A stretch of 64,000 bases of DNA. Origin: an uncultured Acidobacteriota bacterium. GTDB lineage: Bacteria > Acidobacteriota > UBA6911 > RPQK01 > JAPXNP01. The position numbers and the translations under genes are program-made. Below the pieces are notes generated by a model. The model did no database searches. It saw only the letters and a program-made list of their open reading frames with translations, and was not told the origin of the DNA. Numbering within the stretch: the first letter of the stretch is position 1; each line of letters starts with the position of its first letter. The stretch lies in assembly GCA_963777605.1 (NCBI GenBank), contig CAVZRV010000029.1, forward strand, positions 256,001-320,000. Direction: 5' to 3'. Shown here in pieces: positions 1 through 64,000 of this stretch.

Positions 1-64
1 AAGGCACGAAAGTGAAAAGTGCCAGCACACAAAATCCGAACACAATCCGTTTCGATTTGAACAT
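1..64 (-). CDS. 5' end of an exported protein running off the window
   Basis: Reverse strand reads MFKSKRIVFGFCVLALFTFVP (signal-peptide-like), preceded by GAAGGAG RBS. Confidence 0.45.
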   Translation of the reverse strand, partial: MFKSKRIVFGFCVLALFTFVP

Positions 65-177
65 CACGTCGACTCCTTCAATCGGACGGACATTTAGGGT
101 GAGTGAGAAAGGATTGATACCATCCTAGCATTCTGATGAACATAGCCACAACCGGTTCTACAGATTGTGACTTGCGA

Positions 178-248
178 AGATCGCACTGTTCCCCGGTTTT
201 GCCTGTAATGTGTCCGCGAGAATCCAACTCCAGCTCACTGGAACCAAA
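178..248 (+). repeat. short arm-only variant of the att-like repeat (copy s1)
   Basis: agatcgcactgttccccggttttgcctgtaatgtgtccgcgagaatccaactccagctcact; close match to 10003-10073. Confidence 0.85.
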
Positions 249-300
249 CACAGGAACCCGGGGCCGACGCGGTAGACATGCAGTTGGCCTCAATGGCGTT

Positions 301-1251
301 TCAGAATCTTAGCGGAACTTCAGAATGGAGAATCCCGGCTGGCTCAAGTGGCAGATCATATTTTTTGGCCAGGATCTCAAGAGACCTCTTCCCGAGCTCG
401 GGGTCAACGCTCGGACCCGTTATTATCTCTGTGATGGGAATGGAGAACGGCGTGGCGGTTGTGGGGAAGAAAAGGCAGGGAACGAGATGACTGCCCCTGA
501 CAAAGAACTCGCATTTCTCTCTGATCCTCCGGTGCCCGAAAAGCGATACCAAGCGCCATTCCGCTTCTTCAGAGAATGCTGGATCTTTGAAAAGCATGAA
601 GTGCTGCAGCAGGCGGAATCCGACCCAATTTGCGACCTCAGCGATCAGAGCACCCAGATTAGTTGCGAGTTGACTAGCCATCTCATCTGAAACCACGGCC
701 GCCGCACGCAAGAGCTTCTCAACCAACGAAACTTGGACCTTGCGTTCATAGATAACGTTGGACAGGAAGAAGCCACCCCTGTCCTCGCCTCCGTTAACAG
801 GGTCAAACTGTTTCGTTAGTTCTTTCGTGTCAAAACCGATCGAATATCCTGCGCCTTTATCGGCGTACCCCCTCCACTGGGAAAGTTGGTCACGGTTCTC
901 CGTGAGACAGAAGGCAAACGGCTGATTGTCGGCCCATACATAGCGACCCTCCCTGAGGAACTCGAACACCTTGGAGACTGGTCCCTTAGCATTGAATTCA
1001 GCCGCGATTCCTGTCGCGATAGTATGGATCAGATTCGAGGTGTAAGTTCCTTCGCTGAAGTCGTTCAGATATGCGACGTCACTCAGACGCAGTCTACTGG
1101 ATTTCAGAATGGCCAATAGACCATCTGGAGAAGTGTAGTGATACAGTGTGCTGGGCATGGACCTCCCGAGCGCCAGGCGCTCCTGCCTCCATGGTTCAGA
1201 TTCTTCCATGAGTCTCGTTCGGAGTCGCCCGCTTCGTTCTGCGTCCATCAC
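301..1251 (-). CDS. DUF2971 domain protein (defence-island associated)
   Basis: LYHYTS..., YLNDFSEG, FCLTENRDQLSQWRGYADKGAGYSIGF and KDPAFSEEAEWRL motifs typical of DUF2971. Confidence 0.85.
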   Translation of the reverse strand: MMDAERSGRLRTRLMEESEPWRQERLALGRSMPSTLYHYTSPDGLLAILKSSRLRLSDVAYLNDFSEGTYTSNLIHTIATGIAAEFNAKGPVSKVFEFLREGRYVWADNQPFAFCLTENRDQLSQWRGYADKGAGYSIGFDTKELTKQFDPVNGGEDRGGFFLSNVIYERKVQVSLVEKLLRAAAVVSDEMASQLATNLGALIAEVANWVGFRLLQHFMLFKDPAFSEEAEWRLVSLFGHRRIREKCEFFVRGSHLVPCLFFPTTATPFSIPITEIITGPSVDPELGKRSLEILAKKYDLPLEPAGILHSEVPLRF

Positions 1252-1717
1252 CTTGGACGTTACTCTCGCCGTCTGACCTCTGAATCGTCACGGTAACTCG
1301 GTGATTCCGTCTATTGTCCGTAGAGACCGGCCTGACTAGCTGAGCAGCATCATGCGCCGAGGTTGATACAGCCCAAGGTCAGGGCTGGTTCCCATTGTTC
1401 GGCTCGGCCGCAATCACTTCGGCCACGGAAAGGTATCGTCCTTGGCCTTGAAGGCCACCCGGCTATACCTGTAGCTGACCACCTGTCCGAGCGCGACGGG
1501 AGCCAAAGGAGAAATGCTCCCGGTATATGCAGGAGATAGGGGAGCACGTTCTCATAGTTGCGCCCTTGACAATCCAACTCCGTACAACTTGCCTGGGGGT
1601 CTGGTTGAAGAGTCTCAGGGGTGGCTTGAAGCTATCTAATCTCCTTTCAGAGGATCAATGTTGAATTGCGTCTTGTTCACCACTTCCCTACCATGTTGAT
1701 CTGGTACTGAGGTTGCA

Positions 1718-2467
1718 ATGACAGAGTTAGACCGAGACCGAGTTCGGGAGTTTCTCAGGTGGACGGATGGTCTGATGCGGGCTATGGAGATAGCTGGACG
1801 TGGCGATGATCCGAAGGACTTATGGAAGTACGCGGGCTATAGGCAGTTCGCCCGGAAGTACAATGACTTGTTAACAATCATCGCTCGGGAGTGTCCGTTA
1901 CCGCCACTGCTCGATCTCTATAAGGTGGATGCAATCCCCGGAAACGCGGACAGTTTCTCGTTTCAGCGCAAGGAGATTTTTGACGGTGTCTATGCAAACC
2001 TCTCATTACTGAAGGGCACCCTTGAAAGCCAGCTCGGTGTCGTGGAGGACGAGACAGAGGCACTGCGCGATTTCTTTCAATCGCGGCTTCGAAGCGCCGT
2101 TCTTCACGAGCCGCAGAAAGAATCCGAGGTCCAGGATGCCGTCGAGACACTGCTGATTGGACGGGGGCTTCAAAAGGGGGTTGAATATGACAGAGAAGTC
2201 GGGCGCGTCAAGGTTTCAACAAAAGAGTTTGTTCCGGACTTCATCTTGCCTCGGTTGTCGTTAGCGGTTGAGGTGAAGCTGGTCAAGAGACAAGGGCGTG
2301 TTTCAGAAGTTGTAGACGAGATCAACGCGGACATCAGGGCATATTCAAAGCGATACAGGAGCTTACTTTTCATCGTCTATGACTTAGGATTTATCCGAGA
2401 CGAGCTTGAATTTAAGCAAGGCCTAGAAGATCCCGGCAATGTGGCGGTGATCATTGTGAAGCAGTGA
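1718..2467 (+). CDS. PD-(D/E)XK nuclease, REase_DpnII-MboI-like C-terminal domain
   Basis: ESEVQDAV...REVG...PDFIL...AVEVKL...EINADIRAY...LLFIVYD pattern. Confidence 0.75.
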   Translation: MTELDRDRVREFLRWTDGLMRAMEIAGRGDDPKDLWKYAGYRQFARKYNDLLTIIARECPLPPLLDLYKVDAIPGNADSFSFQRKEIFDGVYANLSLLKGTLESQLGVVEDETEALRDFFQSRLRSAVLHEPQKESEVQDAVETLLIGRGLQKGVEYDREVGRVKVSTKEFVPDFILPRLSLAVEVKLVKRQGRVSEVVDEINADIRAYSKRYRSLLFIVYDLGFIRDELEFKQGLEDPGNVAVIIVKQ

Positions 2468-2526
2468 ACGAGTTACTTGGAGATAGAGAGATCCGACGCC
2501 AGTGGAATGGTGCCATGCGCCATTAG

Positions 2527-2814
2527 ATGTGGTTATCACCTATGAATGATCAGGCGATCCTCGCTGCAATTGAAAAGAACTACCGAATTAGAAACCGACG
2601 GCTTGCCTTGGCCGTATTGGACGGCGCACGCCGAAGACCAGAGGCTCTCCGCTCGGCAGGAGACAGGTGTTCGATATGTCGACAACCAGAGCGGGGTGGT
2701 GGGTTGGTAGTATATCGGCTGCAAGACGGGCAAGAGCAATTGGTCGGACATCGCTGCGCAGAGTATTTAGACTATCTGACCGGGCACCCCACACTTGTTC
2801 AACGGCTACTGTAA
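2527..2814 (+). CDS. small hypothetical protein with CxxC...HRC (possible Zn binding)
   Basis: 95-aa ORF co-oriented behind the nuclease; CSIC and VGHRC motifs. Confidence 0.5.
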   Translation: MWLSPMNDQAILAAIEKNYRIRNRRLALAVLDGARRRPEALRSAGDRCSICRQPERGGGLVVYRLQDGQEQLVGHRCAEYLDYLTGHPTLVQRLL

Positions 2815-3536
2815 GTAGTCTGATTATCGTTAGCACCCTGCACCATAAGATCCCGCCTCAGGTATTCTGAGACTGCCTTTCGGATTCGTCTTCGTGGGAT
2901 GGCGTCTTTCGCCACCAGCACTAAGGCAATCTGACTGTCGGCGATGCTGATGGGGGTCAGCGCAGCCAAGCTCCTCCTGAATCCGGTTGTGAAGGTCGGT
3001 CAGGTAGGCTTCCCGCTGGACTGAGGAAGATGCTGATAGAGAACCAGGACGGAGTCCCGGCTCATTCGGGTGAAGAGTACCCTGGCTTCGGAATACCGGA
3101 TGTATTTATGGAGGTTCCCGGGCCGGGACGTCTTCACCTCCAGGCCGTTGTCAGGATCGACCAGGATCACTGCTGACTGCAGACTGCTGGGTGGGATCTG
3201 CTCGAAGTAGTTGTCCCGGGTCGCGTGGGTGAACTCCATCTCCAGGGTGTCCCCGTACGGGCAGTAATCGAACTGGATGTGCGGTTTCCTTATGTACTCC
3301 CGCAGGCGCACAACCTCCCGGCGACCATCACCCAGGCATTCCTGCAGGAACCGATAGAGGGATTCCCGGCCAACTCCCATTGAGTATTTGATCTTTGCTC
3401 CGTCCTGCCCACCGTCGTCAGCAGTCAGCATTGGTATGAACGTGAACCGTTTGATGCGGGGGAGGTTCTCGGTGAGGAAGATGCAGAGGTCGTATTTGAA
3501 GTAGTCGTTCCGATCCCCGAAGTACTGATTCTTCAT
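2799..3536 (-). CDS. conserved hypothetical protein (MKNQYFGD...DPDNG type, possible methyltransferase fold), frameshifted
   Basis: ORF 3000-3536 continues in other frames (VQREAYLTDLHNRIQEELG, PISIADSQIALVLVAKD) to a stop at 2799. Confidence 0.6.
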
Positions 3537-3602
3537 CCCGCGCCGTCCAGCTCAGAATCCTCGTCCGGGATTCTAACGGCTGAGACGCAGATTGTCACTT
3601 AT

Positions 3603-3614
3603 CGTCTGTAGACG
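3603..3614. promoter_or_regulatory. palindromic operator upstream of the XRE regulator
   Basis: CGTCT-GT-AGACG inverted repeat, a further CGTCTG half-site downstream, ~30 bp before the ATG at 3646. Confidence 0.45.
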
Positions 3615-3645
3615 GATCGTCTGCATTCCACGTATCGCTAGCTGG

Positions 3646-3891
3646 ATGAAGCGCAGGGCGAGTCAAGATATCTGCATTCGCTTCGGCCTTGCGGTCCGGA
3701 AGCGGAGGTCAGAATTGGGAATATCCCAAGAGAAGCTCGCCGAACGTGCGGAACTGCACCGAACCTACATCGCAGACATCGAAAGAGGATCCCGGAACCC
3801 GTCTTTGCGGGCGGTTGAGAAGGTCGCTGCGGGGTTGGGCATGGATCTGGGCGAACTGTTCGAGGGTTTACCGAATCAGGGCAGGTCCTGA
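3646..3891 (+). CDS. XRE/Cro-C1 HTH regulator, resembling restriction-modification controller proteins
   Basis: FGLAVRKRRSELGISQEKLAERAELHRTYIADIERGSRNPSL. Confidence 0.9.
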   Translation: MKRRASQDICIRFGLAVRKRRSELGISQEKLAERAELHRTYIADIERGSRNPSLRAVEKVAAGLGMDLGELFEGLPNQGRS

Positions 3892-4151
3892 GGCACCCGT
3901 TCCTCGAACCATTGCCGGAGCCGGTTTGGCTTGATCACGAATTGAGCCAACGCAGGGAGATTCGGAAACTCGCACGAATGCTCGGGGAATCCTTCTTGTC
4001 GAATGGTCGCCATAACCGGACGAGAAAGTGGCCGGTGTATCGCCACTGACAGCTTGGATTCGCTGTCTCCATGCTCGAACCGGATGAGCTTGGAGTTTTC
4101 CTCGGTCAACTGCCAGCCGTGCATGATCATGGATTGAACGAACAGGCTCAT
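3876..4151 (-). CDS. small hypothetical protein; paralog at 32743-32874
   Basis: MSLFVQSMIMHGWQLTEENSKLIRFEH; N-terminus and upstream DNA conserved in the second copy. Confidence 0.65.
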   Translation of the reverse strand: MSLFVQSMIMHGWQLTEENSKLIRFEHGDSESKLSVAIHRPLSRPVMATIRQEGFPEHSCEFPNLPALAQFVIKPNRLRQWFEERVPQDLP

Positions 4152-4231
4152 CGAACGCTCCCTGGTTGCCAAGCTAACGCCTGATCCCGGAGGTCGGGAA
4201 GACCCTCTCCTTGGGCTCGGATGCCAGGATC

Positions 4232-4245
4232 GCTATATCTATAGC
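4232..4245. promoter_or_regulatory. palindrome GCTATA-TC-TATAGC upstream of the small gene
   Basis: Perfect inverted repeat, also at 32948-32963 in the same relative position. Confidence 0.55.
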
Positions 4246-4506
4246 TGGCCACCTCTTCCTGTGCAACGGAAGTCAGACGAGAAATGGTCGTGACTCATAG
4301 GGAAACCCGGGTCCTGATCGCTCGTCACCTGGAGTGGTTATCATCAGCGATATCGAGAACAACCATGGAAGAATGGGACTCCTCAGAGAGAAGGCTGCAA
4401 CTACTTTCCGCTAGCCCCACCGCTGAAGTTGTGAGCTTCAATTGCAGTTGGGACTAGAAGACGGGGCGGTCTGCTCGGGAGCGCCGGTTTGTTCCGGGAG
4501 TATGAG

Positions 4507-4971
4507 ATGACAACCGCTCAACAGATATTTTCAATCTTCTTTGCGGTCTTGTATGGTGCAATGTTGACGAGCATTTCAGGCTTGCAGGCATTCCCCTGGG
4601 GGTTTCCTGCTGAACGCGGTAAGAGGATTCGGCTGGCCTGGCGTCTCCTTGTTGCTTTGCTCTGTTTCAATATCCTCCCATTTCTAATCTTTGCCTCAGG
4701 TTATATGGTTCTCGCGAGTCATGAAACGTCTGCGTTAACCTACCTGTCCGTCCTTGGGATAGCGGTGTCCTCATTGTCAGTTTTTGCACCGTACCGCATC
4801 TACCACTGGCTCATGGTGGCCCTAAGAGACGGGGCTTTTTCTCTGTACGACACCGCGGATTACGAGATAGTTCGAAATTCTCGGTCAATTAGAGAATCCC
4901 CGCTGGGTCAGTTCTTGGCACTCATTATCTATGGGTTGGCGTTTTTCCTAACCTTCTGGGTGAATTGTTAG
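4507..4971 (+). CDS. 4-TM membrane protein of unknown function
   Basis: Four hydrophobic segments in a 154-aa ORF. Confidence 0.7.
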   Translation: MTTAQQIFSIFFAVLYGAMLTSISGLQAFPWGFPAERGKRIRLAWRLLVALLCFNILPFLIFASGYMVLASHETSALTYLSVLGIAVSSLSVFAPYRIYHWLMVALRDGAFSLYDTADYEIVRNSRSIRESPLGQFLALIIYGLAFFLTFWVNC

Positions 4972-5535
4972 CGTGGCTAATCTGCGTTTAGCATGGCGAG
5001 GGTACCCCTGGCCATCCACGCGAAAATCGAGTACCTTTCCGTTCTTCAGTTGGATTGAGCCGCCCTCCCTGGTGACGGTTACCCGGTCACCCGGTGGCAA
5101 TTCGCGGAGTGATGTGAAGACCGATTCCAACTGCACATGGTAAACGGTGAATATCGCGGACCCAGATTCCGTCAGATAGGCTTGGTTCTCCACCATGGTG
5201 CCCAGCACGACCGCGTCACTTTGATCGACGGGCAGAGCCGGAACGGCCAAGAACCAGTGAGACTTGACGAGAATCCTTCCGACCGGGGTCTCCTCCAAGG
5301 GGCGCCCACCGTGGGTTCTGAAGTCGTAGTATTCACGGAGGGACCGAAGTTCGTTTCCTTCCAGGAACGGAGTCCCACCTGCAGACGGGAGTTGATGAAT
5401 CGGAGGGGCCTGGTACCCACGAATGAGGTCGCTGATCTTCTCTTTGCGGGCGTTTTCAGAGGATCCGTTCTGTTGCACCCACAGCCCGAAGGACAAACTC
5501 GTCATGAGGACTGCAACGCACAGGACTGATCTCAT
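4948..5535 (-). pseudogene. exported protein homologous to the C-terminal domain of 6736-8394, 3'-truncated
   Basis: Signal peptide; DAVVLGTM...SGSAIFTVY...TREGGSI...GQGYPR aligns with DTVVIATV...DGSAIYSEY...TRAGGSL...GRGFPR; homology stops before YIFFL. Confidence 0.65.
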
Positions 5536-5636
5536 TGCACCACCGTTGAGCCGCCGCGAGATACGTTTAGTGTCATTCTGCTGCTGAAGTGGGCCTCGGT
5601 CAATGCCTATTCGGTCCGCTAGTCTATAATCGAACC

Positions 5637-5861
5637 ATGACGGTGCGCCAGATTCTGGAAGAGGCGAAACGGCTGGAGCCGATCGAACGGGCTGAATTGT
5701 TGGAGCAATTGTTCGCAACCTTCGAGGCCTCCGACCCTTCGGTTGATGCCGCGTGGTCTGTGGAAGTGGAAGAGAGGCTTTCCGCCTATCGAGCGGGCAA
5801 GATTGAAGCGGTTCCCTTCGAAGACGTCCTCGATCGCATCAACAAGGGCCATCGAGGTTGA
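5637..5861 (+). CDS. addiction module antitoxin (TIGR02574-like)
   Basis: L..IERAELLEQL...VDAAWSVEVEERLSAYRAGKIEAVPFEDV; overlaps the toxin start. Confidence 0.85.
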   Translation: MTVRQILEEAKRLEPIERAELLEQLFATFEASDPSVDAAWSVEVEERLSAYRAGKIEAVPFEDVLDRINKGHRG

Positions 5862-6148
5862 AGATTCACTTCCTGCGTCCTGCGGAAGTTGAGCTCAGAG
5901 AGGCAGTTGATTATTACAATCGACAGTCGCCGGGACTGGGCTACGAGTTCGCCGCCGAGGTGAAGCGGGCCATTGAGCGAATCAAGTCTCATCCGGAGGC
6001 TTGGCACCGTCTATCCGAGAACACACGGCGTTGTCGGCTCAACCGATTCCCATACGCTCTCGTTTACGCTATTGACGGGAACCAGTTGTTGATTTTGGCT
6101 GTAATGCATATGAGTAGGCACCCAGACAGTTGGAAAGGCCGAGCCTGA
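5858..6148 (+). CDS. RelE/ParE family toxin
   Basis: AEVELREAVDYY...PGLGYEF...RRCRLNRFPYALVY...ILAVMHMSRHP. Confidence 0.9.
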   Translation: MKIHFLRPAEVELREAVDYYNRQSPGLGYEFAAEVKRAIERIKSHPEAWHRLSENTRRCRLNRFPYALVYAIDGNQLLILAVMHMSRHPDSWKGRA

Positions 6149-6251
6149 GCTTCCAGTTGATCGCTGCCAAGCCTATCGGTCAGGAGTCCGAAGCCTCTGC
6201 CATTAGGGGGGCATCCGTGAATTTGGGGAATCCACACAGACTCGGAATGAC

Positions 6252-6435
6252 TGTGCCTCCACTGTGCCCGCGGGGATCTCGTCTGAGCTCACCCAAACCA
6301 ACTCCAGCTCAAGGTCGGGTTTCAGGATGATGCGGGTTCTCTTTATATTTCAAAGGCTTACGGAATCACGCAACAGCCCTTAATATCCTGTGGGGGGGAA
6401 CCCCCGTACGGGTTCGATTCCCGTCCCGGGCATTT
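6252..6435 (+). repeat. att-like site A: integrase arm, IHF-like box and tRNA-Leu 3' half
   Basis: TGTGCC at 6252 and 6263; TTTCAAaggcTTA 6348-6360; tRNA fragment 6379-6432. Confidence 0.9.
6379..6432 (+). pseudogene. tRNA-Leu(TAA) 3' half, anticodon loop variant CTTAATA
   Basis: Anticodon loop, long variable arm, ACGGG-TTCGATT-CCCGT T-arm, acceptor 3' strand and discriminator A; no 5' half. Confidence 0.85.
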
Positions 6436-6482
6436 CGAAGTGCGAAATTCGAAGTGCGAATTTGAATTTGGCCATATGGAGT

Positions 6483-6506
6483 GCTGAACCGAGAGGTTCA
6501 GCTTTT
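6483..6506 (+). terminator. intrinsic terminator downstream of att site A
   Basis: GCTGAACC-GAGA-GGTTCAGC-TTTT. Confidence 0.65.
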
Positions 6507-6735
6507 GCGCGCCTGGTATGGCTTGCCGTGTCTCAGGAAGCGAAAGCTTCCGTCCTCTTCAATTGTGTACGATACCGGGAGGGGCAATTCATGGGTTTCC
6601 TCGCTGGGCAAGTGATAATGCTTCGGGCCGGCAACCAGGCAGGGCTTTCTCGATCGCTTCCAAGCGGGCCAGTTGCCCCGTTTTCTGGGGACGAACGGCT
6701 TGGGCTTTCCGCTCAACGCCAGACGGGTTCGACGC

Positions 6736-8394
6736 CTAACCGTCGGATTGACGGGCCTGGAGGATCATCATGAGAAACTCAGCCTCATTCATGCCCGCAT
6801 ACGGCATTTCGGGGTGAGGATCGACGGGGACTATCGTATCCAGCTTGGACCAGTACGCCCGGTGGATCGTGTAGTCCTCGGTTTCGGGGTTCCACTCCAA
6901 AAAGAAGATGTACCGCTCGTTGAGCCTGGGGAAGCCCCGGCCGGTAACCGTATAGGTCGCCCATCGTCGATCATTGATATCAAGTGATCCTCCCGCTCGC
7001 GTTCCGGTCAGGACTCCCTGGACAAGCGGCCGGGTCATGGTCCCGTCGATTACACGCTCCACCTTCAGGCGGTATTCCGAATAAATCGCGGATCCATCCA
7101 GAGAATAGAAGCTCTGAATTCCATCCACTGTCGCGATGACAACGGTATCCTGATTGGGGTCCGCTAGTGACGGGAGGTCCGTCGAGACGTGTTCTCTGTT
7201 CTTCCAAACCGTTTGCCATCGTTCCAGGAGACGGGGAATGCCCGGCTGGTTGTACCGCGCGGATCTGCTGTCACGCAGATCTGCGGAAACGGCTGTTGAA
7301 TGACCCTTTGGACTCCTCCGTTCGGGCAATGAGAAGCGCTCGATCTCGGACCACAATCCCTCCAGTCCCAAGGGGTTGCTGCGGAGCTGAACGACCGCTT
7401 CCCGTTCGAACGGAATCAGCAAGGGATCGAATCGCCAGACCTTGTCCAAACCGATTGCGGCAAAGCTCTCGGCGTAGTAGCGTTCATCTTCATTGGCAAA
7501 AATGCCCGTTTGATGTGCCTTGCCGCCTTCATCTGTGACGGCCAACTGAATCCGGCAGGCTCCGCAGCCGCAGGTCCTGCTGAACGCTGTGATCTCCTTT
7601 CCCACCATGGGCTTTCCGTCAAGATGGAAGGTCAGCCGGAACTTCCGGTTTTTCCAGTACTCGACTCGTATTGGTGTGACCCTATTGGTCAAACGGGTAA
7701 TCAAACGGTCCCGTGCATCATCCAGGTCCGTATTTCCGCGGATATGGGCATGCAGACCCGTGGGGAAACGGAACAGGTATTCGAAGTCCCCGTCGGGAAC
7801 TTCGATGAGCCCGTCGTCGTTGCTCTCCGCCACCTTGAGTAAATCTATTCCGTTTGCGACTGTGCAGTGGTTCGACGTGCTCCAGAGCATGTTGATTTCA
7901 ACCTTCGCTCCCGCAACCGGCGTCCCATCGGTGGTCATCAGACGGACCAACCTCTCCTCCGGCCACCGCAGTACGACATCGACCGTAATCACATCGTCGA
8001 TCCCAAGTGCTACTGCTGCATGTCTCGGGAATGAGACCGTCCGGGGAATCGAGAGGTCGGTTTCCTCTCCGAATAACTTGAATGGTTTCGACTTGAGCGG
8101 AGCGTAGCCGGAAGCCCGAAGCAGGATATGCCCTTCCACCGCGTTGGGTATCGGTCGCTCCGGCCACCACCGCTTGAGTTCGTCGGGAGTCAAGACGACA
8201 GTCACCGTGCTGCCGGTCGGCTGAAGACTGTGCCGACGGGTACCCCCATAATTCAAGAGGAGCATCTCGGCCTCAACCGAGGGGATCGGACGACCCTCTT
8301 CGTCGGTCACCTGAAGGATCAGCTCAGCCGCGGACAGTTCCACCATCAGGGCATAGAGGCAGAGCAGAATGACGGATGTCTTTCTCTTGATCAC
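6736..8394 (-). CDS. exported Cys-cluster protein with carboxypeptidase-regulatory-like beta-sandwich repeats
   Basis: Signal peptide, VTDEEGRPIP and TTDGTPVAGAKV repeats, WSTSNHC and CGCGAC motifs; start set at GTG 8394 (ORF open to 8451). Confidence 0.75.
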   Translation of the reverse strand: MIKRKTSVILLCLYALMVELSAAELILQVTDEEGRPIPSVEAEMLLLNYGGTRRHSLQPTGSTVTVVLTPDELKRWWPERPIPNAVEGHILLRASGYAPLKSKPFKLFGEETDLSIPRTVSFPRHAAVALGIDDVITVDVVLRWPEERLVRLMTTDGTPVAGAKVEINMLWSTSNHCTVANGIDLLKVAESNDDGLIEVPDGDFEYLFRFPTGLHAHIRGNTDLDDARDRLITRLTNRVTPIRVEYWKNRKFRLTFHLDGKPMVGKEITAFSRTCGCGACRIQLAVTDEGGKAHQTGIFANEDERYYAESFAAIGLDKVWRFDPLLIPFEREAVVQLRSNPLGLEGLWSEIERFSLPERRSPKGHSTAVSADLRDSRSARYNQPGIPRLLERWQTVWKNREHVSTDLPSLADPNQDTVVIATVDGIQSFYSLDGSAIYSEYRLKVERVIDGTMTRPLVQGVLTGTRAGGSLDINDRRWATYTVTGRGFPRLNERYIFFLEWNPETEDYTIHRAYWSKLDTIVPVDPHPEMPYAGMNEAEFLMMILQARQSDG

Positions 8395-8464
8395 GATGGT
8401 CGTCTCGCGGGGATCATCGTATCGGCCGGTTTGGTGGATGGCAAACTCCAATTCGGCAGAGTGG

Positions 8465-9157
8465 CTAGTCGGGCTTCATGGTGATCACGACGGTGAAGAT
8501 GACGGATACGGGTTCTCCGCCAAGGTAGGTCGGCTCCCATGTCCATTGTCTGACCGCCTCGGTTGCGGCCTCCGCCAGTTTGCGATTCCCTCGAATAGTC
8601 TTCACGTCCACGACGCTTCCCGTCTTGTCGGCCGTCACCTGGAGCAGGATGGTGTCCTCGATTCCTTCCTGTCTGAGCGCCTCGGGATAGATCGGCGGGA
8701 CGAATACCCGGAGTTTCCGTTCCTGAACGCGCTCACCAACCCGGATCGGTTCTCGACCGCCGTGGGGCGGTGGCTTGTTCACGATCTGAGAGCCTCGGAT
8801 CACGATGGCTTTAGCGACAGCCTGAAGGGGATAGGTTGGGTGCACGTTCGGCTGAAGCCAGAGTTTCAGGAACGATCCAGGTTTGAGTGCGTCGAAATCA
8901 GCGCGCTTGAGCGGTTCGAGATAGATCTCAGTATCGGCGGTGACCGTTATCGAGGTAACGAGATTCTCATCCGAAGGCTCAAATCGGCCTCCCTCATTCC
9001 GGAAGACGGAGAACTCTCCGATGACTCTCCCCGGTTGGTCAAACTTGGTGACTTGCTTGATGAAGCCCCGGAGGTCTGGCGTTCCATGGGGAGGAGCCGA
9101 CGGCACATTGCAAGCGAGAGCCTGGAGGACGAGGACCAACTGAAGGCTTACCAACAT
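8465..9157 (-). CDS. TonB C-terminal domain protein with N-terminal OB-fold-like region
   Basis: PIRVGERVQERKL...PIYPEALRQEGIEDTILLQV...LAEAATEAVRQWTWEPTYLGGEPVSV. Confidence 0.85.
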   Translation of the reverse strand: MLVSLQLVLVLQALACNVPSAPPHGTPDLRGFIKQVTKFDQPGRVIGEFSVFRNEGGRFEPSDENLVTSITVTADTEIYLEPLKRADFDALKPGSFLKLWLQPNVHPTYPLQAVAKAIVIRGSQIVNKPPPHGGREPIRVGERVQERKLRVFVPPIYPEALRQEGIEDTILLQVTADKTGSVVDVKTIRGNRKLAEAATEAVRQWTWEPTYLGGEPVSVIFTVVITMKPD

Positions 9158-9307
9158 CTCACCAACTTAGACTGCACTGGCGGCTTCTTTGTTCCCGCCT
9201 TTCGCCCGGTCGAGATCTGGTCCATCACATCGTAGCTGAGCGCATAGAGTTGAGCGTTTGGTCATATCGTGGTGGTGCATCCTCTGACACGCGGGTATTC
9301 TTGACCA

Positions 9308-9496
9308 GTGAAGGTCAGGGATCTGATCAGGTTGATCGAAGAGGACGGATGGTGGCAGGCTCGAACCCGGGGCAGTCATCGTCAATTCAAGCACTCGGAG
9401 AAGCCTGGACTGGTGACCATTTCGGGTAAGATGGGAGATGAACTTGCCCCTGGAACGTTGAACAGCGTTCTGAAGCAGGCGGGACTCAAACGATGA
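9308..9496 (+). CDS. hicA: HicA family toxin
   Basis: EDGW..ARTRGSHRQFKH...GLVTI...GTLNSVLKQAGL. Confidence 0.92.
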   Translation: MKVRDLIRLIEEDGWWQARTRGSHRQFKHSEKPGLVTISGKMGDELAPGTLNSVLKQAGLKR

Positions 9497-9708
9497 AGCG
9501 TTATTTGATTGTTATCGAGGAAACAAAAAGCGGGTTTTCAGCCTACTCTCCCGATCTGGACGGCTGCATTGCCACGGGAGCGACGCAAGAAGAGGTGGAG
9601 TCGAGAATGAGGGCGGCCATCGAGTTCCACCTTGAGGGACTCAAGGAAGAGGGTTGTCAAATTCCGGAGCCTCACACGGAATCCCGGTATGTCGATGTCG
9701 CTGTTTGA
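9493..9708 (+). CDS. hicB: HicB family antitoxin (short form)
   Basis: YLIVIE...FSAYSPDLDGCIATGAT.EE...AIEFHLEGL. Confidence 0.92.
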   Translation: MKRYLIVIEETKSGFSAYSPDLDGCIATGATQEEVESRMRAAIEFHLEGLKEEGCQIPEPHTESRYVDVAV

Positions 9709-9752
9709 GCGACTTGCGCGGGGAAGGAATTGCCTGAACGGCGGTTCGGAGT

Positions 9753-9937
9753 TGTGCCTGCAGTGTGTCCGCGTGGATCACGGCTAATCTCACTCGATGC
9801 AACTCCAGCTCAAGGTCGGCTTTCAGCCTGACGCGGCTGCTCTTTATATTTCAACGACTTACAGAGATCACGCAACAGCCCTTAAAATCCTGTGGGGGGG
9901 AACCCCCGTACGGGTTCGATTCCCGTCCCGGGCATTT
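9753..9937 (+). repeat. att-like site B (tRNA-Leu 3' half at 9881-9934)
   Basis: TGTGCC 9753 and TGTGTC 9764; TTTCAAcgacTTA 9849-9861; CTTAAAATCCTGTGGGGGGGAACCCCCGTACGGGTTCGATTCCCGTCCCGGGCA. Confidence 0.92.
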
Positions 9938-10002
9938 GCCCAGAACCCCCGTGCGACGCGGCTTTCCGGCTCGAAAACCCTCCTTCGCACTCCGCACTTC
10001 AC

Positions 10003-10073
10003 AGATCGCACTTTCCCCCGGTTGTGCCTGTACTGTGTCCGCGAGAATCCAACTCCAGCTCACTTGTAGCAAA
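10003..10073 (+). repeat. short arm-only variant (copy s2)
   Basis: tgtgcctgtactgtgtccgcgagaatccaactccagctcac; matches 178-248 and 39090-39150. Confidence 0.85.
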
Positions 10074-10236
10074 GATGAAGAGGAGGTCTCTCCTCCTTCA
10101 CCTGAGATTTCCGGCTCAATCGTAGTCGGTGCTTCCCGATTGTCTGAGAAAGCCTGCGAATCGGGTTGCCTCCGGCACAGCCACCATTCATAATCCAGGG
10201 ACACCTCAAACCGCTTCCGAACGGAGGGCATTCGGT

Positions 10237-10686
10237 ATGAAAATGGTCAGTTGGATTCTATTGGCGATTGCTGCCACCCTGATTATTCTGGGCAGCCTCG
10301 CTTCCATCGGCGTCGCCTACTTTGCGTCCCCGTCGAATGACATCGTCGCAGGTTCGCTGTCTTTGGAGGACCTTCAGCTGAACTCTGAAGTGGCGACCGC
10401 CCTTCGAGGGAGGCGAGGCACGGCGGCATCATTCGGGCTGAGCCTGGGCGTTGTCCTGCTGTTCATCATCCTCGGCCCCTATCGACAGGGAGCGGGCTGG
10501 GCCTGGTGGGCAGTGCTGACGGCAGTCGTCCTGCTCTGCGGAGGGATGCTCCTGAGGATTCCTGCATTAGGCACGTTCCAGGGAGCAGGCACGGCCGGCT
10601 TTATCCTTCTCGTGACGATTCCCGCACTGCTGCTCAAGCTGGCAGCGAAACCGGCCACGGGCGGAACTGACAGTCCCGGGCTATAA
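10237..10686 (+). CDS. 4-TM membrane protein
   Basis: GGAGG RBS, four hydrophobic helices, GPYRQGAGWAWWA motif. Confidence 0.75.
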   Translation: MKMVSWILLAIAATLIILGSLASIGVAYFASPSNDIVAGSLSLEDLQLNSEVATALRGRRGTAASFGLSLGVVLLFIILGPYRQGAGWAWWAVLTAVVLLCGGMLLRIPALGTFQGAGTAGFILLVTIPALLLKLAAKPATGGTDSPGL

Positions 10687-10892
10687 TCGAACTGTGACGG
10701 TGCGCCAGATTCTGGAAGAGGCGAGACAGCTGGAGCCGATCGAACGGGCTGAATTGTCTGAAGCAGGACGGCATTCCCGTTCCACCTCCTGCCTCCGAGA
10801 GCGAATTCGTGGAAGTCAACGCTGCTTTGGATTGTGGACGGGAGCCTTGATCGGTCTTCATAAGCCTCCGGCAGCCAAGAGTCGACTTTCAG
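10681..10892 (+). pseudogene. deletion scar: antitoxin 5' end, hicB 3' end and att-arm fragment
   Basis: 10681-10757 matches 5624-5700; 10758-10850 encodes LKQDGIPVPPPASESEFVEVNAA (HicB-like C-terminus); 10872-10892 matches the arm of site C. Confidence 0.75.
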
Positions 10893-10902
10893 AGTGACCC
10901 GG

Positions 10903-12570
10903 CTATCCGCCGGATTGACGGGCCTGGAGGATCATCATGAGAAACTCAGCCTCATTCATGCCTGCATACGGCATTTCGGGGTGTGGATCAACGGGGATGA
11001 TGGTATTCAAGTTGGACCAGTACGCCCGGTGGATTGTGTAGTCCTCGGTTTCGCCGTTCCACTCCAAAAAGAAAATGTATCGCTCGTTGAGTCTGGGGAA
11101 GCCCCGACCGGTGACCTTAAACGTGGCCCTTCGCTGCGGATCAATCTTGATCGATCCTCCGGCCCTGGTTCCTGTCAAGACTCCCTGAACAAGCGGCCAG
11201 GTCATGGTGCCGTCGATTACCCGCTCTACTTTGAGGCGATATTCCGAATAGATCGCCGAGCCGTCCAGAGAGAAGAAGCTCTCAATTTCGTCAACCGTCG
11301 CGATCACCACGGTATCGTGTGTCGGGTCCGCTAGTGACGGGACCTCCGTCGAGATACTTTCTCTGTTGGTCCAGCTCATGTGCCGTCGCTCCAGGAGGGG
11401 CGGTATCCCCGGCTGGTTGTACCGCGTCGATCTCCGTTCCCGTACACGGCTGGAAACTACGGTTGGATGCTGGGCCTTGCGGGGAGGTTCGGTTGATGAG
11501 AAACGGTCGATCTCCTTCCAAAGCTCCTCCAGCCCCATCGGGTTGCTGCGGAAGTGGACAACGGATTCTCGGTCGTGGGGTATCAGAAGGGGATCGAATT
11601 CCCAGATGCTGTCCATGGTGAACGCTTCCGAAAATTCGGGATAAATTCCGTTGCTACTTTTGAAAAACGGTGTGAATTGTGCGGCCCCCGCTTCGTCCGT
11701 CACTGCCATAAGCATGCCGCAGGCCCCGCAGGGGCACCCTCTTCGTGAAGCCACCAGCTCTTTCCCGGCCAGAGGCTCTCCATCGAGCAGGAAGGTTAGT
11801 CGCAGCTGCCGAGGTTCCCAGTACTCGATGACGACGGGAGTTACGTCAGCCGGTAACCGCATGATCAGCCAGTTATTTACGTTACTGGATTCGTCGTTTC
11901 CGACAATGTGCGCATTCCTGAGCGTCCGGAACCAAAACAGATACTCGAAATCGCCGTCAGGAACCTCGATGAGGCCCTGGTCGTTGCTCTTTGCCACCGC
12001 GAGCAGGTCGGCACCCGTTGCGACTCCACAGTGATTGGCAGTGCTCCAAAGCATGCTGATTTCAACCGTCTCTCCCACAACCGGCGTTCCGTCGGTCGTC
12101 ATCAGGCGAAGAAATCTCGTTTCCGGCCTTCGCAATCTGACGTCGATCGTTCTTACATCGTCGACCCTAAGCGCCACGGCTTCATGTCTCGGGAATGAAA
12201 CCGTCCGGGGAGCCGAGAGGTCCGTTCCCTCTTCGAACAAATCGAAGGGTTCCGACTTGAGCGCAGCATACCCGGGAGCCCGCAACAGGATTTGTCCTTT
12301 GACAAAGTGGTTGGGCATCCGTAGATCGGGCCACCAGCGCTGCAGTTCGGCGGGAGTGAGGACGACAGCCACGGTGCCGCCGGCCGGCTCAAGTGCGATT
12401 CGGTGAGTGTCCCCCCAGGTGTAGCTCCATTTGGCGGTTTTCTGGCGTCCGGCGTTGTCGTAGCTCCAGTAGATCCCCAGCGGATTGGCCCCGTAGTCGT
12501 AGACGCCGGGCCACTTCGACTGAGTCAGCCCGCCGAGCTTGCGACCCCGTTGCGACGCATAGTCTTGCAT
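10903..12570 (-). CDS. paralog of 6736-8394 with the N-terminus replaced by an RHS/YD-like fragment
   Basis: Collinear from ...VVLTP onward (WSTANHC, CPCGACG, near-identical C-terminus); no signal peptide; first ~52 aa include WSYDNAGRQKT. Confidence 0.7.
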   Translation of the reverse strand: MQDYASQRGRKLGGLTQSKWPGVYDYGANPLGIYWSYDNAGRQKTAKWSYTWGDTHRIALEPAGGTVAVVLTPAELQRWWPDLRMPNHFVKGQILLRAPGYAALKSEPFDLFEEGTDLSAPRTVSFPRHEAVALRVDDVRTIDVRLRRPETRFLRLMTTDGTPVVGETVEISMLWSTANHCGVATGADLLAVAKSNDQGLIEVPDGDFEYLFWFRTLRNAHIVGNDESSNVNNWLIMRLPADVTPVVIEYWEPRQLRLTFLLDGEPLAGKELVASRRGCPCGACGMLMAVTDEAGAAQFTPFFKSSNGIYPEFSEAFTMDSIWEFDPLLIPHDRESVVHFRSNPMGLEELWKEIDRFSSTEPPRKAQHPTVVSSRVRERRSTRYNQPGIPPLLERRHMSWTNRESISTEVPSLADPTHDTVVIATVDEIESFFSLDGSAIYSEYRLKVERVIDGTMTWPLVQGVLTGTRAGGSIKIDPQRRATFKVTGRGFPRLNERYIFFLEWNGETEDYTIHRAYWSNLNTIIPVDPHPEMPYAGMNEAEFLMMILQARQSGG

Positions 12571-12579
12571 GACCTGGTT

Positions 12580-13059
12580 TCATTGGCCAGGCGCAGGGTT
12601 CTCAACCTGAAGCCCCCCTCCTTCAACTCTGTAGCACTTCAGCAATTGGCTGCCGGACGGCTTGGTGCCAACAAACACTATTGACTCGACTGAATCGCTC
12701 TTCGAGGCTTCATTACGAAGCAATGGAGAGTTCTCAACAAAGGCGGCGATTGTCTCATCGCAGCTAGGATCGCGATGCCCTTGGACCAGGAAAAAGGGCG
12801 ATGCAGCAAGAATCTCGTCATTCAATGTTGTGTAACCAAAATGCTCGTATACAAGCTTCACTGTCAGACTCTTAGGTCCTTCAACACGGAATAGAAATTC
12901 CTCTTTATTTAGCACATGCGATGCCACCTGCATGGCTCTCTCAGCGGGCCGATAGGCAACTATTGTACCCCGAAACGAAATGGCCATCCGACCTGCGTGA
13001 CTGAAGCCCCCCAATGAAAGTATCAGGATCACAACGCCGCTCAAATTCAGGATTTTCAT
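12580..13059 (-). CDS. exported hypothetical protein (possible immunity-type gene)
   Basis: Signal peptide, two Cys, ATGA overlap with the upstream gene remnant. Confidence 0.65.
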   Translation of the reverse strand: MKILNLSGVVILILSLGGFSHAGRMAISFRGTIVAYRPAERAMQVASHVLNKEEFLFRVEGPKSLTVKLVYEHFGYTTLNDEILAASPFFLVQGHRDPSCDETIAAFVENSPLLRNEASKSDSVESIVFVGTKPSGSQLLKCYRVEGGGLQVENPAPGQ

Positions 13060-13226
13060 GGCTTCTTCACCTCGACCTTGACTGGGTAGACACTGTAAGG
13101 CGCGCCCTTTTGTTTCAAGAAATCGGCCTGAGGAACTGGAGTTACGAACTTCAGGGTGATCCGCTCAGTCGTTCGGGTGCCGTGCACAAGCATATTCACG
13201 GTTGCGGCCGTGACCATGCTGCCCTG
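13056..13226 (-). pseudogene. 3' end of a gene truncated by IS4
   Basis: Open frame QGSMVTAATVN...PVKVEVKKP* from the IS end to a stop overlapping the next ATG. Confidence 0.5.
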
Positions 13227-13336
13227 CACTGCTGTCCAATTTAGCGACGATTAGAGAACCACCCCCGCGTCCTGACTGGCTTTCCGACTCGATTTTCTCG
13301 TTGTCCATGTCCAGGCCTCCGATTCTGCTGTCCGGA

Positions 13337-14089
13337 TTACGCGAAAGGGAGACTGGTCTGAGCGACCTCCGGCAGTTCCGGTGGGGACTCGAAGGGCTCG
13401 TTCAACCAGGTCCACAAGTCGCGATGCACGAACAGGTTCATGCGCAACAGCGCCGCCAGATTGGACAGGGACCAATCATAGGTCGACTTCAACTGCAGGA
13501 AGCGAAGGATCAGCATGGAGATCAGTGCTGTCCAAATTTGAGTCTTCAATGCGTTCGGGCTGGTGCCGACGAAGGTCTTGATCTTCAGGTTCTGCTTGAG
13601 GGCCTTGAAGTCGTGATCCAGCAGGAGATGGAGTTTGACGGCCCCTTTGGTGCGCTGGAACCGGGCCCAGTCGAACAGCGATGCACACAGATCGATCACG
13701 GTGGCGTCCAGACTCACCAGCGGATTCTTGAACCGAAACGGCTTGCGACGGGGACCGACGGTCAAGGTCCGACAGCGATCCAGCAGACAATGGAACACCT
13801 GCTCGTAAAGCTCCCAGGGACGGTGCTCGTTGGCATAGGACAGAGTCGAGCGCTTGGGGATCCGGATCCCGAGGTGGCTCAATTTGCCTTCGCAACTGGC
13901 CAGCCCACCGCAGATTTCCCGCAGGCTTTGGGCTTTGCCCAGGTGGCAGAACAGCATGGAGACGAACTGGGTCCAGCAGCCAAAACCCCGGGCGTGGCGC
14001 TCGGCTTTGGTCTCTTGGACCAGTTTCTGGAACTCGAGACGCGGAAAAAGCTGGAGAAGTTGGCTGAAGATGCTGCAAAATCGACTCAC
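13337..14089 (-). pseudogene. IS4 transposase with an in-frame deletion of most of the DDE domain
   Basis: SIFSQLLQL...SLREI...LDATVIDLC...GAVKLHLLLDHD joined directly to FKALKQNLKIKTFVGTS. Confidence 0.88.
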
Positions 14090-14180
14090 GGCTGAGCTCT
14101 CCCTTCCGATTGGATCTGGTTTGGCAACCCAATCGTACGAGGAGCGGCTCAGCCGCTCAATCCTGAATTTCTAATTTGGA

Positions 14181-15872
14181 GTGCGGCCGGGCAAGGTCGC
14201 GTATTCGAACGGGTGGGAATCCCGTCCCGGTAAGGCAGGCCCGCCACCGGGTAGCGAGCCCTTGGAGCCGAGGGAGCAATCTCTCGGTTTAAGCGTAGGG
14301 CCGCAAGCAGTTAGGCCGTAAGCCGCAAGGCTGAAGGGATGGAGCCTCGAAAAAGACAATGGGAAGGACGACGCAGTTCCAAATGCGGAAGTCAACAGAG
14401 GCGGGACCGCCAGGGCCTGGTCTCGTTTCCTTCCCCGGGGTCGGAGACCACGGCATGGCTGACACGACGAGTGCGCGGCAACCCGGGAGACCCTGCTGGT
14501 GCTTCCCGAAAGGGGAGAGCTTTCGAACAACCGGAAGAAGGGAGGACGAGGGTAACGCCGGTAGGGAATCGGATCACCTCATAGTACCGAGGAAGGCGGG
14601 TAATGCCGCTGGAGGAAAGGAGGTGACGTGGTGAGCGACCGGAGTGGGGAGACACCGACCGTGCCCAGAGGCGGGGAATCGGTGAGAACGAAACTACTTC
14701 GGATAGCCGAGAAAGCCCGCAGAGAGCCGAAATTTCGGTTCACAAGCCTGTTTCATCTGATGAAAGAGGAATTGTTGCGGGGGTGCTTTGACCGACTGTG
14801 TAAAGATGCAGCGGCGGGCATTGAACCGAACGGTGTCGAGGGGGTGCGTGAACTGGATCGTGGAAGCGGATATCAAAGGTTTCTTTGAGAACGTGGACCA
14901 CGACTGGATGATGCGGTTTCTCTCTCATCGGATCGGGGACCGGCGGGTTCTTCGGTTGATTCGACGGTTTCTAAAGGTCGGAGTGGTGGAAGATGGGCGT
15001 GTGGAGCCGGCGGAGGAGGGCACGCCGCAAGGCGGAGTGATCTCGCCGCTTCTGGCCAACGTCTATCTTCATTACGTGCTGGATCTGTGGTTCGAGAGGC
15101 GGTTTCGCCAGAGCTGCCGCGGTCAGGCGAGATTGATTCGCTACTGCGACGACTTTGTGGTCTGCTTTACACATGAAGCGGAAGCACGGCGTTTTCAGAG
15201 TGAGTTGATCGAGCGGCTGGGGCAGTTTTCGCTGGAGGTGCAGCCTGAGAAGACGAAGGTGCTGGCCTTTGGGCCAAAGGCGGCGGCGAGGGCCGCGGCC
15301 GACGGCCGAAACAAGCCGGGGACCTTTGACTTTCTGGGATTCACGCACTACGGCAGTCGAAGCCGCAACGGCCGGTACTTTCGGATGAAGCGAGTGACGG
15401 CCCGGAAGCGTTTCCGAGCCAAACTCCACGCCCTGAAGGCCTGGCTGAAGGCGGTGCGGTCTCGGCTGACGACCCGGGAACTGTGGCTGGCCTATGGGGC
15501 CAAGCTCCGTGGGCATTATGGCTACTACGGTGTCTCGGATAACTCGGTCGGGATCGGGCGCTTTGCTTATGCGGCGGGACGGCTACTCTATAAGTGGCTG
15601 AACCGTCGCGGTGGCAAACGACGGCTGAGCTGGGATCAGTTCAACCGCATGGCCCGGCGATATCCGTTGCCGAAACCACGGGTGACGGTCAGCCTGTTCT
15701 GAGGTGAAAGATCCTACGGGGAGCCGGGTGCGTGAGGTGCGCAAGCCCGGTTCTGAGAGGGGCGGGTGACAACTGAAGGATGGTCGAGATCTTGTGGCAC
15801 CGCTGGGAAACCAGGCGGAAACGGAGAAAACAAACTTCGACCTAAGCTTTGGGAGGAACCCGTCTACTCGCC
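14181..15872 (+). mobile_element. group II intron (IIB, bacterial class E-like)
   Basis: 5' GTGCG; domain V gagccgggtgcgtgaggtgcgcaagcccggttc at 15721-15753; 3' end ...ctactcgcc; EBS1 tccaaa (14378-14383) pairs with IBS1 tttgga. Confidence 0.9.
14682..15702 (+). pseudogene. ltrA: intron reverse transcriptase/maturase lacking RT0-RT2, no endonuclease domain
   Basis: RTKLLRIAEKAR...FTSLFHL...AAAGI joined out of frame to VEADIKGFF...GTPQGGVISPLLAN...RYCDDF...FDFLGFTH. Confidence 0.88.
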
Positions 15873-15985
15873 CAAGAGTGGTACTAATGCGGTTCCTGTT
15901 TTAATGTACTACGGTTCTAGTGGGGAGACAGGCACTCACCATCTCTATATTCGAGAATTCGTATCACTTCGATAGGAGAGTTGAC

Positions 15986-16958
15986 ATGCATACTCGGAGA
16001 GCGATCCCCGTCGTGATGGGTCTTCTGTGCTTCTGCTGCTGGATATTCCAAACGAGTCTTGGTTTCGCCGAGGAAGCTTCGCCTGAATGATTTCCGGGTT
16101 GTCCTGCCGCAAGTGGCCCGAGGCGGATCCGGTTCGATCACGATCGAAACCCACATCGTTGTAGTCCATCCCGGCCCGAGCGTCGGGGCGATTGAAGTGG
16201 AGATCCACGGCTCTGACGATGAACTCTTGAGCCCCGGGAGTTTCGTTCTTGAATCCGGGGCATCCAGGGCGATTGACTTGGTCGGGGGAGAGCTACGCAA
16301 CGGCGCTGTGATCATCGCTGCATCAGCCGAACTCGGTGTAGCCGCGAACCTGGTGGTCCGCAAGTCGGGTGAAATTACATCTCAGGTTTCCATATCGGCC
16401 CGACCACTGGCAAGCCTCTTCGTCATTCCGGTGCTCTACGGGGGGCCGGAATCGTCGGTGAGCAATACGGGCATTGCGGCGTATTTCCAGACGCCCGGAA
16501 CGTATCGGGCCGATCTATTCGATCCGGACGGGAATCTTGTGGATTGGAAAGGGTTCTTCATTCCCACTCCCCCGACTCAGGTTCATGTCGCCGGATTTCT
16601 GGACGAGTGGTTCGAAATCCCTGACGGGTTTACTCAAGGCTCGGTGGTTTTCTACACGGTACGGGCTCAGCCCGTAGCGTTTGCGACCACTGCCTTGTAT
16701 TCCAAGGACGAGCGCCTGTGGGCGGCTCAAGCGTTTGAAATCAAGCGAGCGGATTACTACGCTGTCAGTCTTGTATCGAAGGATAACCTCGCGCAGGAGA
16801 TGGAAGGATTGGCCGAGCAGTATGGTCTCCAGCTGGACAGCGTGGGGACGTCAATCGCTCTGGTCGTGTGCGACCAAGAGAAGGCTCGGGCATTGGAGCG
16901 CGACCCGCGTGTTCAGAGCGTTCTCCCATCACGCTTCCCCATCGGTTTTGAGGATTAG
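15986..16958 (+). CDS. exported protein with C-terminal peptidase-propeptide/inhibitor-I9-like domain; frameshift near 16090
   Basis: AGGAG RBS and signal peptide MHTRRAIPVVMGLLCF in one frame, body VVLPQVARGG...LERDPRVQSV in another. Confidence 0.6.
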
Positions 16959-17435
16959 TGGGCTTCGAGACAACATTCGTCAGACCTCTGAGAAATGAGG
17001 AAACAGTTAGTTTGCGGATTGGAGGTGGTCGGGAACGCATCTGCCGCGCTTCTGCCCCGCTGGAAAAGGCTCACGCGCTTGAGGGTAAGAATCGCCCTCA
17101 ATGTAGAATCCCATCGACTGCTCGGTTGGCCAGTGGAGACTGGCTGTTTCTCCGCCTGCGAATGGTGAGCTCTTGGGTGGATCAACAGCGGGAGGGAGAG
17201 AGTGGTAGCCGTGGAGTGGAGCCCGGAATGTGCGCATGCCTGACGGAGACGTCTCTTGAGGCATCCAACCCTACCTTCGCGATTGGGAGTTAAACGACAG
17301 CCTTCAGCAGGTCACTGTTTCCGTGTTGTGAGCATACGTACGACGCCTCAGCGTTTTATGCTCGCAGCCACCGCCTCCCGTGGCAGACCGAGGTGGTCAG
17401 ATGTCAGGAGGGTGGGATGTATTATCCTTGATTCA

Positions 17436-18440
17436 ATGGAAATTGACTGGCCGAACCGGCGCCGAATACTCCTATTTAGGCTGCTAGCCTTGTGTTTGGG
17501 AGTTATCTGTGCGCTTATCCTTTGTGAACTGGCCGCGCGCCTTCTCCCAATTGCGGTAGGTCGAGCCGGCCAGGAATTAGATTGGCTGAATTGGGACCTT
17601 GACCATGCACGCCGAGTTCTCGTGCTTGACAACAGGATGGGGTTCCGGCCTCTCCTGAGGTCGGAACCCCACTCGGAAGAAGCTCTTTACTCTCGCTTCG
17701 GAACTACTTTGAACTCGTATCCACCGAAGAAACGTCCTGGGATTGAGCGGATTCTCTTCATGGGCGATTCGGTGACCTTTCGGGGTCATATCATTGACGC
17801 ACTGCGTGAGTGCTACGGGACTGAGCGATATGAGTACTGGAACGCCGGCGTTGATTCCTTTAATACGACACAGGAGGTCGAACTGTATCGTCGCTACAAC
17901 TACAAGATCGATCCGGATAGAGTCGTGCTCACTTTCCACGTGAATGATTTCCAGATCACGCCAATCGCATTTGTCGGCCAGGATGGCGAGCTGCACGTGG
18001 TGGCCCCGGCAAGGCCTCTCTCAAGCCTTGACCGGTTCTTCGGCCGGTACTCACAGTTGTTCAGGGACTATCTCGCGGTTCGTTTCAGAGGGGAGCAGCC
18101 CTCCGTCGAGGCGTCTGCTGATGAGTTTCGCGAAGCTCTCGACCAATTGACTGTGCTGCTTCCCTCCAAGTGCTCTCTGACCGTCATCCTGTTTCCATAC
18201 TTGGCAGAGCGGGAGAAGTGGTCCGCCCGCGACTGCAGTGCCCGCGAAGTTGCGCTTGATGAACTGACTGCACGAAACATCCGCCACTTTGACTTGGCCC
18301 CTCTACTCTTTCAGGAGCTTAGGGCGGGACACAACGTACAGGAGGCTCCCGGCGATCATTGGCACTGCAACGTGGAGTTTGCCCGGAAGATAGCCGATTA
18401 CCTCTTTCGCGAAGGGCTTTTCCAGGCACTGTCAAATTAA
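17436..18440 (+). CDS. membrane-anchored SGNH/GDSL hydrolase
   Basis: N-terminal TM, RILFMGDSVTF, WNAGVDSF, HVND, GDHWH; stop codon lies inside the IS6 TIR. Confidence 0.85.
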   Translation: MEIDWPNRRRILLFRLLALCLGVICALILCELAARLLPIAVGRAGQELDWLNWDLDHARRVLVLDNRMGFRPLLRSEPHSEEALYSRFGTTLNSYPPKKRPGIERILFMGDSVTFRGHIIDALRECYGTERYEYWNAGVDSFNTTQEVELYRRYNYKIDPDRVVLTFHVNDFQITPIAFVGQDGELHVVAPARPLSSLDRFFGRYSQLFRDYLAVRFRGEQPSVEASADEFREALDQLTVLLPSKCSLTVILFPYLAEREKWSARDCSAREVALDELTARNIRHFDLAPLLFQELRAGHNVQEAPGDHWHCNVEFARKIADYLFREGLFQALSN

Positions 18441-19215
18441 CGGCCGTCGGCGAGAATGGCGGGATGAACCCCCCGAGCCACACTTGCCATCGCTTCCCAG
18501 CTCCGATCATCAGTCATGCCATCCGGTTGTATCACCGCTTCAGTCTCAGTTTCCGAGATGTCGAGGGCCTCTTGGCTGAGCGCGGGATTACTGTGTCGTA
18601 CGAGTCCGTGCGGTACTGGTGTCACAAGTTCGGGACGGTCTACGCACGAAGACTGAGGAACAAAAAAGGGTCGACTGGGGGATATTTGGCATCTCGATGA
18701 ACTCTTCGTCACGATCCGTTGAGAACGATACTACCTCTGGCGAGCCGTCGACCAAGACGGAGACACGATCGACATTCTGCTGCAGCAGAGACGGGATCGG
18801 CAGGCCGCTAAGCGGTTCTCTCGTAAGCTCTTGAAAGCCCAAGGATCTGGTCCCAACAGGCTTGTCACCGACAAGCTGAGAAGCTACCGTGCCGCTCATC
18901 GAGAACTGATTCCAACGATTCCCCACGCAACTGGGCAATACGAGAACAACCGGGTTGAGGTCTCACACCAGCCCACTCGACAGCGAGAACGCCAGATGCG
19001 CCGATTCAAGTCCGCAGGACAGGCCCAGCGGATTCCTGAGCATCCACGCAGCCGTCCAGAATCTGTTTCGAGTGGGGCGACACCTCCTCCGCTCGTGCCA
19101 CCATCGACTCCTCCGGGACCGTGCTTTCGGGTGTTGGCAACAGGCGACGTCCATCTCTTGGTGAGGCGGATTTGGGGGACCTGTCTCGCCCTCCCATCGT
19201 TAAGTTGACAATGCC
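18425..19215 (+). mobile_element. IS6-family element with frameshifted transposase (18464-19164)
   Basis: TIRs ggcactgtcaaattaac and gttaagttgacaatgcc; HRFPAPIISHAIRLYHRFSLSFRDVE, WHLDE, YLWRAVDQ, VTDKLRSY, ENNRVE. Confidence 0.92.
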
Positions 19216-19367
19216 GCCCCTGTCCCTTCCCTGGACGAAGAAGTAAGCCGAGAAAACCGCAGAGACAACTAACTCGAAACCTACAAAAGCAGAAAGGAAA
19301 TGCCCCGTCCCTTTTCCCTCCCACGATCTCGCCGGTCGCCAGACGATCAAAGATCGAAGGTGGCGCT

Positions 19368-20738
19368 CTACTCGGTCGCGGGGACGACACTCTCCCCAGC
19401 CATCGTGCTTTTCCGCTTCTTCAGGTATTGGTAGATTCCCTCTTCAGCCATCACCTCTTCAATCTCTTCGACTGTTCGCGGGACGAGATGGGTCAAGTTC
19501 TCACAACCATCTTCAGTGATTAAGACGGTATTCTCTATCTTTACTCCATCGATGACATTTCCATCCTTATCTCTGATCTTGATGGCTGGATCAGAGGCCA
19601 CCACCATTCCAGGTTTGAAGTATGTGGTTTTCGAGGAGATTCCGGCGCCGATCACATCATGCACGTCGAGCCCAATCCAGTGATTCGCCTCGATTCGATA
19701 GACGCCCTCTCTTTCCAGGTCGATACCCTGCTTGGCGAGAATCTCACGAACCTCAGCCTCCATATCGATGCTCCTGATGCCGGGCCGGAAGACCTTCCTC
19801 ATGGCTTCCTCAACGGCATAAATTATTCCATTCAGACGTTTCTGCTCCGGTGTAAACTTGCCGTTTATCGGAAATGTCGATGAAATGTCGACGACGTAAT
19901 GACCATATTCTCCACCCACATCGGGCATCACGATATCGCCGTCTTTGATTCTTCTGGAGTTTTGGGAGTAATGAGAGTCATACCACTTCGGGTCCGACGG
20001 GATAATGGGAGGATACCCGAATCCCTGGCCGCCAAGTCTCTTTATCTCATATTCGAAAATGGCCTCCAGTTCCCATTCGTACATCCCCGGCTCAGCAGAT
20101 CTCAGCACTTCCATGTAAGCCAGACTAGAAATCCTGGCCGCCTCTCGCATCACTTCGATTTCCGCCGGACTCTTGATGACTCTCAGTTCGGCAATCGCAC
20201 GGTTCAGATCGGAAAAGCGAAACGATGGGAAATTCTTCTTGATCTGATTGATAAAATGAACTTCTCTGGACAACCTGTTACTGGGATCGACCAGCCCTTT
20301 CGGTTGATACCCGGCATCATCACGATCGAATGGAGTGTAAATATGGTTCGTTTCCGCCTGAAATTCGAAAAGAATACGGCCAAGGTGGGAGACAGGCCGC
20401 ACTTCTTCGATACCCGTTTCTTCTTTGATCTTTTCCTCGGATGATATTTCGGGCAGGAAGAGAGTACTCTCCTTCTTTATTCCGTCTATGATCAGAATGC
20501 AATCAGGATCCTCGACTCCGGTGAAATAGATGAAGTTACTGTTCTGTTTCTCTCCTTCAGCGCCGACAAACAAAGCAATTCCGTCGGGAATCGACTTCAT
20601 CAACTGTGCTCTTCTGCGCTCGTATTCACTTTTTTCGAAGACTCCACCGGCGCACACTGTGGTTATGCTCAAAACTACTAGAACATTCAATATCGCAGAA
20701 AACCTGATTCGCACGATTCGACCTCCCGAGTTGAGCAA
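19368..20738 (-). CDS. exported Xaa-Pro aminopeptidase (M24B)
   Basis: NFIYFTG, LRVIKSPAEIE, DVGGEYGHYVVDIS, HWIGLDVHD, GVKIEN. Confidence 0.9.
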   Translation of the reverse strand: MLNSGGRIVRIRFSAILNVLVVLSITTVCAGGVFEKSEYERRRAQLMKSIPDGIALFVGAEGEKQNSNFIYFTGVEDPDCILIIDGIKKESTLFLPEISSEEKIKEETGIEEVRPVSHLGRILFEFQAETNHIYTPFDRDDAGYQPKGLVDPSNRLSREVHFINQIKKNFPSFRFSDLNRAIAELRVIKSPAEIEVMREAARISSLAYMEVLRSAEPGMYEWELEAIFEYEIKRLGGQGFGYPPIIPSDPKWYDSHYSQNSRRIKDGDIVMPDVGGEYGHYVVDISSTFPINGKFTPEQKRLNGIIYAVEEAMRKVFRPGIRSIDMEAEVREILAKQGIDLEREGVYRIEANHWIGLDVHDVIGAGISSKTTYFKPGMVVASDPAIKIRDKDGNVIDGVKIENTVLITEDGCENLTHLVPRTVEEIEEVMAEEGIYQYLKKRKSTMAGESVVPATE

Positions 20739-20744
20739 AGCCTG

Positions 20745-23700
20745 CTAGTTCTGTCTGCTCCTGCCCAGTTCCAACAAGGCCCACTCAGCTGCGCTTTTCA
20801 AAACGTTTCTAGGCGACTTCATCGTTAACGCTTCCTTCAAAAACGCTTCTTCTGAAGAATTTCCGCATTTTCCAATCGACCTCAGGATTTCCGCCTGGGC
20901 CAGATAGCTATTCTCTGATCGGAATTGTTCCATTAGGAAAGAGACCCATTTCCGATCCCTCAGTCCCCCGATAATCCGAAAGACCGACGCTCTCACTTGA
21001 GAGTTTTCATCCTTGCCAATCTCTTTCAGGAGATTCTCGTTCATGACACCCGCGAACTCCCTCAAAGCCTCAACGGCACTCCTCCTGACGGCCCAGAATG
21101 GGTCATCTTGCGCACTTTTGGACAACTGATCTCTTACACGCTGGTACTCTTCAAACTTTCCCAGCTCCGATGCGGCCCAGCTTCTTCCGATGACGTCATC
21201 ATTCGCCAGCTGAAAGAGAAGTTCATCCACCTCTTTCTCAAAGGTCCACTCTTTCAGCAGATAATTCCCCTCGTCGAACCGGACCAGAAGAGGCTTTTCA
21301 TCTCGCGGCGAAGTCAAATGTCTGTTCCCTCTGGTTGATCCAGACTTCTTTGGAAGTCCTTCCTCTTGAGGTGACGATCCCGACCACAACGGGCATATGA
21401 TAGACGGCATTTCCCGACCTGAAATCTTGAATCTGGCTAACTTTCAACCGGACAGTGCCGGAATTCTCAAGCCACTGGTAACTAACATCGAATACGGGGT
21501 GTCCCGCCTTATAAATATATTGGTCGAAGAACCAGTCCATGTTACGCCCTGTCGTTTCCTTCACGGCCAACATAAAATCATGAGTATCTACAGGCTGAAA
21601 CTCATGCTTGTGGAGAAAATTCTTTAACACTCTGAAGAACGGCGCATCACCCAAAATGTACCGCAACATGTGAAGGACGCAGGCCCCCTTTGGATAGGTA
21701 TGGCTGTCAAAATTCTGGCCAGGTTCTTCATAGCGCGTAAATACAATAGGTCGAGTGTATTCACGCCGAGCCTCTTCGAAATAGTCGTTCTTCTTTTGCA
21801 GCAGAGCGATTGCACATTCATCTTCGCCCTTGTCAAAGCAAGTGTAGAGATAATCCGAATAGGTTGCAAAACTCTCGTTCAGCCAAGTTTCGGACCATGT
21901 TCTCAAGGTGACAAGGTTCCCAAACCATTGATGCGCCACTTCGTGAGCAATAATTCTCTGCCAGGAGTAATCTTTGTCGGCTTTCCTGTCATAAATGACG
22001 TTCTGCCCGAGAATTGTCGCCGATGTTGCTTCCGCTCCTCCTCCCTGGGTCGGTGTTTCCACCTGATCATATTTTGCCCAAGGGTAGTCGTAGCCGAAGA
22101 GATTGCTGAAGAAATCGATCATCTCGGGCGTCTTCTTGAAGATCCGGCGCGCATCTTCGACATCTTGTTCATAAACCCAGTAATTGACGGGAAGAGAGCC
22201 TAGAGAATCTTCAATGACGGCAAAGGGGGCAATGGCTACCATGGATAGATAGGTCGAATGAGGTTCTTCTATTTAGGTTCTGCTTGAGGGCCTTGAACAT
22301 CAGCTCGATCTGCCATCGTTCCTTGTAAATGGCCGCGATGGTCGCCGGGACGAGTTTGAACAGGTTGGTCAGAAACGCAGGCGCCCTGGACGGGATCGTC
22401 GATTTCGACGAGGCGGAAGCGACAGGGCCGTCCTTGGTGCAGGAGGCCGTAGAGATGGATGATCTGATCGGAGACGACGGGAGAGTTCTCGGGCAGCGGA
22501 AGCTGCTTGACCACCCCGTAGTTGGCGTTGCTTTTCAGCCGGGTGACGAAGAAGACCCCTGCTCGGTGAGGTCGCGTACCAGCGTAGTCGGTATAGCCCG
22601 GTCGAAGACGACAATGGTCCCCGCTTCGAAGTGCAGCTGCGGCCGGCCGTCAGATCGGAGACGGCGCCTTCGGTGATGCAGGCGAATTCGGCAAGTAGCC
22701 GTCGTGATCCAGAAGGAGGTGGAGATTGACGGCCCCTTTGGTGCGCTGGAACGGGCCCAGTCGAATAGCGAGCACACAGATCGATCACGGTGGCGTCCAG
22801 GCTGACCAGCGGGTTTTTGAAGCGGAACGGCTTGCGGCGCCGGCCACGGTCAGCGTCCGGCACCGATCGAGCAGGCAATGGAACACCTGCTCGTAAAGCT
22901 CCCAGGGACGGTGCTCGTTGGCATAGGACAGAGTCGAGCGCTTGGGAATCCGGATGCCGAGGTGGCCAATTTGCCTTCGCAACTGGCCAGCCCACCGCAG
23001 ATTTCCCGCAGGCTTTGGGCTTTGCCCAGGTGGCAGAACAGCATGGAAACGAACTGGGTCCAGCAGCCGAAACCCCGGGCGTGGCGCTCGGCTTTGGTCT
23101 CTCGGACCAATTCTGGAACTCGAGACGCGGAAAAAGCTGGAGAAGTTGGCTGAAAATGCTGCAAAATCGATTCACGGGCTGGGTCTCCTCTTCGATTGGA
23201 TCTGTTTGACAACCCAATGTACGAGGGCGGCTCAGCTCAACCTGAATCTAATTGGGACCAGTGATACGTGACGGTCCCATCCAGATGTTCGGTGACCTTC
23301 TCGAGCCGTCCATTGGAGAGGACTTTATTCGGTTTTTCAACAGTGGCGATCAACTCCATCGTGACCTTGTCATGAGGGTAGTCGTAGCATGGAAACCAGT
23401 ATCGGGCCTCATCGGGCCAGGAATCGGTGGAGACCATCCTGGGATTTCGGTCAGTCTCATCGCTGAAGAAGAGGCCTTGTTCAGGGTTAGTTACATGATA
23501 TCGGACCGTAAAGGTCAGATCCTCACCGTAGCCATAGGTCCGGGGAAAAGAGATGATCAGCTTCTCACCGCTCTGCTCGAACGTGAGTGGCAAATACCGA
23601 CCATCGAAAACTTCTGTAATAACCAGGCCAGCTGCATCCAGAACGCATTTCTGAAAGCCATCTGTCAATGGCGTCAAAGTCACTCTATTCTCGCCCCAGA

Positions 23701-23872
23701 GTCTCTTCTTATTTAGATCGAAGTTCAGTTTCAGACGATAATGTCGAGCATCGAAATCATGGCTTCTCTCTACCTGTTCGGGTCTTTTATAGACATCAAT
23801 ATTCTGGGCTGAAATGTTTACCGCGCAGAGAACAAGGGCAATAGCCGTGATTTTGAAGATCTTCATTTGCAT
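20745..23872 (-). pseudogene. M1 aminopeptidase with C-terminal HEAT repeats, interrupted by IS4 and frameshifted
   Basis: ARYWFPCYDYP (5' part), GGGAE, IAHEVAHQWFG-x-WLNESFA, HEAT repeats; IS4 DNA lies between YHWS and IEEPHSTYL. Confidence 0.88.
22272..23263 (-). mobile_element. IS4-family remnant related to 13227-14180, many indels, 3' end missing
   Basis: Nucleotide similarity to the first copy; retains the HDGYLP to RWQIEL region absent from the first copy; left end cactggtcccaattag. Confidence 0.85.
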
Positions 23873-24109
23873 TCTGGATGATCAACGATACGGCAAGCGT
23901 TGTAAAGGCTCAGCGGGGTTAAGCCGGACTGGCCGACCTGTGGCCAAACGCCTCTTCGGTCTCCCTCAGCGCTGCTACGTTTTTGAGAAGAAGGGATTCG
24001 GCCACACTGCTGTACTTCCAGCTGACGGCTGATCCCGCGGTCCGGAATCCCGCGGCTCTGATTCTGGTGCGGACAGCGCAGTACTGCTCAATTCGACACG
24101 CAGCCACAG

Positions 24110-24645
24110 CCAAGCCGACTCTGGGTGCGGGCGTCCCGTGGTCTTGGGAGCGCACACACTCAGTAGCGAAGAACTCGCACCCGCTGCGAGAGTGGACCCC
24201 AGGGCCCTTTATCGTCTTCTCCGCACGTTAAGCACGGTGGGCGTTGTCTCGGAGTCGCGCGACCAAAGATTCACGTTGGGGCCCCTCGGAGAGGCGTTGC
24301 GAAGCGACGCGTCCTGTTCGATGCGGGCTTGGGCCATCTTCAGCGGCGAGCCCTTCTATTTGCAGGCGTGGGACCAGATCGTTCATAGCATTCAGACCGG
24401 CCAGCCCGCCTGGGAGCACGTACATGAGATGCCCATATTGAGTACATCGGAAAGCACCCGGACACAGGGCAGATCTTCGATCAGGCGATGACCAGTCTCT
24501 CCGCGAGAGAAGCTCCAGCGATCATCGATGCGTACGACTTCTCCAGCACTCGCAAGTTGGCAGACATCGGCGGTGGCCAGGGTCTGCTTCTGCGCACGAT
24601 TCTCAAGTCCCATGCCAACATGACTGGCATCCTTTTCGATCGCCA
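24110..24645 (+). pseudogene. O-methyltransferase (family 2) fragment
   Basis: ALYRLLRTL dimerisation region, YDFSSTRKLADIGGGQG SAM motif, GILFD, then abrupt end. Confidence 0.8.
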
Positions 24646-24878
24646 ACCCCGCTCTATCTTCCTCAAGTCTTTGCTGCAGTCGTGTAACTGGAACGCAAAC
24701 CCACAACCTCGACTTCAATACGAATCACTCTCAGCCAGCGAAGTAGGAATCGAAATCACTGATCGTCTTTGTTCCTTGGCCCGCCCCGGGCAAGCTCCAG
24801 AACACCGTTCGGACGGGCCTTTCCCCCTCTTTCCCGTACCTTGAACCACGAGCCATGAACCCGTTGCAGAGCCTAGAT

Positions 24879-25062
24879 TGTGCCCGAAGTGTGCCCGCGG
24901 GAATCACGTCTAATCTCACGCAATCCAATTCCAGCCAAAAGTCGACTTTCAGCCCGACGCGGCTTCTCTCTATATTTCAACACCTTACAGGAGCACGCAG
25001 CAGCCCTTAAAATCCTGTGGGGGGGAACCCCCGTACGGGTTCGATTCCCGTCCGGGGCATTT
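24879..25062 (+). repeat. att-like site C (tRNA-Leu 3' half at 25006-25059)
   Basis: TGTGCC 24879 and 24890; TTTCAAcaccTTA 24975-24987; acceptor-strand variant CCGGGGCA. Confidence 0.92.
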
Positions 25063-25421
25063 GCCTTCGGAAATCCCAAGGTCCAAGGGTCCAAATCTCA
25101 GGGCCGACGGGACCGATGGGACGGATGGAACTGGGGGGCGGGACGGCTTTGCGGCAATGCGACGGCCTGGGACGATGGACCAATCCGGGGGGCACGCAAC
25201 CGATGGTGGAGCGATCTCGGCCAGTGTCCCATGGGTCCCATGGAAGTCCCATCAGTCTCAGGCCGTGCCATTTTCCGCGAAGCCTCAGCCCCATACTCTT
25301 CACCCGTCCGATCGGTAAGACATCCTGGTCATTCTCATTGTTCGGGTCGGCCACCGTCGTGATGCCTGCGGGTAGCAGGACAGCATCAACCGGAGGCACA
25401 GAGAGATGCTGGTCAGGGAAG

Positions 25422-27186
25422 TCAGTAGCCGATACGAAGCGGAAGGCTCCAAGTATCCAGCTCGACCGGATCCGCCGGGGCATTGGTGATGGCAGCCGTG
25501 TCGACGTTCTGGCGGACGCTCATCATCGAGATACCATACTCGCAGGAGATGGACGCCGATCCCAGGAAGGGCTGCCCAATGGAGATGTGACCACGCGAAA
25601 AACTCGTCGGCGAAACGGCTCTTCTGTTCAAAGCCGCGGAGATCGAGGCTGGAGGATCCCAAAAGAGCTCCCCCCATCCCCTCATACAAGTTGAGTTGAC
25701 AGTGGTTCATCTTTGAACTGGCGTTCTGAATCGCCAGGCCTTGGCGGACTTGGTGGCTCTGCTGAATGGGGGTTCTCCAGGTCTTCGAATAGCGCCCGGG
25801 CAGCACGGTCACCTCGGGTCCATCCAGGGACCAGAAGCCCGAGACCGAATAAGAGCCCAGCCCCGTGAACCGTGTTGTCGCCGGCACGATATCGTCGAGA
25901 TCGGACGACACTTCCTTGGTCTCCATCGGATCTACTTGGATGGTCTTCTCCTCCATCAGAACACCTTCCGGCGAATAGAGGGCTACATCGACCTCCATTG
26001 GAGTCCGCTCGAAGCTGGAGAGCAAATACCTGGTTGCGCCGGGCACACTCTGGGGGGCAAATCGGAGATTCCCCAGATTCAGGTCCGCCGCCTTGAACTC
26101 GCCGCCCACATTACCGAGGATCCATCCCTTGCCCCGTTCCTGATCGACATCGAAGCCCAGAATATCGTCGAAGTCGGTATCGAACCGACCGAAGAGCCGG
26201 ATCGGGTCATCGGCGCCCACATCGCTGTACTCGAGCCCGTACAAGCGGGAACCCCAGGAGACCGCAGCCCGATTCATACCCAGTGGCCCGGCGGAGAAGC
26301 TGGTGCCCGCGGTTGACGGAAACAGGAACGTCTCTTTGGCGAAAGTCTTGCCGGCAGGGTCGTAGAGGTAGGAAACCAGATGATCCTCTCCGGGCAGCAA
26401 GTAGCTCGATCGAGTGCCCAGATTGACGACACCGGACGATCTCCCATACTCAGCCTCGAAGCCGGGCGCGGATGTGATGTTTCCGAGATCCGTCACGGTG
26501 TGGGAAAAATCGGAGTACTTGAGATCGATGGCCTGCAACTTCCAGTCTTTTGTCGTCGCAAAGATCGAGAAGAGGCCCAGTTCGTCGTTGGCCACGATGC
26601 GAGGGCGAATCCCTCCCGTGGATCTCGACAGATAGGAGGCACTGAGGTTGAGGTCGACCTGATTGTAGAGCGAGTTGGTTCCGCAATAGACCCGCAGTTC
26701 CTCTTCGAGCTGGTGAATTCCGATTGCGCAGGTCAGCCCGTCCGCGGACGTGGCGAGGTCCGCATCGGCAAAATTCGCACCGCCCGGGGCTGTGTAGAAC
26801 TCCTCCCAGTCGCCCGCCACGCTGATCTGGGCCACATGGAGCGAACCCGCTTCCGTGAGAGCGGCCCTGTAAGAGAGAGGACTCGCGCTCGGCGCGGTGC
26901 TGATGGAGGAAAAACTGGAGTTTGGCTGAAGGACGACGGCACTGCCATCCCGGTTGAAATGGGTCAGATTGTCGGAACCCGCGGTGACGCCCGGGGTGAT
27001 GGCCAGTACCGCCGAAAGATCTCGTGCCGGCGCGATGGCCGAAGCCTCCACTTCAGATACTGTGAAGCTCGAGGACGTTCTCGTTCCATCCACCACGGGA
27101 ACCCCGGCGTTCAAGCAGGGAATCAGACAGACTGCAAACATGACAACCAGACCTTTTCTTGTACGACTCACGATCTCTCCTTTCAC
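25422..27186 (-). CDS. large exported protein of unknown function, frameshift near 25600
   Basis: Signal peptide, beta-rich body, GLAIQN...SRFADEFF motif; plausible C-terminus in the alternate frame ending at 25422. Confidence 0.65.
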
Positions 27187-27289
27187 TGATCGCCTGATCT
27201 CGAGTCAGGCGGCAGGTTGGGTGGCCGGACATGAGTCAGCCGATGCCGAGGGGGCAGAGTGTTCAGGTCTCTCGTGAGCGATGAAGCTT

Positions 27290-27660
27290 GGCCGAAACGT
27301 CCGGCTTGCCGGATTTGAGAGCGAGTATGCCACCGAGCGATGCGAGGCGCAAGTCGTCCAGCGCCTGCATGGCCCGCGACTTTCAAGAGCGGATCGGGAT
27401 CCTGACGAGGTCCGACTTCGCGTGGCGGGGCGAATGGACAGTCTCGGGGCGGCCCTCCGCATCGGCAACGAGTTGGTGTCTCTCTACACGTGCGGACCTG
27501 CTGGCGGCGGTGGCGTTACGAAGTCGTCGCGCGAAATCGACGCGAAGGGCTGCACCTTCATACCGAGGGACATTGTCGAGACCAGGGTCCAGTTCCTGGA
27601 GACAAAGTCAGTGAAGCTGAGAGAAATTGCACACTGTCGGGCCGGAGACGAGGGGGATCT
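27290..27660 (+). pseudogene. AtuA (DUF1446) C-terminal fragment plus start of the adjacent AtuA-related small protein
   Basis: EVRLRVAGR...IGNELVSLYTCGPAGGGG and VKLREIAHCRAGDEGD. Confidence 0.7.
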
Positions 27661-27861
27661 ATCTCAGCCTCAACCGAAGGGATCGGACGACCCTCTTCAT
27701 CGGTCACCTGTAGGATCAGCTCAGCTGCGGACAGTTCCACCATCAGGGCAAGAAGGCAGAGCAGAATGACGGATGTCTTTCCCTTGATCACGATGGTCGT
27801 CTCGCAAAGCTCATCCTATCGGCCGGTTTGGTGGAGGGCAAGGTTCAATTCGCCAGGGGGA

Positions 27862-28555
27862 CTAGTCGGGCTTCATGGTGATCACGACGGTGAAGATGAC
27901 GGATACGGGTTCTCCGCCAAGGTAGGTCGGCTCCCATGTCCATTGTCTGACCGCCTCGGTTGCGGCCTCCGCCAGTTTGCGATTCCCTCGAATAGTCTTC
28001 ACGTCCACGACGCTTCCCGTCTTGTCGGCCGTCACCTGGAGCAGGATGGTTTCTCTCGATTCCTTCCTGTCTGCGCGCCTGGGATAGACCGGCGGGACGA
28101 AAACCCGGAGTTTCCGTTCCTGAACGCGCTCACCAACCCGGATCGGTTTTCGACCGCCGTGGGGCGGTGGCTTGTTCACGATCTGAGAGCCTCGGATCAC
28201 AGATAGCTTTAGCGACAGCCTGAAGGGAATAGGTTGGGTGCACGTTCGGCTGAAGCCAGAGTTTCAGGAACGATCCAGGTTTGAGTGCGTCGAAATCAGC
28301 GCGCTTGAGCGGTTCGAGATAGATCTCAGTATCGGCGGTGACCGTTATCGAGGTAACGAGATTCTCATCCGAAGGCTCAAATCGGCCTCCCTCATTCCGG
28401 AAGACGGAGAACTCTCCGATGACTCTCCCCGGTTGGTCAAACTTGGTGACTTGCTTGATGAAGCCCCGGAGGTCTGGCGTTCCATGGGGAGGAGCCGACG
28501 GCACATTGCAAGCGAGAGCCTGGAGGACGAGGACCAACTGAAGGCTTACCAACAT
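27862..28555 (-). pseudogene. second copy of the TonB C-terminal domain gene, frameshifted
   Basis: Near-identical to 8465-9157 apart from small indels. Confidence 0.85.
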
Positions 28556-28705
28556 CTCACCAACTTAGACTGCACTGGCGGCTTCTTTGTTCCCGCCTTT
28601 CGCCCGGTCGAGATCTGGTCCATCACATCGTAGCTGATCTCATAGAGTTGAGCGTTTGGTCACATCGTGTTGGTGCATCCTCTGACACGCGAGTATTCTT
28701 GACCA

Positions 28706-28894
28706 GTGAAGGTCAGGGATCTGATCAGGTTAATCGAAGAGGACGGATGGCGGCAGGCTCGAACCCGGGGCAGTCATCGTCAATTCAAGCACTCGGAGAA
28801 GCGTGGACTGGTGACGATTTCGGGTAAGATGGGAGATGAACTCGCTCCTGGCACGTTGAACAGCGCTCTGAAACAGGCAGGACTCAAAAGATGA
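28706..28894 (+). CDS. hicA: HicA family toxin, copy 2
   Basis: 59 of 62 aa identical to 9308-9496. Confidence 0.92.
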   Translation: MKVRDLIRLIEEDGWRQARTRGSHRQFKHSEKRGLVTISGKMGDELAPGTLNSALKQAGLKR

Positions 28895-29106
28895 AGCGTT
28901 ATTTGATTGTTATCGAGCAAACAGAAACCGGGTTTTCAGCCTACTCTCCCGATCTGGACGGCTGCATCGCCACGGGCGCTACGCAAGAAGAGGTAGAGCG
29001 GAGAATGAGGGCGGCCATTGAGTTCCACCTTGAAGGACTCAAAGAAGAGGGTTGTCAAATTCCGGAGCCTCATACGGAATCCCGGTATGTCGATGTAGCT
29101 GTTTGA
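28891..29106 (+). CDS. hicB: HicB family antitoxin, copy 2
   Basis: 67 of 71 aa identical to 9493-9708. Confidence 0.92.
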   Translation: MKRYLIVIEQTETGFSAYSPDLDGCIATGATQEEVERRMRAAIEFHLEGLKEEGCQIPEPHTESRYVDVAV

Positions 29107-29150
29107 GCGACTTGCGCTGGGAAGAAATTGCCTGAACCTGGGTTCGGAAG

Positions 29151-29335
29151 TGTGCCCACATTGTGCCCGCGGGAATCTCGTCTGATCTCACCTAATCCAA
29201 CTCCAGCTCAAGGTCGATTCTTTGGACTGACGCAGATTCTCTTTATATTTCAATCACTTACAGGATCACGCAACAGCCCTTAAAATCCTGTGGGGGGGAA
29301 CCCCTGTACGGGTTCGATTCCCGTCCCGGGCATTT
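29151..29335 (+). repeat. att-like site D (tRNA-Leu 3' half at 29279-29332)
   Basis: TGTGCC 29151 and 29162; TTTCAAtcacTTA 29248-29260; same core as site B with one variable-arm change. Confidence 0.92.
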
Positions 29336-29379
29336 CAAAGTGCGAAATTCGAAGTGCGAAGTGCGAATTTCCGCTTTCG

Positions 29380-29398
29380 TCGTTAAGTTGACAGTACC
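29380..29398 (+). mobile_element. solo IS6-type terminal inverted repeat
   Basis: tcgttaagttgacagtacc versus tcgttaagttgacaatgcc at 19197-19215. Confidence 0.7.
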
Positions 29399-29511
29399 CG
29401 GGCCAGTTTTCTCCTCCGAGCCTTTTAGTCCTGTGTGGCGGCTGCCGAAGGTCCCCTCACCGAGGCAAAGAGGAAGGGAGAGCATCAGGTCGTCGGCTGT
29501 CGGGCAGTAAA

Positions 29512-31271
29512 TCAGTGACTCGGGAAAGGACTTCGCTCGTTACCAACCGGCGGTGCTGATCCAGGAAACCTCATCCGGCTCAGCAAATCCTGAAACCGGA
29601 GGTTGTTCCTCAACGGATCGTAGATCCAGAATGCCTTGAGCCAGACCAACATGATGTCCTGCTCCTGATAAGCTCTTTCAAGCCAGTCGAGAGCTTTCTT
29701 CGGACTCCCCAAGTCCGAGATATACATGGGCTGGCGCCGTGGCGGGGACCACACTGTATCCCTCCCATTTCTCAAGTTGGCTTACAACGCTTCTGGCCAG
29801 CTCGGGACACCCCGTCTTGCCGTAGATATACCCGGCAAATCCCATATAGTCAGATTGCCTCCCTTCGGCTGCGGCTACAACCCGTTCGGTCTCATTCAAC
29901 GCTTCCTCGAACTTGCCGGCCCTGTACAGAAACAGTGCCAGGAGCCAGTGGCTTTGACGAAAATCTGGTTCAATCTCAAGTCCCTGGCGGACGAGTTCAG
30001 TTGCTGCCTCAATTTCGCCGGCAAAGTGCAAAGCGAAGGCCAGCTCATTATAGGTATTGGGGGACAGGGGATCGATTTCCAGTGTTTTCCTGCCAAACTC
30101 GATGGATTCCTGTAATCGCCCAATGGCGGTGAAGAAGTTCGCATAGAAAATCCGGGCAAAAGTCGAGCCGGGGTTGAGGTCGATTCCCCGCCGAAATTCC
30201 TGGTTTGCTGCCAGCCAGTCTCTTTCAAACAATTGGTGTATTCGGGCCAAAGCGATGTGGCCCTCTGCGAGGTGTGGATCCAGCTCTAAAGCTTTTTCGG
30301 CCGCCGCCTTGGCTAGTTGGTGCGAAGCTGCGGATCGACGGAGGAATGCCAGCCTCCTAGCGCGATGTAAGCGTGGGCAAGCCCACCATAAGCCGGGGCG
30401 TATAACGGGTCGGACTCAATTGCCTGGTTGTAATACTGAATCGCCCTTCGGAATGCACCTTTTGAGAGGCGAAGAACCTGGTGATTGCCTTTTAGGTAGA
30501 GTTGATAGGCTTGCCAGTTGAATGGCCGCGTGCTTTGCGTTTTAGACTGCCCAGGGCGCAACACCGAGCCGATCTCATGGGCAATCGATTCCGCAACGCT
30601 ACGCTGCAAAACCAACACGTCTTCCAGGTTGCGGACATAGCTCTGGGCCCACAGATGCTCATCACGAAGCCCATCCAAGAGCTGAACCTCGACTCGCACC
30701 TGTGTTCCTACCCTGAGCACAGATCCCTCGACGATCACGTCTACTCTCAGTTCACGTGCAATCTCCGGGATCGACTTGCCACTCTTTTGAATTCGGGCTG
30801 CTGATGTCCGGGAGATTACTCTGAGATCAGTAAGCCGTGAAAGGTCGGTTATGATCGCATCTGTCATCCCCGACACAAAGTAATCTTGTTCCGGATCGTT
30901 CATCAGGTTTTCCAAAGGCAGGACAGCGATGGACATGGTTTGAGCGTCCGAGGTAGTGACCTGGGCGAGCACTCGATAACCACGTTTGGGAACCGTCTCG
31001 ATAAAGGATGGAGACTTGGCGTTATCGCCGAAGGATTTGCGCATTGCTCAACGATGGTCCGGATCAGGGCATCCTCAATTACAAAGGTATCCGGCCACAC
31101 GGCATCAAGGATCTCACCCTTGTTCAGGACCCTTCCGGGATGCTGGGCGAGATAGAGGAGCACATCCATCACATTTGGCTCAAGGTGCTGCGTCTCGCCT
31201 GCCCTCTGAATCTGGTTCAGTTTGGAGTGGACGACCCAATCTCCGAATCGGAATCCCTCGCCGCAGATCAT
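29512..31271 (-). CDS. winged-helix (OmpR/CadC-type) plus TolB-like N-terminal plus TPR regulator, several frameshifts
   Basis: FRFGDW...LEPNVMDVLLYLA...FIETVPKRGYR; SIAVLPLENL...VISRTS; TPRs; YDPLRNNLRFQDLL. Confidence 0.85.
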
Positions 31272-31548
31272 CGATCTCACCCTCGGAGTGAGTTGACAAT
31301 TGAGTTCAGTTTACCACTCACCAGATTATGCACACGAGAAGGTCTCTTTCCAGGTTGCTCAGCTTTCTTGGGAAGATCGTCGAATCCTCGTTAGTCCATC
31401 GGGACTTTCCGCCGAACCGGCAGTCAAATGAGTTCAACTGAGTTCTTCTTCACATCCGGGACTGGCAAGGAGTGTTTGCTGTGGCCAGTTCGACGGGGGT
31501 TGGGTGGCGGCGAGACTCAGTGTTGTGAATTTCCAGAAGGAGGGAATT

Positions 31549-32619
31549 ATGGTTGCGGTCAAATCTATCTTAAGCAGTTTTTTTTCGGTGGTCTTCCTGA
31601 TCCCATTGCTGACAAGTCCAATGGTTGCCGGTGGTGATGAAGGGGCATTGATCGTCGGCAACCTCAATATCGGTTATGACGGGAACGGAATACTACGCTA
31701 CCAGGCGTCAAACGGAGCATTCATCGACATGATGATCCCGGAAGGTACTGGAGGGGTGACCGGTTGCTGTTGTATGGCCTTTGGCCCCGACGAAAACCTG
31801 TATGTCTCCAGTCCCTTTACCGGAGAGGTCTACCGATTCAACGGTGTCACCGGAGAATTTATCGACGTTTTCGTCCCCGCGGGTAGCGGTGGCCTCACTT
31901 TTCCCATCATCACGAAGTTCGGCCCCGACGGAAATCTCTATGTAGGGGACATCTTCATCAATAACCAGATCGTTCGCTATGATGGCCGGACCGGAGAGTT
32001 CATCGATGCGTTTATTCCACCTCACAGTGGTGGGATGACCGACATCGATCCCCAAACGTTCGCTTGGGGACCGGACGGTGATCTTTACGTGTCCAGCGAG
32101 GCAACCCACAGGGTTTTGCATTTCGACGGAGTGACAGGAGCTTACTTGGGAGACTTCGTTCCCGCGAACACAGGCGGGTTGATGGGGCCTTCCGGCTTGA
32201 CGTTTGGGCCCGACGGCAACCTCTACGTGGGCAGTACTGCGACGGACCGGATTCTTCGCTTCGACGGAAGTACCGGGGAGTACCTGGGTGACTTCGTTAG
32301 TGCGGGAAGCGGAGGCCTCGACCTTCCGGTCGGCCTTGTTTTCGGGCCGGACCGGAATCTCTACGTCGCCAGCGCAAGCGATGGCTTGGGCCTGGGCAGT
32401 GTCATTCGATACGATGGTGCTACCGGAGACTTCCTGGATGTTTTTATCCCTAACGGAACTGGTGGGATCCACGGTCCGCGGACTCTTCTGTTGAAGACAA
32501 AAATCAGGATGTGTCATCGACCCCCGGGAAATTCCGAAAACGCTCGAACGATCTCAATCGGCTACCTGAATGCTTACGACCACTTGGCCCACGGCGACAC
32601 CGTCGGCCCGTGCCCTTGA
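31549..32619 (+). CDS. exported NHL/beta-propeller repeat protein
   Basis: Repeated GSGGL..P..L.FGPDGNLYV units; C-terminal CHRPPGN...HLAHGD..GPC tail. Confidence 0.88.
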   Translation: MVAVKSILSSFFSVVFLIPLLTSPMVAGGDEGALIVGNLNIGYDGNGILRYQASNGAFIDMMIPEGTGGVTGCCCMAFGPDENLYVSSPFTGEVYRFNGVTGEFIDVFVPAGSGGLTFPIITKFGPDGNLYVGDIFINNQIVRYDGRTGEFIDAFIPPHSGGMTDIDPQTFAWGPDGDLYVSSEATHRVLHFDGVTGAYLGDFVPANTGGLMGPSGLTFGPDGNLYVGSTATDRILRFDGSTGEYLGDFVSAGSGGLDLPVGLVFGPDRNLYVASASDGLGLGSVIRYDGATGDFLDVFIPNGTGGIHGPRTLLLKTKIRMCHRPPGNSENARTISIGYLNAYDHLAHGDTVGPCP

Positions 32620-32742
32620 TCCGATAGTCGGCGGACCGTTGCAACGTTCAGGTCGACAGTCGCCTGTGCCCGAGCTGCGAAAACCAGCGCGGGGGAAGTA
32701 CCTCGCAGGCTTCCCCAAGCGGAATAGGCTCGGGCACGAGCC

Positions 32743-32874
32743 TTAACCGTCCAATGCGGATGGATTTACTGACATCCTGGATTCACCGTCTTGATGTTCG
32801 AACCGAATAAGCCTGGAATTCTCCTCGGCCAGCTGCCAGCTGTGCATGATCATGGATTGAATAAACAGGCTCAT
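32743..32874 (-). pseudogene. truncated paralog of 3876-4151
   Basis: MSLFIQSMIMHSWQLAEENSRLIRFEHQDGES; upstream ~130 bp also homologous. Confidence 0.7.
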
Positions 32875-33249
32875 GCGGGTTTCTCCTGGTCAGGCTACCA
32901 GAGCAAGAAGCCGGGAAGGCCCTCTTCTTGGGCTCCGATGCCCGGATCGCTATATCTATAGCGGACCACCTCTCTCTGTGGAGCGGAAGCCAGAGAAGAA
33001 ATGTTCCTAATGGTTTCGGAGCGCAGGCCGGACCCTCTCGATTATCAGGATGCCGAGCTTGAGCCGGAGAAACAAGCTCACCGCCTTGTCGGTGGATCTC
33101 AAGAGCCCACCGCCTCGGTCCCCTGTCAAATCCCTCGCGCGTGTGCATGCGTCCTGTTCCTGTACTTAGGTAAGAGGTACAAGGGAGTAAAGGGTGTGGG
33201 GAAGAAGGAGGGGCGAGGGGAACTCTCCTTTGCCGGTGTTCCTGCGCCT

Positions 33250-33454
33250 TCACCCTCAAACCATTCTGGCCTACGGCATGAATGGCCGAGATCTTCCGAT
33301 CCAACACGGGGCCCCGGTTCGGCTCCGGGTTGAACGGCAGATCGCCTACAAGAGCATGAACTACGTGCACCGCATCGTCGTAACGGACGAGTTCGAGGAC
33401 GGCGGCGAGAATGGGAACATCCAGAACGGGTGGGCTTGGTACACAGGGATTTGA
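33250..33454 (+). pseudogene. molybdopterin oxidoreductase (MsrP/sulfite oxidase family) C-terminal fragment
   Basis: LHPQTILAYGMNGRDLPIQHGAPVRLRVERQIAYKS. Confidence 0.8.
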
Positions 33455-33573
33455 TCACCGCTTCAATCCTGTTCAACGTCGGCACGTCAGGAGCGGAGTT
33501 ATCGGGTTGTTGGAAGCCGTCTGTGAGTTGATTGATGGCTAAATCGGTCCCGGAGCGGTAATTCTGAACTCTG

Positions 33574-35112
33574 CTACTCCGATCCGGTGGAAGGTAGATT
33601 GAAGCTTATCTTCATTTCGGAAATGCAGGAAGCATCTGGTGCATGTGAGGGATCCTTGAGAAACTGCAGTGCCAATGACGCGGGGCACGGACCTTGGAAT
33701 GTGGGTGAGTGCCCAAAACCTGGGATCTCATAAACGTAGCTGTTGCTCAGCGTCTGCGCGGCCGTGGCTGACCAGGCCGGAGGAGTCATACTGTCCAGCT
33801 GTCCAGCTATGATCAGGGTAGGCAGGTCACTCTCGACCGGGATCCGCGTTTGCGGGGCAATTGGCTCAATGTCCCAGACCGCGCAGTTCTTGATCATCGC
33901 CCTCGGTCCCCAACTCATGTCGGCAAGGGCCTTTTCAAAGGCGGGGAAACGCCCATCCAGGAGTATGTCCTCTTCGTTCAGGGTATTGAACTCACTGCAC
34001 ATTGCCGATTGCCCGAGTCCGTGAGCGAAGTCTCCGGGAGGTGGCATCGCGGCCCAAGCCAAGGACTTCAGCACTTGGTAGTCCTTTTGCTCCAGCCGGT
34101 AGATCAAGCCGGGCATTGCCGGGATCATGGGAGTCTGAGAATTTGCCATGAAGAGCATCTCGGCCAGACGATCCCCATTTATCACGATTTCGAGTGTGCC
34201 GCCGGTTCGGGGGTCTTGAGCCGAGACGGTGACCGGTTCCTCATTCAGATTGGAGATCACACTATCAAAACCTGCCTCCAAACCCGGATAGGCCGGAGAG
34301 CAATCTGCATCATCTGCGCAGGACTCAAGAAGTAAATGGAGGGACCTGGATCCGTTGGATGGATTTTCGGCTTGAAGGGTCTTTCTGCCGAGCGGGGCCG
34401 TGGAATCGATGATGACACTCTTTAGCCTGCCAGGATAGGCCCGCATCACGTGCTGAGCCACGATAGTGCCCGCAGACGTTCCATAAATACTGAATCGCTC
34501 ATAATCCAGAGCAGTCATCACCATCGCCATATCGGAGGCGGTTTCGGCGAAGTTGAATGCATTAAGCTCGATTCCCTCGGATTGGAGACGGTCCCGGCAG
34601 GCTCGAACGCTTTCCGTCTGCAGCGCCAATGTTTCTTCGCCGGATATGTCCTCTTGCAGTCGGTCGAACGCAGCATCCACGATTTCTGGGCAAAGAAGAG
34701 CTGGTTCCGACAAGGGCAGCCCGCGATTCTCTATCAACACGACATCCATCAACTCCCTGAGAGGTTTGCCCAGCCCTGACGCGATCTCGGGTCCGATATT
34801 CCCGATCGCCGAAGTGCCCGGGCCGGGAGGGGCGATTACCAGCGGCCCCAGGGAGGAGGTTTCGTCGAACCTCGGGAAAATGGCCACAGCCAGTCGAAGG
34901 GTCCTCCCGTCAGATTTGCCGTGAAACTCGGGGACTCTCACATACCCGCACTTCACCGCGGCAGCCGCATCATCAGCCTCCGGAAATTGGACGGGACAGG
35001 GGGCCTCTTGGAAAACCCCAACCTGGATTGCCGGATTCTCCGCTTGAGGTTGCCCGGAACATGAAGCCGCGATGAACGCGGCTAAGAACGCAGCACCATG
35101 TTTGCCCCCCAT
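33574..35112 (-). CDS. alpha/beta hydrolase, TAP-like peptidase (probable lipoprotein)
   Basis: CGYVRVPE, PGPG, YGTSAGT nucleophile elbow, GQLDSMTP, GFGHS. Confidence 0.88.
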   Translation of the reverse strand: MGGKHGAAFLAAFIAASCSGQPQAENPAIQVGVFQEAPCPVQFPEADDAAAAVKCGYVRVPEFHGKSDGRTLRLAVAIFPRFDETSSLGPLVIAPPGPGTSAIGNIGPEIASGLGKPLRELMDVVLIENRGLPLSEPALLCPEIVDAAFDRLQEDISGEETLALQTESVRACRDRLQSEGIELNAFNFAETASDMAMVMTALDYERFSIYGTSAGTIVAQHVMRAYPGRLKSVIIDSTAPLGRKTLQAENPSNGSRSLHLLLESCADDADCSPAYPGLEAGFDSVISNLNEEPVTVSAQDPRTGGTLEIVINGDRLAEMLFMANSQTPMIPAMPGLIYRLEQKDYQVLKSLAWAAMPPPGDFAHGLGQSAMCSEFNTLNEEDILLDGRFPAFEKALADMSWGPRAMIKNCAVWDIEPIAPQTRIPVESDLPTLIIAGQLDSMTPPAWSATAAQTLSNSYVYEIPGFGHSPTFQGPCPASLALQFLKDPSHAPDASCISEMKISFNLPSTGSE

Positions 35113-35409
35113 AAAGCCTCCCCGTGATGTTGAGCCATTGGACACCGGCTCTGTACTTCAAAGTATTAAGACTTTGGGGCTGATTGTCTACGGACCCGGT
35201 CCCCGAGTAAAACTTATTCCTGCCATCACGGGACGTATGTAGTTCAGTGCCGGCCGGCAACCGGTTCCTCCCGATGATCGTGCGCCAACGGAGCCCCTCC
35301 TCAGTCGTTCCTGCCCGCTCTTAACAGAAAGACCCAGTACCTCCCCTTCTTGCTGAAATGGCGGTGAGGCTATTCGCCAGGAGTCGCGTGAACCTCAATT
35401 TGTCGCCCA

Positions 35410-38400
35410 TCATCGGGCCGCTCCGCCCTTCCAGATCGCGCCAAATCCAAGATCCCACAGCTTCTTGTTGAGCGCCGGAATGTCCTTGGCCAACATGTCG
35501 TCGGACCGCTTCTTCAATGCCGACCACTCGGCCGTGAGCTCGTCGAGCCGGTCGAGCGACGGTTGATTGACCCGCGGCAGATCGCTTTCCGTCTGGTTGA
35601 TCAGGAACAGGTAATTGGCCGTGAACTTGTTGGGGAAATTCTCCACGTCGTCATAGGCTTTGGACCTGCGTTGGACCATGTCCTCGTCCCACGCCTTCAG
35701 CTTCTTCAGCAGTTCGTCGCCGTCGCGCTTGACGGCGGCGAACTTGTCACCGGCGGGCATCGACTTCAGGATCGATTCGATCTGCGTCTGCTTCTCGTAG
35801 AGGCTGTTCACCGTCTTGTGCATTTCGGCGACCGCGCGTTCCATCCGGGACATGATCGCGTCGTATTCCTGGTACTGCGCGGGGGTGGTCGGATACAGCG
35901 GATTGGCAAGGATCTCCGCCTGCGTCGCCACCGTCTGGCCGCCCATCTTCAATGTGAAGTGGTACATGCCCGGCACGGCTTTGTGACCGTCATAGGCCGC
36001 TTCGATGTACACGCCGGGCACGCCGGGGATCGTCGGGTAGCGCATGTTCCAGACGAAACGATTCAACCCCGCGGACTTCGACAGCACGGGATCCGCCGAC
36101 GGACCACCGTCCCATTTCTTGAAGTCCTCCACCTTCTTCGATGAGAAGGCGCGAACCGTCCTGCCCTGCGCGTCCGTGACCTCGAGCGTGATGTCGTCGG
36201 TCTTCTTCAGTTCCGGCAAGTGGTAATAGAGGACGATGCCGTTCGCGGGATTGACGCCGCGGGTCTTGTTGGCGCCCGTAAACTCTTCGTCCGAGTCATT
36301 CAGCTCGCTGCCCCCGTTGGCCAGATACGCGTCGGCCGGCTTGTAGATCGAGAAGGCGGGCGTGTCCGGCTTGTACTGGCGGATCAGTGACAGGTCGTCG
36401 AGGATCCAGAAGGCCCGGCCCGACGTGGCCGCGATCAGGTTGCCGTTGTAGACCTTCAGATCGTTGACCGGCGTGATCGGCAGATTCAGCTGGAACGATG
36501 ACCAGTTCGCGCCGCCGTTCCAGGAAATGAAGATGCCGCGCTCGGTCCCCGCGAAGAGCAGATCGCGCCGGACGTCATCTTCACGAACCACCCGGGTGAA
36601 CGCGTTGGCGGGAATACCGTTGTCGATCTTAGTCCACGTGGCGCCGTAGTCGGTGGTCTTGTAGAGACCCGGCCGGTGATCGTTGAACTTGTACCGCGTG
36701 GTGGCGATGTAGGCGGTCGCCTTATCGAACGGTGACACCTCGATCGCGTTGATCAGGCACTCGGCGAGGCCGTTCGGCGTGACATTCTTCCACGTCGCAC
36801 CGCCGTCACGCGTCAACTGCACCAACCCGTCGTCGCTGCCCGTCCAGATCACGCCTGTTTCGAGCGGTGATTCCTCGATGTAGGCGAGCGTGCCGTAGTT
36901 CTCCGCGCCGACCTCTTCGTTGGTGTACGGAACGCCGGCCCTGCCCTGTTTGTCCTTTTCGTTGCGGGTGAGATCCGGCGACACTTCCTTCCACGTCTTG
37001 CCCATGTCTGTGGTCTTCAGCACGTACTGGGCGCCGTGATAGTAGGTGTTCGGCTCGTGCTGGCTCCGGATGATGGGCGCGTTCCAGTTGTAGCGGTACT
37101 TCATGTCCTTGGCGTCCATGCCGAGGTACTGGATCGGCGCTGGCATGATGTTCGTGCCGGCCTTCGCCTGGGTGTCGATGACCTCGATCGTGCCTTCGTA
37201 GCTGCCGCCCATCACAAACCGTGGATTGTCGGGGTCGAAGGCCAGAAACGCGCTCTCGCCGCCGGCCGACGACGTCCAGTTGTCGGTGCTGATGCCGCGG
37301 GCGCCGAGCGCGCGGCTGGCGATCGAGACCGACGTGTTGTCCTGTTGCCCGCCGTAGATGCGGTAAGGGAACTGGTTGTCGACGTTGATGCGGTAGAACT
37401 GCCCCGTCGGCATGTTGTCCTCAGAGCTCCAGCTCTTGCCGCTGTCGAACGTGATCGCCGATCCGCCGTCGTTCGTGATGATGAAGTTGGCGGGATCGTC
37501 GGGATTGATCCACAGATCATGGAAATCACCGTGCGTGCCCGACAGCGTCTGCCAGGTCTTGCCGCCGTCGATCGAGCGCAACGCGGGCGCGCTCATGACG
37601 TAAACCGTGTTCTCGTTCTTGGGGTCGACGAAGAGCTCGATGTAGTACCACGCCCGCTGAACGAGGCGAGGCTCGTCGGTGACCTGGCTCCAGCTCTTTC
37701 CGGCGTTGGTCGAGACGTACAGACCGCGCGCGTCCTTGGTCGAATCGCTTTCGATCAGCGCGTAAACCCTTTCCGGATTCGACCGGCTGACGGCGATCGC
37801 CATCTTGCCCATCTCCTCGGGCAGCCCCTTGATCATCTTTTCCCAGGTCTCGCCGCTGTCAGTCGACTTGTAGAGGCCGCTGCCGGGTCCGCCGCTGATG
37901 ACTTTCCAGGGCAAACGGCCGTGCTCCCACATCGCCGCGTACAAGATCCTCGGGTTGTGCGCGTCCATCGAGAGTTCCGCCGCGCCGGTCTTGTCGTCGA
38001 CGTAGAGGACCTTGTTCCAGGTCGCGCCGCCGTCGGTGGACTTGAACACGCCGCGCTCGGCCGACGGACCGTACAGCGCACCCTGCGCGGCCACGTAGAC
38101 GACGTCCGGATTCCGCGGATCGACGACGATTCGGGCAATGTGCTGCGAGAGGTCAAGGCCGATCTTCTTCCAGGTCTTACCCGCGTCGGTCGACCGGTAC
38201 ATGCCGTCGCCGTCGTGCGTCATAACGCCGCGAACGGCGTGCTCACCCGTGCCGACATAGACCACGTTGGGGTCACTCTCGGCCACGGCGATCGCGCCGA
38301 TCGTTCCGGTGGTGAAATAGCCGTCCGAGACATTGCGCCAAGTGATGCCCCTGTCCTCGGTCTTCCACACGCCGCCGCCCGTCGTGCCCATGTAGTACGT

Positions 38401-38585
38401 CTTCGGGTCACCGACGACGCCGGTGCCGGCATTGGCGCGGCCGCCGCGGAACGGCCCGATCGAGCGCCACTTCACGGGCGCGAAGACGCTGTTGAGGTCA
38501 CCGGCCGCCGCTGGCGAGCCACTTGCGCGGACACGGTCAGAACGCTAACACACAGAGCACACAGGACGAGAATCTGTTTTGACAT
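35410..38585 (-). CDS. VPS10/sortilin-like BNR-repeat glycosyl hydrolase, frameshift near 38520
   Basis: [12 protein letters not shown], many S/T-x-D-x-G-x-T-W Asp-boxes; signal peptide [21 protein letters not shown] upstream in another frame. Confidence 0.88.
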
Positions 38586-39089
38586 AGAGTTCACCATACA
38601 ACCCACGATTATGAGGCACAATGGACGCTGGCGCATGATGAGATCGGCTCTCGTCCGCCTGCATTTTGAGGAATATAGGTGACACGCTCGTATTTGACTT
38701 GTAAGTCCCCGTCAATACTGAATTCCGACCGAGGTCTGGTACCAATTCCCGGGAAACTTTGTGAGGGCGTGGCTTTCCGAGTGACGCACGGTATGTTTCT
38801 TCGGAAGCCATTCGCTATGTTGATACCGTAGAGCAGTTTGCCTGGATCTTCGTTGCCGATTCCGCCGGAATCCTCGAATTGGGTGCCAGACTGCCCATGG
38901 AATCTTTTGTTTGCAAGTACTTACGATCCAGATACGTGCGTGGCACCAGTTTCCCTTGAAAATCTTCGAAGGACAGGGGGATATCTGCGGTGGTGGAAGC
39001 CACTTGGGCCTCAACTGCCCGATCCGCCTGTCAAGTCTTGGTTCAGAATTTGTTCGTATTTTGCACTTCGCAATTCGAACTTTCTTCCT

Positions 39090-39150
39090 TGTGTCCGCGG
39101 CAATCCAACTCCAACTCACTGGAAGCAAGATAGAGGGGTCTCCTCTCTGC
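39090..39150 (+). repeat. short arm-only variant (copy s3), near the right border of the accessory region
   Basis: tgtgtccgcggcaatccaactccaactcactggaagcaagatagaggggtctcctct, similar to 10034-10098 and 209-248. Confidence 0.75.
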
Positions 39151-39291
39151 CCGGTTAGGGAGAACGCTTGCCCGACTCCGAGCCATCAATGCACAATTAG
39201 CCAGGTCAACTGAGACATGAAGTGTCTTTTAAATCGGAGCCTTGAGTCCCATTTTCGCTGAAGACAAACAATTGATCCAACTTGGTGTCGT

Positions 39292-39306
39292 GAACCATAA
39301 TGGTTC
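39292..39306. promoter_or_regulatory. palindromic TA operator overlapping a -10 box
   Basis: GAACCAT-A-ATGGTTC just before ATG 39311. Confidence 0.65.
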
Positions 39307-39310
39307 CATT

Positions 39311-39550
39311 ATGGCTACTTTCACCATCAAGGGTCTGCCAGACGAGATTCATCGAAAGCTCAAGGAGAGGGCTCGACGAAACCACAGAAGCCTAAACTCC
39401 GAAGTGATTGCCTGCCTCGAAGACTCCCTGGCGAGTCGGCTGATCCGGGTGGACGAATTCCTCGCGCGCATCGATCGGATCCGCCAACAGGTCGGGGGGC
39501 ATCTCACTGACAGACAACTCGCGGAACTGAAGAGCGGCGGAAGGCCATGA
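39311..39550 (+). CDS. Arc/FitA-like ribbon-helix-helix antitoxin
   Basis: MATFTIKGLPDEIHRKLKERARRNHRSLNSEVIACL. Confidence 0.88.
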   Translation: MATFTIKGLPDEIHRKLKERARRNHRSLNSEVIACLEDSLASRLIRVDEFLARIDRIRQQVGGHLTDRQLAELKSGGRP

Positions 39551-39951
39551 TCGTCGCAGATACGAATCTCATCTCCTATCTTTTCCTGCCTGGAGACCGA
39601 ACAGCAGAGGCAGAAGAAGTTCTGAAGAAAGACCCGGATTGGAGCGCCCCGCTTCTGTGGAGATCCGAATTCCGGAACGTTCTCGCTGCCTACATGCGCC
39701 AGGACTTCCTTAGCCTTGTTACAGCGATCGGTATTATGAGAGAGGCTGAGACTCTTCTGGCGGGCAGGGAGTACGCGGTGCCGTCGGAGCGGGTGATTGA
39801 GACGGCTGACGACTGCACCTGTTCGGCTTATGACTGTGAGTTCGTCGTGCTGGCTCAGGACCTCGGCATCCGGCTCGTCACTGCCGACCAGCAAATCCTT
39901 CGCGAGTTTCCGGAGATCGCGTCGTCTCCCCGGGAGTTCGAGAGCCAATGA
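39547..39951 (+). CDS. vapC: PIN-domain VapC toxin
   Basis: MIVADTN...SEFRNVL...SAYDCEFVVLA...LVTAD. Confidence 0.9.
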   Translation: MIVADTNLISYLFLPGDRTAEAEEVLKKDPDWSAPLLWRSEFRNVLAAYMRQDFLSLVTAIGIMREAETLLAGREYAVPSERVIETADDCTCSAYDCEFVVLAQDLGIRLVTADQQILREFPEIASSPREFESQ

Positions 39952-40016
39952 ATCGACCGCTCGACAGTGTCCGGTGACATAATTCGGGTTCCTTTACAAA
40001 GAGAGTACGGACCATT

Positions 40017-40949
40017 ATGAAAAAATGCGATTCTTCACGAAGAAGGTTCTTGCAGCGAGCATCGGCTATGGCGGCCCTACCAGCCTTTGCCGCGAATGGT
40101 AGAGCTTCGTCAGGGGTTGAGGGCCGTGACGAGTTTATTCCTAACAAGAATCCTCTGGGGCTTGGGCTGATGACCTATATGGTCGGCAGTAAATGGGATA
40201 TCGACACGATCATCAAGAACTGCAAGGAAGCCCAGTTTGAGCATGTTCAATTGCGTACCACCCACGCCCACGGTGTCGAGTTGACCTTGACTGCTGCCCA
40301 GCGTGCAGCTGTGAAGAAGCGGTTTGCCGATGCAGGTTTGGCGATCAGCCTTGCCAGTGCGTACCAGTATCATTTTACGGATCCAGCTGAATTGAGAAGG
40401 AACATCGAAGGGACCAAGCAATTCCTTCAGCTGGCTGCCGATGTTGGCGCGCTCGGTGTTCGCGTCTTCCCCAATGCGGTTCCGGAGGAAGGTGATCCGA
40501 GCAAGGAGAAGATCCTGGAGCAGATCGGGAAATCAGTGTCTGAATGTGCTACCACCGGGTATAACCTTGGCGTTCAACTCCGGCTTGAAGAACATGGAAG
40601 GGGAACCGCGAACATCCCGGTCATCCGACAAATTCTGGATTACGCAGACAATCCGCACGTGTACATTATCTGGAATAATTCGGACAGCGACTATACCGGC
40701 GAAGGCCTGCCTAAAGGTTACGAGGGAATGAGTCTTGAAGACCAGTTCAACCTGGTCAAGGGCAGGATTGGGAATGTCCACTTGCGCGAACTATTTACCG
40801 ATTATCCCTGGCGCAGGCTCTTCCGTCTTCTCGGTAATTCTGGGTATAAAGGCTATTGTGATATCGAACTGTCGGACGAGAGCTGTGAACCTGTGAGGAT
40901 GATGAAGAATTACCGCGTGGGATTTCTCGCGTTGCAGAATGCACTCTGA
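40017..40949 (+). CDS. Tat-exported sugar phosphate isomerase/epimerase (xylose-isomerase-like TIM barrel)
   Basis: SRRRFL signal; LRTTHAHGVE, VRVFPN, RLEEHG, VHLRE, YKGYCDIE. Confidence 0.85.
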   Translation: MKKCDSSRRRFLQRASAMAALPAFAANGRASSGVEGRDEFIPNKNPLGLGLMTYMVGSKWDIDTIIKNCKEAQFEHVQLRTTHAHGVELTLTAAQRAAVKKRFADAGLAISLASAYQYHFTDPAELRRNIEGTKQFLQLAADVGALGVRVFPNAVPEEGDPSKEKILEQIGKSVSECATTGYNLGVQLRLEEHGRGTANIPVIRQILDYADNPHVYIIWNNSDSDYTGEGLPKGYEGMSLEDQFNLVKGRIGNVHLRELFTDYPWRRLFRLLGNSGYKGYCDIELSDESCEPVRMMKNYRVGFLALQNAL

Positions 40950-41202
40950 AACCCTCCTTGTCATTACGCTGCGGTTTTGATTAGGTCGATCAATATGCTG
41001 CGGCCATGCCTGCGTAATCCGCCGGAACGTGGAATCTTGATGTTGATCTTCGGCTTGCTTCTTGCGGGTAACGCTGCTCACGCAGGTACCCTCAGAGAAG
41101 AGTTGGCGAAGCAGGGCATGGAGCAGTTGAATCCAGCCGTTCCGGGCCCGGCATTCGGTGGCCCAGAAAACAGCTGCCTGTCAGGTCTTCTTTCTGAGGG
41201 CC

Positions 41203-43317
41203 TCAGTTGTGCGCGTCAACAACGTCCATCACCCACAGATCGCCTGTTTCCTCCGCCCACGTGAAATAGAAGTACTTACCGTCGCTGTCCACTCCCCATC
41301 CCAGGTGGCCCGTTCGTCCAGTCAGGTCAGTCAAACGAGCCTGACTGCCGTCCTCGACGGATATGCTCAACAAATCGTTGCCACCCCCATCCTGCGGAAC
41401 AAGGTAGACCTCCCTGGCATCCGGGGAAAACCGACCCGAGATCGAGGAAACGGGTTTTCTCCCGAAGGTATCGATCGCCCCTCCCTCCGCCGGGATGCGG
41501 CCGAGGTAGGACTCCGATCCCGACAGAACGAGTAACCAACGACCGTCGCGAGACCAGTCGTAAACGGTGTCATCTTCCGGTCCGAATGTGACTTGGCGCA
41601 GCTGACCGCTGTCCAGGCTCGCGATCCAGACATCCCGCTTGCCGCTACGCCGAGAGGTAAACGCGATTTCAGTTCCATTCGGCGACCAAATCGGGAGCAC
41701 CTCCTCCGCTGGGTGCGTCGTGATTGGCCTTGCCGGTCCGCCTCCGGACGGCATCAGCCAGATGTCTCGACTCCCGCCACGAAAGGAATAAAATGCAAGC
41801 AATCGTCCATCGGGAGACCAGCGCGGGCACCAATCGGGAGAACGGTCCGTTGTTAACCTCGACATTGATCCCCCGGCAGACGGCAGGACCCACAGGTCCT
41901 GGTTACCGCTACGGTCGGAACTCAGGGCGATCGAATTGCGATCAGGTGAAATGTTGAAGAATTGGATGAGGGCGTTATCGAAAGTCAGTTGCTCGGCGTC
42001 GGCCCAGTTTGGCACTTGATTTCCGGTAGATCGGGATGGAATTCGCCACAAATTGGCCACAGCGCGCCCCTGAGAATAGGCAATCCGCGTCCTGTCCGGC
42101 GAGAATACGGCCGAGCGGATTCCGATCCCGTTCGTAAGACGCTCAGCAGCGCCGTCCGGCACGCCGTCCTTCCTCAGGGACTGCCGCCAGAGGTCCATTG
42201 AGCCACCTCGGTTGGAGATGAAGTAGAGAATTTGACCATCTGGCGACCAGACCGGGTTTCTGTCGTTCGTTCTGCCATCGGTAACGGGATAAGGGGAGCC
42301 TTCACCAGACAACGGTACAGTAAATATCTGGGAAACTTCCGCAGCATCGCCATCGGCAGCGACGCAGGCAAACAGATCACCCTTCGGCGACCAAGCGAGA
42401 TCGAGACACGGATTGCCTTCGAGACGAGGCAGAGGTACTTGCCGGGTTTGCAGGTTCTGCAAAGAGACGATCTCTGCGTAATTGGACAGATGCTCCGAGA
42501 GGGCGACCGCAATCTCCCCTCCATCCGGCGACCACTGAGGTGGGCCCCGGTAATAGACGGGATCGATCGCCAAGGATGCCAGCCTTCGGGGGGCGCCGCC
42601 CACCGCAGCCATCAAATAGAGCCCCCAGACCTCACCATCCAGGGAAAGAAACGCGATCTCCCCGCCGTCGGGAGACCAACTGGGATAACGGTCCGGACCC
42701 GGCCGGCTCGCCGTCAAATTGACGGGCTCTCCATGTCCCGGCTGAACCACCCAAATATCCCAATTACCTGTCAGATCGGACTCGTACGCCAAGCGATCAG
42801 CTTTCGGGGACCAGGTCGCGCAATCCTCGATCCCGATCGCAGTCGTGAGTTGAACAGGGTTGGCGAATCGAGGCACACGCGAACCAGGCGTGGGGATGAG
42901 GTAGATCGCAGCGCCCGCCGTGATAGCAATGGTAGCCAGAACAGGCCAAATCACGAACCGACGCCGGGTGCCTGGAGATTTGATCGGATCCTGCTCAAGA
43001 TCGCGAACGGGTGCCACCAGCCGGTAGCCGCGCCGGGGAATCGTTTCGATATAGGACGGGTGTTTTGGGTCGTCTCCGAGCGAATGACGCAGCTTCCAGA
43101 TGGCGCTTGTGAGCACGTCGTCCGCGACGAACGTATCGGGCCAGACTCCCTGAATCAGTCGTTCCTTGGGGAGCACCTTGTCTGGGTGGGTCGCAAAATA
43201 AACCAGCAGATCCATCACCCGGGGCTCGAGCTGAACTTCCTTGCCATCAGTCGAAAGGACACCCCGGTCCGAGAAAACGCTCCATCTCCCGACCCGAAAG
43301 ACGACGTCCATTGCCAC
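41203..43317 (-). CDS. winged-helix (CadC-like) transmembrane regulator with PD40/TolB beta-propeller
   Basis: LEPRVMDLLVY...YIETIPRRGYR, one TM, repeated P.WSPDG..IAF. Confidence 0.9.
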   Translation of the reverse strand: MAMDVVFRVGRWSVFSDRGVLSTDGKEVQLEPRVMDLLVYFATHPDKVLPKERLIQGVWPDTFVADDVLTSAIWKLRHSLGDDPKHPSYIETIPRRGYRLVAPVRDLEQDPIKSPGTRRRFVIWPVLATIAITAGAAIYLIPTPGSRVPRFANPVQLTTAIGIEDCATWSPKADRLAYESDLTGNWDIWVVQPGHGEPVNLTASRPGPDRYPSWSPDGGEIAFLSLDGEVWGLYLMAAVGGAPRRLASLAIDPVYYRGPPQWSPDGGEIAVALSEHLSNYAEIVSLQNLQTRQVPLPRLEGNPCLDLAWSPKGDLFACVAADGDAAEVSQIFTVPLSGEGSPYPVTDGRTNDRNPVWSPDGQILYFISNRGGSMDLWRQSLRKDGVPDGAAERLTNGIGIRSAVFSPDRTRIAYSQGRAVANLWRIPSRSTGNQVPNWADAEQLTFDNALIQFFNISPDRNSIALSSDRSGNQDLWVLPSAGGSMSRLTTDRSPDWCPRWSPDGRLLAFYSFRGGSRDIWLMPSGGGPARPITTHPAEEVLPIWSPNGTEIAFTSRRSGKRDVWIASLDSGQLRQVTFGPEDDTVYDWSRDGRWLLVLSGSESYLGRIPAEGGAIDTFGRKPVSSISGRFSPDAREVYLVPQDGGGNDLLSISVEDGSQARLTDLTGRTGHLGWGVDSDGKYFYFTWAEETGDLWVMDVVDAHN

Positions 43318-43505
43318 TCCGTGTTAACGGTCCCGTGAATTCATGTTAGCAACCGCCTGCGAAAACCCCAAAAAATTTCGCGGCACACCTCTTGGCGAAT
43401 CGACCCCCACCCCTGACCCCCCGCCCTGAAGATAAGTGCACGAAAACCTTACTGCGCTGATTCAAAAGCACTTAAGTAATCCGTTAACGTTCCTTCACCG
43501 AACCG

Positions 43506-43542
43506 TCAGAAACACTTCAGGCCGTCATCAAGACTCGCTCAG
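43506..43542 (+). promoter_or_regulatory. four TCAR motifs at 11-bp spacing (candidate winged-helix binding array)
   Basis: TCAG 43506, TCAG 43517, TCAA 43528, TCAG 43539. Confidence 0.5.
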
Positions 43543-43583
43543 CACCCCGCCCCGATTCTTGGCCCATGCCAAGGAGAGCCACC

Positions 43584-44420
43584 ATGAAGAGTCTGAGCGA
43601 GCTTACAGTTTTGACCTTCGCTGTAGTCGTCGTAAACATATCAGCCATTGCCCAACCTGTCGAAATGCCCTTTCAACTCTACGGCCACCTGATTGTCGTC
43701 AAAGGCTCGGTCGATAGTGCGAGGGATCTGAACCTTGTGGTCGACACGGGAGCCTCTTATTCGGTTATCAGTAGACAGCTCTGCAGGACTCTGAAAATCC
43801 GAACCAGGAGAACAGAAGCCGTTTCCTACGGGAGCAGAGCCCAGTTTGAAATCGGCAGGCTCGAAGAAATCAGACTCGGCAGTACCACCTTTTCCGATGT
43901 CGAAGTTATGGTCGCCAATCTGAACATCGCAGATGGCCTTCGAGTCGATCTCCTGTTGGGACTGGATCTACTGAAGAGAAACAACCTGACGATCGACTAC
44001 CAAAAACAGACCCTGATCGTCGGCTCAGATGAGGAGTATTCTCAGAATGCCGGCTTTTACCCCAATCTTCCTTTCCTGCTGATCAAGCTGCAGGTCCAAG
44101 GCAAGTCATTGAACCTGATTCTCGATACCGGCTCGGCTAACCTGGTCCTGTTCGAGCAGAAGATCAAAGGTCGCCTCAAGTTGACCCACACCAGAGAGCG
44201 CCGGCGGATTGCACATGTCGCGGGTTATTTGACTCTGAAGAAGATTCTCGTGGATGACACTCACTTGGCCGACGCGTCCTTGGGAACCGTATCCGCGTAC
44301 CTGATGGCGGTACAGGCAGAAATGTATGGGGGAGCGGACGGTCTGTTCAGTCCCACTTCTCTGAAGCTGAGAAAGCTTCATCTCGACTTCACAAAACACC
44401 AAATCGGTTGGGAGCTTTGA
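43584..44420 (+). CDS. exported two-domain retropepsin-like aspartyl protease
   Basis: AAGGAG RBS, signal peptide, VVDTGA and ILDTGS, LLLGLDLL. Confidence 0.88.
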   Translation: MKSLSELTVLTFAVVVVNISAIAQPVEMPFQLYGHLIVVKGSVDSARDLNLVVDTGASYSVISRQLCRTLKIRTRRTEAVSYGSRAQFEIGRLEEIRLGSTTFSDVEVMVANLNIADGLRVDLLLGLDLLKRNNLTIDYQKQTLIVGSDEEYSQNAGFYPNLPFLLIKLQVQGKSLNLILDTGSANLVLFEQKIKGRLKLTHTRERRRIAHVAGYLTLKKILVDDTHLADASLGTVSAYLMAVQAEMYGGADGLFSPTSLKLRKLHLDFTKHQIGWEL

Positions 44421-44589
44421 CCGGAAAGTATTGGCGGAGGCCTGTCGAGGACTTCGGCGGAAACGGCATCGGAAAACCGCGCCGGGTGGTCCGCTCCGAC
44501 CCGGTCTTCCAACGCCGGGGGAAACGGGCAAGTCTCGCTGTAATTCGCTCTGATTTGTCGCGTCCAGATAATGCAGACAGGAAGGAAGG

Positions 44590-44715
44590 GGCGAGGGCGC
44601 GGCGAGTGCTCCCACAGATTCAGGTGCTGAAGGATCTTGCGGATGACGCTCCACCGTTCAATGGAAGCAATGATCTGCATCTGATGTCCGCAGCCAGGAC
44701 AGCGCATCGGTGACG
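44590..44715 (-). pseudogene. IS91-family transposase C-terminal remnant
   Basis: PMRCPGCGHQMQIIASIE...VIRKILQHLNLW...PRP. Confidence 0.65.
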
Positions 44716-44912
44716 AGGTTTCCCCCACATCCGAGTTCTCCCAGCAGTGACTCGAGAATCTCGAGGTGTCTGCGGCCCGGCTCGACGAGCTGAACGCTCG
44801 GCCATTCCAGCCCTGAGGAATCCAGGCGGCAGCTGCCGCCCAGCCCCTCCAACCGGCACCCAAGATCGATGATTGCTGTTCGCCAGGTCTATGTTTACGA
44901 TTAAGGGCAGCG

Positions 44913-45929
44913 ATGAGAGCCATCAAGCGCCTGCCGATTTTGATAATTGCCCTCTCTTGCATGAACGCTTTTTCCTATTCCGTCGGGGAAGTGAGGGCTG
45001 CCTCGGACGTAGCCACGATCGCTCAGGTCCGCTCTCATCATCAGGGCCTTGCCGTCTGGTGGACCGGAAATGCGGGATGGCTGATCAAGGCAGACGATTT
45101 CCTTATCGGAATCGACCTCGACCTGGGGACGCAGAACAAAATAGAACCCCCACCCGTTCGGGCCGAAGAGCTGGCGTCGGAACTGGATCTTGCGATCGTG
45201 ACTCATCACCACGGCGATCACTGCCACACGCCCACGATCAGGGCTCTTGCCCAGGGCAACCGGACGCGTTTCGTCCTCCCCCCGAAGTGTCTGGTTCAAG
45301 TCGGCACCGGCATCATCGATCCGGATCGCGTGCTGATTCCGAATCCCGGGGAACCCTTTGAGCTCGGGGATCTCCTCGTCGAACCGATCCACGCGATTCA
45401 CGGAAACCAGGACTTTACCGTACTCACGCGGGAGCCGGACTTCGTCGAATCCATCGGCCGCAGCTGCGGCTACGTGCTGACAATCCTCGGCACGCGCTTT
45501 CTCCATCCGGGAGATTCAGTCCTCACGGAAGAGCACCTCGGGTTGAAGGATATCGACGTTCTTTTCGTTTCACCGACTGTCCACAACATGTACGTGGATC
45601 GTTCGATGATCCTGATCAATCGCCTTCAGCCGCGATTCATCTTCCCCCAGCACTTCGGGACCTACCGGGTAACCGAAGAAAATGCGTTCTGGACGCGCGG
45701 CTATCCCGACGAACTGAAGCTGCGCCTCTCGAAGGAGCTTCAGGGCCGCTATCACAAGCTCGCTCTGGGTCAGAGGTTTCAAATCACCCTGTCGCCGGCA
45801 TATTCGAGATCGACCCCCTCGGTCGAGTCCATGACTACCACGCGAACTATTACCGGAATTTTGAAGGCGACTGGAACTGCCCCGGTCTGCAAGCTACTGC
45901 GAAGCGCGGCGCCAAAGGTTATGAGGTGA
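44913..45929 (+). CDS. exported MBL-fold metallo-hydrolase (UlaG-like)
   Basis: WWTGNAGW, THHHGDH, HPGDS, PQHFGTY. Confidence 0.85.
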   Translation: MRAIKRLPILIIALSCMNAFSYSVGEVRAASDVATIAQVRSHHQGLAVWWTGNAGWLIKADDFLIGIDLDLGTQNKIEPPPVRAEELASELDLAIVTHHHGDHCHTPTIRALAQGNRTRFVLPPKCLVQVGTGIIDPDRVLIPNPGEPFELGDLLVEPIHAIHGNQDFTVLTREPDFVESIGRSCGYVLTILGTRFLHPGDSVLTEEHLGLKDIDVLFVSPTVHNMYVDRSMILINRLQPRFIFPQHFGTYRVTEENAFWTRGYPDELKLRLSKELQGRYHKLALGQRFQITLSPAYSRSTPSVESMTTTRTITGILKATGTAPVCKLLRSAAPKVMR

Positions 45930-46207
45930 CCGGAAGCGTCGGGTTGCAGACTCTCTCCGATCTTCTCGGATTGCCAGTCCAGCGCGGTACAGAGATTCGC
46001 CTCGGGCTGTTCCGAGCGGACTTTTTCGGCCCACCGGGCGTTACCCGAGGAGAGTCGGCAACAAACTGGATTAGTTGGGTGCGGCCAAGCTCGCCCCAGC
46101 CAGACTTCCACATTCCCAGCGCTTTTGGCCTGTGGAAAGTGCCGTAGGCGCCAGTGTTCTGACGCAGTTGGAAAAGATGCACTCTCGAGCGGAGTGCCGG
46201 GGGGTTC

Positions 46208-47605
46208 ATGAAAAGCCGAATCATCGCCTTCGAATGCCATTACCTGTTCACGTTTCTAGTTGCTCTGGTTGTGGCGCTGGCCTCGCTCACTTCTGTGTCT
46301 GCCCAGTCCAATCCGCGCCTGATCGTTTTGACCGACATCGGGGGTGACCCCGACGACCAGCAGGCGATGGTCCGCCTGATGCTCTACAGCAATGAATTCG
46401 ACATCGAAGGCCTGATCGCCACGGCTTCCGGGACGCCGGGAGAGCTGAAAGAACGGATCACGCAGCCTCAGTTGATTCGCGAGATCGTCGAGGCCTACGG
46501 CAGAGTCCGGGATAGCCTGGTTCGACACGCTCCACACTATCCTCCGGCTGAGCAGCTGCTTGCGGTGATCAAAGAAGGCAATCCCAACCGGGGACTCGAG
46601 GCCATCGGTGAAGGGCAGGATACGGAAGGCTCGCGCTGGATCATCGAGTGCGCCGACCGAGCCGATCCGCGACCGCTCAACATTGCAATCTGGGGCGGAC
46701 AAACCGATCTGGCCCAAGCCTTGTGGCGGGTCCGGCAGGAGCGGGGTGATCCGGGGCTGGCAAAATTCATCGCAAACCTGCGTGTGTTCGACATCGACGA
46801 TCAGGACCACATCGAGCACTGGATCTTTGAGCAATTCCCCGACCTGTTCTACGTCCTGGCGAAGGCTCCCGAGGGTCAGGACAAGCGTGAAGGTGCCTAT
46901 CGGGGCATGTATCTGGGGGGCGACGAGTCATTGACCTCGCGTGAATGGATCGATCAAAATCTGCGTACCGGTCACGGCCCACTCGGGGCTCTCTATCCAC
47001 CCAAGACCTGGACGGCGCCCAATCCCCACGGCGCCCTCAAGGAAGGAGACACTCCGTCCTGGTTTTACTTTCTGCCCAACGGCCTGGGCGATCCGGCTCA
47101 CCCGGAGTGGGGCGGCTGGGGCGGCCGCTATCTTCGGTCCTCACACGGCTTGTTTCGCGACGCCCAGGATCAGGTCGGCGACACGACCAGTGCTCGTGCC
47201 ACGGTCTGGCGCTGGCGGCCGGCCTTCCAGAACGAGTTTGCCGCCCGTATGGACTGGTCGGTCCGCCCGTACGAGCAGTGCAATCATTCTCCCGTGGCCG
47301 TCCTCAACCAGGACGCGAGCCGGGACATTCTCCGCTTATCGGCGCGAGCCGGAGAGAACGTTGAGCTTTCCGCTGCCGGCAGCAGCGATCCGGATGGCGA
47401 CGATCTGGAATTCACCTGGTTGGTTTACCCGGAGGCCGGTACCTATGAGGGCCGGGTCAAGCTTCGCGGGGTAGACGCAGATACCACACACTTGACGGTT
47501 CCCTCGGACGCTGCCGGGACGGAGATTCACGTCATTCTCGAAGTGCGCGATGACGGAAGCCCTCCCCTGACCAGCTTCCGCCGAGTCGTCATCCGGGTTC
47601 AATGA
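46208..47605 (+). CDS. DUF1593 nucleoside-hydrolase-like protein with C-terminal Ig-like domain
   Basis: VLTDIGGDPDDQQAMVRLMLYSNEFDIEGL, EGDTPS, WGGWGGR, SSDPDGD. Confidence 0.9.
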   Translation: MKSRIIAFECHYLFTFLVALVVALASLTSVSAQSNPRLIVLTDIGGDPDDQQAMVRLMLYSNEFDIEGLIATASGTPGELKERITQPQLIREIVEAYGRVRDSLVRHAPHYPPAEQLLAVIKEGNPNRGLEAIGEGQDTEGSRWIIECADRADPRPLNIAIWGGQTDLAQALWRVRQERGDPGLAKFIANLRVFDIDDQDHIEHWIFEQFPDLFYVLAKAPEGQDKREGAYRGMYLGGDESLTSREWIDQNLRTGHGPLGALYPPKTWTAPNPHGALKEGDTPSWFYFLPNGLGDPAHPEWGGWGGRYLRSSHGLFRDAQDQVGDTTSARATVWRWRPAFQNEFAARMDWSVRPYEQCNHSPVAVLNQDASRDILRLSARAGENVELSAAGSSDPDGDDLEFTWLVYPEAGTYEGRVKLRGVDADTTHLTVPSDAAGTEIHVILEVRDDGSPPLTSFRRVVIRVQ

Positions 47606-47865
47606 CGCCGTGCTCGCTGACACTCGCTTACTGCATGCTCGGGAATCACGATTGTCAACTGGGACTCGGCAAGTTTCACTCTCTGAATGGTCCGGCGCCG
47701 CCGGGGGCAAGTCCTGACAGGATGCCTGCTGGGAGTTTATTGAAGAGTAACGGGACTGTATTCTTAGACATTCCTGGACGACGATCAGGAATCACCAGGT
47801 TGTCCGCCGGTGGATCGACCGGCGCGGAGAAACGTGGTGAGGAATTGAAAAGGAGACCATCGAAC

Positions 47866-48492
47866 ATGACGCACCGGTGCCGGACTGGCTGAAGTGGGCT
47901 CGGGAGATTCAGGCCCTGGCTCAAACAGGACTGCATTTCTCGGAAACCGAGTACCATCGACACCGGTATACGAGGCTTGCCGAGATTGCCGCGGAAATGG
48001 TCGCGTCCGGTTCCGGTCAGGAAATCGATCGACTCCGGGCCGATTTTATGGAGCAACCGGGATACGCGACCCCGAAAGTGGATGTTCGCGGGGCCGTCTT
48101 CCGGAACGGGCAACTCCTCCTGGTTCAGGAAAGGTCGGACGAGCGGTGGTGTCTTCCCGGAGGTTGGGCTGACGTTAGGGGAGTCCCCCGCTGAGATGGT
48201 TGCCCGGGAGGTACTGGAAGAGAGTGGCTTCGAGGTTCGCCCGACAAAGCTCATCGGCGTTTACGATGCCAACCGGAGTGGAACCCCGCTGGCTTTCTAC
48301 CATGCCTACAAGCTGGTCTTCCGGTGCGAGATACTCGGAGGCGAAGCCGGCCCCAGCGAAGAGACGCTCGACGCCCGCTTCTTCGACCGTGACCAGGTGC
48401 CGCCGCTTTCGAATCAGCGGACGGGTGTTCGTCACCTTAACGACGTCTGGGCGCACTTCGACGATCCCATCCGGATTGCCGAATTTGATTGA
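47866..48492 (+). CDS. NUDIX hydrolase with Nudix N-terminal domain, frameshifted
   Basis: WLKWAREIQALAQTGL, GYATPKVDVRGAVF, LPGGWADV and GESPAE...REVLEESG in different frames. Confidence 0.88.
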
Positions 48493-48591
48493 GACACTTC
48501 AGGTACTTGCGGAAGTACCCGGAGAAAAGGGAGGATATTTAGATAGGGTGTTTGGATCGACCAGCTGATTGCGAAGCGGTTGCAGGGAATT

Positions 48592-50994
48592 ATGACTGAT
48601 CCTGATCAGGAGACGGGTTGGGAAGCCGCCCGGCACAAAGAGTCCAGGACAGCGGAAGGCACTGCAGTTCCTAATCCGCGGCAAGGTCTGCCCTCTCGTG
48701 TGGAAGTCCTCTCGAAGGTGCTCGACTTGATTCCCCAGGCGGTCTTCTGGAAAGACTCCAACTCCGTCTATCTTGGCTGCAACGAGACTTTTTCCCGGGC
48801 GGTCGGGTTGGAGCACCCGGACCTTGTGGCAGGCAAGACCGACTTTGAGCTGTGCTGGCCAAAGAACGAGGCGGAAGCTTATCGTAATGACGATCTCGAG
48901 GTGATGCGAAGCGGCATCTCCAAGGAACACATCCTCGAGCCTCTCCAGCAGGCCGATGGAACCCGCCGCTGGATCGACACGACTAAGGTTCCCGTGCGGG
49001 ATGTCAGCGGGCAGGTCGTCGGCGTGCTCGGGATCTTCGATGACGTCACGTCCCAAAAAGCAGTTGAGGCGGAACTTGGACGCTCGACGCAGGACCTTAA
49101 CCGTTTTTTTTCTCTTGCCATCGACCTGTTCTGTATCGCCGACGCACACGGGAGATTGATACGGGTCAGCAACGCCTGGGAGACGACGCTCGGTTATCCA
49201 GTCAATGAACTCGAGGGGAGGATGGTCCTCGACTTCGTTCATCCCGATGACCGTGAACGGACTGCGGATGTTGTCGGCGCGCTGGCAAGCAGCCAGCCTG
49301 TCCGGGGGTTCGTGAATCGGTACTTGTGTAGAGACGGTTCGATTCGCTGGCTGGAATGGCGCTCCACCGGGTTTCAGGGGAAGTTGATTTACGCGGCCGC
49401 ACGAGACATTACAGAATCCCTGGCTGCCCAGAACCACATTCGCGAACAAAGCGGGTTTCGCAAGGCGATCATCGAGAGGGTTGCTGAAGGGTTGTGCGTC
49501 TGCCATGACGTGGCCGACCATCCGTTTGTCCGCTTCACGGTCTGGAACAGCCGGATGGCTGAGATTACGGGCTACAGCATGGACGAGATCAACCGGTTCG
49601 GCTGGTACCAGAGCCTCTACCCCGACCCGGAAGTCCAGGAACGGGCTCGAAACCGGATGGCGGAAATGCGCCTCGGCAACGATCTGATCGGCGAGGAGTG
49701 GGAGATTAAACGAAAGGACGGTTCGAAGCGCCTGATTTCGATCTCGACCTCCGTCGTCGTCACCCAGGACAGCACCCCTCATGTCCTGGGCTTAATGCAC
49801 GACTTGACCGAGCGAAGGAGGGCTGAGCGGGAGCGGCAGGAGTTGGAGGCCCAGATGCAGCACGTTCAAAAGCTGGAGAGTCTGGGCGTTCTGGCGGGGG
49901 GAATTGCACACGACTTCAACAATCTGCTGATGACCATACTCGGCAATGCCGATCTCGCACTGCAGGAACTGCCCGGTGAATCTCCGGCTCGCCCATACCT
50001 GGAGAGCGTTGAGTCGGCCTCGAACCGGGCGTCCGATCTCTGTCGCCAGATGTTGGCTTACGCAGGCAGAGGACGCTTCATCGTGGAGCCGATCGATCTG
50101 AATTCGGTCGTGCGGAACATGACCCGGATGCTCACCGTTTCGATTTCCAAGAAAGCCGAACTCAAGTGTGAACTGGCCGATGCCTTGCCGATTGTCGATG
50201 GAGATGCTACCCAGTTGGACCAGGTCCTGATGAACCTGGTGACCAATGCCTCCGACGCGCTCCAGGACCGATCGGGAATAATCACGATCCGGACCGGAAT
50301 CTCTCGATTCGGTGAGGAACCGGCGGTCGAGGAGTTTGGCGAAAGTTCGTTGCGAAACGGTGAATGTGTCTACCTCGAGGTGGAAGACACCGGATGCGGG
50401 ATGTCCCCAACGGTCCGAAAGCGCATCTTCGACCCCTTTTTCTCGACCAAGTTCACAGGGCGTGGCCTCGGCCTGGCCGCAGTCCTCGGTATTGTTCGGG
50501 GGCATGGGGGAGGGATCAGGGTGGACTCGGAGCCCGGCCGGGGTACCCTGATCAGGATCCTTTTGCCGGGTTCGCAACAAAGCGCCGAACAATCGGAAGA
50601 AGTCCGAGTGGACGCCCCGGAATGGAGGGGCAACGGCATGATTCTGATCGTCGATGACGAAGAGCCGGTCCGCCAAATCTGCAGCGAGATGGTCTCCCGG
50701 CTTGGGTTCGACGTGATGACAGCGCGGAACGGGCGCGACGCGTTACGCCTCTATCAGACCCACAGAAGCCAGATCCGTTGCGTCCTGCTCGATCTCACTA
50801 TGCCCGAAATGGACGGGGAGGAGACCTACCGGGAATTAATCCGGCTCGATCCCGAGGTTTGCGTGATCCTCTCCAGCGGTTATGACGAACAGGACGTCTT
50901 TCAACGTTTCGGGGGAGATGGCCCCTTGGGATTCATTCAGAAGCCCTACCAGATCGATCACCTCAGGCAGCGGCTCCAGTCGGTCCTGACCTGA
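48592..50994 (+). CDS. PAS-domain hybrid sensor histidine kinase/response regulator
   Basis: Three PAS domains, [29 protein letters not shown], receiver VDDE/LLD/QKP. Confidence 0.95.
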
Positions 50995-51047
50995 AACTTC
51001 AATCGAGATGAGTTCCTGGTTCCTGGTTTCTCGTTTCTGGAGGGAAA

Positions 51048-51254
51048 GTAATCCAGGCATCCCTGCCTGAAATGGCGGCCGGGCAGCTTGCCCGGCGGAA
51101 GTGAACCTTCTCAATCCAGGATTCTTGATTTCCGGGTTTTTCTGAAACCGTCCGCCGCCGGGACTGAATCGCACTTTCAGTGCTGCATTGCCGTCTTGGC
51201 TCCGATTCCCGGGGCGTTACCGCCGGGCTGGAAATGACCCTGCGCCGTTGGCGC
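51048..51254. repeat. composite REP-like palindrome cluster 1
   Basis: Module A 51048-51097 and module B 51165-51254; both recur at 56371-56623. Confidence 0.8.
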
Positions 51255-51334
51255 GCTCATCTGGCGATGCTCCACCAGTTTCACTCTTTGAATGATCCGC
51301 GGAGGGCGCGGCGGCGGGGCTGACTTGAGATCCG

Positions 51335-52783
51335 CTACTGCTCGGCGATGTTGCCTTCCGCGATAATGATCTCCACACGCCGATTCTTCTGGCGCCCGGC
51401 CGCGGTTGAGTTGTCGGCAACCGGTCGTTCCTTGCCGTAACCGGCCGTGGCCATTCGATCGGGCGAAATGCCGACCTGGGCCAGGAGGTCGAAGACCGAT
51501 TTCGCCCTTTCCTCCGAGAGCTTCATATTGAGTGCTGCCGATCCCGTTGAATCCGTGTGGCCCTCGATACGAAGGTTAAGGTCGGGCATGAGCAGCAGGA
51601 TCCCTGCCAGTTTCGCGAGCACGAGTTTGGCGTCCGGCTTCAGGGTCGATTTGCCCACGTCGAACAGGATGTCCGGCAGATTGACGATGAATCCACGCGC
51701 CGACTCGCGGGTGTCGGCGACCTGGGAAAGGGCATTCTGGAGACGATTTTGAAGCGCGGCGCGCTCGTCTCGAAGGGCCATGGTCTGTTCCTGGAGGTGG
51801 TCCCGTTCCGAACGGATGTTCTCGAGTTGGGCATCGGCCTGTTCAAGCTGTTTCGACGCCTCCTGGAGGTTGGCCATCACCACCTGACGATCGGCGGAAA
51901 TCTGTTCCAGCATCTGCTCAGCGTTGGCGGCACGGCTCTCCAGTTCTTCGGTCTTCTGCTGCCTGGCGCGAATCTCGCTCTCCAGCCGATCCATTTCAAT
52001 CCGGCGCTTGGCAAGCTGGATCGCCTCGTTGGAATGAGCGACCGAATCACGCGCGAACTCCCGCGCCTCGTTCTTTTTCCCTCGTCCCTGCAGATACTCC
52101 GCCTGATCGAGGGCATTCCGGGCTCGGGTGTAGGGTTGCGGAGCGTAATCGGACCCATTCAACCCGTTGGCAATTGCCAGGACACGCTGGGCCTGGATCA
52201 CTTCGGGAGCGGCAATCGTATCCGCAGTGATCAGAGACAGGCTCTCCACCTTGTAAGCAGGCGGATCGGTAAAGCCCTCGAAGAAGTACTCCAGGTTCGG
52301 AACCGGGGGATCGGCCGCCGGGTGGTTCCAGAACATGACCAGTCCCGAAGGAGTGGATACTTCAGGGTAAGACTCCGCAGTGATCAGGAGCGCAAACTGC
52401 CCGAGCCCGGTTGAAAATTCATTCTCACCGTCATTCTTGTCAGGGCGTACCCAGAATTCCCCCAGACTTTGCGGTGCCCCCTGAGCGTCAACTGCCCAGA
52501 GCACGTAGCAGGAAACGTCGCCCCCGAAATAGACCGCCGGGCGAAGCTGTTCGTATTTCATCTTGATCCACAGTTGCTTCCCCTCAGGCCGGATCTCTCC
52601 TTCGACCCGTGCAGACCCGACTCGCCGCGTCGGCAGCATCTGGAACTTCACCTCCCCGGCTCCTGCCGATTTGAAGTCCAGGACGTTCAATGTGAGCGCC
52701 TCGGCTCCGAACCCGGCGCCCGTGAAGAACGGCAGGAGAAGTGCGAGGAGTTCAACAGCGAGCAGACTGGTGAATCTTGCCAT
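51335..52783 (-). CDS. OmpA-family peptidoglycan-binding protein with coiled coil
   Basis: [11 protein letters not shown]...IEGHTDS...LSEERA...[10 protein letters not shown]. Confidence 0.92.
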
Positions 52784-52955
52784 TTGCTTTCTCCGGATGA
52801 GCTGCAATCCAGAAAACCTCAATCGATTTTCCGGTCGTCGACGTCCCGGCACGGGGAAGCGCAGTCCCGAACAGCGAGGAATCACGCAAAACCGGGAGGC
52901 CCGATTATAGCAAATCGTTCCGTAACCCTGAGGTTGATTCGAACTTCACGGTCGC

Positions 52956-54428
52956 CTACCCGAACAACCCCCGCACTTCCGCGTAACGGGCGTCCCAGAC
53001 CTCTTTCTCATGGGGCTCGAAATGCTCCACCTCGAAGGAGTCCCTGACCAGCGCCCTTGCGTCGTCGAGGCTCCCCAGGAGGCCGGAACCGATCGCCTGG
53101 ATCAGGATGTTGCCCGTGGCCGTGGCTTCCGCTGGACCTGCAATCACTTCAATTCCGAGTGCGTCGGCCGTCAACTGGTTGAGGAGCCGGTTTCGGGATC
53201 CTCCTCCGACAATGTAGAGTCGGGAGACGGCCCTACCCCGCAGTTCGTTGATGCTCTCGACGATGTAGCGATACTTGAGCACCAGGCTCTCGAAGATGGC
53301 ACGGGTGAAATCGCCGTGACTTTGCGGAACCGCGTGCCCATGTTTGCGACAGGATTCAGCAATGGCTGTCGGCATGTCCGGTGGGTTCAGGAACACCGGG
53401 TCGTCGGGGTCGAAAGCGGACCGGAACCGAGCCGCCGTGCGGCCGAGCTCAACCAGATCGTCATAACTCAGATGAGATCCCTGGGCTTCCCAACTCCGTT
53501 TGCAGCGCTCGAGGAGCCAGAGCCCCATGTTGTTGCGCAGGAAGCGGATCGTTCCCCCGAAGCCTCCCTCGTTCGTGAAGTTGCGCTGCAACGAAGCGTC
53601 GCTGATGATCGGCTCGGACGATTCCACCCCCAGCAGCGACCAGGTTCCCGAACTCAGGTAGGCCCAGTCCCGGCCGCTTGCGGGAACGGCGGCCACGGCA
53701 CTGGCCGTGTCGTGGCAGGCCGGAGCGATCACCTTGGCCTGGACGCCGGTTTCGGAAGCGATCTCCGGCAGGAGGGGGCCAATCTCGGTCCCGGGTTCGA
53801 TCAACTGAGGCATCAATCGCAGTGGCAGATCCAGCCCCTCGAAGAGTTCCGCGGACCAGGTTCTGGTCCGAGCGTCGAGCAGTTGAGAAGTCGAGGCGAT
53901 GCTGTACTCCGAAACCATGACGCCCGTGAGCAGGTAGTGGAAGAGGTCGGGCATGAAAAGGATGCGGTCGGCGGCCCGCACGAGACCGGGCCGAACCTTC
54001 GTAGTGCTCATCAACTGGTAAAGCGTATTGAGCGCCATGAACTGGATGCCGGTGATCGAGTAGATTCTGGACCGGGACATTCTCTGGAATGCCGCTTCCA
54101 TCATCCCGTCGGTCCGAGAATCGCGATAGACGTATGGAAATCCGAGCAACTGGCCCGAGCCGTCGATCATTCCAAAATCGACTCCCCAGGTGTCCACTCC
54201 GATGCCTGCCAGTCGATCGTGCCCGAGTTGCGCCGCCTTGCCGAGTCCTTCCTTGAGGTTGGCGAAGAGGTCCAGCAGATCCCAGTGAAGATGGCCGAGT
54301 AGACTGACCTGTCGATTTGGGAAGCGGTGGACCTCCTCGAGTGTCAGTCGCCGGTCCTGGAGACGTCCAAGAATCAAGCGGCCGCTTTCGGCTCCGAAGT
54401 CGCATGCGATGAACTTGGGTTCAACCAT
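52956..54428 (-). CDS. rhamnulokinase/fuculokinase (FGGY family)
   Basis: DFGAESGR, GVDTWGVDF, HDTASAV, SSGTWSL, GGGSRN, EATATGN. Confidence 0.92.
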   Translation of the reverse strand: MVEPKFIACDFGAESGRLILGRLQDRRLTLEEVHRFPNRQVSLLGHLHWDLLDLFANLKEGLGKAAQLGHDRLAGIGVDTWGVDFGMIDGSGQLLGFPYVYRDSRTDGMMEAAFQRMSRSRIYSITGIQFMALNTLYQLMSTTKVRPGLVRAADRILFMPDLFHYLLTGVMVSEYSIASTSQLLDARTRTWSAELFEGLDLPLRLMPQLIEPGTEIGPLLPEIASETGVQAKVIAPACHDTASAVAAVPASGRDWAYLSSGTWSLLGVESSEPIISDASLQRNFTNEGGFGGTIRFLRNNMGLWLLERCKRSWEAQGSHLSYDDLVELGRTAARFRSAFDPDDPVFLNPPDMPTAIAESCRKHGHAVPQSHGDFTRAIFESLVLKYRYIVESINELRGRAVSRLYIVGGGSRNRLLNQLTADALGIEVIAGPAEATATGNILIQAIGSGLLGSLDDARALVRDSFEVEHFEPHEKEVWDARYAEVRGLFG

Positions 54429-54441
54429 TCCTCAATTTTCC

Positions 54442-56256
54442 TTACGCATAGAGTGGGCCGAAATTGGCGCAGGCCCGGTAGTCCGCTCCCTGGGGATCCA
54501 TGGAGCCAAAGGCACTCCAAGCGCTGGGCCGGAAGATCCGACTTTCTTCGACGTTGTGCATCGAGACCGGGATACGCAGCATGCTGGCCAGGGTCAGGAA
54601 ACGGTCTCCGACATGGCCATAGCAGAGCGCGGCATGGTTCGCCCCCCAGTTAGCCATCACGGAATAGACGTCGTTGAATGGAGCGGATCCGGTCAGGCGC
54701 GGTACGAACCAGGTGGTCGGCCAGGTCGGGCTCGTCCTTTCATTGAGAGTCTGGTGGACCGCGTCGGGAAGGTCGATCGTTGTGCCCTCGGCAATCTGAA
54801 GAACCGGCCCCAGGCCTTTCACAAGGTTGAGCCGCGATATGGTGACCGGCATTCCGCCGCGAGTCAGGAACTGGGAGGAAAAGCCACCGCCCCTGAAGTA
54901 GCCGAGGTCGGCGGGGCACCACCGGGTCGCCTCGAGACAGGCTGCGGCCTCTTCCGGGCTGATCTCCCAGAACGGTTTCATAACGGGAGTGCCCTTCTGG
55001 GTCTGCCGTCCGGTTCCATCGAGAGTACAGGAACCGGAATTGATCAGGTGGATGACCCCTTGCGCGGCCGCCGGCGTGAGTTCGGCCCCCGTGACCCTGC
55101 GGATCGCGTCGGGGCTCCAGAAGGTCCGGACATCGGCAAAGACCTGCGCCGTATCGGAGAGCAGGTGCCCGAACGCCATCACGACGCCGTTGAGGCAGTC
55201 GTTCTCTGTGGCCATCAGGAAGGGTTCCCGAATCCCGTTCCAGTCGAAGGAAGAGTTCAGGATCGCCTCCATGAAGTCGCCGTTGGGGAAATGGTCGGTC
55301 CACTGTCGTTGTCCCTGGAACCCCGCGATCAAGGCATTGTGGCCGAAGGCCTCCTCCCCGAAACCCAGTTCGGCCAGGCGCGGGTTGCCGATCATCAGGT
55401 CACGGGCGATGATGGCCATCTGCACAACCGTTTCCCACTCCCAATCCTTGCGTTCCCGCGAGGACTGCTGGGAGGGCTCGTTGACGTCAGCTCCTTCCGG
55501 GCAGTTGCGGCGAACCCACTGGAAGGCGTACTCGAATTCCTGGGGATCGTAGATCTTCTCTTCGATCCTCCGGGTCAACTCGCTCATGTCAACCGATTCG
55601 GTGCGCATTCCCAGATAATCCTGGAGAAAATCCTGGTCCACGATTGAGCCGGCAATCCCCATGGAGACTCCACCGATTGCCAGGTAGGACTTGCCCCGCA
55701 ATTCGGCAGTGGCGAGGGCTGCCTTGACAAATCCGAGGATCTTTCCCTTGACGTCATCCGGGATCGACGTGTCGTCCCGGTCCTGTACGTCCCGGCCGTA
55801 GATGCCGAACGCGGGAAGCCCCTTCTGGCTGTATCCTGCCAGTGCGGCTGCCAGGTAGACGGCGCCGGGTCGCTCAGTTCCGTTGAAACCCCAGATCGCT
55901 TTGGGGACGTGGGGACTGGAATCCATCACCTCGGTGCCGTAGCACCAGCACGGGGTGACCGTCAGGGACACGGTCGCGCCGTCTCGTTCGAACTTCTCGG
56001 AGGCCCGGGCGGCTTCCACTACGCCGCCGATACAGGTGTCCGCGATGACACACTCGACAGGCAGTCCATTGCTGTGCCTCAGGCTGCTACTGATCAGTCC
56101 GGCGGCAGCCCGGGCCATCTGCATCGTCTGGATTTCCAGGGACTCTCGGACCCCCTTTCTCCGCCCGTCGATCACCGGCCGGATGCCGACTTTGGGCAGC
56201 GTCCCGACGAGGCGCTTTATGGGTGCATTTTGCTGCAGGTTGTCAACCTCTTTCAT
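54442..56256 (-). CDS. fucI: L-fucose isomerase
   Basis: [49 protein letters not shown]. Confidence 0.96.
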
Positions 56257-56370
56257 GGCTATCCCTTCCTTTAAGGCCAATAAACAGTGGCGTCCACTGA
56301 AGTCAGATTCACGGTCCTCATTTTGCCTTGACCTCCTCGGGAGGTACAGGGTGAAGGACAAAAAAGGAAG

Positions 56371-56623
56371 GTAATCCAGGCAGCCCTGCCTGAGATGTCC
56401 GCCAGGCAGCTTGCCTGGCGCAAGTCAACATTTCCAATCCAGGGAGGATGATTCTCCTTCCGAGTTTGGGCAACATACCCCAGGACTTTTGATTTCTGGT
56501 TGTTCCTGAAAGAGTCCGCCAATAAGGCCGAGATTGAATCGCACTTTCAGTGCTGCAATGCCGCCTCGGCCCCAATTCCCGGGGCGTTGCCGCCGGGCTG
56601 AGAATGACCCTGCGCCGTTGGCG
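56371..56623. repeat. composite REP-like palindrome cluster 2
   Basis: Module A 56371-56420 and module B 56535-56623. Confidence 0.8.
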
Positions 56624-56771
56624 GGTTGCTACGAACTTGGATGGTTGATGGTCACGGTATCGGCGCCGGATCGGTCCCTGAAGGGGACCTGGTTTTCAGC
56701 CCAGGGCTCGGACGCGGCCTTTCGGTTGACGGTTCCCGGGAATCGTGTAACCGTTCTCTGGAGGTTTCACG

Positions 56772-57623
56772 TTGAGTTCTGACTGGCTCCTGGCATTCGG
56801 CTGTTTCGGTGCGGCACTGGGTATCTCGTTCTTCACGTCGATGACGGGAGTTTCGGGGGCCTTTGCACTGGTCCCTTTCCAGATCAGCGTGCTCGGAATC
56901 GCCGGGCCGGCAGTCAGTTCTACCAACCATCTTTACAACTTGATCGCGACGCCCGGTGGAATCACGCGCTATCTGCGCGAGGGGAAGTTGGCCTGGAGAC
57001 TGTTGCGGATCCTGGCTTCCGGTTCGGTTCCGGGAGCTGTCGTCGGGGCATGGGTTCGCATCCGGTACCTTCCCGAGGCCGGCGAGTTCCGCCTCTTTGC
57101 AGGATTGGTTCTCCTTCTGATGGGCGTACGCCTGTTGACCGGTGCAGCCTGGTCCGAACGTTCCCGCCGTTCAGATGCCGGCACAAGAGTCGGGGCTGGA
57201 GAGTCACAATGGGTCGCACCGGGTGCCGGCCGGCGATCGGCGACAAGGGCATCCCTCCTGATCCCAGCCGCGTTCGTGATCGGGATCGCGGGGGGCGCCT
57301 ACGGGATCGGGGGAGCCGTGATGATCGCCCCAATCCTGGTCGGCGTCATGGGGTGGACCTTCGAACAGATCGCGGGAGCTCTGCTGGGAGCCACCTTTCT
57401 GACTTCTCTCGCCAGTGTTTTCGCCTACCAGTTTCTGGCCCACTCAAACCCTCTTGCCGGTGCGGCGCCTGACTGGTCTCTCGGGCTGACCTTCGGGTTC
57501 GGCGGACTGGTGGGAACCTACCTCGGCAGCCGATTCCGAAAACGTTTCTCACCGCTTGTCCTGCGGCTCATTCTTGCCGGCAGTGTTCTGCTGGTCGCAC
57601 TGCGGTACCTCTGGGTGGGATAG
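56772..57623 (+). CDS. TauE/SafE family membrane transporter
   Basis: GVSGAFALVP, GAYGIGGA, multiple TM helices in two repeats. Confidence 0.88.
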   Translation: MSSDWLLAFGCFGAALGISFFTSMTGVSGAFALVPFQISVLGIAGPAVSSTNHLYNLIATPGGITRYLREGKLAWRLLRILASGSVPGAVVGAWVRIRYLPEAGEFRLFAGLVLLLMGVRLLTGAAWSERSRRSDAGTRVGAGESQWVAPGAGRRSATRASLLIPAAFVIGIAGGAYGIGGAVMIAPILVGVMGWTFEQIAGALLGATFLTSLASVFAYQFLAHSNPLAGAAPDWSLGLTFGFGGLVGTYLGSRFRKRFSPLVLRLILAGSVLLVALRYLWVG

Positions 57624-57638
57624 CCGGCCTCGCCCGCG

Positions 57639-58889
57639 CTACTCCGGCTTTCTGTTACGGAATAGCTCCCGACGGTCGTAGAGACATTGAGCCAGAATGC
57701 GGTGCCCCTTCGCGTTCAGATGCCAGTCGGTCCGATAGTAGAGGATTTCCCCGGTTTCCCGGTGGTGTTCGGTTAGAAGTGGCGCCAAATCGATCGTCTC
57801 GATGTTCAGCTGGCGGCCTATACGTACGGTCTCGGCGCCGAGATGTCGTTCGAGTTGGAGGTCGGCCTCGCCAAGCCCCAGGATTTCGGCCGTCTCTCGG
57901 GTCCGGGATGAGTCCGTCTCGGGCTCGACCTGAAGCTTGGTCGGCAGCACCATGAGGATAAGTTGAATACCCGCTTGGTCCGTTTCCGACTTGAACCGGC
58001 GGAGCAACTCCTCGAGCGATGAAAGACAGAGCTCGACATCAGCGGGATGGTGCTTGAACCAGTAGGCCTGACCAAGACTTTGCCCGGTGCACCCGATGCA
58101 GGCCCGATAGGCCGTACCCATCGGGCCGGTCGCCTGGACTCCAGGGTTCCCCACCAGACTCGTCAGTCGTGCAAACAGAACCGAGTTCTGGAGCAGTAAG
58201 AAGCGCAGCCTGGTCCAGGCCGAGGGTTCCCGGAAGGACTTCATCCGGTGTTGGAAGTCCTCGGCAGGAATGATCTCTCGAAAGGAGTTCCCCTCGGGCA
58301 TCAGGCGGGGACGCCCCGGGGCGACCAGTTCCGCCAGGTCATTGCCCAGGAAAACCGTGAAGAGGATCGTGTCGGGCAGGAGAACCGCGCCACGAGCCCG
58401 GTACCAGAGATAGGACTGGTAGGGAGAGTAGGATCCGGTGGCGGCATTGAGTATCTCGTAGCGTTCGGGACCCGTGTTCAGGTCGGTCTCGAGCAACGAG
58501 CAGGCGTTCTCACTGTTGTCCACCGAACCGTCAATCTGGGAGTCTCCCAGAACCAGCACCCGCCTTCCCGATGTCCTTCCGGCCTGCGCAGGGGCGCTCC
58601 TGCGCAGGCCCAGGTTGTTGGTTTGAAAGTGGATGAAGCCCGATGGCCGTTCCTCAAACCGGAATCGCAGGTCGAGATTGGGCCTCCGGACAACGCCCAG
58701 CAGAGGATCCAACTCGAAGTAGACTGACTGAAAATCGTCGCCTCGAACCAGGGAGACGTCGGTCGGTTCACGGGTTGTGATTCTGAGGGCGATTTCGCAA
58801 AATCCGAGCGCCAGGAAAACCGCGACAGACAGCAGAATCAGTCTGGGCAAGAGTGAACTGCGGGCGAGCGGTGAAGTGGCGTTCTGCAT
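57639..58889 (-). CDS. SGNH hydrolase-like (AlgX/AlgJ-type) membrane-anchored protein
   Basis: VLVLGDS, FLGND, YYRTDWHLNAKGH. Confidence 0.85.
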   Translation of the reverse strand: MQNATSPLARSSLLPRLILLSVAVFLALGFCEIALRITTREPTDVSLVRGDDFQSVYFELDPLLGVVRRPNLDLRFRFEERPSGFIHFQTNNLGLRRSAPAQAGRTSGRRVLVLGDSQIDGSVDNSENACSLLETDLNTGPERYEILNAATGSYSPYQSYLWYRARGAVLLPDTILFTVFLGNDLAELVAPGRPRLMPEGNSFREIIPAEDFQHRMKSFREPSAWTRLRFLLLQNSVLFARLTSLVGNPGVQATGPMGTAYRACIGCTGQSLGQAYWFKHHPADVELCLSSLEELLRRFKSETDQAGIQLILMVLPTKLQVEPETDSSRTRETAEILGLGEADLQLERHLGAETVRIGRQLNIETIDLAPLLTEHHRETGEILYYRTDWHLNAKGHRILAQCLYDRRELFRNRKPE

Positions 58890-59012
58890 GGGTGATCGGT
58901 GAAGCGCACCGTCTCATCGAGCCATCTCGCCGTGGTTGCGCTCCTTGTGAATCATATCGTACGGAGGGCTTCAATTCCGCCTTGGCGTCGATCGAATAGG
59001 GCGAGGCCGGGT

Positions 59013-60758
59013 TCAGGGAGTGGAAAGCTTGAGTTGAAGCCAGTCAACTAAAGCGGGTTTGTAACTCTCCCACTCGTGACGGCCTTCCCAGTTCTCCATC
59101 CCGTGCGGAGCCCCGTCGAGCCGGATCAGCCGGTAGTCGACACCTGTTGCGTCGAGCCGTTCCTGGAGCCGAACGGCCTGGTCCCAAAGGAACTCACCCG
59201 TCCCGTGAATGAGAAGGAGGGGTGGCATTTCCGCCCTGACCTGGTAGTACGGCGAGTATTCGCGCAGGACCAGGCGAGCTTCGTCATCCAGCTTAGTGCG
59301 ATGAAAAAGCCGCACAAGCAGAGAGCGGGGACCGGCGTCCTTAACCATCGCCTCAAAGTCATAGACTCCGTACAGAGACGCCACCGCCGACACCCGGCAG
59401 GATTCATGATCGACCGGGTCTTTCGACGACAGGTCGCCGGGGCAGGGAAGTGCGCCAACCTGTACGACCAGTTGCCCGCCCGCGGACTCTCCCAGGAGGG
59501 CAATCCTGGATGGATCGACACGGTAGTCGGCGGCGTGATGGCGAACGTACCGGATCGCCCGCCGGACATCTTCCAATTGGTCGCGGTTCTCAAATTTCGG
59601 AGTCAGCCGGTAGTCGATGGAAAACCAGGCCAGGTTTGCCTTGGCCAGTACCGTCAGAACCGGAACGATGTAGGTGGTCTTCGAACCTGCTTCCCAGCCC
59701 CCACCGTGGACGACGATCACCGCGGGAAAAGGCCCGGGGCCGTCCGGGACGAATGCGTCCATTTTCAGTTCGGCAGGCACTGGTTCCCGAAATGTTCGGT
59801 AGGTGATGTCCTTTCTCAGCGGTTGACTCTCGACATCTCGGGGAGTTGTGGGAGACACCGGCCCGCAGCTCCTCTCGAGCCATTCAACCAGGTCCTGCTG
59901 GTAGCCCCACTGGGCCGGTGTCCAGTTTTCACTGCGGTGGATTCCCGCTTCGATTGGGATCAACCGGCAGGAGCCTCCCGTCCGGGAGAGCTTCGTGCAA
60001 AATGACCGGGCCGTCTCCAGAGAAGCCTCTGCGTCCCGCGTCCCGTGGATAACCAGCGTCGTCGGCAATTGTTTTACGGGCAGATTGGGAAGGGAGTTTC
60101 GCTCGAGAACCGATGTCCCGGAGGCGCCCCAAAGGGCGGTCTGAAGCGATTCGTTGTCCCGAATCGAGGGGAATTCGGAGAGCTCGAAAATCCCTCCAAC
60201 CAGAACCAGGCCACAGATGGAATCCGGACTCCGACGGGCGACCCGGGCCGCGAGATAGGCTCCGGTATCCTCACCGAAGAGGACGAGTCGGCTCGAATCG
60301 GTCTTGAAACGGTCGGAATGGCAGCGGATGTAGTCAATCGCACCAAGGACGTCCGCAACCTGGTCGGCGAGCGAGGCTGCCGGAGCCAGGCCGTAGTCGA
60401 GGGCGAACCAGTTGAATCCTCCTCGAGTCAGCAATTCCTGGAAATGGGAGATGAACGCTCTTCGGCTTCCCGTGGTCCAGCCTCCACCGTGGATCAGAAT
60501 GACTCCCGGTCGGCTCTGGTCACCGGGCTGGATGTAGGCGTCAAGGAGGCGCGATTGCCCGTTGACAACCCGGTAGGGAATGTCACCCAGGCTGCCCGGA
60601 ACGACGTAGTTTCCGTTGGGATCCCCCACCTCGACATCGAGGCACTTGCCGGCCGCCCGGAGAAACGAATCAGCCCAATGATCCACCGTCACCGACAAGA
60701 ACAGCGCGCACAAGATCCAGATGTTTCTGCGACATCGCAGTGTTTGCATAATCACCAA
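59013..60758 (-). CDS. tandem alpha/beta hydrolase (esterase)
   Basis: Two HGGGW motifs; GEDTG in domain 1 and GESAGG in domain 2. Confidence 0.88.
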   Translation of the reverse strand: MVIMQTLRCRRNIWILCALFLSVTVDHWADSFLRAAGKCLDVEVGDPNGNYVVPGSLGDIPYRVVNGQSRLLDAYIQPGDQSRPGVILIHGGGWTTGSRRAFISHFQELLTRGGFNWFALDYGLAPAASLADQVADVLGAIDYIRCHSDRFKTDSSRLVLFGEDTGAYLAARVARRSPDSICGLVLVGGIFELSEFPSIRDNESLQTALWGASGTSVLERNSLPNLPVKQLPTTLVIHGTRDAEASLETARSFCTKLSRTGGSCRLIPIEAGIHRSENWTPAQWGYQQDLVEWLERSCGPVSPTTPRDVESQPLRKDITYRTFREPVPAELKMDAFVPDGPGPFPAVIVVHGGGWEAGSKTTYIVPVLTVLAKANLAWFSIDYRLTPKFENRDQLEDVRRAIRYVRHHAADYRVDPSRIALLGESAGGQLVVQVGALPCPGDLSSKDPVDHESCRVSAVASLYGVYDFEAMVKDAGPRSLLVRLFHRTKLDDEARLVLREYSPYYQVRAEMPPLLLIHGTGEFLWDQAVRLQERLDATGVDYRLIRLDGAPHGMENWEGRHEWESYKPALVDWLQLKLSTP

Positions 60759-60800
60759 CCCGACTGAGGGATTCCAGCGTCGCCGGCGTACCTGCTTTTA

Positions 60801-62255
60801 GTGAAGAATTTGCCGACAAGGATACCATCCATGGAACCGTTGGCAGATAATGGTACTGCATTCGACAGTAACGTTGGTTTTGCGCTTGGAATTCGCCGGT
60901 CCCGGCGGAGAGGAGCAGGGCGGTGTCGGATCTTGTCGAATCTCCTGCCTCGAAAGGTACCCTATGTTCGACTCCTCAGTCGATTGACGACATTCGTACT
61001 GGCCGGCGGGAAAGGCGAGCGCCTGCATCCGCTGACGCGGGACCGGGCCAAACCGGCGGTTGTCTTCGGCGGGCATTATCGGATCGTCGACTTTACGCTG
61101 TCCAACTGCATCAACTCAGGAATTCGCACTGTCTACGTACTGACCCAGTACAAGTCGATTTCGCTGGCGCGTCACATCCGGCTTGGCTGGAACATTCTTT
61201 CCTCCGAGATGGAGGAGTTCATCGAAGTGATCCCGGCCCAGCAGCGCTACGGTGAAAACTGGTACCGGGGAACCGCCGACGCAGTCTACCAGAACATCTA
61301 CACGATCGAGCGGGACAACCGGGAGTTTGTTCTGATCCTGGCTGGTGACCACGTCTACAAGATGGACTACTCGAAGATGTTGAAGTTCCACCTGGACCGG
61401 GGCGCCGAAATGACGGTTGGGGCAGTAGAAATGCCTGCGGAGATGGCCGGTCAGTTCGGCGTGGTCCAGGTGGACGACGAGTCACGCATTGTGGATTTTC
61501 AGGAGAAACCCTCCGTCCCTGCCACGGTACCGGGGAAGTCGGATCGAATCTATGCCTCGATGGGTATCTATATCTTCAATCGGGAGACTCTGCTGGAGGA
61601 GTTGATACCGGCAGTCGCCGAAGAAGACCTGACCGATTTCGGGATGCACCTCGTGCCCCGAATGCTTGGTCGAAGACGGGCGTTCGCCTACCAGTTTGAG
61701 GACGAGAACCGGCCGGGCGATCGCAAACCGTACTGGAGGGACATCGGGACCCTGGATGCCTACTATTCGGCCAACCTTGACCTGATTTCGGTGCATCCGC
61801 AGTTCAACCTCTACGATTCCCACTGGCCGGTTCGCTCCTACGAGCGGAGCCTCCCTCCTGCCAAGACGGTGTTTGCCGACGAAGGGGCGGGGGCGAGACG
61901 GGGAGAGGTGCTCGATTCGCTCGTATGCGGCGGTTGCATCATCAGCGGAGGGCACGTCGATCGTTCAATTCTTTCGCCCAACGTTCGCATCAACAGCTTC
62001 GCTCACATTTCGGAATCGGTTCTGATGGACAACGTCGAGGTCGGAAGACGCTGCAGGATTCGCCGGGCAATTATCGACAAATTCTGCCGCATATTACCCG
62101 ACACAGTAATCGGTTGGGACCCTGAAAAGGACCGGAAGCGTTTCACCGTGACCGATGACGGAGTCGTCGTAATCCCTTCCGCGATGGTTGTGGGGCCGAA
62201 CGAAGATGAGGCCATTTGGACGGATCCGGTGGTGCGCTTCTCGGGCCACGGTTGA
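60801..62255 (+). CDS. glgC: glucose-1-phosphate adenylyltransferase (true start probably near 60964)
   Basis: LAGGKGERL, RAKPAV, WYRGTADAV, AGDHVYKMDY, FQEKP, YWRDIGT. Confidence 0.95.
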   Translation: MKNLPTRIPSMEPLADNGTAFDSNVGFALGIRRSRRRGAGRCRILSNLLPRKVPYVRLLSRLTTFVLAGGKGERLHPLTRDRAKPAVVFGGHYRIVDFTLSNCINSGIRTVYVLTQYKSISLARHIRLGWNILSSEMEEFIEVIPAQQRYGENWYRGTADAVYQNIYTIERDNREFVLILAGDHVYKMDYSKMLKFHLDRGAEMTVGAVEMPAEMAGQFGVVQVDDESRIVDFQEKPSVPATVPGKSDRIYASMGIYIFNRETLLEELIPAVAEEDLTDFGMHLVPRMLGRRRAFAYQFEDENRPGDRKPYWRDIGTLDAYYSANLDLISVHPQFNLYDSHWPVRSYERSLPPAKTVFADEGAGARRGEVLDSLVCGGCIISGGHVDRSILSPNVRINSFAHISESVLMDNVEVGRRCRIRRAIIDKFCRILPDTVIGWDPEKDRKRFTVTDDGVVVIPSAMVVGPNEDEAIWTDPVVRFSGHG

Positions 62256-62511
62256 GCTCCGGAAGGGCCTGGCCCGCGTCTCGAGTTGGCATCGTCCCTT
62301 TTCGTTCAATTTCTCGAATGGAAATTCAATATTCTGAATTGAAAAATGCCCTCCAACGAATTCCTTCTTTTTCGATCGAAAAAATATAAGTCCTTATATT
62401 TCTTGAGCTACCGGCGTTGATCTTGAAGGATTGTAGGGCCGTGGCATTGAATTTGCAAAGATAGGAAGGGAGCAGTTGGCTAAGGTCAACCGGAAGGGTT
62501 TTGTTAAATGA

Positions 62512-62537
62512 AAGGGGCGAACCTGAGTCCGCCCCTT
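62512..62537 (-). terminator. intrinsic terminator between convergent genes
   Basis: AAGGGGCG...CGCCCCTT hairpin with T-rich tail on the minus strand. Confidence 0.55.
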
Positions 62538-62635
62538 CGTTGGAGGGACGCAACCGAACCTTAGTGTGGGTGGTGCGCCAACTTGATATTTTACTACTTC
62601 CGCTGGCCTGTCGCCAACTGCTTTATTCCTGCAGT

Positions 62636-63547
62636 CTAGACAGGGAAGCTGTCGCACTCTCTGTAAGCCGCCAACAAGGCCTTTTCCCCTTCGATTCCGG
62701 GGCGTGAAATTCCGTGTTCCATTCCCAGAATCCCGTTGTAGCGCTTCCCGTTGAGGTGCTTGAAGATATTCCGGTAATTGATTTCACCAGTCGTAGGTTC
62801 GTTGCGGCCGGGATTATCGCCGATTTGGAAATAGGCGATCTCGTCCCATCCACGATCCAGATTGGGAATCAGGTTTCCCTCGGTGACCTGCTGGTGGTAG
62901 AGATCATCCAAAATCTTGCATGATGGACTGCCAACGGCCCGGCAGATCTGGTACGCCTGGGCGATCTTGGTCAGGAACAGGCCGGGATGGTCCCGATAAG
63001 GGTTGAGAGGTTCCAGGACCATCACCAAGCCAGTCGGTTCACATATTTCAGCACACCGTTTCAGGTTCTCGATCACGTTGGCGGTTTGGTATGACCATTC
63101 CACGCCGGGGTCAAAGCATCCGCAGACGACGGTACACCACCTGGCGTTCACCCGCTTCGCAACCTCGACAGACTCCCGGATGTTCTTCAGGAATGGTTCC
63201 CGAATCTCAGGCTTGTCAGAGACGAAGGTCGTGTTCTTGAAGTCCGCGGTCGCCACGAAAACTCCCATCTCCAGATTGAGGCGGGACATTGCCGCGGCGA
63301 TCCGCTCCTGCTCTGCAACTGGACGTCCCCGCATGCCGTTGTCTTCGAAAGCCCGGAACCCCTGGTCGGCTGCAAACTTAAGCTGATCCACCAGGTCCGG
63401 TCCGGCATGGTGCCTGAACATGCCGAAGTGCGGGGCATACTTCAGTTTAAACTGACCTGCTGCTGGGGCGCTTGAGCCGCCGAGACTGATTCCACTCGCC
63501 CCGGCTGCCGCCAGAGCTCCGGATCCGATAAACCGTCGTCTGTTCAT
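62636..63547 (-). CDS. Tat-exported hydroxypyruvate isomerase family protein
   Basis: NRRRFI signal, VLEPLN, DLYHQQ, DNPGRNEP, GMEH. Confidence 0.9.
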   Translation of the reverse strand: MNRRRFIGSGALAAAGASGISLGGSSAPAAGQFKLKYAPHFGMFRHHAGPDLVDQLKFAADQGFRAFEDNGMRGRPVAEQERIAAAMSRLNLEMGVFVATADFKNTTFVSDKPEIREPFLKNIRESVEVAKRVNARWCTVVCGCFDPGVEWSYQTANVIENLKRCAEICEPTGLVMVLEPLNPYRDHPGLFLTKIAQAYQICRAVGSPSCKILDDLYHQQVTEGNLIPNLDRGWDEIAYFQIGDNPGRNEPTTGEINYRNIFKHLNGKRYNGILGMEHGISRPGIEGEKALLAAYRECDSFPV

Positions 63548-63553
63548 TCGGTG

Positions 63554-64000
63554 CTAGCTCTTCCCCATCACGATGAGAACGTTCTTGGCGTTATTCAGGT
63601 TAGTCTCATCCTTGCCCATTTCGATGTACTTCTCAAGCATCGTCTTGGCACGAACCTTGTCGTTGAGCTCATAGAAGTAATCCATTCCCAACTGGTAGTA
63701 GGCTTCGGCAAAGTTCGGGTTTACCTGGAGCACCTTCTCAAACACCATCCGGGCCTGGGCCTGCTTACCCTTACGCACGAACTCCTGTCCGAGGTCGAAC
63801 AGTCCCTGATCGACCGGCTCGCCCTTCATTTCAAGAACCTTCTGCCTGGCATCGATCGCCTCTGGGTACTTTTCCAGGGCGAGGTACGCCGTGGTCATCT
63901 CTTCCCAAAGGACCTGGTGATACTGCTTGTCGATATCCTGGAGGGCGACCTTCGCTTTTTCGATCGCCTCGGCGGGCTTGCCGTCCTTGATCAGTTCCTG
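63554..64000 (-). CDS. TPR repeat protein (3' part; starts beyond the window)
   Basis: NPNFAEAYYQLG and related TPR helices. Confidence 0.8.
   Translation of the reverse strand, partial: QELIKDGKPAEAIEKAKVALQDIDKQYHQVLWEEMTTAYLALEKYPEAIDARQKVLEMKGEPVDQGLFDLGQEFVRKGKQAQARMVFEKVLQVNPNFAEAYYQLGMDYFYELNDKVRAKTMLEKYIEMGKDETNLNNAKNVLIVMGKS

Follow-up and report, generated by a model that had tools for sequence, protein, structure and literature searches.

Tandem tRNA-Leu(TAA) att junctions without integrase genes in a soil-type Acidobacteriota genome, best read as a leftover of serially integrated islands

Results

The repeat array and its tRNA

The window, the whole 64-kb stretch of contig C29 that was analysed, contains a single repeat family with four co-oriented copies of 187 nt each, located by a repeat search at 6249-6435, 9750-9936, 24876-25062 and 29149-29335 (spacing 3501, 15126 and 4273 nt). 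Each copy consists of an arm of ~130 nt followed by the 3' half of tRNA-Leu(TAA), which starts at the anticodon loop. On the plus strand, these are arm A (6249-6378) and core A (6379-6435), arm B (9750-9880) and core B (9881-9937), arm C (24876-25005) and core C (25006-25062), and arm D (29149-29278) and core D (29279-29335), the most distal tRNA half. Arms, the putative P arms of att junctions, were delimited by repeat search and alignment, and cores by alignment against the tRNA. A MAFFT alignment of the copies displayed a conserved block reaching from ~130 nt upstream into the tRNA-identical segment (CTTAAAA to GGGCA), and BLAST of the four copies against the whole genome gave E values of 5e-50 to 2e-93, far past chance. 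Over 54 positions, in an alignment read by eye, cores A, B, C and D differ from the intact tRNA by 1, 0, 1 and 1 changes, respectively, whereas the arms are pairwise 77-83% identical. Such a difference is expected if each half served in a working tRNA until the next integration. An earlier sequence-only reading, which had described four co-oriented repeats of ~185 bp with cores starting at 6379, 9881, 25006 and 29279 and arms of one diverged family, was thus confirmed by repeat search, BLAST and MAFFT.

ARAGORN detected no tRNA in the 64-kb window. The intact tRNA-Leu(TAA), the sole one among the 52 tRNAs that the program detects in the 53-contig assembly, is located at C29:255211-255298 (window positions -789 to -702), ~0.7 kb upstream of the window. 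As in Campbell-type islands, an intact tRNA is thus located at one end, with displaced, equally oriented fragments of it further on. In the stretch preceding the loop, the copies have CGCAACAGCC and the tRNA has CGCACAGGA, so that identity begins at the anticodon loop (CTTAAAA), one of the two standard sublocations (anticodon loop or T-stem). An imperfect inverted repeat (ACAG..CTGT) is present at this loop in the copies; both the start of the tRNA part and the inverted repeat had been proposed before and hold against the intact tRNA. Also supported is the proposal that the repeats are tRNA-Leu(TAA) att junctions with the crossover region at the anticodon loop.

Arm and P' repeats

Short direct repeats (two TGTGCC), together with conserved blocks, make up the arm, a DNA element. 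The TGTGCC direct repeats occur again ~85 nt to the right of two cores, in P'-type repeats that were delimited by self-BLAST, model R1, motif scan and alignment. The P'-type repeat at 170-247 (+; AGATCGCAC..GGTTTTGCC-N5-TGTGTCCGCG..AATCCAACTCCAGCTCACTGGAACCAA) is a second copy, whose twin, 812 bp upstream and beyond the window edge, immediately follows the intact tRNA on its right (self-BLAST of -642 to -566 against 170-247, 87%; model R1 match at C29:256196-256272). Another copy is found in the right flank of core B (9938-10075, +; TGTGCC-N5-TGTGTCCGCG at 10023), in a region that matches the tRNA and its right flank at 90% identity over 208 nt. The three P' copies share one sharp end point, followed by unrelated cargo, and to the right of cores A, C and D neither model search nor motif scan found a P' repeat. 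When up to two changes were allowed, the motif TGTGCC-N5-TGTGYCCGCG had 15 matches in the 6.7-Mb genome, nine of which correspond to the four arms of the array, the three P' copies and the copies on contigs C18 and C31, all co-oriented. With TGTGCC repeats in both P and P' and the linkage to integrase genes described below, the arm is a candidate integrase arm-type DNA site, not a folded RNA and not attC.

An attC-type hairpin or dyad was rejected as a description of the arm, which is built of direct repeats and for which RNAalifold returned 0 consensus pairs over 18 copies from seven genomes.

Contents of the units

With sizes of 3.5-15 kb, the units carry several genes on both strands, among them toxin-antitoxin operons, IS copies, broken genes and a group II intron. 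Three arms out of four have a toxin-antitoxin pair directly adjoining them. Arm A is preceded by an antitoxin gene (5589-5861, +; PF09720, E 7.7e-15) and a ParE toxin gene (5858-6148, +; PF05016, E 1.2e-10), a module that also precedes arms in the relatives G011, G012 and G013. The first unit encodes, on the minus strand, a 571-aa protein without family match (6736-8451) and a TonB_C protein (8465-9157), followed on the plus strand, directly upstream of arm B, by the genes for HicA toxin (9308-9496; PF07927, E 4.5e-20) and HicB antitoxin (9493-9708; PF15919, E 2.6e-9). This HicA/HicB pair is conserved in G012 and G013.

The second unit encodes a 555-aa paralogue of the 571-aa protein (10903-12570, -; 74% nucleotide identity over 1.5 kb). 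It further contains an IS4-like transposase fragment (DUF4372; 13337-14089, -), a group II intron (RF02005 at 14216-14450, reverse transcriptase ORF at 14788-15702, right end approximately 16400) and an M1 aminopeptidase gene (21298-23872, -) that is split by a second IS copy (22269-23257), with Peptidase_M1 in 21298-22242 and Peptidase_M1_N in 23237-23872. The IS repeat itself (13610-14180 versus 22701-23257) is 91% identical by self-BLAST. Two short ORFs with O-methyltransferase fragments (24138-24844, +) abut arm C. To the right of core C, there is a cargo segment (25163-27463, -) with an ORF for 628 aa without family match (25300-27186), followed by a second TonB_C-HicA-HicB module (27661-29106), in which TonB_C is broken into two minus-strand ORFs (27862-28200 and 28130-28555), with HicA at 28706-28894 and HicB at 28891-29106. 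Polymerase, primase and helicase families were absent from the Pfam matches of the ORFs scanned, a set that covers the small ORFs in part.

Search for integrases in the genome

In line with the earlier reading, no recombinase was found in the 64 kb. A six-frame search with PF00589 gave 27 matches in the genome, the sole one on this contig being located at C29:337163-337687, 17 kb past the end of the window, and PF00239 gave 0 matches in the whole genome. The window does encode transposase fragments and the group II intron reverse transcriptase. Between 245 and 336 kb of C29, there is no tyrosine recombinase, and none lies beside tRNA-Leu(TAA). The proposed search upstream of the window thus yielded the intact tRNA-Leu(TAA) and no adjacent tyrosine recombinase.

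None of the units holds the integrase gene that is expected inside each Campbell-type island. HMMs of three integrase families, run on frames of at least 25 aa, also detected no integrase remnants in ~15 att-bounded intervals (four of this genome, G000, three of G012, six of G013 and two of G019; best E = 1.2), in agreement with the claim that the units lack integrases. The integrase type that is found elsewhere beside tRNA-Leu(TAA) and the motif has no match at E<=1e-20 in G000 and G011-G013. Within this genome, the one integrase linked to the arm family lies at tRNA-Arg(TCT): C31:138650-138830 is an arm of the array family fused to a tRNA-Arg(TCT) half, followed by TGGGTGC repeats and an integrase C-terminal stub, which is 93% identical to an intact 386-aa integrase beside tRNA-Arg(TCT) on C30. 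The suggestion that a single integrase serves the array in trans did not find support.

Arms and integrases in other genomes and metagenomes

Arms were found in 35 of the 76 genomes in the order, and only at att-like junctions beside tRNA halves. By hand tally, they occur in 14 of the 17 genomes with a C30-type integrase versus 21 of the 59 without (Fisher p 8e-4, with kin not independent). Of the 35 genomes with arms, 14 lack both integrase families at E<=1e-20 (hand tally). Two integrase families accompany the arm family and are barely alike (blastp E 0.011). Among 124 metagenome or viral loci fetched by motif, 37 carry an arm or P' (nhmmer) and 14 a tyrosine integrase (tblastn, E<=1e-8). 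The motif abuts integrase genes in L232, L214, L143, L231 and L238 and in the int203 loci, and in the first three of these tRNA-Leu(TAA), motif and a converging integrase are on the same contig. Locus L231, a metagenome contig with a unit designed like those of the window, combines, within 4.8 kb, tRNA-Leu(TAG), P', a truncated integrase ORF of 184 aa, a cargo ORF of 833 aa, and an arm with tRNA half, and on G008:C9 an intact 374-aa integrase ORF is located 4.4 kb from a tRNA half with P'. In eight other metagenome loci, the first large ORF past P' encodes an ordinary enzyme.

Integrase-free arrays are also present in three relatives (G012, G013 and G019), which differ in unit content. Arrays of variable order, which the earlier reading had proposed to look for, do occur in relatives: unit order differs between genera, and metagenome contigs join the arm of the array to other flanks. 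One cargo segment (25163-27463, 2.3 kb) is common at 96.1-96.3% identity to the arrays of G012 and G013, compared with 74% for the chromosomal flank across those genera, and also occurs in soil, marine-sediment and marsh metagenome contigs. It extends from ~100 nt right of core C to 27463, inside the unit, and is not bounded by cores. Mini-units of 0.8-1.3 kb comprise tRNA-HicAB-arm-core in G012, core-TonB_C-core on C27 and the P'-flanked 812-bp unit. Circular junctions and empty sites were not seen among the Logan contigs of relatives; for empty sites, this is explained by flanks that are not syntenic.

Discussion

Probable serial integration at one tRNA

The integrase-free array is best read as a known kind of leftover rather than as a new integron-like machine. 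On balance, we favour, by somewhat better than an even chance, a CIME-like array of serial tyrosine-integrase islands, stacked by tandem accretion at a single tRNA-Leu(TAA). The repeats would be hybrid att junctions (P arm and core, with a P' arm in two cases) that arose from repeated site-specific integration of small islands; the motif beside integrases elsewhere, the L231 unit and the C31 arm with its tRNA-Arg half beside an integrase stub argue for such P-core-P' junctions. Each incoming element would have brought its own copy of the tRNA from anticodon loop to 3' end, and recombination in or beside the anticodon loop would have rebuilt the tRNA and displaced the previous 3' half outward behind the P arm of the element. 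These steps, deduced from the anatomy of the locus, match the standard Campbell-type model for tRNA-targeting islands. Since every unit in the window lacks an integrase, the array cannot move by itself, and each unit may be a cis-mobilisable remnant that is excised or joined only via an integrase from another element. The units are probably kept in place by the toxin-antitoxin pairs that adjoin three of the four arms. IS insertions, the group II intron, split genes and the patchy 74-100% similarity among units point to subsequent decay and homologous exchange.

The lack of integrase remnants in the ~15 intervals counts against decayed autonomous islands, because mere decay would be expected to leave a number of stubs behind, such as those at C31 and L143. 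In addition, units of 0.8-1.3 kb could at no time have accommodated both an integrase and cargo. Together with the shared P' end with unrelated cargo and the ordinary enzymes past P' in eight loci, these findings fit units that never had an integrase. Further points against the serial-island reading are the missing P' repeats beside cores A, C and D, the portion of the array that stems from duplication or homologous exchange, the association of the arm family with two barely similar integrase families, and the lack of empty sites in relatives, whose flanks are not syntenic.

Alternative explanations

These observations lend weight to an alternative that we regard as possible, if rather unlikely, in which the units were born as non-autonomous, attP-only cassettes of cargo and toxin-antitoxin genes, which an integrase acting in trans would still capture, shuffle and export at tRNA-Leu(TAA), as an integron analogue. 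Variable unit order, arms on other flanks in metagenome contigs, a cargo segment more similar across genera than the flank, and arm-bearing genomes that lack both integrase families likewise speak for it. On the other side, with no tRNA-Leu-type integrase found in G000 and G011-G013 nothing here could run the system now, and the array has no platform with a promoter or adjacent integrase. The 96% segment is not core-bounded, so its spread need not have been site-specific, and IS fragments, an intron and broken genes within the units, as well as the circles and empty sites not seen among the Logan contigs, also weigh against it. In its widest form, which we hold to be doubtful, this alternative posits an order-wide Acidobacteriota population of never-autonomous attP-only cassettes, made up of P arm, tRNA-half core, P' and one to few cargo genes, often toxin-antitoxin. 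If it were true, visiting integrases on small autonomous relatives would drive capture, reshuffling and export at tRNA-Leu(TAA) arrays, which would amount to a tRNA-anchored gene-capture system, integron-like in its working, with phage-type att sites.

It is improbable that the repeats owe their origin chiefly to segmental duplication and unequal homologous recombination acting on a single ancestral attR region, in place of four integrations. Consistent with duplication, 8264-9937 and 27661-29335 are 94% identical by self-BLAST (300 nt at 100% in per-100-nt identity), 6733-8226 matches 10900-12393 at 74%, and A and D have flanks that resemble each other over 35 nt past the core; part of the array (8264-9937 versus 27661-29335) does stem from duplication or homologous exchange and not from integration. 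However, arms B and D are 78-81% identical versus 95-100% for the neighbouring TonB_C stretch, which argues that the arms are not recent duplicates. Moreover, the arm lineages are tied to distinct toxin-antitoxin modules that recur in other genera, and the relatives G012, G013 and G019 have arrays of other unit content.

That arm and tRNA half form a functional tRNA-like small RNA or regulatory element kept for itself is very improbable. Conservation of the arm across the order and an AT-rich TATATT block ~35-45 nt upstream of the tRNA half would suit this idea, but the 18 copies have no consensus structure, the window has no Rfam match besides the group II intron, conservation lies in short blocks and direct repeats, copies are restricted to att-like junctions, and at C31 the arm of the array is joined to the half of another tRNA. 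An assembly artefact of the metagenome bin, with collapsed or chimeric repeats, is hardly credible, despite 5.7% contamination, a strain-variant contig (C18) and further repeat copies near contig ends on C27 and C28. The arms differ by 17-23%, too much for an assembler to mistake one for another. C18, which is 97.9% identical to window positions 27587-33479, runs through copy D with the order unchanged, and comparable arrays are embedded in long contigs or complete genomes of relatives (G012:C1, G013:C4 and G019).

Comparison with known systems

In the Islander collection, a regenerated tRNA and a displaced direct 3' fragment mark the island ends, crossover is anticodon-centred in 2083 of 3919 islands, an integrase is required in every member, and four tandems of three or more are recorded among the 3919 (Hudson et al. 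2015, PMC4383910). The window shares the regenerated tRNA, the displaced direct 3' fragments and the anticodon-centred crossover. Its filters would remove an array of the present kind.

A precedent for tRNA-seeded arrays with partial tRNAs and integrase-free material is provided by the tycheposon islands of Prochlorococcus, in which successive integrations push older material distally, partial tRNAs are scattered, most material lies outside integrase-bearing elements and fragmented integrases occur (Hackl et al., bioRxiv 10.1101/2020.12.28.424599). Unlike those islands, the window array has no detectable integrase fragments, and its conserved 130-nt arm and abutting toxin-antitoxin pairs do not feature in the portion of that account drawn on here. 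The tycheposon hallmarks, integrase and replication module, were absent among the ORFs scanned in the window.

IMEX arrays at dif (CTX/TLC, Vibrio) are integrase-less tandem elements that use host XerC/D at 28-bp dif-like sites. The elements of the window are likewise integrase-less and stacked in tandem, but their sites are tRNA halves with the long arms typical of phage-type integrases.

In chromosomal integron arrays and CALINs, co-oriented repeats alternate with variable cargo, toxin-antitoxin genes are abundant and an adjacent integrase may be lacking, all of which applies to the window. Integron attC sites, however, fold as imperfect palindromes, and most integron cassettes consist of one promoterless ORF, with the same orientation throughout; the arm of the window does not fold, its units are multi-gene and two-stranded, and no IntI, attI or Pc lies at the head of the array, where C29:245-336 kb is free of tyrosine recombinases. 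The integron analogy drawn by the sequence-only reading for this tRNA-Leu array therefore holds only in part, and the array has no integron-like platform.

CIMEs and tandem accretion are known from ICESt1/ICESt3 of Streptococcus thermophilus, where the site is the 3' end of fda. Like those CIMEs, the four units of the window are att-flanked and without recombination genes of their own, form a tandem stack at a single site, that of putative related autonomous elements, and might in principle be excised by the integrase of a related element. They differ in that the site is a tRNA anticodon loop, that at least four integrase-free units follow one another with no helper element of the right type found in the genome, and that toxin-antitoxin pairs abut the arms. 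Tandem accretion with cis-mobilisable remnants fits this pattern better than a new cassette machine.

Results

Anatomy of the array

The genome bin under study (G000; 6.7 Mb, 53 contigs) harbours the window at positions 256001-320000 of contig C29. A repeat search of the window returned a single repeat family, made up of four co-oriented 187-nt copies at 6249, 9750, 24876 and 29149 (copies A to D), and alignment of the copies divided each of them into a conserved arm of ~130 nt and a core of 54 nt that was (near-)identical to the 3' part of tRNA-Leu, spanning the anticodon loop CTTAAAA to the discriminator A. The positions and spacings given for the four copies in the sequence-only reading were all correct. 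The cores showed 0–1 mismatches to the tRNA per 54 positions (judged by eye), and the arms were 77–83% identical in pairwise comparisons. No tRNA gene was called within the window. The intact tRNA-Leu(TAA), the only Leu(TAA) gene among the 52 tRNAs called in the genome, was located 0.7 kb upstream of the window (C29:255211-255298). The same reading had pointed upstream for such a gene together with an adjoining tyrosine recombinase; the tRNA was present there and the recombinase was absent.

Five arm+core copies, from four genera in all, had a displaced tRNA half with its T-loop interrupted after GGTTCGATT by an insert of ~105–125 nt, which began with G(T/C)TCGC..GCTCAC and ended just before TTCCCG, where the tRNA half resumed (G000:C28:1-246 on the minus strand; L078:520-650, corresponding to G012:C1:731520-731650; L044, G013:C4 ~55860-55970; L039:1655-1780 of G015; L030:95-225 of G001). 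The insert gave no Rfam match and folded no better than shuffled sequences; it may be a miniature element. A 7-kb element at the T-loop of a core in G012 was considered and rejected, as the insert is ~105 nt long and the core resumes behind it; the segment beyond that core encodes a kinase, an asparagine synthase and an O-methyltransferase, with no recombinase.

Search for recombinases

Searched in six frames with PF00589, the genome gave 27 matches, of which the only one on C29 lay at 337163-337687, 51 kb beyond copy D. The corresponding integrase (C29:336.5-337.7 kb) was dropped as a partner of the array because of this distance and because no tRNA-Leu fragment was found nearby. Serine recombinases (PF00239) were absent from the whole genome. 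Remnants were sought with HMMs of three integrase families (24, 16 and 5 sequences) with all filters switched off, using every stop-to-stop frame of at least 25 aa in C29:250-322 kb, in the arrays of three other genomes (G012, G013 and G019) and around the copies on contigs C27, C28 and C18. None was detected in these targets (best E = 1.2), so that the term integrase-less is robust even with respect to remnants, and the claim of an array without an integrase was borne out. The 571-, 555- and 628-aa cargo ORFs beside the cores were dropped as hidden recombinases, having no Pfam or NCBIfam match.

Contents and decay of the units

Unit contents were read from Pfam and NCBIfam scans. Unit 0, between the tRNA and copy A, encodes a DUF2971 protein, a DpnII/MboI-like nuclease domain and an XRE-type HTH protein, and ends with an antitoxin/ParE pair adjoining arm A. 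Unit 1 (A to B) comprises the 571-aa protein, which belongs to no family and carries a hydrophobic N-terminal stretch resembling an export signal (by eye), followed by a TonB_C protein and HicA/HicB adjoining arm B. In unit 2 (B to C), the 571-aa protein has a 555-aa paralogue, accompanied by fragments of IS4-like and IS6-like transposases and by a group II intron (RF02005 in Rfam, E 7e-40, window 14216-14450); further genes of this unit encode an M24 peptidase and an M1 peptidase, the second being split by an IS copy, and at its right end O-methyltransferase fragments adjoin arm C. Unit 3 (C to D) consists of the 628-aa ORF, again without a family and unrelated to the 571-aa protein, an AtuA fragment and a second TonB_C-HicAB module adjoining arm D. 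Within unit 2, the intron adjoins an IS4-like transposase fragment, and its 304-aa reverse transcriptase ORF is apparently truncated (window 13337-16400); a second copy of the IS4-like element interrupts the M1 aminopeptidase gene (22269-23257).

A self-dotplot revealed mosaic kinship between the units, with 94% identity between 8264-9937 and 27661-29335, 74% between 6733-8226 and 10900-12393, and 90% over 208 nt between the tRNA with its right flank and core B with its right flank. The identity of the B and D repeats reached 95–100% in TonB_C, dropped to 78% in the arm and was higher again in the core, so the two arms are not recent duplicates, although the DNA next to them has undergone recent exchange.

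The arm as a DNA site

An alignment of 18 arm copies from seven genomes had a mean column identity of 75%, with conservation concentrated in blocks (GTTGTGCC-N5-TGTGCCCGCG; CTCAC..CCAACTCCAGC; GACGCGG..TCTC; TATATTTCAAC-N4-TTAC). The last of these is one mismatch off the IHF consensus, a weak point. A structured RNA or attC-like hairpin was excluded because RNAalifold predicted no base pair across the 18 copies, and the only Rfam match in the window was the group II intron. The initial 55–70 nt of the arm reappear as direct repeats ~85 nt to the right of both the tRNA and core B, with a further copy at window 170-247; these recurrences, referred to as P', contain TGTGCC repeats like those of the arm to the left of the core, termed P. 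Across the genome, 15 occurrences of the double TGTGCC motif (up to 2 changes) were found; nine of them, all co-oriented, are array sites or lie on C18 or C31. Repeats flanking the core on both sides match the arrangement of a phage-type attP, as in lambda; an integrase would presumably bind them.

Integrases linked to the arm

On contig C31 (138650-139123), an arm of the same family is joined to the 3' half of tRNA-Arg(TCT) (138650-138830). Beyond this half come TGGGTGC repeats and then a stub made up of the final 88 codons of a tyrosine integrase gene. The stub shares 93% identity with an intact integrase of 386 aa (PF00589 and SAM-like domain) at the start of contig C30 (1-3911), which converges on an intact tRNA-Arg(TCT) (C30:3835-3911), with three TGGGTGC repeats in between.

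Public collections were scanned for TTGTGCC-N5-TGTGYCCGCG, yielding at least 120 metagenome loci and 4 viral loci. Among the matches listed, arm or P' was recognized by nhmmer in 37 of 124 loci and a tyrosine integrase by tblastn (E<=1e-8) in 14 of 124. On at least three independent contigs (L232, L214 and L143), tRNA-Leu(TAA) is followed by the motif and then by a converging integrase. L232 carries a 434-aa integrase ORF (PF00589, E 2e-16) and four TGTGCCC repeats, L214 is arranged in the same way, and L143 retains just a C-terminal integrase stub; locus L238 has this layout, but at tRNA-Val. In locus L231, a whole unit is contained within 4.8 kb: it starts with tRNA-Leu(TAG), P' and a 184-aa integrase ORF (C-terminal two-thirds), and continues with a minus-strand cargo ORF of 833 aa, an arm matching the model and a tRNA half from the anticodon loop. 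L231 has the design of the window's units plus an integrase. A further integrase family, named after locus L203, has the motif ~70 nt upstream of its start and 205–285 nt downstream of its stop.

At locus L117 (G008:C9:390001-410000), two arms precede a bare anticodon stem-loop (CAGGACTTAAAATCCTG), followed by common non-tRNA sequence, which hints that the minimal recombination core may be the anticodon stem-loop. The same locus holds an intact 374-aa L232-type integrase ORF, 4.4 kb from a tRNA half and a four-repeat P'.

Distribution in the order

Among 76 genomes of the order, a sequence-only covariance model detected the arm in 35, which represent 15 of 32 genera; there were up to 19 matches per genome, and in some genomes only marginal ones. 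Arm+core arrays were present in G012, downstream of a syntenic tRNA-Leu(TAA) (sites 723920, 725115, 731362 and 738641), in G013, a relative in the same family (sites 23555, 30385, 51467, 55695, 61423 and 66972 on C4; the intact tRNA lies on C9, and the C9-C4 join is putative), and in G019, a complete genome of another family; no tyrosine recombinase was found inside any of these three arrays. In public contigs, the exact junction pattern matched G013 alone among genomes and gave zero matches among viruses.

Of the 76 genomes, 17 have the C30-type integrase and 22 the L232-type, the latter being absent from the genome under study and from G011-G013. Arms were present in 14 of the 17 genomes with the C30-type versus 21 of the 59 without it (hand tally; Fisher p 8e-4, with relatives that are not independent), and 14 of the 35 arm-bearing genomes have neither type (hand tally). 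In G007, tRNA-Leu(TAA) is adjoined by an integrase of another family, with no arm or core within 37 kb. The complete genome G040 (L122-L125, C1) contains three tRNA-Leu(TAA) genes scored as intact by ARAGORN, each followed by a P' repeat, as well as several tRNA halves spread over five loci. Multi-copy transposases of ~445–464 aa with an N-terminal FDGG..SDAG, which we take to be IS1380-like, lie near many sites in G040 and G019 (L126-L127, C1).

Signs of exchange, unit order and mini-units

Upstream of the tRNA, the chromosomal flank is 73.5–74.8% identical to those of G012 and G013 over 2.8 kb; a 2.3-kb segment of unit 3 (window 25163-27463) is 96.1–96.3% identical to their arrays. With few differences, this segment also occurs in soil, marine-sediment and marsh metagenome contigs, where similarity stops at 27463. 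Its transfer need not have been site-specific, since neither end falls at a core. The 628-aa ORF within it shows ~96% amino-acid identity, no higher than that of the DNA, and purifying selection is not evident. Behind the 628-aa gene, G012 and G013 have a ParE module and the genome under study has AtuA-TonB-HicAB, so that the variable cassette order sought in relatives does exist between genera. Twenty-two sequencing runs, all consulted as Logan contigs, contained at most 0.14 of the sampled words, and the four compared in detail comprised contigs of relatives only; among these contigs, a C-like arm+core preceded a B-type flank and a D-like arm+core had foreign context on both sides.

Several units were very small. 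A tRNA-HicAB-arm-core unit of G012 measures 1.3 kb. On contig C27 (600774-601857, minus strand), two tRNA-Leu(TAA) 3' halves lie 1 kb apart with almost no arm, separated by nothing but a TonB_C gene that shares 89% identity with window 8434-9216; this locus has no intact tRNA nearby and is 3–4 kb from the contig end. An 812-bp unit (C29:255358-256247, window -642 to 247) is bounded by two 78-nt P'-type repeats that are 87% identical and contains a lone minus-strand ORF of 192 aa whose N-terminus is signal-like. One P' repeat of G013 is split, with a ~920-bp module of small toxin-antitoxin-like ORFs inside it; G012 has this module at another place. Exchange may take place at the P' repeat itself.

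Contig C18 (5926 bp) is 97.9% identical over its entire length to window 27587-33479 and duplicates it as a strain variant within the bin, in agreement with 5.7% contamination. In an empty-site comparison, the tRNA-Leu(TAA) flanks of G002 and G004-G008 showed no synteny with that of the genome under study, and a search of G011-G013 for two downstream proteins returned only paralogues or nothing, so that this comparison set no distal end to the island.

Discussion

The array is best explained by small tyrosine-integrase islands that integrated one after another at tRNA-Leu(TAA) in the Campbell manner. Crossover would take place at the anticodon loop, and every integration would rebuild the tRNA and push the older half behind the P arm of the newcomer, which would explain why the cores have stayed tRNA-like and the arms have diverged. 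As the units now lack integrases and are decaying, the array would represent a set of cis-mobilisable remnants, probably stabilised by the toxin-antitoxin pairs beside three of the four arms.

The integron-like system proposed by the sequence-only reading corresponds to a minority reading, in which the units never had integrases and are still moved in trans; the complete absence of remnants from the arrays searched, the existence of mini-units and the sharp P' boundary fit this proposal, but the lack of a cognate integrase, of a platform and of any sign of circles counts against it. Serial integration of islands remains the preferred reading. If the units can be mobilised in trans, they would offer a path along which small cargo is exchanged; the 2.3-kb segment with 96% identity across genera hints at this.

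The window is a clean, well-delimited case of a tRNA hotspot filled by integrase-free, toxin-antitoxin-capped units in a little-studied phylum of soil and sediment. Such junctions were recognized by their att-arm signature (TGTGCC repeats and conserved blocks) in 35 of 76 genomes of the order, and the signature connects them with candidate integrases. A keyword search of the literature found no description of this Acidobacteriota array, which does not establish it as unpublished. The closest known systems are CIMEs and tandem accretion, known from streptococci, and the tRNA-anchored islands of Prochlorococcus; Islander-type tRNA islands are also close. The array is a further case of tandem accretion with cis-mobilisable remnants, and its mechanism is not new. 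For Prochlorococcus, tRNA-anchored islands with scattered partial tRNAs have been described (Hackl et al., bioRxiv 10.1101/2020.12.28.424599). Islander, with its 3919 islands, has only 4 tandems of at least three (Hudson et al. 2015, PMC4383910), a low count explained by the rule that every member hold an integrase; because tools such as Islander require an integrase per island, arrays like that of the window go uncounted.
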